From Trichoplax sp. H2 (lineage: Eukaryota), in NCBI GenBank assembly GCA_003344405.1, contig NOWV01000010.1:372001-436000 (forward strand): a DNA stretch of 64,000 bases, written 5' to 3'. Position 1 is the first letter of the stretch. The number at the start of each line of letters is the position of its first letter. Under the pieces are notes generated by a model. The model made no database searches. It saw only the letters and a list, made by a program, of their open reading frames with translations, and was not told the origin of the DNA. The translations under genes and the position numbers were made by a program. Positions 1-64,000 of the stretch are shown piece after piece.

Positions 1-299
1 CGTCAACATGCGTAACTATTAAAGTGAGATATTTAATCATGATCACAACTGCAGCTCTTATTTTTGCTTTAAAATATGAGGTATTATTCTATATCATTAT
101 CTAGTTAAATTCTATCATAACGTATGCAATTAATATTAGAGATAAGCTAAAGAAGATAAAAGTATCTTCAAATTATAAATTTACAAAATATCAATTTAAT
201 TCAATTCCCATTCTACTTTTAATATTCGCAATTAATCAGTGAATATGAAAATTCAAATTATGTTTGATTCTTTCGCATAGCTAAATCAACCGTACAATT

Positions 300-3200
300 T
301 CAATATTACTTCCTGTCTTTCATTTCTTTATTTCATTTTCAATGCTATTCATTGCCATCCTTACGGAATAACAAGCAAAAATTGAATGGTGTTCCTGATA
401 TTAACCTTATTGATAGCTGCACTATTCTTGATCTTTTCTACGGTAGAATTCTTCAACTTTATAACATAGTGCATATTTCAATTGCTTCTTTATTTGATAG
501 TGGCACTATAGATATACTGCAATTATTGTTAGTATACAGTATACCGTTGTCATTACTACTATTATTAGAGAATTATTATTACAAGATTCTAGAAGGCATA
601 AACAATGCCAGCTGCACCTGTACTTTAAAAATCTAACAATCCTCAATACATTGATTTCTAAAAGGAAATTAATTTGAAAATTTTTTCCTTTATATGGTAA
701 GTCTGCTACATTGTATGTGGCTGCTGAATCAAGATGAATATCTCCAGAATTACACTATAGGATTGAATTATAAATTTGCCGGAGTAAATAATATGTTTTA
801 TAAATATGCAGTAATTATTACAAGATGATATCCTCATCTAGATGTAATTTATGTCATTGAATAACTATTAAGTGAGGAAATATTAACAATAGTCGGAAAT
901 CGGATTAAAACATTTTTTTCTGTTATTAGAGTGCATATTTTCACAAAGATAGATTAAATAAATCTTCATATCTAGACAGATGTAAAAATCTTCTACTCCA
1001 TTTATTTTATTTCTGTCCTGATAGATATATGAGCCTATCTAAAATTTATTTTTAATTCTACTTAAAAATATATTGTTATCAATCATTCTGAAAGAATAGT
1101 TGTAATGAATCGAGCCTTATTTGAATGATACAATGCCAACTTTAATTAAAAATAGTTATTATTTGACATTAGCAAATTAGTATTCATAGTTTAACTTGAA
1201 TAATAAGGTGTTTGTATTTTGGAGATGTTAACATCAATTCTAGCAAGACTAGCCAAGTAACCATGCTTTAGATAAAAATTAATGTTAAATATTTATATTA
1301 ATCATAGGTTAGCTGAATCTTACTCTAAGTCAATTCTCAAAACTTACAATCTATAAATTATATTACATAAACTTATGCGTGTGCTATCAATAGCAAATAT
1401 TATGATACAGATGACAATCCAAGATGCTTTGCCAGAAAAATCTAATAAAACAGATATTATAAGTAAAATTATTTTTATTAGTCCGACATTAGGCAATTGC
1501 TATTCTGAACCGAATCTACAAGTTCTAGATTCTAAAATATAATTTAAAGGCCTATGCTCTGAATAGGGATGCTTGAATGTTATAGTAAAGATAATAATTT
1601 ATGCTTTAAGCTGATGCCATTATAACACTTATTGTCGTCATAGTATTGTTATAAACAGGAAATTGATAAATAAATTAAGGCTATATAATAATTTAATCGA
1701 TAATATGCCCAGTACCTTAAGTTGAAGTTACAGAGCCTGCTGCAATTTATCGCTTTACTATAAGTATCGTTATTACCGTTCTATTGCTATTGTGCAGTAA
1801 TTATTTATTAATAAGTTTGTGTACTTAATATGTTATGCTTGTATGAAGTCAAATACTCTTTCGACACTTATCTGTATTTCTTAATTAAAGTTTTCTCTAG
1901 ATGTAATCCTTAATTTAAAAATAATACGCACATAGCACAGAATTTAAATCTAATCTTCTATGAAATTAGTAGTAAAGCAATAAGGTCTTTAATCCACTCG
2001 CGCTCAAAGGCTGTATCTAAGGGATATCGTCACATAATATTAACGTAATTGGAAAGGATACGAGAAAGCGAAACATTATAAATCTTTGATATAACACCAA
2101 TTTTAGTCCCAAATAGATATTATTTAACATTAATCGGAACCGTCATTATTTGTTAATTACTAATCGTTTTCCAAATTTTAATTTTATTATGCAATACTTT
2201 CAGCTAATTAATTGAATAGGTAGTTTTATGGTGACAAGGAATTATTATTAGAGTGATGTTAACGTCTGCTCTAGCAAAAATAAGCAAGTCATACTGTGGA
2301 TGAATTAGTAATAATATAGTTATAAGGTATTAGTCTTAGCTAGTTAAACTATTTTGGATAAATCTTATTTTATGTCAAATGTAGAAATTTTGAAATTTAT
2401 TAGTTACGTAAAGAAGAGTTAAGAAAAGGACTTCATTTTTTACTTATTTGATATAAAATGCATATTTTAAATGTATTTTAAGTAATTATGCAACATCAGT
2501 TTGATTCAGAATAGATATATCTACTTAGTTAATAAAATTACGTTTAACATGTATTAATTTATAGACGTGTCGTAATACCAAGCAAGATAGGCTTAATTAA
2601 TTAAAATATTTATAAATAAGGTACCGGTAATCACTGTAATTTGTTGTGATATATTGTAAGAATAATTTAAGGAGAGAGCTGATAAATATATTGACAGTGA
2701 ATAAGGTAACTTACCTTAAGGCTATATTATTTACATTTATAAAAGGCTAGCTATTAACTGCAGATCTGCTGTTTCTGCAATTTCTATGAATTAGATTATC
2801 TTTTGGATCTTTGTATTGATGATCTGGCTAAAACCTGATCCAGGCTATTATACATAATAACCGACCAAAGTCCGAATTAAGAGCAAAAATATTAGAATTT
2901 CGGGCTTTAACCGGCTATGCCAGTGCTTTAAGTATAGTATTAATCAGATTAATAGATTTTATTGCTCTATGGCAGTGTTTAGAAATGTACTGAAGTGACT
3001 GCACAACTACACACTAATCACATATACGTTGATTCTAATAACGTAATTCACTACAAAATTGACTTTCTATAAGTAACAATCACAAAGTTTGCGTGATCAA
3101 TTTAATCGAATATATACGGTACCCAGTACTCGTATTTATTTGTTTTGTTATATTATATTTTAGGTTAAACGACAATTAACTCAGTTTTTACTTTTTGTCA

Positions 3201-4830
3201 ATATTTCGGAAACCTATTTCGATTGCATAAAATACTGTACCATACAATCATTCTAAAATATAATGGATGATGCATCACATGGTCTAACTCAAAAATATAG
3301 CTATACTACATTGTATATAATCGAAATATGCTTGTGCATAGGAAGCGAAGACTTAAATTGATTGCTGCATTGCTTTAGAAAGTGATCTGACAAAAATAAG
3401 CACTATTCCTGTACTGGTCAAATTGAATCCATAGTGTTGAAATACGGCTAGATGATCTGCTATTGATAATTATAAATTACTGTAGTTATTTATTCTCCGA
3501 ATAATCAACTCTCATAGTAGCAAAATTTGTCTACAGTATTTAGCAATGTGCCAATGGAATTCGAGCATACTACATAATAAGCTACGATATCCCTGCCAGG
3601 GTTCGACATCGGATAATGTCGATAATTGTGATCAGTGAATTGGTTACAGATAATTAAATTATTGTTAACACATTTTTACCGTTAATCCTAAGAAGAAAAA
3701 TTGGCTATTCTCAGAAATTGATAATAAATTATTTCTTCGACTTTCAATATAGATTATTCAAGTTTCTATCGATAAATCATTCATTTTTGCAGTAAAGATT
3801 TCATGGCAGATAAATTTGTATGCAAGATTTGAATTATCATGGTTAAATCTGTTGTCGTATTTTTTCTAGCGATATGTCAGATATCTATGGCTTCAAGGTT
3901 GACTGAGCTGGATTGCAATATAACTAGCAATAAGCCCTCAATTACGAAATCAATTTTAGACATCGTGATGCATCCTATGGTCTTTCGATCAAGTATAGAA
4001 TTTTTTTCACTGGTTCATCACAGAGCCAGAAACTTGCTAACGATATGACTATTGCAGTATACAAAAGAAATGGGATACCCTCTTACTCATTTACCTCCAG
4101 GGTTTACAGTGCTGTCGAATGGTTTGCCGTTAATATTGGCCAAACCTGATAGGAATATCACTAATACTACCATGCAGATGGTATGAGTAAATTCAGAAAC
4201 AGATTTCACTGATCACTGTAAACGGGATAAAAAGTATCATTGCTTATTTGTTCAATACTTCTCTAGCTGAACTACACAGTAACAGCAAAACGCGAATATA
4301 TGTATGTTCTGAAAGCTGATATTTTTACAAAGATCACAACAAGGTGATTCGTGTCGACGTCAACGCGACATCTTGGTTTGAGTTTTACATAATTTTAGCG
4401 TACATGGTCTCATTTCTGATTGTATCCAAGTTATTTCTTTAGACTTCCCATAATTATCATTCTTTAATTAACACCATCGCCACTATAAATGGCGACAAAT
4501 GATTCGTACATCTAAATTACTTGATTTCGCGAGTATTGTGAAGGTATTCATTATTTACAGATGTGTTCCAGAAAGGGAGCATTACCAAATACTTGTGGTT
4601 ATACTGATATTAATTTTGCTTTGGATATTTCTATACCAATCTATGTGGCTATACGCATATTTCATACTGGTATCTTGGGAATTTGATCTTCCTCATTTAT
4701 GGTTTTTCAAGCAAGCATTTGTCACGTTATCTACAAGGCCAGATTTCTTCGCTTGCAGTTGCCTTGTGCTATTAATATATTGCAAGGTGTTATTATCATC
4801 TTTGTTATCGTCTATACAGTATTATAATAC
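300..4830 (+). pseudogene. Decayed LRR-ectodomain receptor with class-B/adhesion-type 7TM remnant (many stops and frameshifts; boundaries approximate)
   Basis: Scattered LRR-like peptides in shifting frames: LTIVGNRIKTF (883-915), NLQVLDSKI*FKGL (~1514-1554), DDASHGLTQ (3266-3292), RLTELDCNITSN (ORF 3839). An LRRCT-like VCR*YWPNLIGISL follows (~4120). Then, in one frame, ILGI* (4672-4686, TM6-like) and NILQGVIIIFV (4774-4806, resembling the class-B GPCR TM7 NxxQG motif). Confidence 0.5.
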
Positions 4831-5439
4831 GAGATAAGCTACGGTATTACCATATAATCCGGGGAGTTATACATAGTATGAGAGAGAAAGTAGACAGTGG
4901 AAAAAGGGAGTAATAATATTTTATTTAAGTAGTCCCTGGTATTACAACAACTCCGGCGATGTTGCGACAGTATTACAAATATCTACAGCTTCGCAGTTCA
5001 CTCGGGCGGGTTGAGATCTGATACCTGTAGAGAATGGTACAGCCTCAACTAATAAATTAACGATCGGAGTCATGATCTACCTACCGCTTTTTGTTGGAGT
5101 ACACAATTTTGATTAATCATCTATCCTCGAATACTGCCGATCATTTTTCTAACAGTACAAGTTTCGTGGCATACAATGAAAAAGGTTTCACTCTTACACA
5201 CTTGCTGCTACAGTCTACCTTTCTGCTCATGGCTTGCCAGGATATTTAACCAATTCTACTAAGACAGTAGCCGTAGCTAACCTGCGACTTATATGTACAT
5301 ATGCTTCTTTGCGTGATCGTTTGGAATGAACATTTCATCGGTTATTTATTGAATTATCCACTAGTTGAACTACCTTACAGTAAAACGCCGCTATACGCGT
5401 ATGTGAGTTCTATTAGCTACTGCTTTTAAAAATTTCAAG

Positions 5440-5975
5440 ATAAATAGATCAGTACCGATTTTTTATTCAATTTATTGATTCCAAATTGCAGTCTATTTTC
5501 TTTATGCACTCTCTTTATATTTTGTTTTCAAATTCTTACTTTCCATTTTCTATAATCATCATCCTGTAAATAATGGTATGAGGTTTATAAGCGGCTAATA
5601 AATGGTTTGCACTTCAATATCATTCCGTTTCGCAATAATCGTGAAGGCACTCATCTACAGAAGCGTTGCGGAAAAAAAGCAATAATAATTACTTTTAGCG
5701 ATGCTGAAATTAATTCTGCTTTGGATATTTCATTACTAGTCTATAACGTGTTATCATTTCAGTACATCGATTCCCATCGAGATCTTCTGCTTTACACTGA
5801 TGCACTTCCTGTAATATTTATAAGATCAGCATTGCTAGCTTACAGAATTAAATATCTGCATACAACTACAACCACAAACTTTGTTTGTGGGCCTATACTT
5901 GTTACAAAGTATTTTATTGTTGATAATCATGTGTACTATAAAAAACACAGATGCTTAACATTCCCCAAATTCTAA
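5440..5975 (-). pseudogene. Possible decayed TRIM (RING-B-box-coiled coil) gene
   Basis: Frameshifted minus-strand remnants in TRIM order: EC*..IC / KILC...VCGCSCMQ (RING-like, ~5965-5855), GIDVLK, QHR*K-NYYC...DECLH (B-box-like, ~5705-5640), ECIKKIDCNLESIN (coiled-coil-like, ~5510-5470). Confidence 0.3.
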
Positions 5976-7147
5976 ACTGCCTAAAAGTGTCTAATGATTG
6001 GTTCACATCTTCTATGAAGGATGCTTTTGCGAAATCTTACACTAGTTCCGCTTACATGTATTTATTTATGCTATTGCTTTCAAAGTGAATGACTTTAATA
6101 CCAAATCCAAAGGTTGCTATAAATATTTTCTCGTAATCTATTTTACCACAGCTTTTATTAATCTCTTCTACCTCTTGACGTATTTACTGTAATTGCTAGC
6201 GGTGTAGCTACTGCCACACTAAGCTACTGCGCATATACAGTAGATGTAGTGGCTAATACTAACGCTACTCTGGCTTTATTCTAAATGATGCAAAATCGCT
6301 GCTATCCTCTCATCAAAATACAATACGAATAACACCTTTATAAAAGCAAATAAAATGATTCACTGTCAATTTTGTCACCGATCAAGAGCGAACGTATTGC
6401 AATAATTATTTTATAGACATGTCGTACTCGAACTCTTAATCATACATTTAATCGAGTCTGCTCTCATCTTTTTTTGGATCGTATCATAGCTTGATATCAG
6501 AAAAATCGATTAAAATATAACAGGTCATTAAAACGCCTAATTTATTGAAAATTAGTCGGGAAAAAACTTCGTGATATGCACTACTTGGCTTATATTCATA
6601 ATCAATATAGCTCAAATTAATTAATGGCTTGTACCAGCACCATGTAATAAAAAGGTATTTAGCTCTGGTTGAATTTAAATGACTAATATCGTTATCATTA
6701 CCAAAAAAGTACGACCATAACTCGATGCAAAGATATACTGGGATAACTAAAATTTACAGATAACATAAAAATAATTGAATATACGATCAAAATACATCAA
6801 TAACAATTATATGATCTAATACTGTTCAATATCAAGTATCATCAGGAAGTATATGTCAGTCAAGGCACTGCATAATGTAATAGTGGCAATGTGAAATTGA
6901 TGTATCCCATTATATTCATACTCAATGGAGTAGCTACTGCACCACGTACAGTAATTTTTAAACTTAAAATAACTTACAAGATCTTATAAGGATACTAAAG
7001 CAGAATATGAATGTTAATATGATCACTTAAAGAATTTGGCACATGGTAGTCATGGTTGCGCTTCCTAACAAAGCAATTGTTACATCAAGGCAGTAAGAGT
7101 GACAATATGTATACATACATTTGTCTACTTCTCATAGCCTTATAATT

Positions 7148-10100
7148 TTACAAAGACTTAAGAATTTGGTTGGCTCTTTCACTAAGCGGAGTCCGTGAAT
7201 CAGTCGATAAAGCTTTTAATCTAACTATAAGTAGTTGATAATTTTCATCCTTCACCAACTTTTTCATTCGGTCCACTATTATGTTAATCAAGAAATAATT
7301 TCTGTTAAATGTAACTAGTATCCAGGGGCATTTCATGAATGTATAAATTAGTTAATCGTAAAGTATGTGTCGTTATGCCTCTTTAACACTTATATAGCGA
7401 CTGCACTCGAATGTTTCATACTAACCGCTTAGTTGTTTACATATTTGTTCCAGTAACTTCAAAGCACAAATTTTCACAGCTATGTACTTTTCATCTAGTA
7501 CAAAATATTAACGTATCATGCATTGTATTTACCCTATTGCAGTGGATTATTCTATGATCTTACATAATCAAATCCATACGTTTTAAAAAACTTGATTCAT
7601 TAATTATATATAACATAATTGCAATCATTACAGTACCATGAAATAATTATCGGCTAATGTCTACTGAATTAAGATAGGTACATTAGTTTAAATTAGTCAT
7701 AGAAATATACCAAGATTGTATCTCAGAGTGACTTCTGGTAAGCTAATAGCTTTTAATAGTAATGCGTAAAGTGATTTTCAAAGCTCAATATAGATAAATT
7801 TGTTCTACTACACAATGCGTTTATTATTTTAGATAAATAGTAATTAATTACTGACCTAAACAATCCAAAGTCGGTAACAGTACGTTCGACAATACAGTTT
7901 CCCACATCTCATCCGTAGTATCATTGTTGCATGCCCTTTGAAATTGAGGTATAGGGATAGTTAATTTAATCTGGAATTCTATCTATTACCAGAGTATTAT
8001 ACTTAGAATAATATTGGTAAGTGAACACTAGTAAACTCTACCTTTCCAAAAAATTTTCTGCAGCTAACAAAATTGGCATCTGAACTTTCCACGTATTTTT
8101 TACAAGTGAAGAGGACATCAGTACTATGTACTCTTTCATAATATCTATCAATTTGTATAAAAATTTAAAGTACTTAGCAATTTTAATAGTTGATCAATTA
8201 ATACGGTTCACTAAAATAATAATAAAGATAATTATACTTATATAACCTCAAACTCACCTGGTGAAGTGATAGAATCATGCCATGCGTTACCTAGACATTC
8301 AAAAATGCATGCTTTTAATTCGATGTTGCCTTCTTCCTTCTTGCGTTTTTCACCCTCATTACAGCTCTAGATAAGTGTTTTTGTAAGCAATAAATTATTG
8401 ACTACGAAATATAAAAGGACTACTGAAAGTTATCCATTTTATCTTGCAAATGATACTAATCTGATATTGATCTATTAACAATCTACAGATTACCTCTGAT
8501 TCTTCAAGATAAGGGATAACGATAGATTTAAATTCAACGAATTTATTAATCTTGAATACTTTTAAAAGTGTTGTTAGAGACTTCATAGCAATCATCTTAT
8601 ACGAAACATTTGATCTACGACATTCCCGCACAAATTTGTCTATAATCTAAAGGTAAAGAAGATATTATTATGAAATTAATATTGATAGTGTTGACTGAGA
8701 CAACATTACCAACCGCATTGATTGTAGCATTTTTACTATCTTCTTTTTGTTCTTCTAATGTATTTCTAAAAATATGTTAACAAAACGGATATAAATCATA
8801 GTGAAGATATACAATTGAGTAACATGAATCAACGTAATCTAAGACATCGTATGAAATATGAAAGCTGTCTACATGTTAATATTACATGTTAGCCTTGCAT
8901 AAAGAGGTAATAGCGTGGAGAACTGATTCCTATTATAAAATATTACAAAAATAGAAATATTAAATAAGATGTAATCGCTATCCTTCATAAGTTAGTAATT
9001 AAATTATGTTGTGGTAATACCTTGCCATCCCATACAGAGCCTGATAAAGCTAACTGAAGTGCTTCCAATGTATTAGTAAGGCTTACTAAGGGTAGTTCAC
9101 TGTCTACACAGCATAAAGATAATGTTTATCTTTCTTAAACTAGCAATATAAATATGGGATTGGTAATAGTATTAAAGAAATTTTTACTTTGTTTATCTGC
9201 AAGTGTCATGATTGATTTAGCTGCTTTTTCACGCGTTTTCCATGACTGCGATGATATACACTTGCAACTTATATCCAAAATTCCATCACGATATAATCGA
9301 ATTCCTCCCTCCATACCTAAAGGTTCGATATCAGTAACATACAAATACATGTATATTGTATAGTATTCTATTGAGTAAAAAAATTTATCGCTAAACTATG
9401 ATACTCTATCGTTAAAATGATTGTTCCTACCAGGAGTATTTTCTATCCATAATTCCTTCCACATCGATTTTAGGGTACTGTCTGAATCTGGAGCAAATTA
9501 GAACAAAAATAAATTGATAGTGAATCAAATGCAAAGCATATCATAGATTGAGGGATAAGAAAAAAGTAATTTTACCATTGTGATGCATAGCGAAAAATAT
9601 TAACGGCATCACTTCTGAGCGATAATTTTTGAATAATTCACTAGCGTATTCAGATATAGCACGAAGTACCAAGCCACAGTAGTTTTCACCTTCCTCATTG
9701 TCTTAAAAATAATAATCAATATATATTATAAAGTCTAACCTATTATCACGCGTTTGCATAACAATTATTACAGAACGCTAAATAGCCTTCTTTATTAATA
9801 GTATTACCACTCTCAAAATAGCCTTCTTTTAATATAGTGAATTGCTTAGACACGGTATTCTCCTTTGCAATCTATATCATAATGATGCAAATAAGCGGGA
9901 TTTTGACAATGTGTTTTTCACACATGCGGCAATCACTTATCAAAAAACTATGGTTTCTACTGGTAGCGTCAGTTATCAGTGATTGAAATTTTGTAATTCT
10001 TAAATTTAGCCCTTCAATTGAGGAAGATCTAGTTATAATTAGTACCGTAAAACTAAACAGATAGACTGATATCCTGCTATAAAAAATCCTTGAATTTGGC

Positions 10101-13100
10101 GTATGTACTTAAATAAATAAATAACATCTACAGTACATCGTAGAATGAAAACATGGAGTTCGCGTATATATTATTGTGCTGCCAGTGTAGCAGTTGCTCA
10201 CATAAAAATATTAAACGCGTTATTATAGCAAATTTCTACTCACAAGAAAATTGTCTGATGATATATTACTTAAAATTTCAATAATCTCAAAGTTGACATA
10301 ATCGTTGGTATAACCTTAACTAAGTGGCCGATGGCTGAGGCATAAGCCTTTGATATTGATAAATTTCTATCCTTTGGAGCATTAGAGAAGGCTTTTAATA
10401 GGCGACCTGCAGAGTCATGATACCTGGTGAGTGTGATATAACATTGCAAACATCATTTAAATGAATTTTATTTAAATGAGTCTCATTGCCTGCATGTGGT
10501 CGCAATTCCTTTGTTTTCAGATTAACAAGTTGTATCACAAAATGAGAACAACCAGCCTAATTTACATTCATTGTTATATTTTAATATTTTCTCTTCAATA
10601 TCGGATAGTTAAGATACGCGGACTTTACAGTTCAACAATTGAGATAAAAATTTATGTACATGTTAACATGATTTTACCTTGGTGCCTACACCTATACCAT
10701 GCCTGATAAGAGGAACAAGCTTGGGAATGAGTTCAGTTAAAATTTCTTCATCAATGTAATCAATGCACTATAATAATACATACGTTTAATACAGGGAATA
10801 TTGCATGTTAAATGATGTATTGTGATAGAGCTTATAGTTAAATAAATAAATATGTACCAGTTTTACGGTATCCATCATGGGGGATGATTTCGAGGCTGAT
10901 ACACGATGACTATCCAACTATAACATTGATTTAATTTAAAAAAAAATGATTGAGTATTCGATCATACAAATAAAAAACGAAGGATTTTCTCAGTCTTTTG
11001 AAACTCACTAGTTCTTGCGAGTCTTTATTACGCAGTTGCAGATATAAATAGTTCATAACCTATATAACGCAAATATTAATCATGCATTCTCTCTAGTATC
11101 AGATCATTCGTAAATTAAAAAATAAGATCTTTACCTGTGGTTCGAGCGAACTTAGGGATTCTATCATGGTCGGTATCAAGACGGCTATGTGCGGTTTAAG
11201 TGTAGCTGCCTATCGTTTTAACATTCAGTTAGTAGGAAATTACGTAATCGTTTCAAAACTAAATCATATAGCATTGACTTACTGCTTTTTTACCAATTTC
11301 AACAACCGTATTAAGGCTGAACATCCAAATATTTTGTAGCGTGCCAATGATAAACGATTCATTAAATATATACCTTATATACAATATAGATACTAATCAA
11401 TGTAATTTGAAACCATGATATTAACCTAATAGCTCTGATTTCTTCAGCTCGGCTACCAATGCCTTTATTAGATAGCAAAATAGGTAAAACACTATCGACA
11501 ACTTCATGGCTTGCTTTGCTACTCAAATCGCTGCTAATTTTTATTGTAACCTACATAAAATTCGAGATAAAATATTTGATTATACTCACTTTGATCGATA
11601 AAAATCAGCTATCATAAGATTCTACATCATGTCATATTAACCTTGATTAGAGTTTGGCAGGAAACTGCAGCCGCCTTACGAACCGTTTCCTGTTATTAAA
11701 CCATTAGGGCTTCATTATAAATTCATATTACATAATATTGTCATATTATAAAAATACGTACGTTACAACGTGCAAAGCAAAAATATTTCGCAATTACACG
11801 ATATAATTACAACTTATCTTACTTTTATATCGTCCAAAACTAGAAGGCAAGATTCCCATAATTTAGGCAAATAAGTTATAATACTGTCGATGGATCGACC
11901 ACTTAACAAATCACTTACGGCTAGACAACTATAATAAAAGCATTACATCATGAATTATAAGGCCATTTACAGAAAACAATTTTTAATATTTATCAGGACC
12001 TCCAGATGAAAGTTAATGAGTTGGAAAATTCACCTCGATTCTCTCACTCTCCAAAATTTATTCGTTAAATTCTTCGATAAATCTTTAGCAATTTCTACCA
12101 TATATTTATCGACTATCTTGGTATCGGGCACTAAAGCAGACCAGATGCTATTCATTGATTTTTGGATTTTGGGATCGTAACGATAACTTCATAAAATAAC
12201 AAGATGAAAACTGAATATTTAATATTAAGGTTATAATTATTAGTAACAACGTTAAGACGATCATTTAGGTACCGGAATAATCTTGGAATTAGTTTTGGTA
12301 AATATGGTTCTAATTCTTTTCTAGCTTGACTAGCGATTGAAGAAAATCCGATTGCTGCACCCTATTTATAATCAATCATAAGTTCAAAGGGAGTGATACA
12401 ACTGATGACAGAGTAGTGGTAACTTAGAGTTACATGTTAGAAATGTGAATCGACTATGGACGATAACATGGTCTTTGAAAGCGCAATACGAAATCTTGCA
12501 TTTAATTCTAAAGTTCTGTACGCACAATACATTGAATTTAGAGTCACCCGTGTCATACGTTCTGTGTATAAACTCTGCAGTACATCATACAGTAGACTAC
12601 ACATATATATTAAATTGATTTAACGGACTCGTAGAAAGAGATATAAGAATGTTAATACGCTGTATTCATTAAGAAGGAAATAAGTGCGTGTCCTATGCAA
12701 ATCCAGATGAAGGATAGCTTATGGTCGATCAACGAAAAACAGCCCACATGTTACATCTATCAATATAAATAATAATAGTGAAATATATTGTTGTACCTTA
12801 CGAGAATTCCACAATGCATTATGATTTGCTAAATGCATAAATTTATAAATTAAATCCGGTCGATTCAGATCAGTTGCGACAGCACATAACTCTTTGTATG
12901 TTGACATGCTAGAGCTGCAAAAATAAGTATTACGCTACTGCTTAAAATTGATATAGGATAAATAAACTTAAACTTTTATAATCGTGAAAGGTAACATACC
13001 CTTCCGGAGTTTCACCGACTTCATTGTTTTTGAATACGACAGTATCGGATGTGACATGTGCACCCGCCCTTTTAATAAAACCGCATAAAAATTTTAAAAT

Positions 13101-16100
13101 GTTACATTTTCACATGCTAGTTAAACCAGAGTGGTTGTACATAAATATTATTTTTACTTTCGCCCTGATGTCAATGTATCAACGAGCATATTAACCAGCG
13201 TATCTTTAGTTGTAGATCCTCCAACATCATACAGTAAACCTAAGCCACTAGACGCCATTTCTTGCGTGATCTCTAAATAGTTACGCCAAAATGAATATTT
13301 AAAGAACTTTTAAATAATCTAATAAAAGTACTCATCATGGCAGCTAGCAGTTACGGTCGATACAATTACGGTATGTTACTATTGCAAAAAAGGCGAAGTA
13401 TTCTCAGATTTTAAAAAATTTTTAAGTATCACTTCGTAGCTAATCCACATTTATCAGTTAGTTAAAGTAGACGGCCGTCAAGCCTATGCATAAAATTAAT
13501 TAGCATTTTAACACAGAAGAAAAATTACATTACAATACATAAATTTGAGCGTAAACAATTATTGTTGAAAAGATAGAATATGCTCATATTACTTACCGTC
13601 ATTTTCTGTTAAGAAATTAATAAAAATTATTTGAATTTTTTGCAACCAATTCTATATTAATTAATGTAAGTTACAAAAATAAAGTTAATAAATACGCTTT
13701 GAGTACATAAAACACAAAGATACTACAAGGAATATTTATGATAATTATGGTTTAAAGAATAAATATTTGGGAATAACGATGCAAACTTTGATAAATTATA
13801 ACCTGTAATTCTGGCATATTGCCAGAATATTTCAATATGGAGAAAAGCCAGATACACGTTGCCTACATAGAAATATCAGTTAATACTTGTGCAGATGTCA
13901 CAGCAAGTTGAACAACTAGATTTGCACTTTCATACTGTATGATGGCTTACTTGACGAATTGTCGGGTTCGGATTGGTTGCATATCGGGTTAGTAACATAT
14001 CTAGTAACCATCTCATCAATTCTGAATCATATTGATTAGGTTCGCGTATACTATCGGCAAGTCGGTAGAAATGGCGTTAATCGGTTTTTAATTTTCTAGA
14101 TTATTAGCTGGCTCAAAATTGGTTATCATTATAACGTACGTTTTAGAGCTAATAAGGTTACATTGAAGAGCTGAGGAGATATGTCTAGCTGTAATTAGTG
14201 ACAGCGCTTTGCCGATTGTAAATAATAAGTCAATTTGTTGGCCCTGCAGTAATACCAGAACAAAGTTGCAATTAAACAATAACAAAAGTTAGTGTAGTTT
14301 AGCAAGATTCCTGTTATTAGAATTACGTGTATCTTACTTTACTTTCCGTTAGCATTGTTTCAATGAGCTCTTTAAGTTTAGGAAAATGAGGGTCACCAAC
14401 TGGAAGATGGCCAATCGTAATATAAAGATTTTCCTTTACCTGTGGTGATACATTTAAAGCTTCTGATTACTTCAAGTTGAGACCATGAATACAATGTAAT
14501 AAATCAGGACCTTTTTATCTTTGGATTTCTGCAATCGAGTTTGTAACCTCTTGGCAATTGAACTTTTACTGAGATCATTATCGGATTCATCCGGTAAAGG
14601 TAGTGGTTTAATAGACCCCATCTCGGTTAGAATAGTACAGGCAGTATTGACAAAAACGGCTTGCGAATCAGCTAACCTAATTGCTAAAGTGACAAGATAT
14701 CCAAATTTATCAAAAATTTTTATCAGTGTAGTAGCAGTCAACACGCGTACAACATTTACGATAAATATCAATGAGATTTGAAGGTCATCATAATGCCATA
14801 TTAACCTATATGATGAAGTATCTCCTTCGCTAGCATATTTTCATTTTGTGAGTCAAAGACTACTTTACAATTTAAATCAGAGGTAAAGAATGTTCTGTAA
14901 ACTAAACAGAATCCGGCAGAGGCAAAGGATCCATGTTGGACCTCAAATGACTGTATAAAATTGATTTGAAATAATTTAATAACAATTAGTAACTATTGTG
15001 GAAGTTACAAATTTCAGTATATAAATAAATTACACAAGCCTTGTTAATCGTTTAATTTACAATTACCATTAAAATTAATTTGAGCTTACGTGATAATTAG
15101 ATTTCTCAAGTAATTCTCGAACTTGTGTAATATATTTTACGCTGTCTTGTGAAGCTAGTATCATCCCATAGAGTCTACTCGCGAACAATCGGCAGTCATC
15201 AGAAACCCCATTTACGAAAGCCTAAATCATTCAGTGCAGAAAGTAGTAATATTCTCCGTGTTATAAGCTACATTGCACATTATAAAGTGGTGTACATGAT
15301 GGTTAAATTACTAAGCTACTCTCATTCAGCTAGCAACCTTTTTAGTGTTTTTTACCTGAATTTTACTATTCCATTTACCATTCATCAATCTAACATGTAA
15401 GCGAATAGGATCAGCATTGATTGCTTCTAATAAGCAGTACAATCCAACTTTATGTAAATTGGAACCTAAAATAATACAGCTAGTTAATTATTATAAATGA
15501 ATACATATTACGATTCTACACGAAACCTCAATTAATACTATAGGCATACGTTACCTCCAGCGGGACTTAAAGACTCATAGGCTAACGAGAAATATTCATC
15601 AATAATAGATTCTGTTTTGTGATAATGTGTTAGCATTGTTAGTATCAAGTAATGTTGTCTAAGCAATTTAACCACGAATATAAGAGAAGTAGTAATTAAA
15701 ATTCTGTCAGTTAATTATTAATTTCTACCTTTGTTGAATTGATTGGAGCCATAAATCTGTAGATGTCGATCTAACAATTCCAAAAAAGGTATTGACTGTA
15801 AAGCATCTTCCGGAATATCATCTTGACTTTCAAGTAGACATCTCCGAGTATATGTTAATAACTAGGCAAAATGCAAATTACGCTGGTGATAATTCTGCAC
15901 ATATACTATGGCAGTCAAACAATTTAATAAAATTGAAGTGAAGGTTATTATCAGCTACTTAGCAGTAACTCTACTTGCATTAAAGGGTGACAAAATTTAA
16001 CGACATGATTTAATTCACATTAAACAAAAAGACTACTAAAATAAGTAAGCAAAAAGCAAGTAAATATAGAGTCCTAAAAAATTTAACTTTAAAATTGTAG

Positions 16101-19100
16101 TACGAAAAATATGAATCACAGTTCGTTAAATACGTGCACAAAAGATTATAAGAGATATGCTATCCACCATACAGATAAATAATTACTACAGTATTTATCC
16201 ACAATACGATAATAAAATTGTTATCGCAATCATTTTTTATATCAAAATTCATCTAAAGTGACACTCAATAAATTGGGAATTCGCGTTAATGACAAAAAAA
16301 TTATTCAATTTCATACCTCCATAAGAATTGCTGGAGAAAATGGCAATATTCCGCTTTCTGTTTTAAAGCAGCGAGGGTTATTGGTGCTTAATCTTGTTTC
16401 CATCTAAATTTAATTGTCAGAATTTTACATAGACGCATACTTTTTTGATCACACGCGTCTGCAAATAGTTTGACTCGTGAAAGGCGTTTGTACCTGTTGT
16501 CTCACATATTGTAAAAGCTTTATAAATGATGGAAACTTGTAATCTGGTGTTGAATTTGAGTCGGAAATATTTGAAGCGCTTGTTAATCCTAATCCACGTT
16601 TAGCTTCTTCTCGAATTTCTTCATTGCTAAGGGGCGATATTAGCGAGAAAAAGATAATTTACTACAATGAGTGATCAAGATTTTACAGGCTGGGAGTTGA
16701 TCTAGAAGTTGCAGTGTCCAATATAGTTACTCGAAATTTTATATTCCTGAAGCTTATAAAATTACCTATCAGCGGAAGCCAATATACAAACATAACGTGA
16801 AGTCACATTGTCAGTCGGAAATATAATATTTGCTAGCCTAACAGATAACAACCTACACGGCAATATTGTCTAAAATGGCAGAGAAACGAAACCATTCTTA
16901 TAATGATTATAGTAATATCCATATTAAGCTTTCTTGGTAAATAGAAGAGTAAAAGAGTATCTATTCATTTTGTACAGAAGCAACAGCTAGCTGTCTTACT
17001 TCTGAGAAATATCAAGCAAACTTACATGTTCTACATATTGAAGTAGTAAATTCTCTAACATGGTTGTATCTGTTTCTGATACCGATTTGTAACAGGAAGC
17101 CATATCAATTAGAGCATCGCGCAAAGCAGATTTTGAATCTGCGTCTTCCTGAAGAGCAAAGTTTAAGTGATATAGTATATATTGCATATGCTAGAGAACC
17201 TTTAAGATAAGTAACGAGCTCCTTCGATTACCTCAGTTAGCGCATTGAAAAACTGCACAACAATACCAACGTCTTTGGCGAACATATTTGGTAATCGCCT
17301 AATTAAAAATTAGATATAAAATTAACGCTATAATCTGATTGAAAACAGCAGTAGCTGTTAAGATCATTTTAAAATGTTACAATAAATACATCGTACTTTG
17401 ATAAATATCCGCAATTATGGTACGACAGCTGACGTAGAATAGATTCCTATGATTTAAAATGAAAGAGACAAAGTGATTACAGTTGCAGGTTATTATATTC
17501 ATGTTTATAATTATAGGATATGTTGGTAAGGATAGCAAACCTTTTCACTACTGATTAACTTCTTGAGTGAAGAAAACAATATAGGACCCATAATCTTTAT
17601 TTTAGTATTTGATGATCTAAAACAAATTTTATACGTTTTAGTATGGATATGTCGTTAAGGATGCGAAAATAGTATGCTATGATTATTTGGCGTTTACTGT
17701 CGAAATTTTTACGCGCTTACTTCTTACAAACATGACCCATAAACTGCAAAGCAAAAGTTTTGAGCCGTTGTGTAGTAGTAGGTGCATTCAATGCATCAAA
17801 AATGACTTGCATGCAAGGCGGAAATTCATCACCAGCTTTATTAGATTTTATCAATAGTGGTATTATGAGCAGCTTAACTCGATTATTTGCAGGAATTCTT
17901 TGCTCCTCAGGTTTAATTATCGTCTGAGTCTAAACAATAAAATACAACTTAGCAAATAAGGAATACGGCATTCGTGTTATAATCATATACACAATAATAC
18001 GTCAAAATCTGTAAGAGGAATTCGCAGACACCTACTTTTGAAAGTGTTTTCATCGATGACCCCAAATAGAGCTGGTACAAGATAGTTATAAGCTGAGCAG
18101 ATTCCCAATCGATCGAACTTGTATTATAACAGCAGTTTTTTAATTAATAATATGTATGTACAATAATTTGCTACATCAGTATCATTTTCAAGAATGCTGA
18201 GATGAAACTCGGCTAATTATACAGTATTGCTGTACAATTAGCAGAGTTTCTTCTACCCTATCCTATTCTCTATAGTATTAATGCTAACTATTGATGTAGT
18301 TTCATTGAATCAATCATTATACAGTATCTACTTATAGTTGTGTAGCCTTAATACTTGTAGAATGCAATGTCTCATATGACTACCTTTGCCTTTTTGTAAG
18401 TTCATTTGAGCCCAGATTTGATATACTAAAAGACAAGAATGTTTATTGCTCTGTACTATTTAGATGGTCAATCAATGAATAAAAGTAATCCCAATCAAAG
18501 TTACATTCTACCTCCATCGGGCATCACCAGATGCTATTATAAGGTGAGGAGCAATTGCTGTCTCAGTGAAAAGATCAGTTGCCAGAAATTTAAGGATTCC
18601 TAGCTTCATCTGCAATGTTGGTAATAAAGTGCGAAGACATTCATATTCAAATTAATGCATACCGTTAGATGTATATGCTTGAGAAAAAGAATAAACTACC
18701 TTTTCTAATTGATCAGGATTTATACCACCTTCTGGAATAATTCGTTTTATACTTGCGGCACTAAGGCAAGGTGCTCCTTCTAACTTGGCTAAGTCGATTT
18801 GAGGACTACAGCGTTATTATGAATAGAAGAAAAGATTTTACAACCCCATACGTACTTCAATAAAGTAAAGTTCTGGGTAACCGTTACAAATGAAGTAATT
18901 CACCTATAAGGCATAGAGAGAAGGTCTAAGAGATACTGTAGGAGAGAGCTTCCAGTATTACTTAGCTTGTTATCAGCAATACCGATCATTCGACGTAGTT
19001 CCTCAACAGAGTACTTTTCCTTCAATTCACTGAAAAGTGGAACTATTAACTGAAAAACTCTGTCGAGAATAAATAACAGGATAAATTAGTAGAGGAATGA

Positions 19101-20764
19101 AACAAATTTAATTTTAGAGTTCCGATCTGGCTTAGCTATTTTCAAGAAATATACTGCTAAATTTACTGATACTTAGGATTTTCTATATAAAATTTACCGA
19201 TCTTGCTGCGCTGCAGTTTTGCTAGTGATACATTCAAAAAGTCTAGGTACTATCTGTAACTGGTCAGCCAAACTTAATCTTGTAAAGCCCATTTTTAAAT
19301 ATACCGTAGTAAAGTTCTAATAAAATAAGATAATATTTCATATTACTCTTATGTATTAGCATGTGAAAGCGATAATGTAGTAATTACTTTACTTTATGGA
19401 TACCATGATTAATTATCATTTTTATTATTGTTATGGCTAACTCTTGTTGAATTACCTGGACGAACGATGGGGTAGCATCATCCTATTGACAAGCATTATT
19501 ATATGAAGGGCATAAATTAGAAAATGGAAGTAATTTTTTAATTAAGAGTATAATGTATGGGTCAAGTAATAATAATATTACTACACTAGTATCAAATATC
19601 ATTATACTACTTCATATAGTACTATCTCCATTAAATGTAGCTGGTCGTTATACTGTGTCATATTGCTCTACTGTACATTACGTATACAAGAAAAGTTACC
19701 AATTTAAATATTCTATATTGAATGCTAAACAGGCGTAAACGCTATTTATACTAACGGTAAACAGTTATACTAGGAAAACTATTAATGCTATATACCTGAA
19801 ATTGATCCAATAAAGCATCAAGAGGTAATTTGATATCAGTTTGGTTGCGAATACGTTTATTGACATGATTCAGTAATTCCAAGACCTATTCATGTAAATA
19901 ATTCGCTAGACTCATCTATAGTAAATCGAGCTTGATGCAATTTGAAAACAGTAGGCTAATATTAAAGTCCATATTTTAAGACAAAGTTGTGCCTTGAACT
20001 AGTACTATATACAACATTAACAGTATCTACAAGGAAAAGGTAGTATAATGTATACACTTTGTTATTTATTGCACTTGCATTCTACCACTTTGCAAGATGT
20101 ACGGGTCGTATACTTGTATGTGTGCCTCAGTACTACTGATCAAACTAATACGACAAACTAACATTGTGCACAAGCAATTTTCGCACGAGTATCATGAAGT
20201 GTAAAAATCAGCATGCTTCGGAGTAACAAACGTCTACAGAACTGTAGATGGTAGTAATCTAATGTGACTGCGGCTTTCAGTTTTATCGCAATAGAGGGTA
20301 AATAAATACTACTAATAGTTGCCTCATTTCTCTAGAAATACGCATACATAGCAATCCTTACCTTCTTTCGAACATCTTCATCAGGATGGCTTAATTTTAG
20401 TAGGATCGAAGGCAAAAATTTATGTAACTCTTTTTCCAGCTGCTCATCTTTCTCAGCTAATCCAAAGCGTAACAATAACCGTTCTAACAATTCTAGCCAT
20501 AATCAACATTATAGCATTGGAATTAATCAAATTTTTCATTGAAATTCGAATGAATCAAATTTTTCTACCTATCTATTCAACCAAAACAACCTTTCACTGA
20601 TAACATTAACTGTCATTGTAACTCCCGAAATAAAGGCATATATAATTATACAAGACTATTGCTACATTCAAAGGAAGTAATAGGAGATGTGGACATATTA
20701 GAACACAAATTCGCCATGATGACTAAAATAATTTCATACCTAAATTGGCGGCCACGTCAGTCAT
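7148..20764 (-). CDS. ECPAS: Proteasome adapter and scaffold protein ECM29 (HEAT repeat), about 55 exons
   Basis: Exon 1 ATG at 20764 (MTDVAANL) splices to [44 protein letters not shown]. Internal hallmark [36 protein letters not shown], plus RYRYDP, WRVRES and GGIRLY. Last exon ends NQILKSL-TAA at 7148. GT-AG boundaries where checked. Confidence 0.95.
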
Positions 20765-20812
20765 TTTGATAAATGAAGCTGCGTTTTGCTGATGCACGGT
20801 GTATTCAGCAAA

Positions 20813-20980
20813 ACTACAGGACTGTACAGTACATTTTGTATTGCATCGTACAGTACAGTATTGTACTGTACGGTATAATTAATTATTGAAACCCAGTACA
20901 GTACCTATTGACATATTCGTAAGGTACTGTACAACCTGTACTGCAGGTTTGAATCTGTGCATCAGATCTCCATAGTACAG
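20813..20980. promoter_or_regulatory. CAGTA/TACTG pentamer cluster at ECM29 5' end
   Basis: actgtacagtac, cgtacagtacagtattgtactgtacggta, cagtacagtacc and ggtactgtaca lie about 50-215 bp upstream of the ECM29 ATG. Confidence 0.6.
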
Positions 20981-21049
20981 TGCGTATCTTATACGCCTCT
21001 ATTGTGACCTATGCATACATATACAGCAGCAGGGACTACTAAGTGTTAG

Positions 21050-21950
21050 GAGAGAAAAACGTTTTCTCTTAGTAGGCAATTATGATATGGTCGATGGACA
21101 GTATGACAATCCAAGATTCTAGGATTGTCGAAAGTTTCGAGATTAACTTGTAACAACTGGTTTAGTTTAATAAAAAACAACATACTTGAGCTAACAGCAT
21201 TACAAGTCAACCTCGAAATTTTTGATAATCCTAGAAGTAGATGGTCATACCTCGGGAATTGACCATATATCATGCAACAACCTTACCGTAAGATTTAGTT
21301 GTCCATGACTTTAGTCTACCGTCAATAGAAGTACTGCACAAAATTACTAGTGACCACGCTTATACGAATGTTATTATATATTAATTATGAATCATTATAC
21401 GTACTTATCCATCCATTCTTTTATAACGGAGGCTTACGAAACTAAATTCATCTACGTATTAAGATTCACATTCACCAGTTGATTGTATACTGTACAACTT
21501 ACGACGTTACAAACTACTTTCCGATTATAAAGCGATATGCTATTATTAACAATCCAATACTAAAGCCATACGTAAATCCGCTTCGGAATTATATAAATGC
21601 ACATGGCCATAAACATTGATTACATTATCGGTTATTTCATATTTTCGATAATCGTAATCAAAAATCTACTAACACTACGAATACTTGATCAGCTTCATCA
21701 CCGATACGGTTACTGATAACTCAACGAAATACATGCGACAATTTAATAAGGGTTATGTAAAGTTGCTATATGATAGCTCTGACTGATTAATTCATAGAAA
21801 TCAGAAGGTAAGATCAAAATATTTTAGACACCGATGAACGAGGGTTAGTATTGACTGTTTTTATTCAATGACGAATTAATGGTTAAGATCATCCAATCGT
21901 CCGAGAAAACTTCATATTTACTTCGAATTAGTACTGTACAGCTTGGACTA
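21050..21950 (+). pseudogene. Decayed LRR-protein fragment, probably the same family as the 300-4830 relic (boundaries approximate)
   Basis: IKNLLTLRILD (21657-21689) and LNEIHATI**GLCKV (21720-21764) are in the same frame. Also GLRN*IHLRI, LPSIEVLH and LEIFDNPR. The 15-mer atgacaatccaagat at ~21102 recurs at 1411. Confidence 0.45.
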
Positions 21951-22348
21951 CAAATAGATGCCCTACAATGAAGGAGAGATGGAAATAAAAGTTAATATGA
22001 TTGTATACGGTTAATTTATATTTCAGAAATTAGCTTGAAAATAGAGTATTTAATTTCGTAACATTTCGGGCTATTCTGTCATTCGTAGTTATCAATCATG
22101 CAGTTATGAAACTATCTTTTAAGACCTAAAGGTATAAATATCTTTAAGCAATGATAAAGCCCCAGAACGCCTCTTTTTAACATTCCTTATCAATTTTATG
22201 GTATACTGTGTATCAAATACTATTAATCAACAGTCACTCAGGGTAAGAAACTACCGAAATCATTCTGCTTGAGTTAGTATAGTATAATCTGCTGTTACCT
22301 TGCATACAATGTAAAGTAATGCAACAAATACAATCTATCCAAACAAAC

Positions 22349-23546
<1,198 letters not shown>

Positions 23547-23581
23547 CGTTATACTATCAAGCAGCACAGCCGATGATCAGC

Positions 23582-23594
23582 AGAGAAGAAGAGG
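23582..23594 (-). promoter_or_regulatory. TCT initiator / 5'TOP pyrimidine tract of RPS28
   Basis: Minus strand reads CCTCTTCTTCTCT, about 45 nt upstream of the ATG. It fits the YCTYTYY TCT consensus typical of ribosomal protein genes. Confidence 0.7.
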
Positions 23595-23843
23595 CTTCCA
23601 CACGTGCGAAAATCTCCGTATGAAGAAAAACTGCATCGTATCTGCCCATGCGTGAAAAATGATGGTACTATACCACGATGGCCATAACCGTCATAAGTGT
23701 ACCAGCACAGTTTATGGCCACTGTTTTGTCCTATAAGGTACAATTACTGTATTCCTACGCATACGCCACTGTTGCGTGTAGTGTAGATCTTTGTACATTC
23801 GCCCATTAGGTATATCGTAGCTAGCTTAATATCGCCGGCCGTA

Positions 23844-23874
23844 GTGACCAGTGACCACTAACCACTGACCAGTG
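23844..23874. repeat. Four tandem heptamers (gtgacca gtgacca ctaacca ctgacca)
   Basis: Read directly from the sequence. Confidence 0.8.
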
Positions 23875-23890
23875 TTACCTACTTTACTTG

Positions 23891-23956
23891 ACCATACCGT
23901 ACCATACCGTACCATACCGTACCATACCGTACCATACCGTACCGTACCGTGCCGTA
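23891..23956. repeat. (ACCATACCGT)5 decamer microsatellite plus ACCGT tail
   Basis: Five perfect copies at 23891-23940, followed by accgtaccgtgccgta. Confidence 0.95.
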
Positions 23957-24113
23957 GCGTCCATCACTCCAAAGCTCGAATCGAATCATTTGATACTACA
24001 GTACAGTACTGTACAGTACAGTACAATATTCCTGTTGATGCACTACTGCGTTAGCCTGTTAGTTATATTTTTTCCCAGTTAAAGTACTGTACAGCGTCAT
24101 TAATTTCAAAAAT

Positions 24114-24185
24114 ACTAGTGCAAACTCCCGTCGCTTTGCTGACGGTTTACGATAATGTGCTCATTTAACAGATAGTATTACCATT
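24114..24185 (-). mobile_element. Helitron-like 3' terminus (hairpin + CTAG), copy 1 of a dispersed repeat
   Basis: Minus strand reads CCGTCAGCAAAGCGACGG-gagtttgca-CTAG-T. A near-identical copy lies at 61616-61697. Confidence 0.55.
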
Positions 24186-24190
24186 TGTCG

Positions 24191-24426
24191 TAGACCTGTC
24201 AGAGGTTCAGTAATTTTATACCGTGTACTGTGTACTGTATGCTGTACAGTACAAATGCACGGTACAGCACTACAATACTGTACTGTACTGTACTGTACAG
24301 TACTGTACTTTTGCTACAGTACTCAGATTGTACTGTACAGTACAGTACTGTAGAACCGAACCGACGAACCACAGTTCACGTTGACGTACTGTAAATCGGT
24401 TCGGAACCGAACCTCTGACAGGTCTA
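24191..24426. mobile_element. 236-bp MITE-like element with perfect 18-bp terminal inverted repeats (hAT-like)
   Basis: TAGACCTGTCAGAGGTTC at 24191-24208 and its reverse complement GAACCTCTGACAGGTCTA at 24409-24426. Subterminal AACCG/GGTTC repeats are present. No target-site duplication is visible. Confidence 0.65.
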
Positions 24427-25014
24427 TACAGATCACTGTAGATTATTCTTATACTGTACCGCACAGTATTGCACAGTACTGTACTGTACTTTTATTAAAA
24501 TACTATACTGTACAGTGTACAGTGTACAGTACAGTGGTACAGTATCGAAACGAAAATAATACTAGTGTGCAGTACTGTACAGTACTGTACGTAATATTCC
24601 ACTGTACTGTACAGTACCATCAGTATACTGTACAGTACTGTACAAATTGCAGTTAGAAATGCACAACGTCTCAAAGATTCATGAGACGTTAACATGGCTA
24701 ATACTGTACTGTACTGTACTGTACTGTACAGTGTACTGTACTGTACACTGTACAGCGTTACAGTATTTATTAGTTTATACTGAAGTACAGTAGAAGAAGT
24801 CCGTGACAGAGTGACACTACAGTACTGTTGACGTTGGATTACGAGAGATGGTTGCGGTCTTATTCCAGTCTTATAGTTTTTGAATGAATTAATTTAATTT
24901 AATCGCCTCCCCTTTTTCAATTTACCTATCCACAGACATGAATATATAGAGTACTCATTTTACTCTTTATGAAAGTATAAACTGTATGTGTGGGTCTATA
25001 ATAGATATGACAAG

Positions 25015-25689
25015 ATGGTTTTAGAAGGTAGAATTACTAAAGAAGAATTTAACGACTTGGTTCTCACGCTGATCGAAAAGTCCCAACAATTGCACGATGA
25101 ATGGGAAAGGATCGAACATGTTTGTGGTGATAAAGTCATTTATTATTTATGCAAAAGAAATTACTATCGATTAGTTAACCCAACAAGGGTATCATCCAAC
25201 AATAATGCTATCTTGGATGATGATACCGATGATGACGAAGCAAATGATATCTTACAAAATTGTAGTACAATTGAACCTGAAGATAACAACTGCTGCAATA
25301 GTCTTGCACAAGCGCCTAATAGCCAAAATCACCAACAAGTTTATCATGTTTATGAATATCATATCGTTTATAGTCCGGCTTATTCCGTGCCAGTGTTATA
25401 TTTTGACCCAAAAACAACCGATGGAAGAAGATTAGCTTTAGAAGAAATTTGGAACACCGTCAATTTAGAATATGCACAAAGTGTTAAGTATGATGCTTGG
25501 TCTTTCATAAGTCAACAAGAACACCCTTTGCTGGGTAGAGTTTTTTACTTTATTCATCCTTGTCACACGTCAAATTTCATGCAAATCATCACTGGAAAAG
25601 GATCGAATGAAAAACTTTATTTATGCACATGGCTATCTGCAGTCGGCCCTGTTATCGGTTTACAATTGTCCCCATCATATTTCCTGTAA
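25015..25689 (+). CDS. ATG10: Ubiquitin-like conjugating (E2-like) autophagy enzyme ATG10, single coding exon
   Basis: YEYHIVYSPAYSVPVLYF, EEIW, ISQQEHPLLGRVFYFIHPCHT (catalytic HPC) and YLCTWLSAVGPVIGL. First in-frame ATG is at 25015, after a probable 5'UTR acceptor at 25004. Confidence 0.95.
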   Translation: MVLEGRITKEEFNDLVLTLIEKSQQLHDEWERIEHVCGDKVIYYLCKRNYYRLVNPTRVSSNNNAILDDDTDDDEANDILQNCSTIEPEDNNCCNSLAQAPNSQNHQQVYHVYEYHIVYSPAYSVPVLYFDPKTTDGRRLALEEIWNTVNLEYAQSVKYDAWSFISQQEHPLLGRVFYFIHPCHTSNFMQIITGKGSNEKLYLCTWLSAVGPVIGLQLSPSYFL

Positions 25690-26496
25690 ATATTGTAACA
25701 AAGTCGTGACAAATGTGATATACGCATACCTGTACAGTAAGGTAATCATCGATTACTCTAGTAGTGCCTTACGTGGTACCAACTGATAGCTAATTTGTTA
25801 CAATTTCACAGCTCTTTGCTTTCATATAAAAAGAACAGTATTCAACCCCATTATATTTGAGTTTCATACTATGTACTGTACTCATAATGATATGTCCTGT
25901 ACAAAGTAGTTATAGTATTATTATGCACATAAACTTGCACGATACGATGATGGAGAACGTAATATATTTATTTATTTTTATATAAAATTGAAATGTTATA
26001 ATCGCAGTACATAAGATTTATAAGCATTTTATAGAATATAAAACAAGTTATGCCATTGTACATTAAATGTTGTAGTATATTTAATATATAGGGTATATAT
26101 TTGTATACTTCATAGTCTTCCTGAGTGCTTGAGCTTGGCATAAGATGAATAGTTAAGATAAGAATCAATGTAAAACTGTATGGTAATATGAGACTTGACG
26201 TTAAATTTAGCCTATAATGGAGAATCACTCTGAGATGCTCAATAACCAGAATGTAGCAATTTTAGTAGTTGTGGTAATATCCAATACCACTTTACATAGA
26301 TACTTCATATACAGTATTGTCCAGTTATAAAATTAATCGAACATGACAGAATTACTTAATGCTATATAGATGTTGCATATAGACATTATAATCCTAATAA
26401 TGAAAGATTTAATACTATCTAGAAATGAATAAATATAAAAATTGTATTGACGACTAAAATCTATACAAACTATATTATACAACAAGGAAATTCAAA

Positions 26497-29400
26497 TCAT
26501 TGTAACCTGGAGCACCGTTCTGATCCTTTTTCTGATGATTTTTCGAGTTTAGCAATTCGTGATCCGAACTGAATTGCTTTTTTTTCCAATTTTGATGATT
26601 GATGTAATCCTAATGATTGACCAACCTGTCTTAGTAACAATTTATCGCCAACTCCTTTGGGTAATCGTAAATCAGCCTAGCATTAAAAAGTAGCCGCAGC
26701 AATGTATGCTTTAGTAATCAAAGTATTTCAGTACATGTTCCAATTTACAAGTTATAATCTACAAAGCTTATCTAGGCTAGCAACCTTATTCCAAATAGGC
26801 AAACTATTCAGAAAAGATACAACGTTTTCATCAAGATAAGGGAATCTGGCCTCTCTATTGTGATCACTTATACACCTAATAATATTAAATGTGAAAGATA
26901 AAGGATCGCTGTAACATAAAAAGTGAAACAAAAAGAAACAAAATTTCGTACGTCTTTGATTGTTAGACAGCTATAACTTGCGTTAACGATCACTATAGCT
27001 TAGTAATATAATCTCAGCAAAAATAACGATATTAACCTGTCGTCACGTCCTAAATTGCGTGTAGATATACGTGAGATCTCCATTTCGACTTCTTTTACCA
27101 AACCTTCCCATCCATCTCTCCTATAAATGTGTCACAAAAACAGTTGACAAGAGAATGTCAAAGTCGTATCACACAATATCAACAAGTTTATCATACTAAA
27201 TGAACTAAAATAATTTAATCAACTTTCGCACATGAATCTCGTTCGATGTCTTGCATAACCGGCAAGCTGTTCGTCTGCTCCCATTCCTACAAGTAGAACC
27301 TGAAAAGTATGCACCGGTTAAAAAAACAGTATTAGTAGAAAGATAAATAAAAGTAGAAGATGATTGCAAATATACAGAGTATATTGTTACGTTAATTACT
27401 AGTTTGTACAATTAAAATACCTTCGCAGAACTACAGTAGGGTAAAAGTGAGCCCTTATCACAATCTCTAATGAATCCTCTTCCTCTAGCAGCAAACCATA
27501 TCGCACAGCCGATACTGTCATCTAAAACCGTTCGATGAGGATGGACTAGATGTTTGACGTGATTTTTCCTGAGTGATAAATGTAGTGCTTAAATCATATT
27601 CTATACACTTTAGATGTAAAATACTGTAAACAATCACAGTGTGTACTACTATATTAAAATATTTTATCTTATTTCTTACCGAACTTCCTGCAATTCTTCC
27701 GATGAAATATCGACCTAAAACAAACAGTTTAAATTAAATACATTATGATAATTATTATGTTACTTTACAATAATTTCTAAGATCCACAGAACTGTTCGCA
27801 AAAAGGCGGAAGCAAATTACCTCGATAAAATTCCACTGACGACGTACATTACTTCTACGCAGCTCTTGCAATACTTCTCTACCGCTAATGCGATCAGGAA
27901 CCTCAAATATACTATCACCTGAGTGATTCTTTGTAGCAAAAGCGACATTTATTAAATCTATCGATTCGCCACTTGGTATGTGCCTTAGTAAATTTATTAA
28001 AGATAATATATAAGACATGTACAATACTAGCTACAGATCGAATACTACAAATTTTATCTAAGAGAATATCTACCTATCCGCTAAAGCAGCTACTATGGCA
28101 GAATCGATACCTCCAGAGTATAATACTGCAATTCTAGCTTTACGACTGTGCTTAAGGCTCTGTTCTTCGTCAACATTCGCTAAATGTACACCACAATCAG
28201 GTGAGATACAGCAAACACGTTTTCTAACGGCCTCGCTAAGTATCGAATAAAAATTATCTACTAAGGATTTCTGATAGATTTCATCATCTGCATTGTAATT
28301 ATCTGAGGGAAGTTGTCGAAGAAAAGGCTTCAAATGATTTTTAATTTCCAAATTATCGTGTATGCTATACCAGCGACCAAACGCATCCTTAAATTCTGCT
28401 AATTCTTGCGGTTGCATACATTGTACTTCAAGATCGATCATGTTCAGCCTATAAGGACTATGCCATGGGTAAAGTTGAACCGATTGACTGTATTCAGTCA
28501 ATTGCATCCCACCATTAGCTACATTCAGTCGCGTTAGATTAAGGCAAAAAATCCCGAGTGCGGGAAGTTCAAACCATTCCTGTGAAATGTACGTGCTGAT
28601 ATCAATAGTTGTACTTTTACAGCGAATTAGTAAGACATCAGGTTTACAGGAAAAAATTTTTTAAATCTACTAACATATTCGCTACATTTTGGGGCTACGG
28701 AAGAGAGTGCAAAGTAATCATTTTCATTAATCGGTAAATGAACAAGTAAGCTACGTCTACCAAATATATCACGTCCAAACCATAAAAGATTGCTAGCTGC
28801 CTAAGGTGAAAAATAGAATATCGATTACAAGAATAGGATGTACTTTCGATACCTCAATAACTATGATAAATAATTAATGAAAAGTTCATATGGCACAATT
28901 ATTAATTATTATCTTAGGACTATACTGCATAGTGTTAAGTCAATTAATATAGTAGCATGGCATTTCATTTTCATGCAAACAGTAATTTAAGTCCTTTGAG
29001 ATGAACGTGCCTTGGTGTGTTTAATGTTAGTACGCGTATTTCTATGACAATAATTGGCAGCACTACAGCTACAAGTTACTATAAAACCGGTATTATACTT
29101 TGTTTAAATCATCACAGCGTAATATCGGTTACCTATAGTCACAGTACTAAAGTCTAGTCAGTTGATTACCTGATAATATATAAATGCATATGGTCCATCT
29201 ATTTTCGAAAACGCATTTAAAATATCCTTTACTGCAGCACCACTTGCTTGTAAATAATTTAGCAAGCTCATAGTATCGCTTTCAGTTTCTTCGACCTAAC
29301 ATAATGGATGAATGTCACTTACGAATTTCAGCCTGTTTGTCAAAAGCTTATTCGTATCATATCGAAATTTTTTAAACCTCTAGGCCTCCAAATATTTCCC

Positions 29401-29855
29401 CATTCCATAATAATACATTTCCGTTAGCATCGATAGCCGGCTGGCATCCTAATTTCTCTCCTCTAAGATGTAGCACACAGCCATGAAAGTTCATCGTTTT
29501 GCTAGTACCATTGACACGGATATCATGAAAGCCTTGATAATCAGATCCTCTTCGCGCAATGAGTTGGAGGGCCTTCTCATAATATGGCTGTCCATTACAT
29601 AGAAGCAAGCAATGCCGTAATTATAAATTTTTCGATTAAAGTTAAAATTATGGAGGTCAACCGAAATGATAAGGTTCTATCATTGTAAGCAGCTGTAAAT
29701 AGCCTGTAATAACATCGAATGACAGGAGCATTACATTTTTACATGCAATGCATAATGAATTGCAGTGCTGTACATTTACACGAATGCGAGTGTACAATTC
29801 ATACCTTAAACTCTGTTGCATGACTAAATTGCAGCCAAAAGCAAATACCGCACAT
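26497..29855 (-). CDS. ASNSD1: Asparagine synthetase domain-containing protein 1, multi-exon
   Basis: N-terminal MCGIC (Ntn fold), [44 protein letters not shown]-loop, [33 protein letters not shown] and [12 protein letters not shown]. Stop TGA at 26497-26499. Confidence 0.95.
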
Positions 29856-30027
29856 GCTGAGATTGCGTTTGTTAATGACTTTGCAGACGCATTCCAAATT
29901 TTCTGCAGCATTGAATGAAAAAGTGATTGGAAAGAGCTCGGTAACTACGGATACTACAACAACGGACGTACGGACTAATTGCACCTGGCGCACTCTGGTA
30001 TCATACGATATTTCGAACGAAATCGAT

Positions 30028-30220
30028 TGTAGTACTAAATACAGTACACTGTACAGTAGGCTGGGACTCAGGTGTTTGCTTCGATCACAAACCGGTGGCG
30101 CATACTGTACACTGTACAGTACAGTAGGAGGTTTGGATACTGTACCAAGTACTGTATTGTACAGTATGTACTGTAAAGTATAGTGGTACAGTACTGTATT
30201 CTGTAGTCTAATGCAGTACA
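30028..30220. promoter_or_regulatory. CAGTA/TACTG pentamer cluster in the divergent ASNSD1/GET3 promoter
   Basis: acagtacactgtacagta, tactgtacactgtacagtacagta, agtactgtattgtacagtatgtactgta and gtacagtactgta lie between the two start codons (29855 and 30536). Confidence 0.65.
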
Positions 30221-30535
30221 ACTCGATCTCTGTTTAGCAAAAGAGCAGTTGAGAGAATTCGATTTTGCAGTAAATTATCCTGCATAATTTTCTACAGTTA
30301 ATTTTTTGCCCAAGTATCACTGTGATACTTGCAAAACGTCATGTAAGCGTGATTTACTAACTAGATCTTTTACTGTATATTCGGCTTAAAATTAGAATAC
30401 GTAGATGATGAGGATGATGATGTTAATTCATTGCATTTTTATCTGGCCTCATTTGATTTTATGTTGAATTGATCGCAGATACCTCCACAACATCAGCGAG
30501 TACTTACAAGATTCTACTGTTGTAATTTCATCATC

Positions 30536-32915
30536 ATGGCAAGTTATGCTCAAGAAGAGGACGAGTTTCAGGAATGTTACGAACCTTTAGAGCCAACATT
30601 ACGAAATGTTATTGATCAGTCTTCGTTACGCTGGATATTCGTTGGTGGTAAAGGCGGTGTTGGAAAGACAACATGTAGGCAAGTATTTGAATAATCAAAA
30701 AGGAGCTTCTTCCTTGCTAAGCCGTCATGCAATACAATTGTCAACCGATTTACTGCGTGTTAGTAAAGTATACTTTATGGCTGATATTATCTTGATAATG
30801 AATAATGATAGAGTAGTGATGAAATAGTATTCGTTAGTTAAAATAGCAATTCCAGTCTGGTATCTTTTACAACCTACTGTATGTACAGTACTAAAATATT
30901 TGCAAGAGCTTTTGAATATAATCAGATGTGAATTTATCCAATGTAATGGTCTTTCCTACGTATGGTAGAATGTCGCTTTTAAAATTGTACATCTGAAGCA
31001 GTTCCTTGTAATTTGTTAGATAGATAAGTGAACTTCATCTTTGCTATGTATTAGCAGATTGATAGAATAGCTAAGGCTGCCTCTTCAGTACTGTCGTCTA
31101 TCTAGTGTGTCCCCTCTAAAGTATTATGATATGATCTTTATGAAAGGATAAGAGAGCACACCTGAAGCGGACAGTATGGTATTAGCCATAGCAACTAAAC
31201 ATGCCGAGTACACAATATCAAAGTAGTCTACAGTTAAGCTAAGCCGCTATCTAACGTAGATGTATATACTGTACATAGCATTACTTAGGCTATGCAATTG
31301 TAAATTTTGGATCGTTAGTACCACTATCAGTATTACTACAATATCATTAGCGTATTTCTAATTTTCTGTACTTTGCACACTTTAGTTGTAGCTTAGCAAT
31401 ACAGCTAGCCAAAGTTCGTGACTCCGTTTTAATTGTTTCCACCGATCCGGCCCACAATATCTCTGATACCTTTGGCCAAAAATTTACTGGCGAAGCAACG
31501 CCAGTAAACGGATTCAACAATTTGTTCGCTATGGTAAAAAAATTCCTATGATTTGTCAATAGATAATGTAATGTTGCGATAATATGGCCACTTTCTTGAA
31601 TGTATGTATTCGACTATATTATATCTTGTCTATTCATGTATAGGAAATCAACCCAGCATCAACTCTTGATAACGTGACAAGTAAGAATTTGTACATATTA
31701 AAGCTTGTCTTCGATTTAAATCGGTTCTGTTCGTCAGTATATTGTTTTCCGTCAGTCAATCGATATCTTCTCATTAAATGGTGTATAGTATGTACACGAA
31801 TTCATAGATGGATCCTTATCTTACAGATAATTCTAGCAATCCACTTATAAAAAATTTGATGAGTTCTATTCCTGGGATTGATGAAGCCTTTGGTTTTATG
31901 GAAGTTCTAAAGTACGTAAATGCTTGAATAACAAAATCTGACCTATTCTCAAGTATATTTAATAGGCTACAATTATGTTTTTCTTATTTTTTAATAGTTT
32001 AATTAAAGACTATAACTTCTCTGTCGTGGTATTCGATACTGCCCCTACTGGCCATACTTTGCGATTTTTATCCCTTCCGAAGACATTTGAGGGAATCCTC
32101 CCAATGTTTTCAGGTTCTGCAGCACAACAGTCAGTCGTTAATCAGGTAAATTAAAATGAAATTGATACACTGGCTGTTATTTAATAGTCAACATATTGAT
32201 CTACAATATTTCATTCATTAGTTTGCTAGTCTTATGGGGTTTAAATCACTTGGTGAAGGAGATAATGTTCACACAGCTATGCCGCTAATCCAATCCGTTA
32301 GTGAACAGTTTAGAGATCCTGTAAGCAACGCGCCCTTTATTATCTATGATTTCTGTTGCTGTTATTTCTATACAATGTTAATGGTAATGGTAATCTTTCT
32401 GTATTATAACCAGGAATTAACTACCTTTGTTTGCGTGTGTATTGCTGAATTTCTTTCACTATACGAAACTGAGAGACTAGTTCAAGAATTGTCAAAGTTT
32501 GGCATTGACACTCATAATGTTATCGTAAATCAACTTGTCTTTCCATCGACAGGTAAATCTGTACTGTACTTACGCAAAAATAATTAAATACTGCAGTCTT
32601 GATCGGCAATGTTATATTCACCTAATATTAATTAATTCTGTTATACAGACAAAAGTTGCGAATTATGTTCCGCTCGCCAAAAGATCCAAAAGAAGTATCT
32701 TGATCAGGTACGAACGATAGTGATGTAATACATTTTCAGCTCAACTTACTATTTCTTAATAAAATGATATTGCTATAATACCTCTATAGATTATCGACCT
32801 ATACGAAGACTTTCATATTATTAAACTCCCCTTATTACCCCATGAAGTACGAGGATCAAACCATTTAAGAATGTTTTCAGAGTACCTGTTTAAAGGCTAT
32901 TCGGTATCGTCATGA
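30536..32915 (+). CDS. GET3: GET3/ASNA1/TRC40 ATPase for tail-anchored protein targeting, multi-exon
   Basis: [77 protein letters not shown] zinc motif and [23 protein letters not shown] at 32913-32915. Confidence 0.97.
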
Positions 32916-35042
32916 TGTCTATCATAGAAAACGCACAAGTTAACAATCGCCTTCGTAAACTATTTCTTACGGAGACACCGTTGTTAAATCGATACTTTCT
33001 GAGATCTCCAGATGAAATTAAAACTATTTATGTTTTCATTTAATCAGATTATTACTTATAATTGGTAAATACAATTCATCAGATAAAGATGCAGCAAAGT
33101 ATTAAAATATCTATAAACGAATATATAGTATGATTACTGGTATAAAATTGTGTAATATTTTTCTTATATGGATGTCAAATAGTATAAGTCTGTTGTATTA
33201 TCACTTGTAGATAATTCTGAGTAGCGTGCGTGTACACTGTACATTACTGTATTGTGAAATAAGTTTCAATGCAATGCTTGGCATGATTAACACTGATGTT
33301 TTACTGCCTGCATCATTTTTGATAGCAGCGACAAAAAGCGCATGTAATGTGTTCATAGTGTAACACCACGGCAAATGGACAAATATGATGTGTAAATGAA
33401 ATCATTTGTTTAATTGCACAAGTATTTTAGTAGTCATAGGAAAGAAAGAATTGATATAATTAAATTCTTACAAATATCCAGTATACTTATATAATGCAAG
33501 AAATTTAATAATTTGCTATACTGAATATGTATATGCGTTCTTGCTTTGTACAACTACCATGAGCATATTAAAATTAATTAGTGAAATAGCATAAGCTCTT
33601 TCTACTGACTACGGTTATACTGACATTCAACACCGTATATTGTCACTGTCAGTTGTAACGATGCTGTAATTAACCATGTGTAATTTCCTTCGTTACAGTT
33701 TCGCACAAAAATTCGTGAGATATTTAATATAAGAATTTATCACTAACTGAAATTCATTCGTAATTAGCCGGTAAGCATACGCTGCCGCCAATGGATAGTT
33801 TTCTTTCGTTTTACTTTAAAGCATAATCGACCCTGATACGTTAGATCTAGTCTTAATGCAACGCCAGTCATTTAAGGTATGTTCACTGACGATTAATTTT
33901 AAATTAAATAAAGTTCGAGCTAATGCTGAGTATATACACTTACGAAATTGTGTCATAGTGTCATCATAGATTCATACTCATCCAATGCTAGCGCTGTATA
34001 CTCGTACACATATACATTGATCGTGCCAATTATAAATTATTAGAGAAAGATATTCTTTTGATCATCGAGCTAAAAGAACTATCTAGGGTTATCCCTTGTA
34101 TAGCACGAATAATAACTCTATTTCGGAATTAAAACGCATGCTGCACTGCATAGTTGAGAGCGTTATATACATTAACTTGATGGGCAATTGTAAGGATTTT
34201 TTTAATATTAGATTGATAAAGAAATGTTGAGCATCTCAACTGCCAATCTAAAAATTTCTAATAATAATACAATGCCCAGAATATCGAAATTATAAATAAA
34301 ACTAAACTATCCAATAAACATGAATGGATTGCTGTCCTTATCCAAAAATCTCTATTTTAAAATGGGACTAATTACTATTAAATAACATAGCCAGCGTTAT
34401 AGAACCATACTAAGAGGTCAATAATTGTAAAAGGAATTATTATAACCTTTATTTTTCAAATGGTAATTGTTTACGAAGTGGAAGTAAGCCATATTATGCA
34501 TCATTGCATCGTTGTAGCTTTTATCTAACTTGATGCAGTACTTTTACCGTGTTTCTACCTAGTTAATATGGTACAGTCGAGCGTCACAGATAAATATATA
34601 ATGTGTGTGTAATACTATTATACCATAGTTGAACGTGTTCGGTCTGCGTATTTCACGCAGGCAGATCGGCGAGTAACTAACTTAGACACTGATCAAATGT
34701 CGATAGTGCCTATCATTTCCCTCCTTCAGATATTATAGCTATATCACTGGCAATATGTAGATCGTCAAAGGATATTATAGAAAACGATGGGTTAAATTCA
34801 TCATAATTTGCATCTAAAAAGAAATCCTTACCTTACCATATGTCAGTAATTATTTTATTACAGCGTGGTCAATTATCATACAGGTATTAATTAGTATCCA
34901 TTAGATTAGATAAAACACAGTCAAAGACTAGTTGGGATTATCAACGTAAGCAAATTTTGCATCAAGGATTTCGTCCATCTATCGAATCGAATTTCATAAA
35001 TATCCATAGAATTTGGTACACTGTGCTTCGATCTCTATCAAC

Positions 35043-37223
35043 ATGGATATTTTGATCCATAAATTGACTTGCTCAAGTTGCGGAAATATCTTTAATGAGC
35101 CAAAGATTCTTCCATGCCTACATACTTTTTGTAAAAATTGCATAGAGGCATTTATGGCTGAAGGAAGTGCATTTTGTCCCGTCTGTAACAAGAAAATAGG
35201 TATGAGGCATATTGATGAATTATCTGATAATGTCTTTTTACATAGCGCTTTTGATATGCTGGCGTTAATGAAAGATAGAGAATCTTTTAATTGCGACGTT
35301 TGTGATCCTGGTGATAGTAATAGTGTAGCTTTCTTTCGTTGTCCTGAGTGTATGCAATATTTATGCGAGCTGCATGGTAGTGCTCATTTAAAAGCAAGAG
35401 CTACTAAATCTCATCAGTTATTCACTATTGATCAACTTCTCTCCAGTTGGAATTTGGCCCATCTTAATCGCCCCGCTTGCTGTAGTCAGCATTTTAAAGA
35501 ACATTTATCAAGTTTTTGTGAGCAATGCGACTACCCAGTATGCAATATATGCATAGTTAATGAACACAAAGGACATCCTCATATGGCTATTGATCATGCT
35601 AGCAATATTTTCAAACCTACAACAAGTAATTTAATCGGAGAAGCTAAACCTCGTATCATAGAACTGCGCGATGCTATTTCTGGAATTGAAGAAATGTGTA
35701 AGAATATTAGCGAAAATGCTGATTTAGCTCTTGATGATATCGAGGAATGCTTCAATAGACAAATTAACACCTTAATGGAGCGTCGAAAGCAACTAGTAAC
35801 CGAAGTTCAGACCTGCAGAATGGAACGACTAGAAGCTTTACATGAACAACGAGATAGGTTACAAATGCGACTGTTAAGTGTGAGTGAGATGTACAGTTTT
35901 GTAAATGATGCCGTTAAAAACGGCAATGCTGCAGATTATTTGGATATCAAAAATGCAATTAACGAACAACTTCAAGCAATCATCAAGCATAAAGAAGAAT
36001 TAGATGTTGTTGAAGAAGACTATATAGCATTTCATCCTAACGATATTGCTACTCAGGTAGCAATTAAATTCCTCGGCTATATCGATACACGCTATGCTTA
36101 TCCTCCTTTATGTACAGCAGAAGGTCCCGGCTTAGAAATAGCTAGAAGAGTCGAGCCTACTGTCTTTACAGTGTTAACGAAAGATAAAAAAGGTAAACTA
36201 TTAACTCGTGGCAGTGACAACATTGAGGTTATCATTGAAGGGAAAGGGAGAAAAGATGTACAAATTATCGACAATGAAGATGGAAGTTATACAGTAACTT
36301 ATATTCCAATACCAATTAGTGAAAATGTTGTTCATATATATGTGAAAGGTCTACCAATTTTAGGGAGTCCTTTTAGAGTTCCCTTTAATGTACGTGATTA
36401 CACAAATATTACTTCGCCATTAATTATATTAGGTAGATATGGACTCAATATAGGTGAATTTCGTTCACCATCTGGGGTCGCTATTGACGATAAGAGGTGC
36501 CTACTAGCTGTTTGCGATCGAGATAATATTAGAATCCAAATATTTGATTTAGCTAGTTATGAGCATGTCAGTAGTATCGATGTTTCAGGTCATATGCAAG
36601 ATGGCCCATTCGACATTGCTATTGATGGCAAAGGTCGTTTATTAACAACTGATCCAAAAGGCAATGGTATATTTGTCTTCGATGGTGATGGAAATATGTT
36701 ATATAAAATTGGAAGCCGAGGGCAAGAAGCTGGCCAATTTGGCGGGCTATGTTATATTGCTGTTGATAATGCAAATAATATCTATATCTGTGATAGCGAT
36801 AATTCCCGCATCCAAGTATTTGAAGAAAGGGGTACTCTAGTAGACTGCTATGGTAACTATGGAAATGAAATGAGACAATTTAATTTGCCCGCGGGTATTT
36901 CAATAGGATCGAATGGCAATATCTATATCGCCGATCGAGGCAATCATCGTATACAAATTCTGGATTCTAATGGTCAATTTATTCATGCATTTGGCGTAAG
37001 AGGTAGTCTTAATGGAGAATTCGATTTTCCTCATGGCATAGCAACAGATGTTCAAAATAACGTTATTGTTGCCGATCATTACAATACTAGGTTGCAAATT
37101 TTTAATTCAGAAGGAGAGATTATACATAAAATTGATAACATCATCTTACCACATTGTGTCGCCTGTGATCGATGTGGACATATTTATGTTACAACTAAGG
37201 ATAATAGGATTTATGTATTTTAG
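35043..37223 (+). CDS. TRIM-NHL E3 ligase (RING, two B-boxes, coiled coil, filamin, six NHL repeats; TRIM71/lin-41/TRIM2-like architecture), single coding exon
   Basis: C3HC4 RING CSSC...LPCLHTFCKNC...CPVC; B-box1 CDVC...CPECMQYLCELH; B-box2 CSQH...FCEQCDYPVCNIC..EHKGH; filamin DNEDGSYTVTY...GSPF; NHL repeats F..P.G.A...D..N.RIQ. First ATG at 35043. Confidence 0.93.
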   Translation: MDILIHKLTCSSCGNIFNEPKILPCLHTFCKNCIEAFMAEGSAFCPVCNKKIGMRHIDELSDNVFLHSAFDMLALMKDRESFNCDVCDPGDSNSVAFFRCPECMQYLCELHGSAHLKARATKSHQLFTIDQLLSSWNLAHLNRPACCSQHFKEHLSSFCEQCDYPVCNICIVNEHKGHPHMAIDHASNIFKPTTSNLIGEAKPRIIELRDAISGIEEMCKNISENADLALDDIEECFNRQINTLMERRKQLVTEVQTCRMERLEALHEQRDRLQMRLLSVSEMYSFVNDAVKNGNAADYLDIKNAINEQLQAIIKHKEELDVVEEDYIAFHPNDIATQVAIKFLGYIDTRYAYPPLCTAEGPGLEIARRVEPTVFTVLTKDKKGKLLTRGSDNIEVIIEGKGRKDVQIIDNEDGSYTVTYIPIPISENVVHIYVKGLPILGSPFRVPFNVRDYTNITSPLIILGRYGLNIGEFRSPSGVAIDDKRCLLAVCDRDNIRIQIFDLASYEHVSSIDVSGHMQDGPFDIAIDGKGRLLTTDPKGNGIFVFDGDGNMLYKIGSRGQEAGQFGGLCYIAVDNANNIYICDSDNSRIQVFEERGTLVDCYGNYGNEMRQFNLPAGISIGSNGNIYIADRGNHRIQILDSNGQFIHAFGVRGSLNGEFDFPHGIATDVQNNVIVADHYNTRLQIFNSEGEIIHKIDNIILPHCVACDRCGHIYVTTKDNRIYVF

Positions 37224-38696
37224 CACAGTAAAATAATATTGAAAGCTACTTAAATTAACAATCATCAAATCTTTGTGGTAATGTAATAACATGATAACAA
37301 TCATGGTTAATAATAATGCGATGTTTAGTAGTGCTATACAATACAGCAAAACAGTAGTAAGCACAGATTTTGGTAGACTGCCAGCAAGATATGTTCAAAA
37401 CACTTATACTTAGTATGTAATTTTATTTCGTTGCATAATAGCAACAGCGATCTTATAAAAATAATAATGCATGATCTCCATTGTAATTAAATGATATATT
37501 TTATCATTTCCAATCTTGATGTTCCTTTTCGCCCGTAGCTACGGTAGAGTTACGAGATATAGCTCTGTTTGTTTTTCTAAGATAATCATTTCGTTTAACA
37601 ACACTTTCGGTGTATTAAATTCCTATTATATGATATTTTATCAATTGATTGCATTTCATGCAAGCGTATCACAAACCTCGATTAAAAAGTTATTTGATTA
37701 AATGTATAACATTTGCAGGATATAACTGATTAATAGATAGATTTTTATGATGTTTTGACGTAAAGGTATGGTCCTACTAATATTTTCTTACGACATTGCG
37801 ATACAAGGCTGCTTACAACTCGCAGGGAGATCATTGTATGATTAGCGTTAGCTTATTCGCAAGCTTTATAAAAGAATTTACCATAAGAAAATATCAGCTA
37901 ATCAGATTAGTTTCAAGATACATTATATTAATGATTTTACGACACAAAAAAATTGTTAAACCAAAGATAAACACTATTTTGGGGATTTAGGCTTACTTCA
38001 AGTTGTAGCAAATAAGGTGCCAGCTAAATTAGTTCCGAGAGCAAGTCAAGAGATATTACGGCTAATAATATAATTATTATAATAGCAGCTAATTTTACGC
38101 TACAGTACATGCTGTTCAGTGCTTATACAAATCTAAACACAATTTGCAACTTTATGACTCTTTACACGCCCATTAACTGACAATTACTGTAGTGAAGAAG
38201 GTATCGAATCTGGATTAAAAAAGAATTAAAGAAAGCATTATATGAAGTGTACTAAAGTATTCTATATTTTATAGTCTGCCCTGTATTACAATCTGTGAAA
38301 TTTGTTATATCATATTAGCATCATAGAGCCAATCATTGAGCACACAATATACAGCAGTGATATCATTTACACCAAAGACAATCTTTATGAGACAATTATA
38401 TCAGACCAAGAAAAATAAAATTATGTGTAAACATTAGAATCGCACTTATAATAAGAAAATATTAGAAATAGCAACAGCAATGAAAAATTTAAATTTTCTA
38501 AAATATATACAGCTCAAGTAAAATCAATTATGAGTAATTATAGTAACAAAGTTGCAATAATGTAACATAGTGAATCGATAGCTAATAGAGATAATAACAT
38601 TGTAAATATAAATACATCACAAGAATCTCAATGCGGTCGTCGATGGTTTTCTCTCACGAACTGACAACGGTGACATGCTATACTGTAAATGTTAAA

Positions 38697-41600
38697 TCAC
38701 GTACCGATTTGATCACAATTTTCTATTAAAAAACCTCGATTTATAACTGCTTCTATAATAGCATCGCCATGGTTATAGATATCAATTTCAAACAAAAATC
38801 GTTTGCTTTGTAATTGATTTTCGATCTCTTTTACATATTCAGGTGTGATAGAATGCCTAACCGATAGAGTACCGCGCGATAGTACTGAACATATATCGAA
38901 AGTAGACTGAGTATCGTTAGGTGGATAATTTCCAGCCATGCGATAATCACGATCAGTATTTGTAATCGGAATAAAGAATGCATCTATTGCTATATTCCTA
39001 TTTAAACTTAACAAAGTTAAAATCCAATACTCATCAATAGCATCATAACGATCTGAGTTAATGGCGATAGGTATAGCCATTTCACCAGGAATCGAAATAT
39101 CTTTATTAATTTTAAGGCCATAAAGGCGTTCGTGCGCACCTTGTGGACTCTCCTGTTAAACATAAATAGTAATTTTATTATAAACAGATTAGTGTACCCG
39201 GACATATATAAATACGCCAGCGAAAAAGTACGGTACATTTTTTTGTGCAGTAGTTTTAAAGATTATACCCGTTCATTGGAGTGGAACGGGCCTTATGAAA
39301 ATCAATCTTCCAGAACCTTCTCACAGTACGTTACTTCTACAGTAGTTTTAAAATACATTACTGGACCATATTACTGTTACTTAAGGAAAAAGACTATAAA
39401 TGCGGAAGGATACAATTACTTCATATAATATAGATGGATGTTTAGTTAACAATTTAATATTATTTATTTGTTTATAGCACGATCATTCCTACTGATATAC
39501 GTAAAACAATTTGTATTACCTCCGAAATACAGTCGCCGACATCGTCTCTTTTTTGGCTATATATTCCACTATCGTGCGAATATACTATGCTAGTATTGAT
39601 CGGCGGATTATGGAGTATCGTCGACGAAGATAACTTCTTTCCGTCATTTAAATTACATACTACAAGGTGAGATACAATAGCCTGCATTTTAAATCGCTCT
39701 GATTGCCGGTAGTGTATCTCTTTCGCTCGCTTAGCAACTACTTTTGCTGTTGTAATCTAAATCAAAAAAACATTGCACTTAAGGTCATGAATAAAAGCTA
39801 GGTATTGCAACAATAAATATATGCTTAACAATGAGACGTACATCTATGTCATTGCCATCAAATGCTGACATGATATTTTGCAAATCAATTGGACAAGGTG
39901 GATAACAGTAATATCCTCCGTAGCAAGCATGAGAAAGGATTTCCTTGGCTTCATCAGACAAACACCATCTAAGCAGTTGTTGATATACAATACAATCGCC
40001 AAACACGGGATCCTTTACACTTGTGGATACTGCACTTCTAACGCATAGCTTTCATATTTCATGATTAATCAATCAATTCCAATATATATGAATGATCAAA
40101 GTTATCAACACTGTATGATAAATAGTACATGTAGATCTTGTTATTGTGATTGTAAGGTATCAATTACCTGCGAATAAATAGTAGTGGATAAGTGCAAGTA
40201 GCGAACACTTGCGGAATTTCTTAAGGTGTGATGCACCATAACACTTGAACATATTAGTATTTTGCCTTAATTAGAATAGTAAAATATGTCCCTTATTAGT
40301 TACTAATCAACATCAATTCGTATTATTTTATTTCGCATCTAGCAGACCTATCTCAATTTCTCTTATCATTTCCGGTTGTGACAGAGCGTAAATTCTCACA
40401 ATAATTGGCCAGTTGCAAGAACCGTCATATAAATGGATCCAAAATGATTCCGACATTTCTACTCATACACAACAATTGAAGTGCTATTAAAATATTTAAT
40501 CATGTAAAACTATATACGGTAACAACATGATTGCCTAATTGGTGATAATATAAATTTCGTAAATTTATTTGATAGAGTAGTTTTAATACATACAGTATAT
40601 ATAAAAATAAAAGCTTAGCTTGTACTAACAATGAGCCGTGTATACTATCCAACTTACCACCGGATTGATTAGATTTTCTACTCCAACGATACGGTCTGCC
40701 AACGTATGTAACCAAACCCATCACATCACATATACAATTACTTTTTAAATTTATAAGAGATACGCTGTTATGAAAATTATGGTACAGAGTCGGTAAATCA
40801 TTGTACAAGTTAATATCGCTCAATATAACAATTTCTCCTTTAGGATTAGAGGGGTTTACTGCAAATTCGAGTTGACTGATATCATCCAGTAATTCTAAGA
40901 ATGAAGAATTAATAGCAAGATGCTCTTAATTCGCACAGTGATTAGTATTTACTCAATCACAGATGTAATAAATGTTATCTTCATCTACTCCTTATTTCTC
41001 ATTCGTCAAGCCGATAATCACGTATTAATATATTATTTTGCTCTAAACTGATATAAAATCAATTAGAAATATGTACAGTATATAGTCGGCACTCATAAAT
41101 AAATGATATTAAGGAATGAATCTTTCCTAGGCTAATAAAACTGATAATTATTGTATAATCAATAAGTTAAGAAACGTTCACTATATTCTTACCATTGTCA
41201 GCTCTTGTAATATATTCATGTGCTGGACGAACTTTATAGCCGTTAACCAAAATAACATCGTCAACTTTCAATAGTTTAAAGTATTTAACGGCTACATTGC
41301 TCCATAAGCAAATCGACACGGCAGATGAGGCATCGGCAACAATAATCGTCATAACATACGGTAATTTATTTTTATCGCTAATTTTCCCGTAATGGCTGAG
41401 TCTTGATTTCTTGACAATTCTGCCAATAATTGGTGGATAAGACTTGTGTTTATCTCCTTTGGTTTCAAATAGTCTGGTGACATCTTCAATGTTAGCAACT
41501 TTTTTGGAAGTTTGAATTGCAGATGCTTCCGTCATTCTAACTGCAGAATTACCGACATATTCATCCCAGATGCTTCCATAATAGTCTACGTCATTCCACA

Positions 41601-42877
41601 TTGGCAAATAGTATCTAAATGGATTGGAATAGTTACTTTGCAAAATATATTACGTTGAATAGCAGATTATACACATTCTACAGTTCCATACACTTAAACA
41701 AGCTAGGAATAACAATTTATAGTATAGGTATACTATCATATACAAAAATTGTACAGTTATAATTTTCGAGTAAGAAAGGAATTCTAACTTACGGCAAAAA
41801 GTACACTTGCACCCTATCACATGCTATTAAAGACAATCTATAGCTATCATTGCTCGAACAAGTTATCTTGACCTCACCTACGTCTAGAAGCAAGTGGCAA
41901 AGAGTCAATCTCACGTTCTGAAGCTTCTGGGCCAAATCGCAATTCGTGTTCGAGATCAAGCGCAAAATCATTGGCAACAATCTGCAAATCTTCAATATAT
42001 ATATAAGGCTTGCCTCGAACATCAGCTTCATTGTATTTAATAGTCGTGCGTTGTATATCGACAACAGAGTGAGTTTGAAGTAATCCTTTGTGAATCATGG
42101 AGTTATACTTGTGTGAAAGAACAAATTTGGCCTTAAGTCTACCATCGCTTATAGTTAAATCGAATGTATCCAGTGGTAATTCATCGTCATCGGTATAGTT
42201 TTCATGATATGCAATATCTGTGAGGTATCTAAAATACATCGATAAATTGTATTATCACTACAAGCCGTACTAATTACTGTAGTTGAACATAGATTTAGTA
42301 TAATTGATTGAAAGAGTTGTAAGTATGAACCTGTAGACAGCAGTGGCTACGGTCTTGTATATATGTGGTCTACTGACTACGGGTAAAAGTGCAAACTACT
42401 ACTATTTTTCATCAATACATGCGATATACAGAACTGTCCCCTAGGTACAGTACACATCAACTGGTATCATAGCTGCAGCAATTGTACAGTGTACTGTACA
42501 CTCTCGTATAGTCCGTGAAATATGCTATCGATGGATAGAGCTTAAAGCAGCTACATTTCGCTAATACATCATTTAAGAAGTAAGACGCATCATTCCATTT
42601 AAGTTCTCTCTATCAAGGATCAACACTTGTCGGTTGTCCAGGATGGATTATATTATAGTTATTCGTGCATACGGAAGCGTGTGTGTTATTGTCCACTATC
42701 TTATTCAAATAGTCCAATTTATAATGTAATGGTTATTATGGAGTATGAAATTAGTCTGCCTCTTTGTTACCTTTCGATTTCCGTGACCACCGATACAAAC
42801 TTTGAGTTTGTATCTTGATTGGATGCATTGACCAAAATGTTACGTAGCGGAGTTAATCGCAATTGCTCGTCTTGCAT
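38697..42877 (-). CDS. RADX: RADX (CXorf57)-like multi-OB-fold ssDNA-binding protein, about 9 coding exons (start codon uncertain)
   Basis: Collinear with human RADX as remembered: VSVVTEIER|YLTD, FDLTISDG, YNE, YYLPMWNDVDYYGSIW, GRIVKKSRLSHYGK, VADASSAVSICLW, CICDVMGLVTYVGR, FWIHLYDGS...LSQPE, GGYYCYPPCP, EIHYRQSERF and LLSLNRNIAIDAFFIP. GT-AG exons join in frame. Confidence 0.88.
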
Positions 42878-43429
42878 AGGTCGCAACGTCGTATTCTCTT
42901 TAGCACCTGCTTCAATTTTAAAATTACACTGCACAAAATTGAGCAGATATTAACGGCAATGAAGATGGATGTCACCTACTGTAGGATTTGTTGTTCAACT
43001 AGTTTCTCTTGGCGATTTTAATCTTTCAACTGTAAATATTACTTCGTCTTGAAGATGGTGCAATCTAACTGTGGCAATCAATACGACAACACTAAATTGA
43101 AGTTGATGAATTCCTTACTCGTCCTTGCGTCCTGACGTCTGTATGATTCCTGTATACCATAAATGCATCCTTTGCCCGGTTATGAATTTCTGTCCGAAGA
43201 GTCGACCGACTACAACTACTGAACTCAAATTTTAGCGATTCTATTAGAACGGGCTCCTTATTCTTTTCAATCGATTGGAGTGTTTGCAGTTTCACTCTTG
43301 GCGTTTTTCTGACCCGTTTGTGTCGTTTTCAATAAGATTTCCTCCAATGTATTGACTTTGAGATATGTTGCAATTACTGATTTTCGCAGGTTGTTGAGCA
43401 GCATTATCTCGAGACGAAGGCGGGCACTT

Positions 43430-43688
43430 CAGTACTGTACTGTACCAGTACTGTACTGTACAGTACAGTACAAGTACAGTATGTCGTGAGTTGAATGTCA
43501 TTACACGTACAGTACAGTACAGTACTGTACCGTACAGTGTACAGTATTACAGTCGTAACAGTCTACGGTCTGTTGTACTGTAAAGTTCAGTACTGTAGCC
43601 TAAAAGGTACAGTACAGTATTGAGATGTCGTTCTACAGTACTGTACTGTACTGTACTGTACGGTACAGTACAAGATTTCGACTACAGG
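43430..43688. promoter_or_regulatory. CAGTA/TACTG pentamer cluster at the RADX-like gene 5' end
   Basis: cagtactgtactgtaccagtactgtactgtacagtacagtaca, gtacagtacagtacagtactgtaccgtacagtgtacagta and tacagtactgtactgtactgtactgtacggtacagtaca. Confidence 0.65.
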
Positions 43689-45515
43689 TAACGAGAACGA
43701 GAAGTTAGTTATTAAAGTGAATTAAGATTAAATCTTTCAGTAACTGCTGGAACCAAAGTAGTCGAACATTCAAGAAAAAGAAAGCAAACAACCAAGTTGA
43801 ACAGAGTATTTCCTGTACGTACATCAACTAGATTAGTAAAGCACTGTGCTGTACTACACAGTAGACATACTACATAGGGACTACCATACTAGAAATATTC
43901 CACTCGTCTGTAAAATCTTTTGCGTGTCCTTACTATAAATTACAGGTTGATACAATAGTAGTTTACGATTCTTCTGTCGAAAATTGTAGATTAATTGGTT
44001 TTTTGACGTCAATTGCAGCTTGCTCACCAAACTACTGTACCACCTATTTCCTTGTCAAAACTCTACCTCCCAGGGTCTACACTAATCACTTTGTATCAAA
44101 CTACTTGTATCTTGCTTATGTCAACAAAGAATCCGGTCAATCAACCGGCAGTTAATGGACAGTAACTGCGCAAAATGAATTGTCGCCCCTTCTGGACTGT
44201 GCATGACACTGCTAACACTACCGTCGATGTCAAAGGCTGAGTCAGTTCATTTGCTCAGTATTTGGTCCAATGCTGATGATCATCAGTACTACAGTATCTA
44301 ATTTAATAAAACTCTGAGAAATGAGCGGACAGCCAAGTAGCGTCAGTACAATGCTTTCTTGTAAGATAGTACCTACTTCTAAATTGACAACCACAGTACG
44401 ATCAGCGGGGCTGGAAAGATTACTAAGTTGCTAAGGATAAGATAAGTATGTGTAATTTACTGTAGTGTTTGCTTGCCAGACAGTGAGCTAATACAAATCG
44501 GTTGATAGTGCTACACTTCTGTTTTTGCCATTGCAGTCTGGCAGTTTTCCAGTTTAAATGGTAATTCATGTTGAGCACTTGCACAATGTTAATGAAGGGA
44601 GTATGCAGTAGAGTCTTCAGAAATTCGACCGTCCATTAATTAATTATAAGTCTATTGTACCGTATAAAGTCACGGCCCAATTACGTTAGATTAGTATATT
44701 CGTAACTATAGATCTGGTAGCTCGATTTACGGACTGTTACATCATGGGCTGTTATCAAAGGTACAGCCATGTCAAGTATTAGTTTAGTACCATTCTAGAA
44801 TTACTGTATTTGCTCGGTCTAACCGTATTCAATGAAAGAACTACCAAGGCCCTTCGGATACCATTGGTATAACGAGTCTACAAAATTCAATGCTGACTTG
44901 CTTATAAGCGAATTCCACTTTACTATAAACATTTATCGATAGTTTCATATCTTTAACTGTCGCTATTACTATATATCGAGGTGAGAGACTTGAACATTAC
45001 TCATGTAACTCATTTTCTATTCCAGGCTAGGCATTAATCGACCTGGACGGCCAGAAATTATGATTGCAATCTAGGCATGATTAAAAGATAGCTATCGAAT
45101 TGATTCCAATACCGGCAAAGCGAAAGCGAAGAAATAACTACAGTAGTTAGGCTGATTTGGTCATTGATATACCTATAGTAAAAGCGAAAACAAACCTGTA
45201 AAACATTGATTGAAGCAAAGATACTGTAGCACCGTATACAGCATGAAATATTGAAATTGGACAATTCAACTATACTTTAACGTACGTGTACAATAATCAA
45301 AGGTAATCTGTTCCATCAGGATATTTAGGTGTAACTATGATTACATATATAATATATATACGAGTATATATGATTAATGGTCTACTCGTAACGCATAAGT
45401 AATCGTAATGTAGCCATTACTAACATAATTAATTAACATATTTTTGTGAATTTAAATAACTAAATTAGCTAATGTACTCGAATATGCCATACAGGTTGTT
45501 GCACTAAAGCCAATA

Positions 45516-48216
45516 ATGATGGATAATAAAATTGCAACTCAATATTCCTCTAAGATAATGATAGCTAGTGTTGTTATTTTAGCCATAATTCAAGCATGTG
45601 CTGGAATTCATCCTTTTCCAGGTAACTTTTCTTCGTAATTTAAATATTTTTTAAAAGGATTGTATTATTCAACTCATAGCCTGACGTATGTGAACTGTAC
45701 GATTTATGATTGCAAGTAATTCTCTGTATCAAGAAAGCGTAGAATGATTACATGAAATTGATAGAGTTTTATACATTGTGCTAATGTAGGCTTAATTAAT
45801 GACGATTTCAGCAATATTTGTTGCGCAAATTCATTATAATTATGCTAGATAATACTCATGGTATGTTGATCTTAAATTTCTTCTTTTGTCCTTTCCATTT
45901 CAGGCACATTCACATCAACAGATAAGGTTTGCGATCCAGACCCTCGTCTAGGCTGTTTCTCTCATCAATCTCCTTTTGACCGTATTCTGGTTCCTCTGCC
46001 ACAATCTTCCAGGAAAATCGGTGTATTATTTTGGCTGTACACAAGATTTTGCAGTTATCAATCTATTCACTACAGTAATCCCTATTCAATCAGTCCATCC
46101 AATTTCAAGGGCAATAAGGATACGAAGATAATTGTCCACGGTTATTTGGACGACAGTTCAACATACTGGATGAACGATATGAAAGACAAGCTGCTGCAAT
46201 TGGATGATTTTAACGTTATCCTCGTTGACTGGAGTGGATCGCAGCTGCTGTTAGCTGGTTCTCGTGCTGATTATCTACTTTCAGTAGCTAATACGCGAAT
46301 TGTAGGGGCTCAAATTGGGGAATTAATTAAAGCCTTACCTGTTTCCAGAGAAAGAATACATATCATCGGTCACAGCTTGGGTGCTCATATTGCCAGCTAT
46401 GCAGGTAAGATAAACGGTAAAGTTGACTTGCAAGGATATATTACGAAAAGTCTCATCGATAGCTACACGCGGTGAAAGTGTTAATATACAGGACTGTAGA
46501 ATGTAGAATCTAACCAACTTTAAATTGTGGAACTTATTCATAAAATTGATTACACATTTAATGAATATACTACTGCCTGTTCAAGCTGTTCAAGCCAACT
46601 CATAAAAACATTTACTTAGTTTAAATTGAGATTGAAATAACATAAAACATTGAAGTACGATTATGCATACCGTACTGCAATCGTGGTATATGATTGGCTA
46701 TTATAATTTAAAATTAATTGGATACCCGTGCCGCTATTTTATTCCTGAATATAATTTTTTCATCGTTTATCTGCTTTAGCAAATCGAGCAGATTTAGTTG
46801 GTCGCATAACTGGACTTGACCCAGCTGCCCCGCTATTCCAGGATATGGTCACAGATATTCGATTGGATAAAACAGATGCTCTATTTGTTGACGTTATTCA
46901 TACCGATACCAACCCATTTATTGGAATTGATGGATTTGGAACTAAAAATCCATCCGGCCATATAGATTTTTGGCCAAACGGTGGAGAAAGCCAGCCTGGC
47001 TGCCTTAAGCCTTTACAAAAACAGCTAGAAACCAAGAAGATTCCAACGAAATTAGAGAAGAGAGATTTAGAAGAGACCCTAGAACTTACGCGCAATGTTG
47101 TATGCTGTGATCATAACCGAGCTCAGCAGTTATTTACTGAATCAATTGATAAGTCATGCTCGTTAATTGCCTACCCATGTAATAATTATCAAGACTTTCT
47201 TCACGGTAAATGTATGAAATGCAATGGAAAATGCGCCTCTATGGGATATCATGCAATCGATTATAGTCATATTCATTTCAAACAAAGACTATTTATTCTA
47301 ACAGATCCTGAAAAGCCTTACTGCGGTAAATAGAAGCTGAGTGTAAATCATTAACATGTAATTCTGTAAAAACAAGATACAGCATGGCTTTATTGCATCC
47401 ATTGTCATCCAAAGAAATAACGTGTTATTTCTAATCTTGTAGCTTATAATTATGCAATAAATATCGCTGAAAGTGTCGGTGAAAGTGAAGACGACTGGTT
47501 TCCAATGGCTCCGAAGATAATATTTTTAAAGATCTACGGTAATCTAGCTATTTCTGCAGATATCAAACTGGAAAGGTAATAGAGTTATTGCGATGTTCAA
47601 CAATTAATAATATCCGAATGAAGTCAATGATAACGTTCAAACACTATAGGAATATCCAAACTCTTACAATTTTTCCATTAAATGCGCATTCTTTTGATAG
47701 ATCAGTGCAAATAAAATCTAGCGACAAGCAATTTATTATTACTAGTAAAGAAAATCTTGGAGAAATCAAACGTATTGACGTTTGGCAAGATAATAATCCG
47801 TTAGGAATAAAGTGGTTTATTCATACGATTAATATAGTAGGGAATCAAGGGACAAAAACGTAAGATCATTTATCAACCTTTCATTTCTCTGTGCCCGCTA
47901 GCATGCTAAGCTATGTTTATGTGTTATTTATCATTAGTGTTATTTGAGATTCATTTCTTTTAGTATAGAAATGATAATGAAGTTTCTAGTAAAAACCTGT
48001 ATCATGTAGACACATAGGAATGACTATTTCTCCTTTATCCGTTGTTTATAACCCGTAGAGTAAAGTTGAACGATTTTGACCTAAGTTGTCATTAACGATA
48101 GCGTTACTAATTAATTGATTATCGTTCTTTTCGATAGGTATAAATTTTGCTTCAAAAATTGGAACAAAACCGATAAAGCAACCGCAGATGCTTTAGACAA
48201 AACGGTGAAATGCTAG
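45516..48216 (+). CDS. Secreted pancreatic-lipase-family enzyme 1 (6 exons, divergent PLAT domain)
   Basis: Signal peptide in exon 1 (..IMIASVVILAIIQACAG), CDPDPRLGCF, IVHGY, VDW, catalytic GHSLG, ITGLDPA, CDH, FVDVIHTD and GHIDFWPNGG..QPGC. TAG at 48214-48216. Confidence 0.93.
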
Positions 48217-50189
48217 ATATAAGTTATGATTGTAAATAGATGGACAAATATTTATACCATGAAGTCTTAGTTAATATGACCAAGCAAAGTTTAAAGAACA
48301 CGTTATTGATAACGTGGTAACATATTGGCCACTTCGACTAGATGATTAGTTAATAAATGAAACGCTACTTGAAAGTACGTGGACTCTTTGTAATAACATA
48401 CTGCATGATGTTTACCGGTCTATTTATTATGTGTGGTAAGATTGTAATATTACATTTATTTATTTGAACTTAATCGGTTAGTCTGAGTCAAAATTATTCT
48501 TGGTAGGAAATACTGGCGGTAATAAAAGTTTTTTAATGGTTTATTTCAAATTACTTCTATGTACAGCATCACTCCACTACTCTTGAATATTCCGTAATCG
48601 TACAATATAAATTCCATTAATGTCGATGCATAAATATACGACGCAACTTTTCTGAACATTGTAAGTAACCCCACCGGCAAGTAGTAATAAGCTCAATGGA
48701 ACATCTTCCGATATTCCATTTTTAATACAGCTCCACAGTCTATATAGTGAATACGAATTCTATTCTGTATATGAGGTACTTGATAGAAACATGTTTTCAC
48801 GAAGTTATAAATGCTTATAAAGCGACTTAAATATCTAATATTGCTCTTCGAACTTAGCGTTCGGGGTTAATAAAGAATGAGAGCACAATAATGTTATCAA
48901 TAACAGTAATATGTAAATGAAGATTCAGAAAGAGCCAAATATAGCAGTAGCTGCAATACTAATTTATAATTACCAAAAAAATACTTTAGACATAATATAA
49001 CTTCATCTAAGTATTTTAAGCAGTATCGCTGCCTATGAGTAGCATTGCTCAATGAAATATAGTAACTATTGTAAGGTATTCCATATGTAGCGTAGTTTTA
49101 TACAAAAAAATCCGTAATTACTTCCATTGATCAACTTCATAATAAGAATATATTTTTGTAATTTTGGAAAGGCTCATGAAATGAGTTAGATTCTATTCTT
49201 GCTCCACAATTGCATAGTAGTGTACGTATATAATGCTTGGATCTGACAATGAACCCCGTACTTTAATAAAAGCGTGATATGAGTCATGTTATTCATAAAG
49301 AGGATTTCAATACGTATTTCCACGATTCAAACTATACATTGTGACCCGCAATAAATAAAAAGAATCTTATTCTTCCGTGTACACCTTTTCAATCGCACGC
49401 TGAACAACCTTTACTAGGCTATACAAACATAAGTTTCGATTGCATACCTCCTAACCCAATCTCTATTACATCCATTAATCAACCTTTTCTACTATCCCTA
49501 TAAAACGTTGCTTAATTTATTATTGCGATCAGTACATTTTCCATGAATTATTTATGATAACTATTGTTTACCCGCTCAGCTAAGTCTACAAAAGTGTAAA
49601 CAAAATAGCCACTAATTAGGTAATCGTCTTAATCTCTCAGATGAAAAGATAAGATTCTTATTAAGGAATAACACCTGTTAATATCATGAGTAACGCTAAA
49701 AAAACGTAATCCAATCATCGTTATATTTAACCTTGCAAATCGAATGGCTAGTTCGAGAGAATCATAGCAGGTAGAACTGATTTTAAATCTAGATTAAAAA
49801 AATTTTATAAGTTGAAACTGCTGTAATGAAATTCCTTTAAAATTTCCCTGTGCATTTATCAAGTGTTACGCATCAGAAATTCCATTAACACCAAGGACGA
49901 CGAGTTCATGAACATTTAACTTAAGAGTGTATAAATTATGCGTAATAGCATAATAACTGCAATGTTAATAAGATTATCCAACTGTATGCAAATATTTAAT
50001 ATTAAGCCTCTAATTATCAAACATCGGTTGCTATTGTATTACGAGTTCAATTCAGTTTATCTAGATAATGTAAATAACTAATGGGAAATCTCTAATAACC
50101 ATAAACAGATCGCCTCTGTAACGTATAATAAGTGGCTACGGTACTTATTGAAGATCATTTATAGTTGTTAGTGCAAATCAGGGCACAAA

Positions 50190-52856
50190 ATGGCAAAAGC
50201 GGCAATCTATTTAGCTATCGTTGCATTTGCAACTGTTACAGCAATAAAAATTGAACCTAGAGGTACGATACTCTTAATTTCATATTTCTATATCTTACAT
50301 CCATAGACTTAAATTTCCTGAATACAAAGAGTGGTTGTAAATAGAATATCGGTTAATCGTTTCTTCTGCGAAATCGAATTTTATCCTAAATTTGCCATTA
50401 CTAAGGCAACCTATATACTTGTCTATACTATTTTCTTATTGTCTGGTTAATGAAATTTCATTTGTAGGGAGTTCAGTCTGTGATCCTGATCCTAAGTTAG
50501 GCTGTTACAGTAACGATCCTCCATTCGATCGATTTCTAATTCCATTACCACAAAGTTCTACAGACATTGGCACAAAATTTAGACTTTTTGTTCGTGGCGG
50601 AGTCGGTTATGATTACTTGGATTATAACTCTCCATCATCAATCAGCTCATCTTGGTTTAATGGCAACAAAGATACAAAAATTATCTGCCACGGCTTTTTA
50701 AATGATGGCGATACAAAATGGATGCACAATATGAAAGATGCCTTCTTAGCTAATGACGATGTCAACGTTATCATTGTTGATTGGGGTGGTGATGAATTAT
50801 TAACTGGTTCTCAGACTGGCTACTTAACTGCAACAGCCAATACAAGAGTTGTAGGCGATCAAATTGGCGAATTGATTAAAGCATTACCCACTCAACGTTC
50901 CAGAGTTCATATAGTAGGTCACAGTCTTGGTGCTCACATCGCTGGTTATGCAGGTATGACAATTACTTATTTATACAGCTATACAGTTTACTTTAAACAT
51001 GTCGAGAATCTTTACTTGAGAACTTTTAATTAATATCGAAAAGGTAGAATAGGTTAGTAAATTAAGAGTGTTAACTTTTAAAAATAGATGATGAAAATCT
51101 AGTTGAGGAATTTTAGAATGTATGGTTAGAATGTGCGTTTAAGTAAACGTTAAAATATGAATGTGCTGAAGCTATACGAGTATATTGTAGTAGTAAAAGT
51201 TGCTTTCAATTTGATAATACAGTAAAAATATTTAATTCCCTCTCATAACGAAAATTTGTAGTTTAAATCTTTGTGATCATTGATCATTGAGCATTCACTT
51301 AAATACAAAAATAAATATTCTGCTATTCAATTTCGCCACTAATAGGTGTACGCGCATCTGGAACTGGTCGCATTTCTGGTTTGGATCCTGCCGATCCTAA
51401 CTTTCAAGGACAGGCTAATGCTGTCAAACTGGATAAGAGCGATGCTTTATTTGTTGACGTAATACATACTGATGCTGATACTTTTACACTTGCTGATGGT
51501 CTCGGCACTAGTGATCGTTCTGGACATATTGATTTCTGGCCTAATGGTGGTAAAAGCCAGCCTGGCTGCGGTTTACTTAAACATGCAACTACGAAAGGTA
51601 TTGATCTATCTGAAGCAAAGGAAATACAACCTAGGGGAGGAATCGGCTGTGATCATAATCGTGTGCCTGCTTTGTACACTGAATCTATTACTAGCACTTG
51701 TGATTTCTTGGGTTATCCATGTGCCAACTATGATGACTTCAAGAACGGCAAATGCATGAGCTGCGGTGGTAAATGTGCTAGCATGGGATATAAAGCTGGC
51801 CTTTATAAAAATATTAATTTCGCTCAACAGCTTTACCTCAATACCAACTCTGGCAGTAAATACTGCAGTAAGGGAATATAGAGTAAATTATTATGTAGGA
51901 TTACCTATCAATGTGATATAGTTTAGAAAAGAGTACCACAATAAAATGCCAATTTCTACCCTACACTATGATCTCTAACGGAAAACTAATAATTAATATT
52001 GATAATCTGAATAATCAAAGAGATGATTGTAATTATTGTATCATGATGTTCTCTCTTGGTTTTATTTAGCCAATAGTTATATGGTTAAAGTAAAAACCGG
52101 CGATGTTTCCTATGCTGGTACTGGTGCTGATGTTTATATCCGTATCTACGGTTCTGCCGGAATCTCACATGACACTAAACTTAGGTAAAAGAAAAATGCT
52201 TAGATGCAGTCCCTCCCAATTGCCGTGACTATACATACTACTAATTACCACCCATCATCACTATCAGTCTAATAAGCGTAAATAATTGCTATGGATCAAT
52301 CTTTTTCTAAATGCTTGAAGTGTAATAAAGGCTACTAAGTTATGATCTGTGATTAGATATTAGACTGCACAATGATAAAAAGCTTAATCAAGACTACAGA
52401 ATAATATTGATCCTCAAAATAGTGAAATATCAATAGCCAAGAAATGCGATGCTAACAACTGTAATCTTTTTCTTGATTTTATAGCGGTGATTTTGAAAGA
52501 AATGATGAAGATGTTACTATCATTAATAGTGATACTTACTTGGGTAACATCTATCGAATCGCTATCTGGCATGACGACAGCGGTTTATTGAGTGGATGGT
52601 ACTTGCAGAGCGTTGTTGTACAAGGAGGCGGATCATCAAGGTGAAATAGGATAGGAGCTAAAATTACATTTAATTCTACTGATGACCAAGCAACAATACA
52701 TACCCGTAGCAAGGCGTACTGTACTAATCAGTAGTATTGTAAACTAATTGAACTATTTATTACTCCTGTCATTATTTTAGCTACCTCTTCTGCTATCGAG
52801 GCTGGCTTGAAGATTCTCCTAACACAAAATACTTAACCCCTGTTTCTTCCTGTTAA
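50190..52856 (+). CDS. Secreted pancreatic-lipase-family enzyme 2 (6 exons, canonical PLAT/LH2 domain)
   Basis: MAKAAIYLAIVAFATVTA signal peptide; GHSLG, ISGLDPA and CDH triad; PLAT VKTGDVSYAGTGADVYIRIYG...FER...LGNI..I.IWHDDSG..SGWYL...FCYRGWL. TAA at 52854-52856. Confidence 0.95.
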
Positions 52857-54267
52857 ACGAGGACAATACATTACGGCAATAGATCATACTATCTCGAGAA
52901 ATTTGGTAGGCGTAAAATGGTTGGCGCATTCATATGCTAACGTTATATCATTTTCTTGATAAATGTATCGTAACAGTAACTGTATTTTAGGCTAGTGTAA
53001 TTCAGTCATATATTACAATCTCTGTCATTACTGAAAGAATGTAATATCGTTGATTTTGTTTTGTAGCGGTTACATAATTACTTTTTTTCTAGTTATAATG
53101 ATGAAGGATATACAATTATTATTTCATAGTATCTAAGATTGAAATTTAGGCCATTATCTACGAGTTGTGATTGTTGATTAATAAATAAAGCATTTTACAT
53201 CCACTGATGTGTATCCAATGCTGTAGTAATCACAATTCTGTAATTCTCATTTATGCAGAAGGAAATAAGGGATATTTGAGAAATGTACATGGCGTAGATA
53301 AGAAGGAATCAGATTTTAAACTACCTTTCAGGAATTTATCCTAAGAATTTTTATGAAAATGACTCCTGAGTATCGCATTTAAGCTGTTAGAGCAATCATA
53401 CGATAATGTATGAGAATTATCAGTAGCTATGGAGATGGACATTAGTAAGATAGCGAATTTCAAAGAGTCGACCACTAATCATTCCTTAGAGTAAGTTAAA
53501 AATACTATGCTTGAGCCAAACTTATTAGTACCTGTGTGACCTCCAAAGCAGTATCCCAAAGATCTGCTCTTCATGTTTCCAAATTACTATGTTGTTATAA
53601 CCGACTACTCTCCTGACAAAGGATAAAGTAAAGTATTTTGCTCTTCTAAGTTGCAACTGTCAACTACTATTTTAGTTTAGGTCTAGAACTATCCTTCTAG
53701 ACTGCAATCACACAGGTAAACTTCACAACATTGAGCTACTTCTACTTTATTCCAACTAATACAATCGACACTATGTTCTCATGAAAACTACAAAATCAGA
53801 TACTAACGAGCAACATTCACAATTGCGAGTTAATAACAAAAGTTTAATCGACCTAACCTATATAGGTAGAAATCTACTACAACACAAATACTTAATCTAT
53901 ACCGTTATTCAAGGTGTATTTGTACCGTGACAATCGTGTATTGGATATAATCTTAAGTACTGCTGTACACTGATTTCATTCTTGCTACAGTATTTTCTTC
54001 CACTTGATACGCACTTAATTAAAAACTTACTATTTCCGACCATATTTGCTGTCAATAGTTTCTAAAAAAGAATAGCAAAACACCTATTACACTTGAACTA
54101 TCAAATTCTATAGTTTATACTTTTAATATATATCACTAGAGTTCCTGTAGGCATCTCATACTATATGTACGGGCAAGCTATCAAGTAAGAATTTGTCGAT
54201 TTTCGATACAAATTCTGAATCTTCAAATAGAGCTTACCAAATAATTATGAGCTAATACTACAGGTAT

Positions 54268-54327
54268 TTGTAGTGATTTTAGCTAATTACAGTAGTTTTA
54301 CGTAGGGCTAACAACCCGTGCACTACA
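54268..54327. repeat. Dispersed repeat; inverted copy split at 58050-58075 and 58516-58546
   Basis: tagggctaacaacccgtgcactaca (from 54303) is the reverse complement of tgtagtgtacgggttgttagcccta (58051-58075) with 1 mismatch. tgtagtgattttagctaattacagtagtttt matches 58516-58546 inverted, with 1 mismatch. Confidence 0.8.
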
Positions 54328-56787
54328 GTATTATACTCGCTGAACGTGTACAAAGTTGCGAAGTAAGTTGTGAGCTAATGATATGCATGTTAATAATAAT
54401 ATGCATTAGTACATCAGATTTGAGTCTTATTCGGATAGGAAATTATCGCTATAAAGCTAACAAGACCCCAGAATCAAAGATACGCGTACATTATAATAAA
54501 ATTAAATTAAGTTAAATTAATATTGTGTTTGAACTAGTTAAACTTTAACAATATTAGAATCTCCTTGTTGAAATCTATCGTGAATAAGGAAGATCACATT
54601 CTATCTTATCATATCATCATTTTATTTTATGATTTGTTGAACATCTCATTTTATAGCTCATGCAGAACCAAATATGAGCTAAAAATTTACTCATTATATA
54701 TTTTTACGGCAATTATTATTTAAACGGATAATGAGCCAAATTATGCCTCTGTGAGAAAAAGTTATAAGTTATGCTTGTAGTCGGGCCAAATATATTTATT
54801 TTTAATAGATCTAGTTGAATATTTTAAAAATTACCTTAAACATGTCTCTTAACTGTAAAACATGTCCTAGGCATGAATTAACAAACATCGATAGAAAAAT
54901 GTTATCTGGCCCAGTAAATCGAGGTAATATATTGTCTCATGTAAAGATGAAATTAGTGCAAGTGTTTAATATAAGAATTTGTTGCTGGAATGTAATTATA
55001 ATCGCTGTTAGCAAATCGAAAAATATGTTTTGATTCGATTATCCGTATCAATATTGCGAAATAATTAGCTTATAAGAAAAAGCTCTGGCTGCTAATTACG
55101 CCCTCAAAGTAAACGTCTCATTAGTCGTTTTTACGGACGCATTTCATTATTACTAGAATATCTAAGTACAATATCAATTCATTCAATTTTCATATTATAT
55201 CACATTAATGTACTTAAGCAGGAGCGGTTACAATCTCTAGAGTTTAACTAAAATTCTGTTTATATTTAGTACTATACGATATGACGATTGGTTTATCCTC
55301 TAACTCTATCCAGTAAAACAGATTTTTTATGTACTGTATATCTATTTATCCGCTAACCTTTCGTAGAGTAGAGTAATTAACATTGTAAAGGCAATCTCGA
55401 TCTAGATAAGCAGTAGACTTTGACTAGAGTACTCCTTATACTGCCTTAATTTAATCACAAATGAGGTGATGCTATCCTACATCTGAAGAATCCAAAGCAT
55501 TTTTAATTAGTTATACTTTAATCGAGAAAGACCATCAACTACCACATCTATATATTCTATAACTAACATATGCAGGGTTTAACTCTTTATCAACAGTAAA
55601 TCGTCCTGATTATAATTATCAATATTTTAATGATCATAAGAATTTAGAGTACTATACATACCGTATACAATACAGCTAGTAATTAGATCTTTAATTACGT
55701 AAACTGAAGAGAATATATAAATTTTAAATTATAGAGAATATGATACCAGTTTAATTCATCTCATAAATAATATGCTGCAACTAAAGAATATTTTGAAAGT
55801 GATAATATTTTAGACTTTATTTCACTTATGTACAGTACTCAGTAGGCATCTAATATTTTACACGGGAAATTTAATTTTTCACTATAATTGATTACATACG
55901 GTACCGCATTTATTAAAAACCAAATAGTGAATAGTTAATGCATGGAAATTACTAAATTCACTCGTAATGAAATCCAAGGAAATAAAATAACGTTAGAAAA
56001 AGGTTTCAAAGACCTAAAAACAAGAAGAAATAGATAAGATTTGATTGATTTTCTTTCATAAAAAATAGCTAAATCTTAGCTCATTAATGGAAAATAGCCT
56101 TGTAACTAAGTCTCTTGAAGGCATTACTTGTTATCTTTATGAAATGCAACTATTAAGGTACATTAGTATGCTAGTAAAAATGTATGAAAATAAAGACGAT
56201 AGTGCTAGATGATGTCCCGACAATTCTTTGTTTACAGCAGCTAGCATGTAGAATACAGTATGTTACTATAAGCCATTAGAATGGCTTTAATCGAAATAAT
56301 TTACTAACATTTTAGCTAATAACGAGCGGTTTTGGCTTATAGCTTACGAGATATATTTTCCTTCGTAGATTAATTAATCAATATGTAATATGGCATATTT
56401 ATATAACAAATATCAGTCTATTTTTAAAAGCGGGCTAGGATGACTTCGAGACTGACCAACATGAATCTGCAGTAGGTTGAATACTTCTGTTTCTTAAGTG
56501 ATGTTCCTTTCACTATTGAGCACTGCTGTCATTTCATATGAAAACTCAGATAATTTTGATTGTTAACGCTATATTCTTACCAAGCAATTAATCGCTTATC
56601 TATGAAAATAACTGAAGGATATTGTCATAAACAATCAAGTTAATTAGGGAACAAAAGGTCAAAGTTCGATAATCCAATTAGTGTCGTACTAAATCGATAC
56701 TGGATAGTCTATTGAATTCGTTAAAGTCAACAAATAATTACGGTATCTGCTTCAGCCAACATAACCAGTAGCACCTTAGCAGTACGT

Positions 56788-56794
56788 TATAAAA
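56788..56794 (+). promoter_or_regulatory. TATA box of lipase 3
   Basis: TATAAAA about 30 nt upstream of an initiator-like TTCATTT (~56817) and 84 nt upstream of the ATG. Confidence 0.6.
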
Positions 56795-56871
56795 AGCTAG
56801 AATAGAATATATCTGCTTCATTTACTAATTGTTAATGACATAGTCGAATTGGCATTAGTTGAATCCTAATC

Positions 56872-59800
56872 ATGTTCAAGCAATTGCTCGTAGTTGCAGC
56901 TGTTGCTGCAGTTGCCTTGGCTAGACCAGAGCCTCGATGTAAGTATGATTTTCATTCCTTTCAAAAATTTTCTAGATCATATCTTAAGGTCGATACTGTA
57001 CTTTCTCCTAATACAGTATAAGCGTAATCAGAAATCATATGATAATTTAGCACGTTTAATCTACATTCTGAAAAGAGTTCTTTTTTTGTAGTCTAGCAAT
57101 AAAATTTTAAGATTTCAACCAATTTATAGTGATATGAGTATGGGTAATATTTTACACAAATTCGAGCTGGCACATTTATAAGTTAGGATGAGAAATTTCG
57201 TGCTAATACAATCCCTAGTTTTAACTTGGATAGATAATAAATCTACAGTACTGTATATTCGTATATAACTATAGCTAATAGCTGAGTATTAAAAAATAGA
57301 GTAGTACCTATTTGTAGTCAACACTTTTAATACTGCGATAGATTAACGATAATGGGTAATGTTAATCAACTATATTAATAAATTCAACTTTGCCAACTCT
57401 ATTCAGTCATAGTCTTAAAATAGACTTCCCATTAATTACGGAAACTAATCATTAGTTAAAATAAATACAATTTCATTGTTATAGTAAATCTCACTATTTA
57501 TCTCAACCTTAATTTATTCCAATTAGTCATATTAAGTCAAACATTTGCAAATTAAAAACCGTAGTCTAGAAATGAATAGTACAGATTTTATAATAATCGG
57601 AGTTTGGTCAAGGAGAGATCGCATAAATAAGTCACTGCAGCTTTAGGCTTGAGAATTTTCTTAACTACGTGGCATCTATTGCCACAGAATGGTAGAACTG
57701 CAGATTATAATCATTAACATTTCAATACATTCTTAATGAAAGCAAAAGGTTTATTTACTCTAGTTGTTGACTTATTTTGAAGCTTAAGTCTAATATCATA
57801 AACAACAACATTTTTAACAATGTCAATTACGAAGCTAGCATAAAAAACTAAAGATGGTGCAATAAATTAATTTGATAGTTACAATTTTTGGCCGAATTTC
57901 GTCATAATAAATAATATTTAAAAATTAGAGATTTTAATCTCACATAAGTTTTATCTACCGGCATTGATAAATTGTCAAAGTATTAATCAACACTATATCG
58001 ATAATTAAAATTAAAATTAGATCACCTGTTAGTATTATTACGACAACCATTGTAGTGTACGGGTTGTTAGCCCTAGGTTCGTAATCCGTCAACTCAAAAT
58101 TCTGAGTTGTTAAAATCGAGCAAATCCCTAATGTGATACAAAATAGTCAACACCGTATAATTGACTCATAACAGTTAAGTTTATTAATGTCCATGTATCA
58201 TCCGTCAGAGAAGAATTCCAATTTCTTCCGCTGCTAATAAAAGTCGAAAATGGCTAAGATAAACCGGATAATCGACTTAGCCTCCACGATAACAGTTCTA
58301 TACAGCTTATACAAATTATCATCAATTGCTCCTCTACATAGGAGTCATCAATCACATTAGTACTTTGCTTAACAACATTACTTAATATGGCTATCAGCTA
58401 CGGCCTTATATAGCACATACTAAATGTTTGCCGTTTCATCATACTAGCCTTATCAGCACTTACTTTATTAAGACATACAGTTCTACACTACATACTTTGG
58501 CTGTATTGCCTACACAAAACTACTGTAATTAGCTGAAATCACTACAACCATTTACCTATCTAATATGCTGTAGTATCCATACTGATCAATAATATAATGT
58601 AGCATCTATTAACATACAGCTAGCTCGAAATCGGTATCGGAAATTGGTTAATGTCATCCAGTATGATTAACTCAAATAATAGCTCATTAATGATCAACTA
58701 TGAAAGTCTTGTGATTACCATCTGATCATTTATTTCTCACTATTATTCGTTCAAGTTCGATTTATCAACTGATAACTTCTTTATCAAGAAATGTATTCAC
58801 GACTGGTATAGCATCGTTCTAACTTATCTGAGCTGTAAATTACTTATCGTGTACAGTAAATTAATAAGGAATTTCTATCCTCATTTGGGTTGATATTCCA
58901 TGAAAATAAATAGAGCTCTCAGTATCTATTTTATAATTATGAACAAGTAGGATTATTACTTGCTAATAATATTTTCTATCAAATCTTTTATTTAATACTG
59001 TAGCAACCATGTGCGATCCCGATCCCAAATTGGGATGCTACTCTGATACTGGACCATGGGATAGATGGTTTTTCCCACTCCCTAAGCCATCCAATAAAAT
59101 TGGAACCAAATTCTACTTGTATACCCGTGGATATAGTTCCTCCCAAACCCTCGACTACAATAACCCATCTTCTATCTCTGGTTCTCGTTTCAATGGTAAC
59201 ATTGATACCAAAATCATTATCCACGGGTTCAACAGCGATTCTACTTCCGCTTGGATGCATAATATGAAGAACGCTTTCTTGAACAAGGGCTACTTTAATG
59301 TTATCCTCGTTGACTGGGGTGGCGGTGCCAAGACTCTCGACTATGATCAAGCTAGTGCTAACACCCGTGTTGTTGGTGACATGGTTGGAGAATTAGCTAA
59401 GGCTTTACCAACCAGTAAGAGCAGAGTTCATATTATCGGTCACAGTTTGGGTGCCCATACAGCCAGCTTTGCTAGTAAGTTAGCTGCTCGTATTATAATT
59501 GAACGAAAGTTAACAATTTATTCTAAAAGGGTAGTGATTGTAATCATCGTGTTCTAAGTACATTTATATAGTTTAATTGGAGTTCATTGACTGTATATGA
59601 ATATACATTATAATTATTGCAATATTCTTATATAGGTGTTAGACTTAATAAGGCCGGACGTGTCAGCGGTCTTGACCCTGCCGATCCTAACTTCCAAGGA
59701 CAATCTACTGCTGCTAGATTAGACAAGACTGATGCCGACTTTGTTGATGTTATCCATAGTGATGCCGATACCTTCTTGTTAGGTGCTGGTTATGGTACCA

Positions 59801-61039
59801 AAGATGCTTCTGGCCATCTTGATTTCTGGCCTAATGGTGGTGAAGATCAACCCCAATGCGGTTTATTCAAGGATGTCCAAAAGAACATGAACGGCATGAG
59901 CCAAAGAGGGGACATTGGCTGCGATCACGGTGCTGCACACACATACTACGTAGAATCTATCAACTCTGCTTGCGATTTCGTCGCTAAGCCTTGCTCTAGC
60001 TACAGCAACTATAAATCGGGCAGTTGTGCTAGTTGTTTCGGCAATCCATGCCCAATCATGGGTTACAGAGCTGTAGAATTCAAGAACTACTACTACTACA
60101 ACTATAGACTTTTCTTGACTACCAACAAGAGCGCACCATACTGCTGTAGGTTTTTAGCAATACGCAACTAAGTAGTACTTAATTAAGGCCATTTATTACT
60201 CATTGAACTTATCATCATTAAATGATTTTATTATCTGCTGTTGCTGACATTATATTGAGGATCGCCAGGCCACAATACCATGGGGAACACTTTCGTTAAG
60301 ATTGATAGACTAGTTTAGTTATCATTATTGTTTAACTAATAATGGTAGTTCACTGAATTTGTTACCGTACTTTGGTTACTAGATGATTACGATTCAATCT
60401 AGCGATATTTTAAGTCAAGGAAGGAATTTTAAATCAAAAATGAGCGATGTCGTAATATTATCAAACTAGTTTAATACTTGAAAAACAGTTTAAAAATCTG
60501 TGTAATTTTGAAACTTACGATACTATAGCTAAATTTTTACTTAGCCGCAATTTTCTTTCTGTTCAATTTTAAATTATCATACCATAATACGCATATATTA
60601 TTCGGTGTACAAGACGTATGATTGAGCTTATAGTATTACCGTAATATATATATATCAGGTTAACATTGGTATTAAGATTATCAAAATATTTATATCGCAG
60701 CTAGCGCCAAATCTGCCAAGTCCGTTGTAGAACAACTTGGTGGCTCAGAATTAGCAGCAGAAGATGCCAAATTAAAGTAAGTACCGTAATAAGTACCGCT
60801 AAAATTCTGTCTTAAAATTCGTCGAATTGAACATAATCTCTTTCGCAGCATATCAGCTTTTAATAATCTAATTGTTAGTAAAGTTTAGTAATTGTAGATT
60901 TTGTATTTAACTGTATAATTTCTAGATTACTTATGTTCAATTTTCACTTTAAAGCTTGCTCTAGCTATGAATCAGTTTTCAAACATCATAACTGATAAAA
61001 TATACATTTGTATTTACATTTTATAGAAGAATGGAATAA
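56872..61039 (+). CDS. Secreted pancreatic-lipase-family enzyme 3 lacking the PLAT domain (5 coding exons)
   Basis: MFKQLLVVAAVAAVALARPEPR|STMCDPDPKLGC; GHSLG, VSGLDPA and CDH triad. After PYC it splices to 60701-60776 and 61027-61039, giving the tail SSAKSAKSVVEQLGGSELAAEDAKLKRME*. The catalytic domain is certain; the tail exons are inferred from splice sites. Confidence 0.9.
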
Positions 61040-61615
61040 ATAGACCAATAAGATTGATATCTTCATTAGGACGTTTCAAGTAAGTTTTAGCTAATAACAA
61101 AATTATATCATATTAGAATAATACTATTAAAATATTAAAATCTGTATCTACTATTAGCACATTCACATGTATAATATAAGCTAATGGAATCAATTGATTT
61201 TATATCTTGACGCTAATGATATTAATATTTTCTATATTCGTATTATTAGATAACCTCGATACCCTCGGTTGTGAAGACACCTTGAATTTGATAGCATAGT
61301 GCTGAATATCATGAATAGTAGATAATGATAGAAAATTCGTGTAGGGTAGCATTAATGTGTTCCTATACACGAGTATCAATTTTCTCTTAGTTTACGATGA
61401 CCTATAAAATAGCTGTCTAATCGTTTTGTTTCCATTTTAATATTGCAATATCCTAATCTAGTTGTAATTAAAATGAAACTTTTGCAAAGAATGATTATCT
61501 TCCATTTTCGTAACTGAGTTCTCGATCTTGTCAGCTATCCTAAAATGATCCTAGATATTATACCAATCATTTTGAGGAAGATTTGCTTTTGCAAACTCAT
61601 TAATTTCATTAGAGT

Positions 61616-61697
61616 ACTAGTACAAACTCACGTCGCTTTGCTGACGGTTTACGATAATGCACCCATTTATTAATAATTAACAGATAGTATTACCATT
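61616..61697 (-). mobile_element. Helitron-like 3' terminus, copy 2
   Basis: actagtacaaactcacgtcgctttgctgacggtttacgataatg...taacagatagtattaccatt matches 24114-24185. Confidence 0.55.
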
Positions 61698-62453
61698 CGA
61701 CATTATATATACCCTGGTAATAGCCAGGCACTACTGTATTCACAGCACAGCTATGCTTGTGAATACTACTTTTCAATAATGCATTCACGGATAAAGCTTG
61801 CTCTGTCGTTAACAACCGTTATAAGAAAATATAACAATCAAAATGGCTGTGTAGAAAACTCTATAAAGATTCTATGTTTATTCAATTTTCATCAGAGTAT
61901 TACATCAAATCAAAATTGAAAGGCCCAGTGGCCACCCTTAGCGATATAACGAATACTATTTTAATAATCAGTACTCTGCAGAAATTACTACCTTAGAGCT
62001 ATTCGTTTTACATGAAGAAATCTTGAGGTAAAAAGTACTGTAAGAATCTTATACTGACCTATTGAAATGAACCCATAATCACAGTCATCTAACAGTAGTA
62101 TAAATACCCCCCCCCCGCTGCTCATTTAAAAAGGTGGGTAGTGGGATTATACGGTAGCGGTAGCAAGAAACCAAAATAAAAATTGTGAAGAGATCACTAT
62201 TCACCTTCAATTTATATAAGAATAGCAGTAGCAGTTCTAGTCGATTTAGTAGATGGAGTTACAATTCATGAGTATATAGATAGCATTGTATCTAATTTTA
62301 GGTAGTAATAATTTCTTCTCTACTTTATGGGGCAAAAAGTCTGCCCTTAAATGTAAAGGTTTAACCTTTACAGTCTTTACAAAAATAATGTCGCTCCGTT
62401 CGAGCTAGGGCTGTAGCGGCAGAGATGATACTACTTGATCACTCGATCGACAA

Positions 62454-62597
62454 CACTTTACGTGTCAAACTGATATCCAAAAGACTGTAGTAAACGGGTA
62501 GAATGCATAATTTTTATTTTAACCTCTACAGTACAGTTATTTCCTCAATTTGTCCGTTTTCAACAGTCTTTGGACATCAATTTTGCACAGTGCAGTG
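62454..62597. repeat. Degenerate fold-back (MITE-like) element with about 45-bp imperfect inverted arms
   Basis: gtgtcaaactgatatccaaaagactgtagtaaacgg pairs with ccgttttcaacagtctttggacatcaattttgcac. The ends read CACT...AGTG. Confidence 0.6.
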
Positions 62598-63200
62598 CCT
62601 AGCGGCCTGGTAAAGCAAAGGGAGACAACCATATGGTGATAACCATGACATTGTTTTTTGGAAAGGCTGTCAAAATTAAAAATTTTGATTGCAAACCATC
62701 GGGATCAAAGTTTAAAATCTCTATTCTCATTCTTGTTAATCATCTTCATCGCAAGTTTTATTCTCCGCCATTGCACCATTCCATAAAGTAAAGCTACACC
62801 GCCATACTATCAAGTGCGTCTAACCATAATACTTCTAGGCCCAGCTGGTGGTTTATACGAATTTGGCCGCGAGTATTTTTTTTTTAAGGACAAGTTTTTA
62901 GTCTGAGGACATGGCCATAACATATTATGTATATTTTATACACGTGACCTTTATTACCATCACAGTGGAGTACTTAACTGTACAATGCAGTATTCGCCAT
63001 ATTACACCTATAGGTGTTAATAATCGAACTCTCACTAATTTTTTCCCCCACAGAGGTGTCTGGAGTTTTCTTCACTTTAGAAGTAATCTCTGGCCTTCGC
63101 GAGATCCGTAGTGTTGGAAGCAGAGACAGAGCGGATCTCCTTCATTGACTTATAACTAGTCGAATCGTTAGTATTAGCAGTATTAACTGAGTCCTAAATC

Positions 63201-63264
63201 ATGTTGAAGCAATTACTCTTTGTTACACTCTTAGTTTTTACCCTGGCTAAATCAAGAGCGGATG
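63201..63264 (+). CDS. First (signal peptide) exon of a probable fourth lipase paralogue; gene continues beyond the window
   Basis: MLKQLLFVTLLVFTLAKSRAD followed by a phase-1 donor G|gtaaga. The 5'UTR and first codons align with lipase 3 (atctccttcattgact vs atctgcttcatttact; gtcctaaatcATGTTGAAGCAATTACTC vs atcctaatcATGTTCAAGCAATTGCTC). Confidence 0.7.
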
Positions 63265-64000
63265 GTAAGATTAAATTGAATTTTAAAAGTTTCTGCAAGC
63301 CCATGCAATCTGACAGAATTTACAATTTAACGTAATAATTAGATATCCCTATTATGGAATCTACACCCAGTATTGTTGGGTACTGCTGCTGCAGTTGATC
63401 TGATCAACGTAGGCAAATTGTCTAATCCACGTTTTAGATTACAATTTCCCATTTTCAAGATTATCTAATGATAACAAAATCCGATCTAAAATGGAAGCCA
63501 CAAAACAAAGTTGAATTACACTATCTTTAGCTTTCATTGCTAACTTAACACTAAACATTGTATAAATCTTTTTCACCGATGCCTTACTGAATTTCAGTAC
63601 AGAAACAGTCTTCGAAAAGATTGTATTAACATTAAATGATGCCATTTTTATTATACTCTTTAGAACAGGCGTGTGACTTGTTGAGGTATGGCTCAACTAT
63701 AAATTGGTGATGTAGTATTCACAATCAAGCGAGACCAGATCATCATATAAATAAAATAGGATAAATGCCATAAAACATCCGATGCTATTTAAATGTAGCT
63801 TATAGAGCTGCAATTCGACTAAATGAACGGGAAGCTAGTGCTATTTTCTAACTTAGAATTCAGTGGTAAATCTATGTACACTCCATACGGTAGATATTTT
63901 CACTCACTCAGCCGTAGCACAAGGAATGCACCCAAAATAATAGCAAGACGAAAGCCAAAGCGGATAACAAATATTAATAACTTATTCCTGTCATTAATTG

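What the first reader, a model, noticed from the sequence alone, without database searches (positions are those of the whole stretch)
20813..43688. GTAC-pentamer (CAGTA/TACTG) arrays mark housekeeping-type promoters but not the lipase or TRIM starts
Seen: dense arrays of a 5-bp unit occur at 20813-20980 (ECM29), 23994-24830 (RPS28/ATG10), 30028-30220 (ASNSD1/GET3) and 43430-43688 (RADX-like). The unit places GTAC every half helical turn and reverses direction at TGTACA/AGTACT palindromes. Elsewhere there are only isolated copies and small patches, and no array precedes the four lipase ATGs or the TRIM ATG. Lipase 3 has a TATA box instead. Inference: this is a repeat-encoded, strand-symmetric promoter identity system that splits genes into two promoter classes. 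It could be a multivalent protein-binding platform, a nucleosome-excluding or cruciform-forming tract, or a functional analogue of CpG islands. From memory, chromatin-conformation work on placozoans reported housekeeping promoter hubs linked to a transposon-derived motif. I cannot verify that it is the same motif, so novelty is uncertain.
Basis: partly seen in the sequence, partly recalled or inferred. Interest (0 to 1): 0.78.

Follow-up and report, generated by a model that had tools for sequence, protein, structure and literature searches.

The report
Known Trichoplax ACAGT promoter microsatellite arrays
The repeats are real and sit in front of broadly needed genes, but they are the (ACAGT)n promoter microsatellite of the placozoan Trichoplax adhaerens, first described in 2010 and since linked to 3D genome folding, and what binds them is still unknown.

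Summary
Four dense arrays of a 5-bp unit (GTAC plus A or T) lie at the stated coordinates. GTAC[AT]GTAC occurs 63 times against 0.48 in shuffles. The window is Trichoplax adhaerens.

Arrays lie upstream of 6 of 6 housekeeping-type gene starts (ECM29, RPS28, ATG10, ASNSD1, GET3, RADX-like) and of 0 of 4 others (TRIM-NHL, three lipases).

It is not new. Wang et al. 2010 described (ACAGT)n as the dominant microsatellite of this genome, with 54% of copies within 1 kb upstream of genes and enrichment at ribosomal-protein genes. Their table lists three of these four arrays. A 2026 paper ties repeating ACAGT to chromatin insulation, and a 2025 paper describes housekeeping promoter hubs carrying a motif.

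Best reading: a strand-symmetric, multi-copy platform for an unidentified chromatin factor. Binding is inferred, not shown.

Three points came out of this work:
- The unit equals the canonical Tc1/mariner excision footprint TAC(A/T)GTA.
- The arrays mimic TIR+TSD structures, so a structure-based "Mutator" label may be an artefact.
- Single TACNGTA heptamers are over-represented window-wide.

A fourth lipase and the TATA box were not verified.

The parts
20813..20980 (.). Array 1: 12 GTAC cores and 5 GTACWGTAC. It lies about 50-220 bp upstream of the ECM29 start codon (ATG at 20764, minus strand).
   Evidence: The ECM29 exon 1 reading (MTDVAANL, then a gt donor, continuing ELLERLL) comes. ECM29_N Pfam positions 1-43 match at 20335-20502.
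23891..23960 (.). (ACCRT)n tandem repeat: a 10-bp unit ACCATACCGT x6 at 98% match. It reads TA-CCG/TA-CCA in the same 5-bp frame and abuts array 2. It may be the published 'repeating ACGG' type.
   Evidence: The link to 'ACGG' is my inference.
23994..24830 (.). Array 2: a zone of about 840 bp made of pentamer blocks. It holds 44 TACWGTA heptamers and fills the divergent RPS28 (minus) / ATG10 (plus) intergenic region.
   Evidence: RPS28 exons come (ATG at 23546). ATG10 comes (ATG at 25015). It is listed in Wang 2010 Additional file 5 for gene 57861.
24191..24426 (.). MITE-like element nested in array 2. It has perfect 15-16-nt terminal inverted repeats (GACCTGTCAGAGGTT) flanked by TA on both sides, and pentamer blocks inside.
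   Evidence: 2 exact copies in inverted orientation, and no other exact copy in the window.
30028..30220 (.). Array 3: 11 TACWGTA heptamers, between divergent ASNSD1 (minus, ATG at 29855, MCGICF...) and GET3 (plus, ATG at 30536).
   Evidence: It is listed in Wang 2010 Additional file 5 for gene 50459 at 259 bp, which matches my distance of 259 bp.
42445..42499 (.). Small patch of 5 GTAC inside intron 1 of the RADX-like gene.
43430..43688 (.). Array 4: 27 GTAC cores and 22 TACWGTA heptamers, including the longest perfect palindrome in the window (24 bp, 43448-43471). It lies about 555-810 bp upstream of the annotated RADX-like ATG (42877, minus strand).
   Evidence: It is listed in Wang 2010 Additional file 5 for gene 57865 at 572, 623 and 766.5 bp.
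35043..37220 (+). TRIM-NHL gene (TRIADDRAFT_57864), single exon. No array upstream: 0 GTACWGTAC in 1 kb, and the nearest is 2474 bp away.
45876..60168 (+). Three tandem pancreatic-type lipase paralogues (45876-47860, 50476-52641, 58991-60144). No array precedes any of them.

Best explanation
These are the (ACAGT)n / (GTACW)n promoter microsatellite arrays of Trichoplax adhaerens. Each array is a patchwork of short blocks of 2-7 units. A palindromic GTAC core recurs every 5 bp, and the fifth base is A or T almost at random, so both strands present the same cores.

The arrays occupy promoter-proximal DNA, often between divergent gene pairs, of genes needed in all cells.

Most likely function: a multi-copy, orientation-free docking platform for a still unidentified sequence-specific chromatin or architectural factor, probably one that multimerises. 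Such a factor would keep these promoters open and insulated and let them contact one another in promoter hubs.

Shown here: the arrays, their statistics and their positions.
Shown in print: the genome-wide upstream bias, the housekeeping GO enrichment, and the association of the motif with insulation in a sequence-to-contact-map model.
Inferred: protein binding, multimerisation and causality.
For: Identity:
- The window is T. adhaerens (100% identity to TRIADDRAFT_57864; TRIADDRAFT_57865).
- Three of the four arrays are rows in Additional file 5 of PMC2871265, and one distance matches mine exactly (259 bp).

Non-randomness:
- 63 GTAC[AT]GTAC against 0.48 in shuffles.

Constraint on the unit:
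- The spacer is G or C in only 4 of 67 cases against 33% expected from composition (p = 1e-7).
- A or T choice between neighbours is near random: 17 same, 11 different (p = 0.35). This fits recognition of a symmetric GTAC(W) core.

Position:
- 6 of 6 housekeeping-type starts have arrays against 0 of 4 others.

In print:
- 54% and 85% of ACAGT loci lie within 1 kb and 5 kb upstream of genes. GO terms translation (58 genes) and protein modification (155 genes) are enriched, and the authors proposed a transcription-factor site.
- Keyword tallies in their table: ribosomal protein 75, proteasome 52, splicing factor 24; trypsin, chymotrypsin and pancreatic 0. There are no denominators, so this is crude.
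- 'Repeating motifs ACGG and ACAGT' were found for T. adhaerens and confirmed by in-silico mutagenesis of a contact-map CNN.
- GP1 housekeeping promoters form hubs and carry an enriched motif that is conserved in orthologous promoters of four placozoans.
Against: - No binding protein is known, and I could test none.
- The CNN result and the hub data are correlative.
- The motif letters of the 2025 paper are only in a figure, so I cannot say that its motif is ACAGT. The 2026 paper equates it with 'ACGG' instead.
- Distances to start codons vary from about 60 to about 555 bp, and no TSS data were available.
- The housekeeping versus cell-type-specific labels here rest on gene names only. The three lipases are tandem paralogues, so they are not independent.
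- Single TACWGTA heptamers are over-represented across the whole window, including the lipase block at 1.29 per kb. This points to a mutational source for the word itself.
- Tandem duplication within the arrays (7-, 10- and 15-17-bp periods) shows neutral repeat dynamics at work.
Confidence: 0.55

Rival explanations
1. Neutral by-product. The arrays are ordinary repeat dynamics confined to nucleosome-free, constitutively open promoter DNA. Replication slippage, unequal exchange and strand-switching at quasi-palindromes would generate them. Their link to housekeeping genes and to 3D contacts is then a consequence of open chromatin, not a cause.
For: - TRF finds nested periods of 5, 7, 10 and 13-21 bp inside the arrays.
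- The 10-mer at 23891-23950 is 98% identical over 6 copies.
- The arrays are highly self-complementary: z from -2.9 to -5.5 in 7 of 8 segments, and the four longest perfect palindromes of the window all lie in arrays. This favours template switching, which could scramble A and T.
- The word TACNGTA is over-represented even far from promoters.
Against: - The same unit recurs at four independent loci here and at thousands genome-wide, making up 78% of all pentanucleotide repeats. No other pentamer behaves this way in the window.
- The fifth base is held to A or T (4 of 67 G or C).
- The published motif is conserved in orthologous promoters of four species, if that motif is related.
Confidence: 0.25
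2. Stacked transposon scars. Each unit is an excision footprint of a TA-targeting Tc1/mariner-type element with CAG...CTG ends. Every insertion-excision cycle at a TA adds C(A/T)GTA. Repeated traffic through open promoters would build (TACWG)n with a random A or T.
For: - Canonical Sleeping Beauty footprints are exactly TACAGTA or TACTGTA (PMC6943129). The arrays are overlapping runs of these heptamers, 83 of them in the four arrays.
- A or T choice is near random and G or C nearly absent.
- Single heptamers are 2.4-fold over expectation outside the arrays (73 against 30.8) and are spread window-wide.
- A TA-flanked MITE-like element sits inside array 2.
- The 2025 paper itself raises targeted transposon integration into active promoters.
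Against: - T. adhaerens has 0.13% TE content, 11 Mariner/Tc1 fragments and no active element. The model needs tens of thousands of fixed footprints.
- No element with CAG...CTG ends and no transposase domain is in the window. None was found among 358 ORFs of at least 45 aa, nor among the 149 of 769 shorter ORFs that were scanned.
- Tc1/mariner elements are not known to prefer promoters (recalled).
- TACSGTA is enriched too (24 against 10.8), and CAG or CTG ends do not explain that.
- Long perfect one-direction runs in the published table (up to 48 bp) need slippage anyway.
Confidence: 0.08
3. Remnants of Mutator (MULE) terminal inverted repeats inserted into promoters. This is the reading offered in the 2025 chromatin-loop paper.
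For: - PMC12221973 states that GP1 promoters often contain Mutator insertions whose TIR contains the loop-anchor motif.
- The arrays here are rich in inverted repeats.
Against: - A simple TIR (14 nt, at most 2 mismatches) plus TSD (8-11 nt exact) scan gives 61 hits in the window. All 61 lie inside the arrays, with both the 'TIR' and the 'TSD' made of the pentamer itself. There are 0 hits when the arrays are masked and a mean of 0.15 in shuffles.
- That paper annotated TEs with the structure-based EDTA pipeline. The TIR-Learner candidates that pipeline uses had a false-discovery rate of 30.8-57.3% in rice before further filtering, although EDTA does filter tandem repeats.
- A homology-based survey found only 6 MuDR fragments (3.5 kb) in the whole genome and very few MITEs.
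- No MULE transposase domain is in the window.
- The 2026 paper assigns the TE-linked motif to 'ACGG', not ACAGT.
Confidence: 0.08
4. A purely structural element. The arrays act through DNA mechanics (cruciform extrusion, flexible TA and CA steps every half turn, nucleosome exclusion) without any sequence-specific reader.
For: - Excess hairpin potential.
- Perfect palindromes up to 24 bp.
Against: - Most palindromic arms are short (7-12 bp).
- One of 8 segments shows no excess (z = -0.78).
- Folding of single strands says nothing about extrusion in chromatin.
- Nothing here measures nucleosome occupancy.
Confidence: 0.04

Closest known systems
(ACAGT)n microsatellite of Trichoplax adhaerens (Wang et al. 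2010, Biol Direct 5:18, PMC2871265)
   Same: The same species, the same unit and the same upstream-of-gene bias. Three of the four arrays here are rows in that paper's Additional file 5.
   Different: That paper counted only perfect repeats longer than 12 bp and treated the repeat as a one-strand microsatellite. It did not describe the GTAC core, the free A or T choice, the direction switches, the inverted-block architecture or the contrast with cell-type-specific genes.
'Repeating ACAGT' insulation-associated motif in T. adhaerens (Chimaera, NAR 2026, PMC12817080)
   Same: The same pentamer in the same genome, tied to Micro-C insulation by a CNN and by in-silico mutagenesis.
   Different: It is a model-derived association with no locus-level anatomy. 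Its supplement could not be read here.
Loop-anchor / GP1 promoter motif in 'Mutator TIRs' of placozoans (Kim et al., Nature 2025, PMC12221973)
   Same: Housekeeping promoters, promoter hubs and a short enriched motif with inverted-repeat context.
   Different: The motif letters are only in figures, and two supplementary PDFs are images. equates this motif with 'ACGG'. In this window an ACGG-type repeat occurs at 1 of the 4 array loci (23891-23960).
GAGA elements with GAF, and CGATA clusters with BEAF-32/DREF, at Drosophila housekeeping promoters (recalled)
   Same: They work alike: clusters of a very short motif in either orientation at constitutive promoters, read by multimerising factors that open chromatin, insulate and tether promoters.
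   Different: The motif is different and no reader is known in placozoans. This is an analogy only and was not tested here.
Canonical Tc1/mariner (Sleeping Beauty) excision footprint TAC(A/T)GTA (PMC6943129)
   Same: The heptamer is letter-for-letter the overlapping unit of the arrays.
   Different: Footprints are single events at donor sites. Arrays of them have not been described: a five-term literature search found no paper, which is weak evidence. No donor element was found here.
CpG islands
   Same: A sequence-composition mark of constitutive promoters (analogy).
   Different: The arrays are CpG-poor. CpG observed/expected is 0.37-0.80 against 0.93 for the window, and GC is 37-41%.

Membership tests
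(ACAGT)n promoter microsatellite of T. adhaerens (Wang 2010) | Pentanucleotide unit ACAGT/ACTGT in perfect tandem runs longer than 12 bp | tested here: met
   Examples are 24706-24729 (5 cores), 43507-43525 and 43638-43657.
(ACAGT)n promoter microsatellite of T. adhaerens (Wang 2010) | The organism is Trichoplax adhaerens | tested here: met
   100% identity to TRIADDRAFT_57864. All eight tblastn segments of TRIADDRAFT_57865 map to the window at 91-100% identity.
(ACAGT)n promoter microsatellite of T. adhaerens (Wang 2010) | Lies within about 1 kb upstream of a gene, and the locus is catalogued | tested here: met
   All four arrays lie 1 kb or less from a start codon. Three of the four appear in Additional file 5 (genes 57861, 50459, 57865). 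The ECM29 array has no perfect run of 15 bp or more and is not among the rows I read (part 31 of 53).
Loop anchor / GP1 promoter hub (Kim 2025) | A Micro-C loop anchor with ATAC and H3K4me3 peaks | not testable with these tools
Loop anchor / GP1 promoter hub (Kim 2025) | Carries the published loop-anchor motif | tested here: inconclusive
   The motif is shown only in figures. describes it as repeating 'ACGG'. An ACGG-type repeat sits at 1 of the 4 loci.
Mutator / MULE DNA transposon | Terminal inverted repeats flanking unique internal sequence, with a 9-11 bp target-site duplication of host sequence (TSD length recalled) | tested here: not met
   All 61 TIR+TSD candidates have a TIR and a TSD built from the pentamer itself. 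There are none once the arrays are masked.
Mutator / MULE DNA transposon | A MULE transposase or a relic of one | tested here: not met
   No transposase family matched among 358 ORFs of at least 45 aa, nor among the 149 of 769 ORFs of 28-44 aa that were scanned.
Tc1/mariner excision footprint | TA + 3 terminal nucleotides of the element + TA (TACAGTA or TACTGTA for CAG...CTG ends) | tested here: met
   158 TACWGTA in the window, 83 of them in the four arrays.
Tc1/mariner excision footprint | A matching donor element with TA|CAG...CTG|TA ends in the genome | not testable with these tools
   No placozoan genome collection is available. None is in the window. The one TA-flanked MITE-like element has GAC...GTC ends.
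CpG island | High GC and a CpG observed/expected ratio near or above 0.6-1 relative to a depleted genome | tested here: not met
   The arrays have CpG o/e of 0.37-0.80, below the window average of 0.93.
Known non-coding RNA gene | A match to an Rfam family or a tRNA | tested here: not met
   0 Rfam matches at gathering score and 0 tRNAs in the window.

The most novel reading that the evidence does not exclude
The arrays are stacked excision footprints. A TA-targeting Tc1/mariner-type transposon with CAG...CTG ends repeatedly entered and left constitutively open promoters. Each cycle added C(A/T)GTA, so (TACWG)n would be a fossil record of transposon traffic, which a chromatin factor may later have adopted. 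On the same reading, the published 'Mutator TIR' link would be a by-product of structure-based TE calling on these self-complementary arrays.
Probability: 0.08. Interest if true: 0.75.

Novelty: already known. Interest (0 to 1): 0.3.

Why it matters
Placozoans have no CTCF, yet they build thousands of promoter-promoter contacts. The (ACAGT)n arrays are the most abundant simple repeat in this genome and sit at the promoters that form such hubs.

Finding the factor that reads a symmetric GTAC(W) array would give a handle on a non-CTCF way of organising housekeeping genes in an early-branching animal. That question is still open, but it has been posed in print since 2010, so this finding does not open it.

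What this re-examination adds is modest:
- A sharper description of the unit.
- A caution about the 'Mutator' label.
- A testable idea about origin (transposon footprints).

Tried and rejected
- Motif letters of the 2025 paper. They are not in the text or in the four readable supplements. Two supplementary PDFs are pictures only.
- The supplement of the 2026 paper was too large to read. The preprint version has the same wording.
- Literature searches for the motif strings together with Trichoplax gave nothing relevant. A whole-word search for ACAGT plus Trichoplax gave only the 2010 and 2026 papers.
- A rule linking unit direction (A or T) to the direction of the neighbouring gene: none is apparent.
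- ncRNA or tRNA genes in the arrays: none.
- CpG-island-like composition: no.
- A gene diverging from ECM29 to the right of array 1 (21.0-22.3 kb), or to the right of array 4 (43.7-45.8 kb): no convincing ORF or Pfam match. These two arrays may therefore serve one gene each, or an unannotated transcript.
- A fourth lipase: not found at E < 1e-3, and only noise at E < 50.
- Other copies of the MITE-like TIR: none in the window.
- Cross-species conservation. The only sequence collection open to me holds bacteria and archaea, so orthologous placozoan promoters stayed unchecked, and I did not spend that scan.
- The structure-prediction and complex tools were not used, because no candidate binding protein emerged.


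Full report
**What is there.** They are patchworks of short blocks in which GTAC recurs every 5 bp with one A or T between cores.

Measured against 100 dinucleotide-preserving shuffles of the window:
- GTAC occurs 356 times against 191 +/- 12.
- GTAC[AT]GTAC occurs 63 times against a mean of 0.48 (maximum 3).
- There are nine clusters of five or more GTACs against a mean of 0.03.

Of 355 gaps between successive GTACs, 67 are exactly 5 bp, 13 are 7 bp and 7 are 10 bp. The single spacer is A 28, T 35, C 2, G 2. Thirty-six chains of 2-7 cores at 5-bp spacing exist. Fifty-three of the 63 GTACWGTAC sites lie in the four arrays and ten are isolated.

**Where it is.** The window is Trichoplax adhaerens. 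The single-exon TRIM-NHL ORF is 100% identical to TRIADDRAFT_57864, and the RADX-like exons map to TRIADDRAFT_57865. Pfam scans of all 358 stop-to-stop ORFs of at least 45 aa, and of 149 of the 769 ORFs of 28-44 aa, together with reading of the sequence, give this map:

| Gene | Strand | Position |
|---|---|---|
| ECM29 | minus | ATG 20764 |
| RPS28 | minus | ATG 23546; long first intron; pyrimidine tract about 40 bp upstream |
| ATG10 | plus | ATG 25015 |
| ASNSD1 | minus | ATG 29855 |
| GET3 | plus | ATG 30536 |
| TRIM-NHL | plus | 35043-37220 |
| RADX-like | minus | annotated ATG 42877 |
| Three pancreatic-type lipases | plus | domain exons from 45876, 50476 and 58991 |

GTACWGTAC counts in the 1 kb upstream of each start are 5, 17, 27, 2, 2 and 16 for the six housekeeping-type genes. 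They are 0 for TRIM-NHL and for each lipase.

That is 6 of 6 against 0 of 4, with three caveats. The functional labels rest on gene names. The lipases are tandem paralogues. Several stretches of the window remain unannotated. Two arrays sit between divergent gene pairs.

Distances to the nearest start codon run from about 60 bp (ECM29) to about 555 bp (RADX-like, whose 5' UTR is unknown). I had no TSS data. I found three lipase genes, not four, and could not verify the TATA-box remark.

**It is already in print.** Wang et al. 2010 (PMC2871265; I read passages, part 31 of 53 of Additional file 5, and ran keyword searches of that file) reported the following:
- Pentanucleotides make up 61.8% (7,233) of the 11,697 microsatellites of T. 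adhaerens.
- 78% of those pentanucleotides are ACAGT.
- 54% and 85% of ACAGT loci lie within 1 kb and 5 kb upstream of genes.
- The associated genes are enriched for translation (58 genes, mostly ribosomal proteins) and for protein modification (155 genes).
- The authors suggested a transcription-factor binding site.

Their table lists arrays upstream of genes 57861 (ATG10-like; 359 and 293 bp), 50459 (ASNSD1-like; 259 bp, identical to my distance) and 57865 (RADX-like; 572, 623 and 766.5 bp). Three of the four arrays here are therefore catalogued. The ECM29 array lacks a perfect run of 15 bp.

Ribosomal protein gives 75, proteasome 52, splicing factor 24, translation initiation factor 18 and tRNA synthetase 11. 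Trypsin, chymotrypsin and pancreatic give 0. 'Lipase' gives 16; the seven of these rows I saw were mostly phospholipases, several at long distance, plus one 'lipase A precursor'. These tallies have no denominators and are only indicative.

**Later work on 3D folding.** Kim et al. 2025 (PMC12221973; passages) found that about a third of T. adhaerens genes form promoter hubs. These are the GP1 genes, which are housekeeping and highly expressed. Loop anchors and GP1 promoters carry an enriched motif that also lies in the TIRs of elements annotated as Mutator. The motif is present at orthologous GP1 promoters in four placozoans.

The motif is shown only in figures, and two supplementary PDFs are images, so I never saw its letters.

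[quoted passage not shown] The pentamer of this finding is therefore in print as an insulation-associated motif. By that account it is a sibling of the transposon-linked motif rather than the same one.

In this window an ACGG-type repeat, (ACCRT)n at 23891-23960, occurs at one of the four loci, directly beside array 2.

**What the anatomy adds.**
- The fifth base is constrained to A or T. Only 4 of 67 are G or C against 33% expected (p = 1e-7).
- The choice between A and T is nearly independent from unit to unit. There are 17 same and 11 different neighbour pairs (p = 0.35; permutation 0.16). The arrays are therefore better described as (GTACW)n than as a directional microsatellite.
- I saw no rule linking direction to the neighbouring gene.
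- Blocks often pair as inverted copies across short spacers. Seven of eight array segments fold as single-stranded DNA better than their shuffles (z from -2.9 to -5.5), and one does not (z = -0.78).
- The four longest perfect palindromes of the window are all in arrays, the longest being 24 bp at 43448-43471. This shows the capacity for hairpins or cruciforms, not their formation.
- The arrays are not CpG-rich and match no known RNA family or tRNA.

**A caution on the Mutator label.** I ran a deliberately simple detector: a TIR of 14 nt with at most 2 mismatches, next to an exact direct repeat of 8-11 nt. It yields 61 candidates in the window, and all 61 are inside arrays 2 and 4, with both 'TIR' and 'TSD' made of pentamer units. 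Masking the arrays leaves none, and block shuffles give a mean of 0.15.

Kim et al. annotated repeats with EDTA, which finds TIR elements by structure. Its own benchmark reports a false-discovery rate of 30.8-57.3% for the TIR-Learner candidates in rice before further filtering. It also filters tandem repeats, which may or may not catch such interrupted arrays.

The 2010 homology-based survey found only six MuDR fragments, few MITEs and no active element in the whole genome. No transposase domain appears in the window.

I could not run EDTA, and the TE-linked motif may be the ACGG type, so this is a flagged possibility and not a demonstration.

**An idea on origin.** The overlapping unit TAC(A/T)GTA is letter for letter the canonical excision footprint of Sleeping Beauty-type Tc1/mariner elements: TA, then the three terminal nucleotides CAG or CTG, then TA (PMC6943129, passage). 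Repeated insertion at a TA followed by excision would add C(A/T)GTA each time.

Several observations would fit this:
- The A/T-only, near-random fifth base.
- The 2.4-fold excess of single TACWGTA heptamers outside the arrays. There are 73 against 30.8 under a third-order Markov model, the top of 32 TA-NNN-TA pairs.
- Their spread across the whole window, lipase block included.
- A TA-flanked MITE-like element (24191-24426) that sits inside array 2.

Several observations count against it:
- The genome is almost free of transposons.
- No element with such ends is in the window.
- TACSGTA is enriched as well (24 against 10.8).
- Tandem duplication clearly operates in the arrays.
- Strand-switching at quasi-palindromes could also scramble A and T.

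I give this origin about 8%. A five-term literature search found no paper proposing footprint arrays, which is weak evidence of absence.

The best reading is a strand-symmetric, multi-copy platform for an unidentified chromatin factor at constitutive promoters (about 0.55). The main rival is that the arrays are a neutral consequence of open promoter chromatin (about 0.25).

Neither can be settled without the chromatin data, other placozoan genomes or a binding assay, and none of these was available here. Novelty: already known.

Noticed in passing
window 23891-23960: A 10-bp tandem repeat, ACCATACCGT x6 at 98% match, lies directly beside array 2. It reads TA-CCG/TA-CCA in the same 5-bp frame. 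It may correspond to the 'repeating ACGG' motif reported for T. adhaerens.
   Followed up: partly
window 23843-23874: A 7-bp tandem repeat, AGTGACC x4.6, lies about 300 bp upstream of the RPS28 start. Its GGTCAC core resembles the Drosophila Motif 1 / M1BP site (recalled). notes an M1BP-motif effect in T. adhaerens.
   Followed up: no
window 24191-24426: A 236-bp MITE-like element with perfect 15-16-nt terminal inverted repeats and TA on both flanks. It is nested in array 2 and contains pentamer blocks. There is no second copy in the window.
   Followed up: partly
whole window, outside the arrays: Single TACWGTA heptamers (73 against 30.8 expected) and TACSGTA heptamers (24 against 10.8) are the two most over-represented of the 32 TA-NNN-TA heptamer pairs. 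They are spread over all regions, including the lipase block.
   Followed up: partly
window 22864, 23344, 30883, 32561, 42445, 42491: Isolated GTACWGTAC copies lie in introns of array-bearing genes (RPS28 intron 1, GET3 introns, RADX-like intron 1). The 12-kb ECM29 gene body has none.
   Followed up: no
window 23581-23594 (minus strand): A pyrimidine tract, CCTCTTCTTCTCTG, lies about 40 bp upstream of the RPS28 ATG and looks like a terminal-oligopyrimidine start. It is about 300-400 bp from the arrays, so the arrays are upstream of this core promoter rather than within it.
   Followed up: no
window 45876-60168: Three tandem pancreatic-type lipase genes with PLAT domains were found (62% and 52% identity in the first domain exon).
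   Followed up: yes
window 42878-43429 (minus strand): About 550 bp lie between array 4 and the annotated RADX-like ATG. They contain a short upstream ORF (ATG near 43404) and candidate splice signals, so the published gene model may lack a 5' exon or UTR intron.
   Followed up: no
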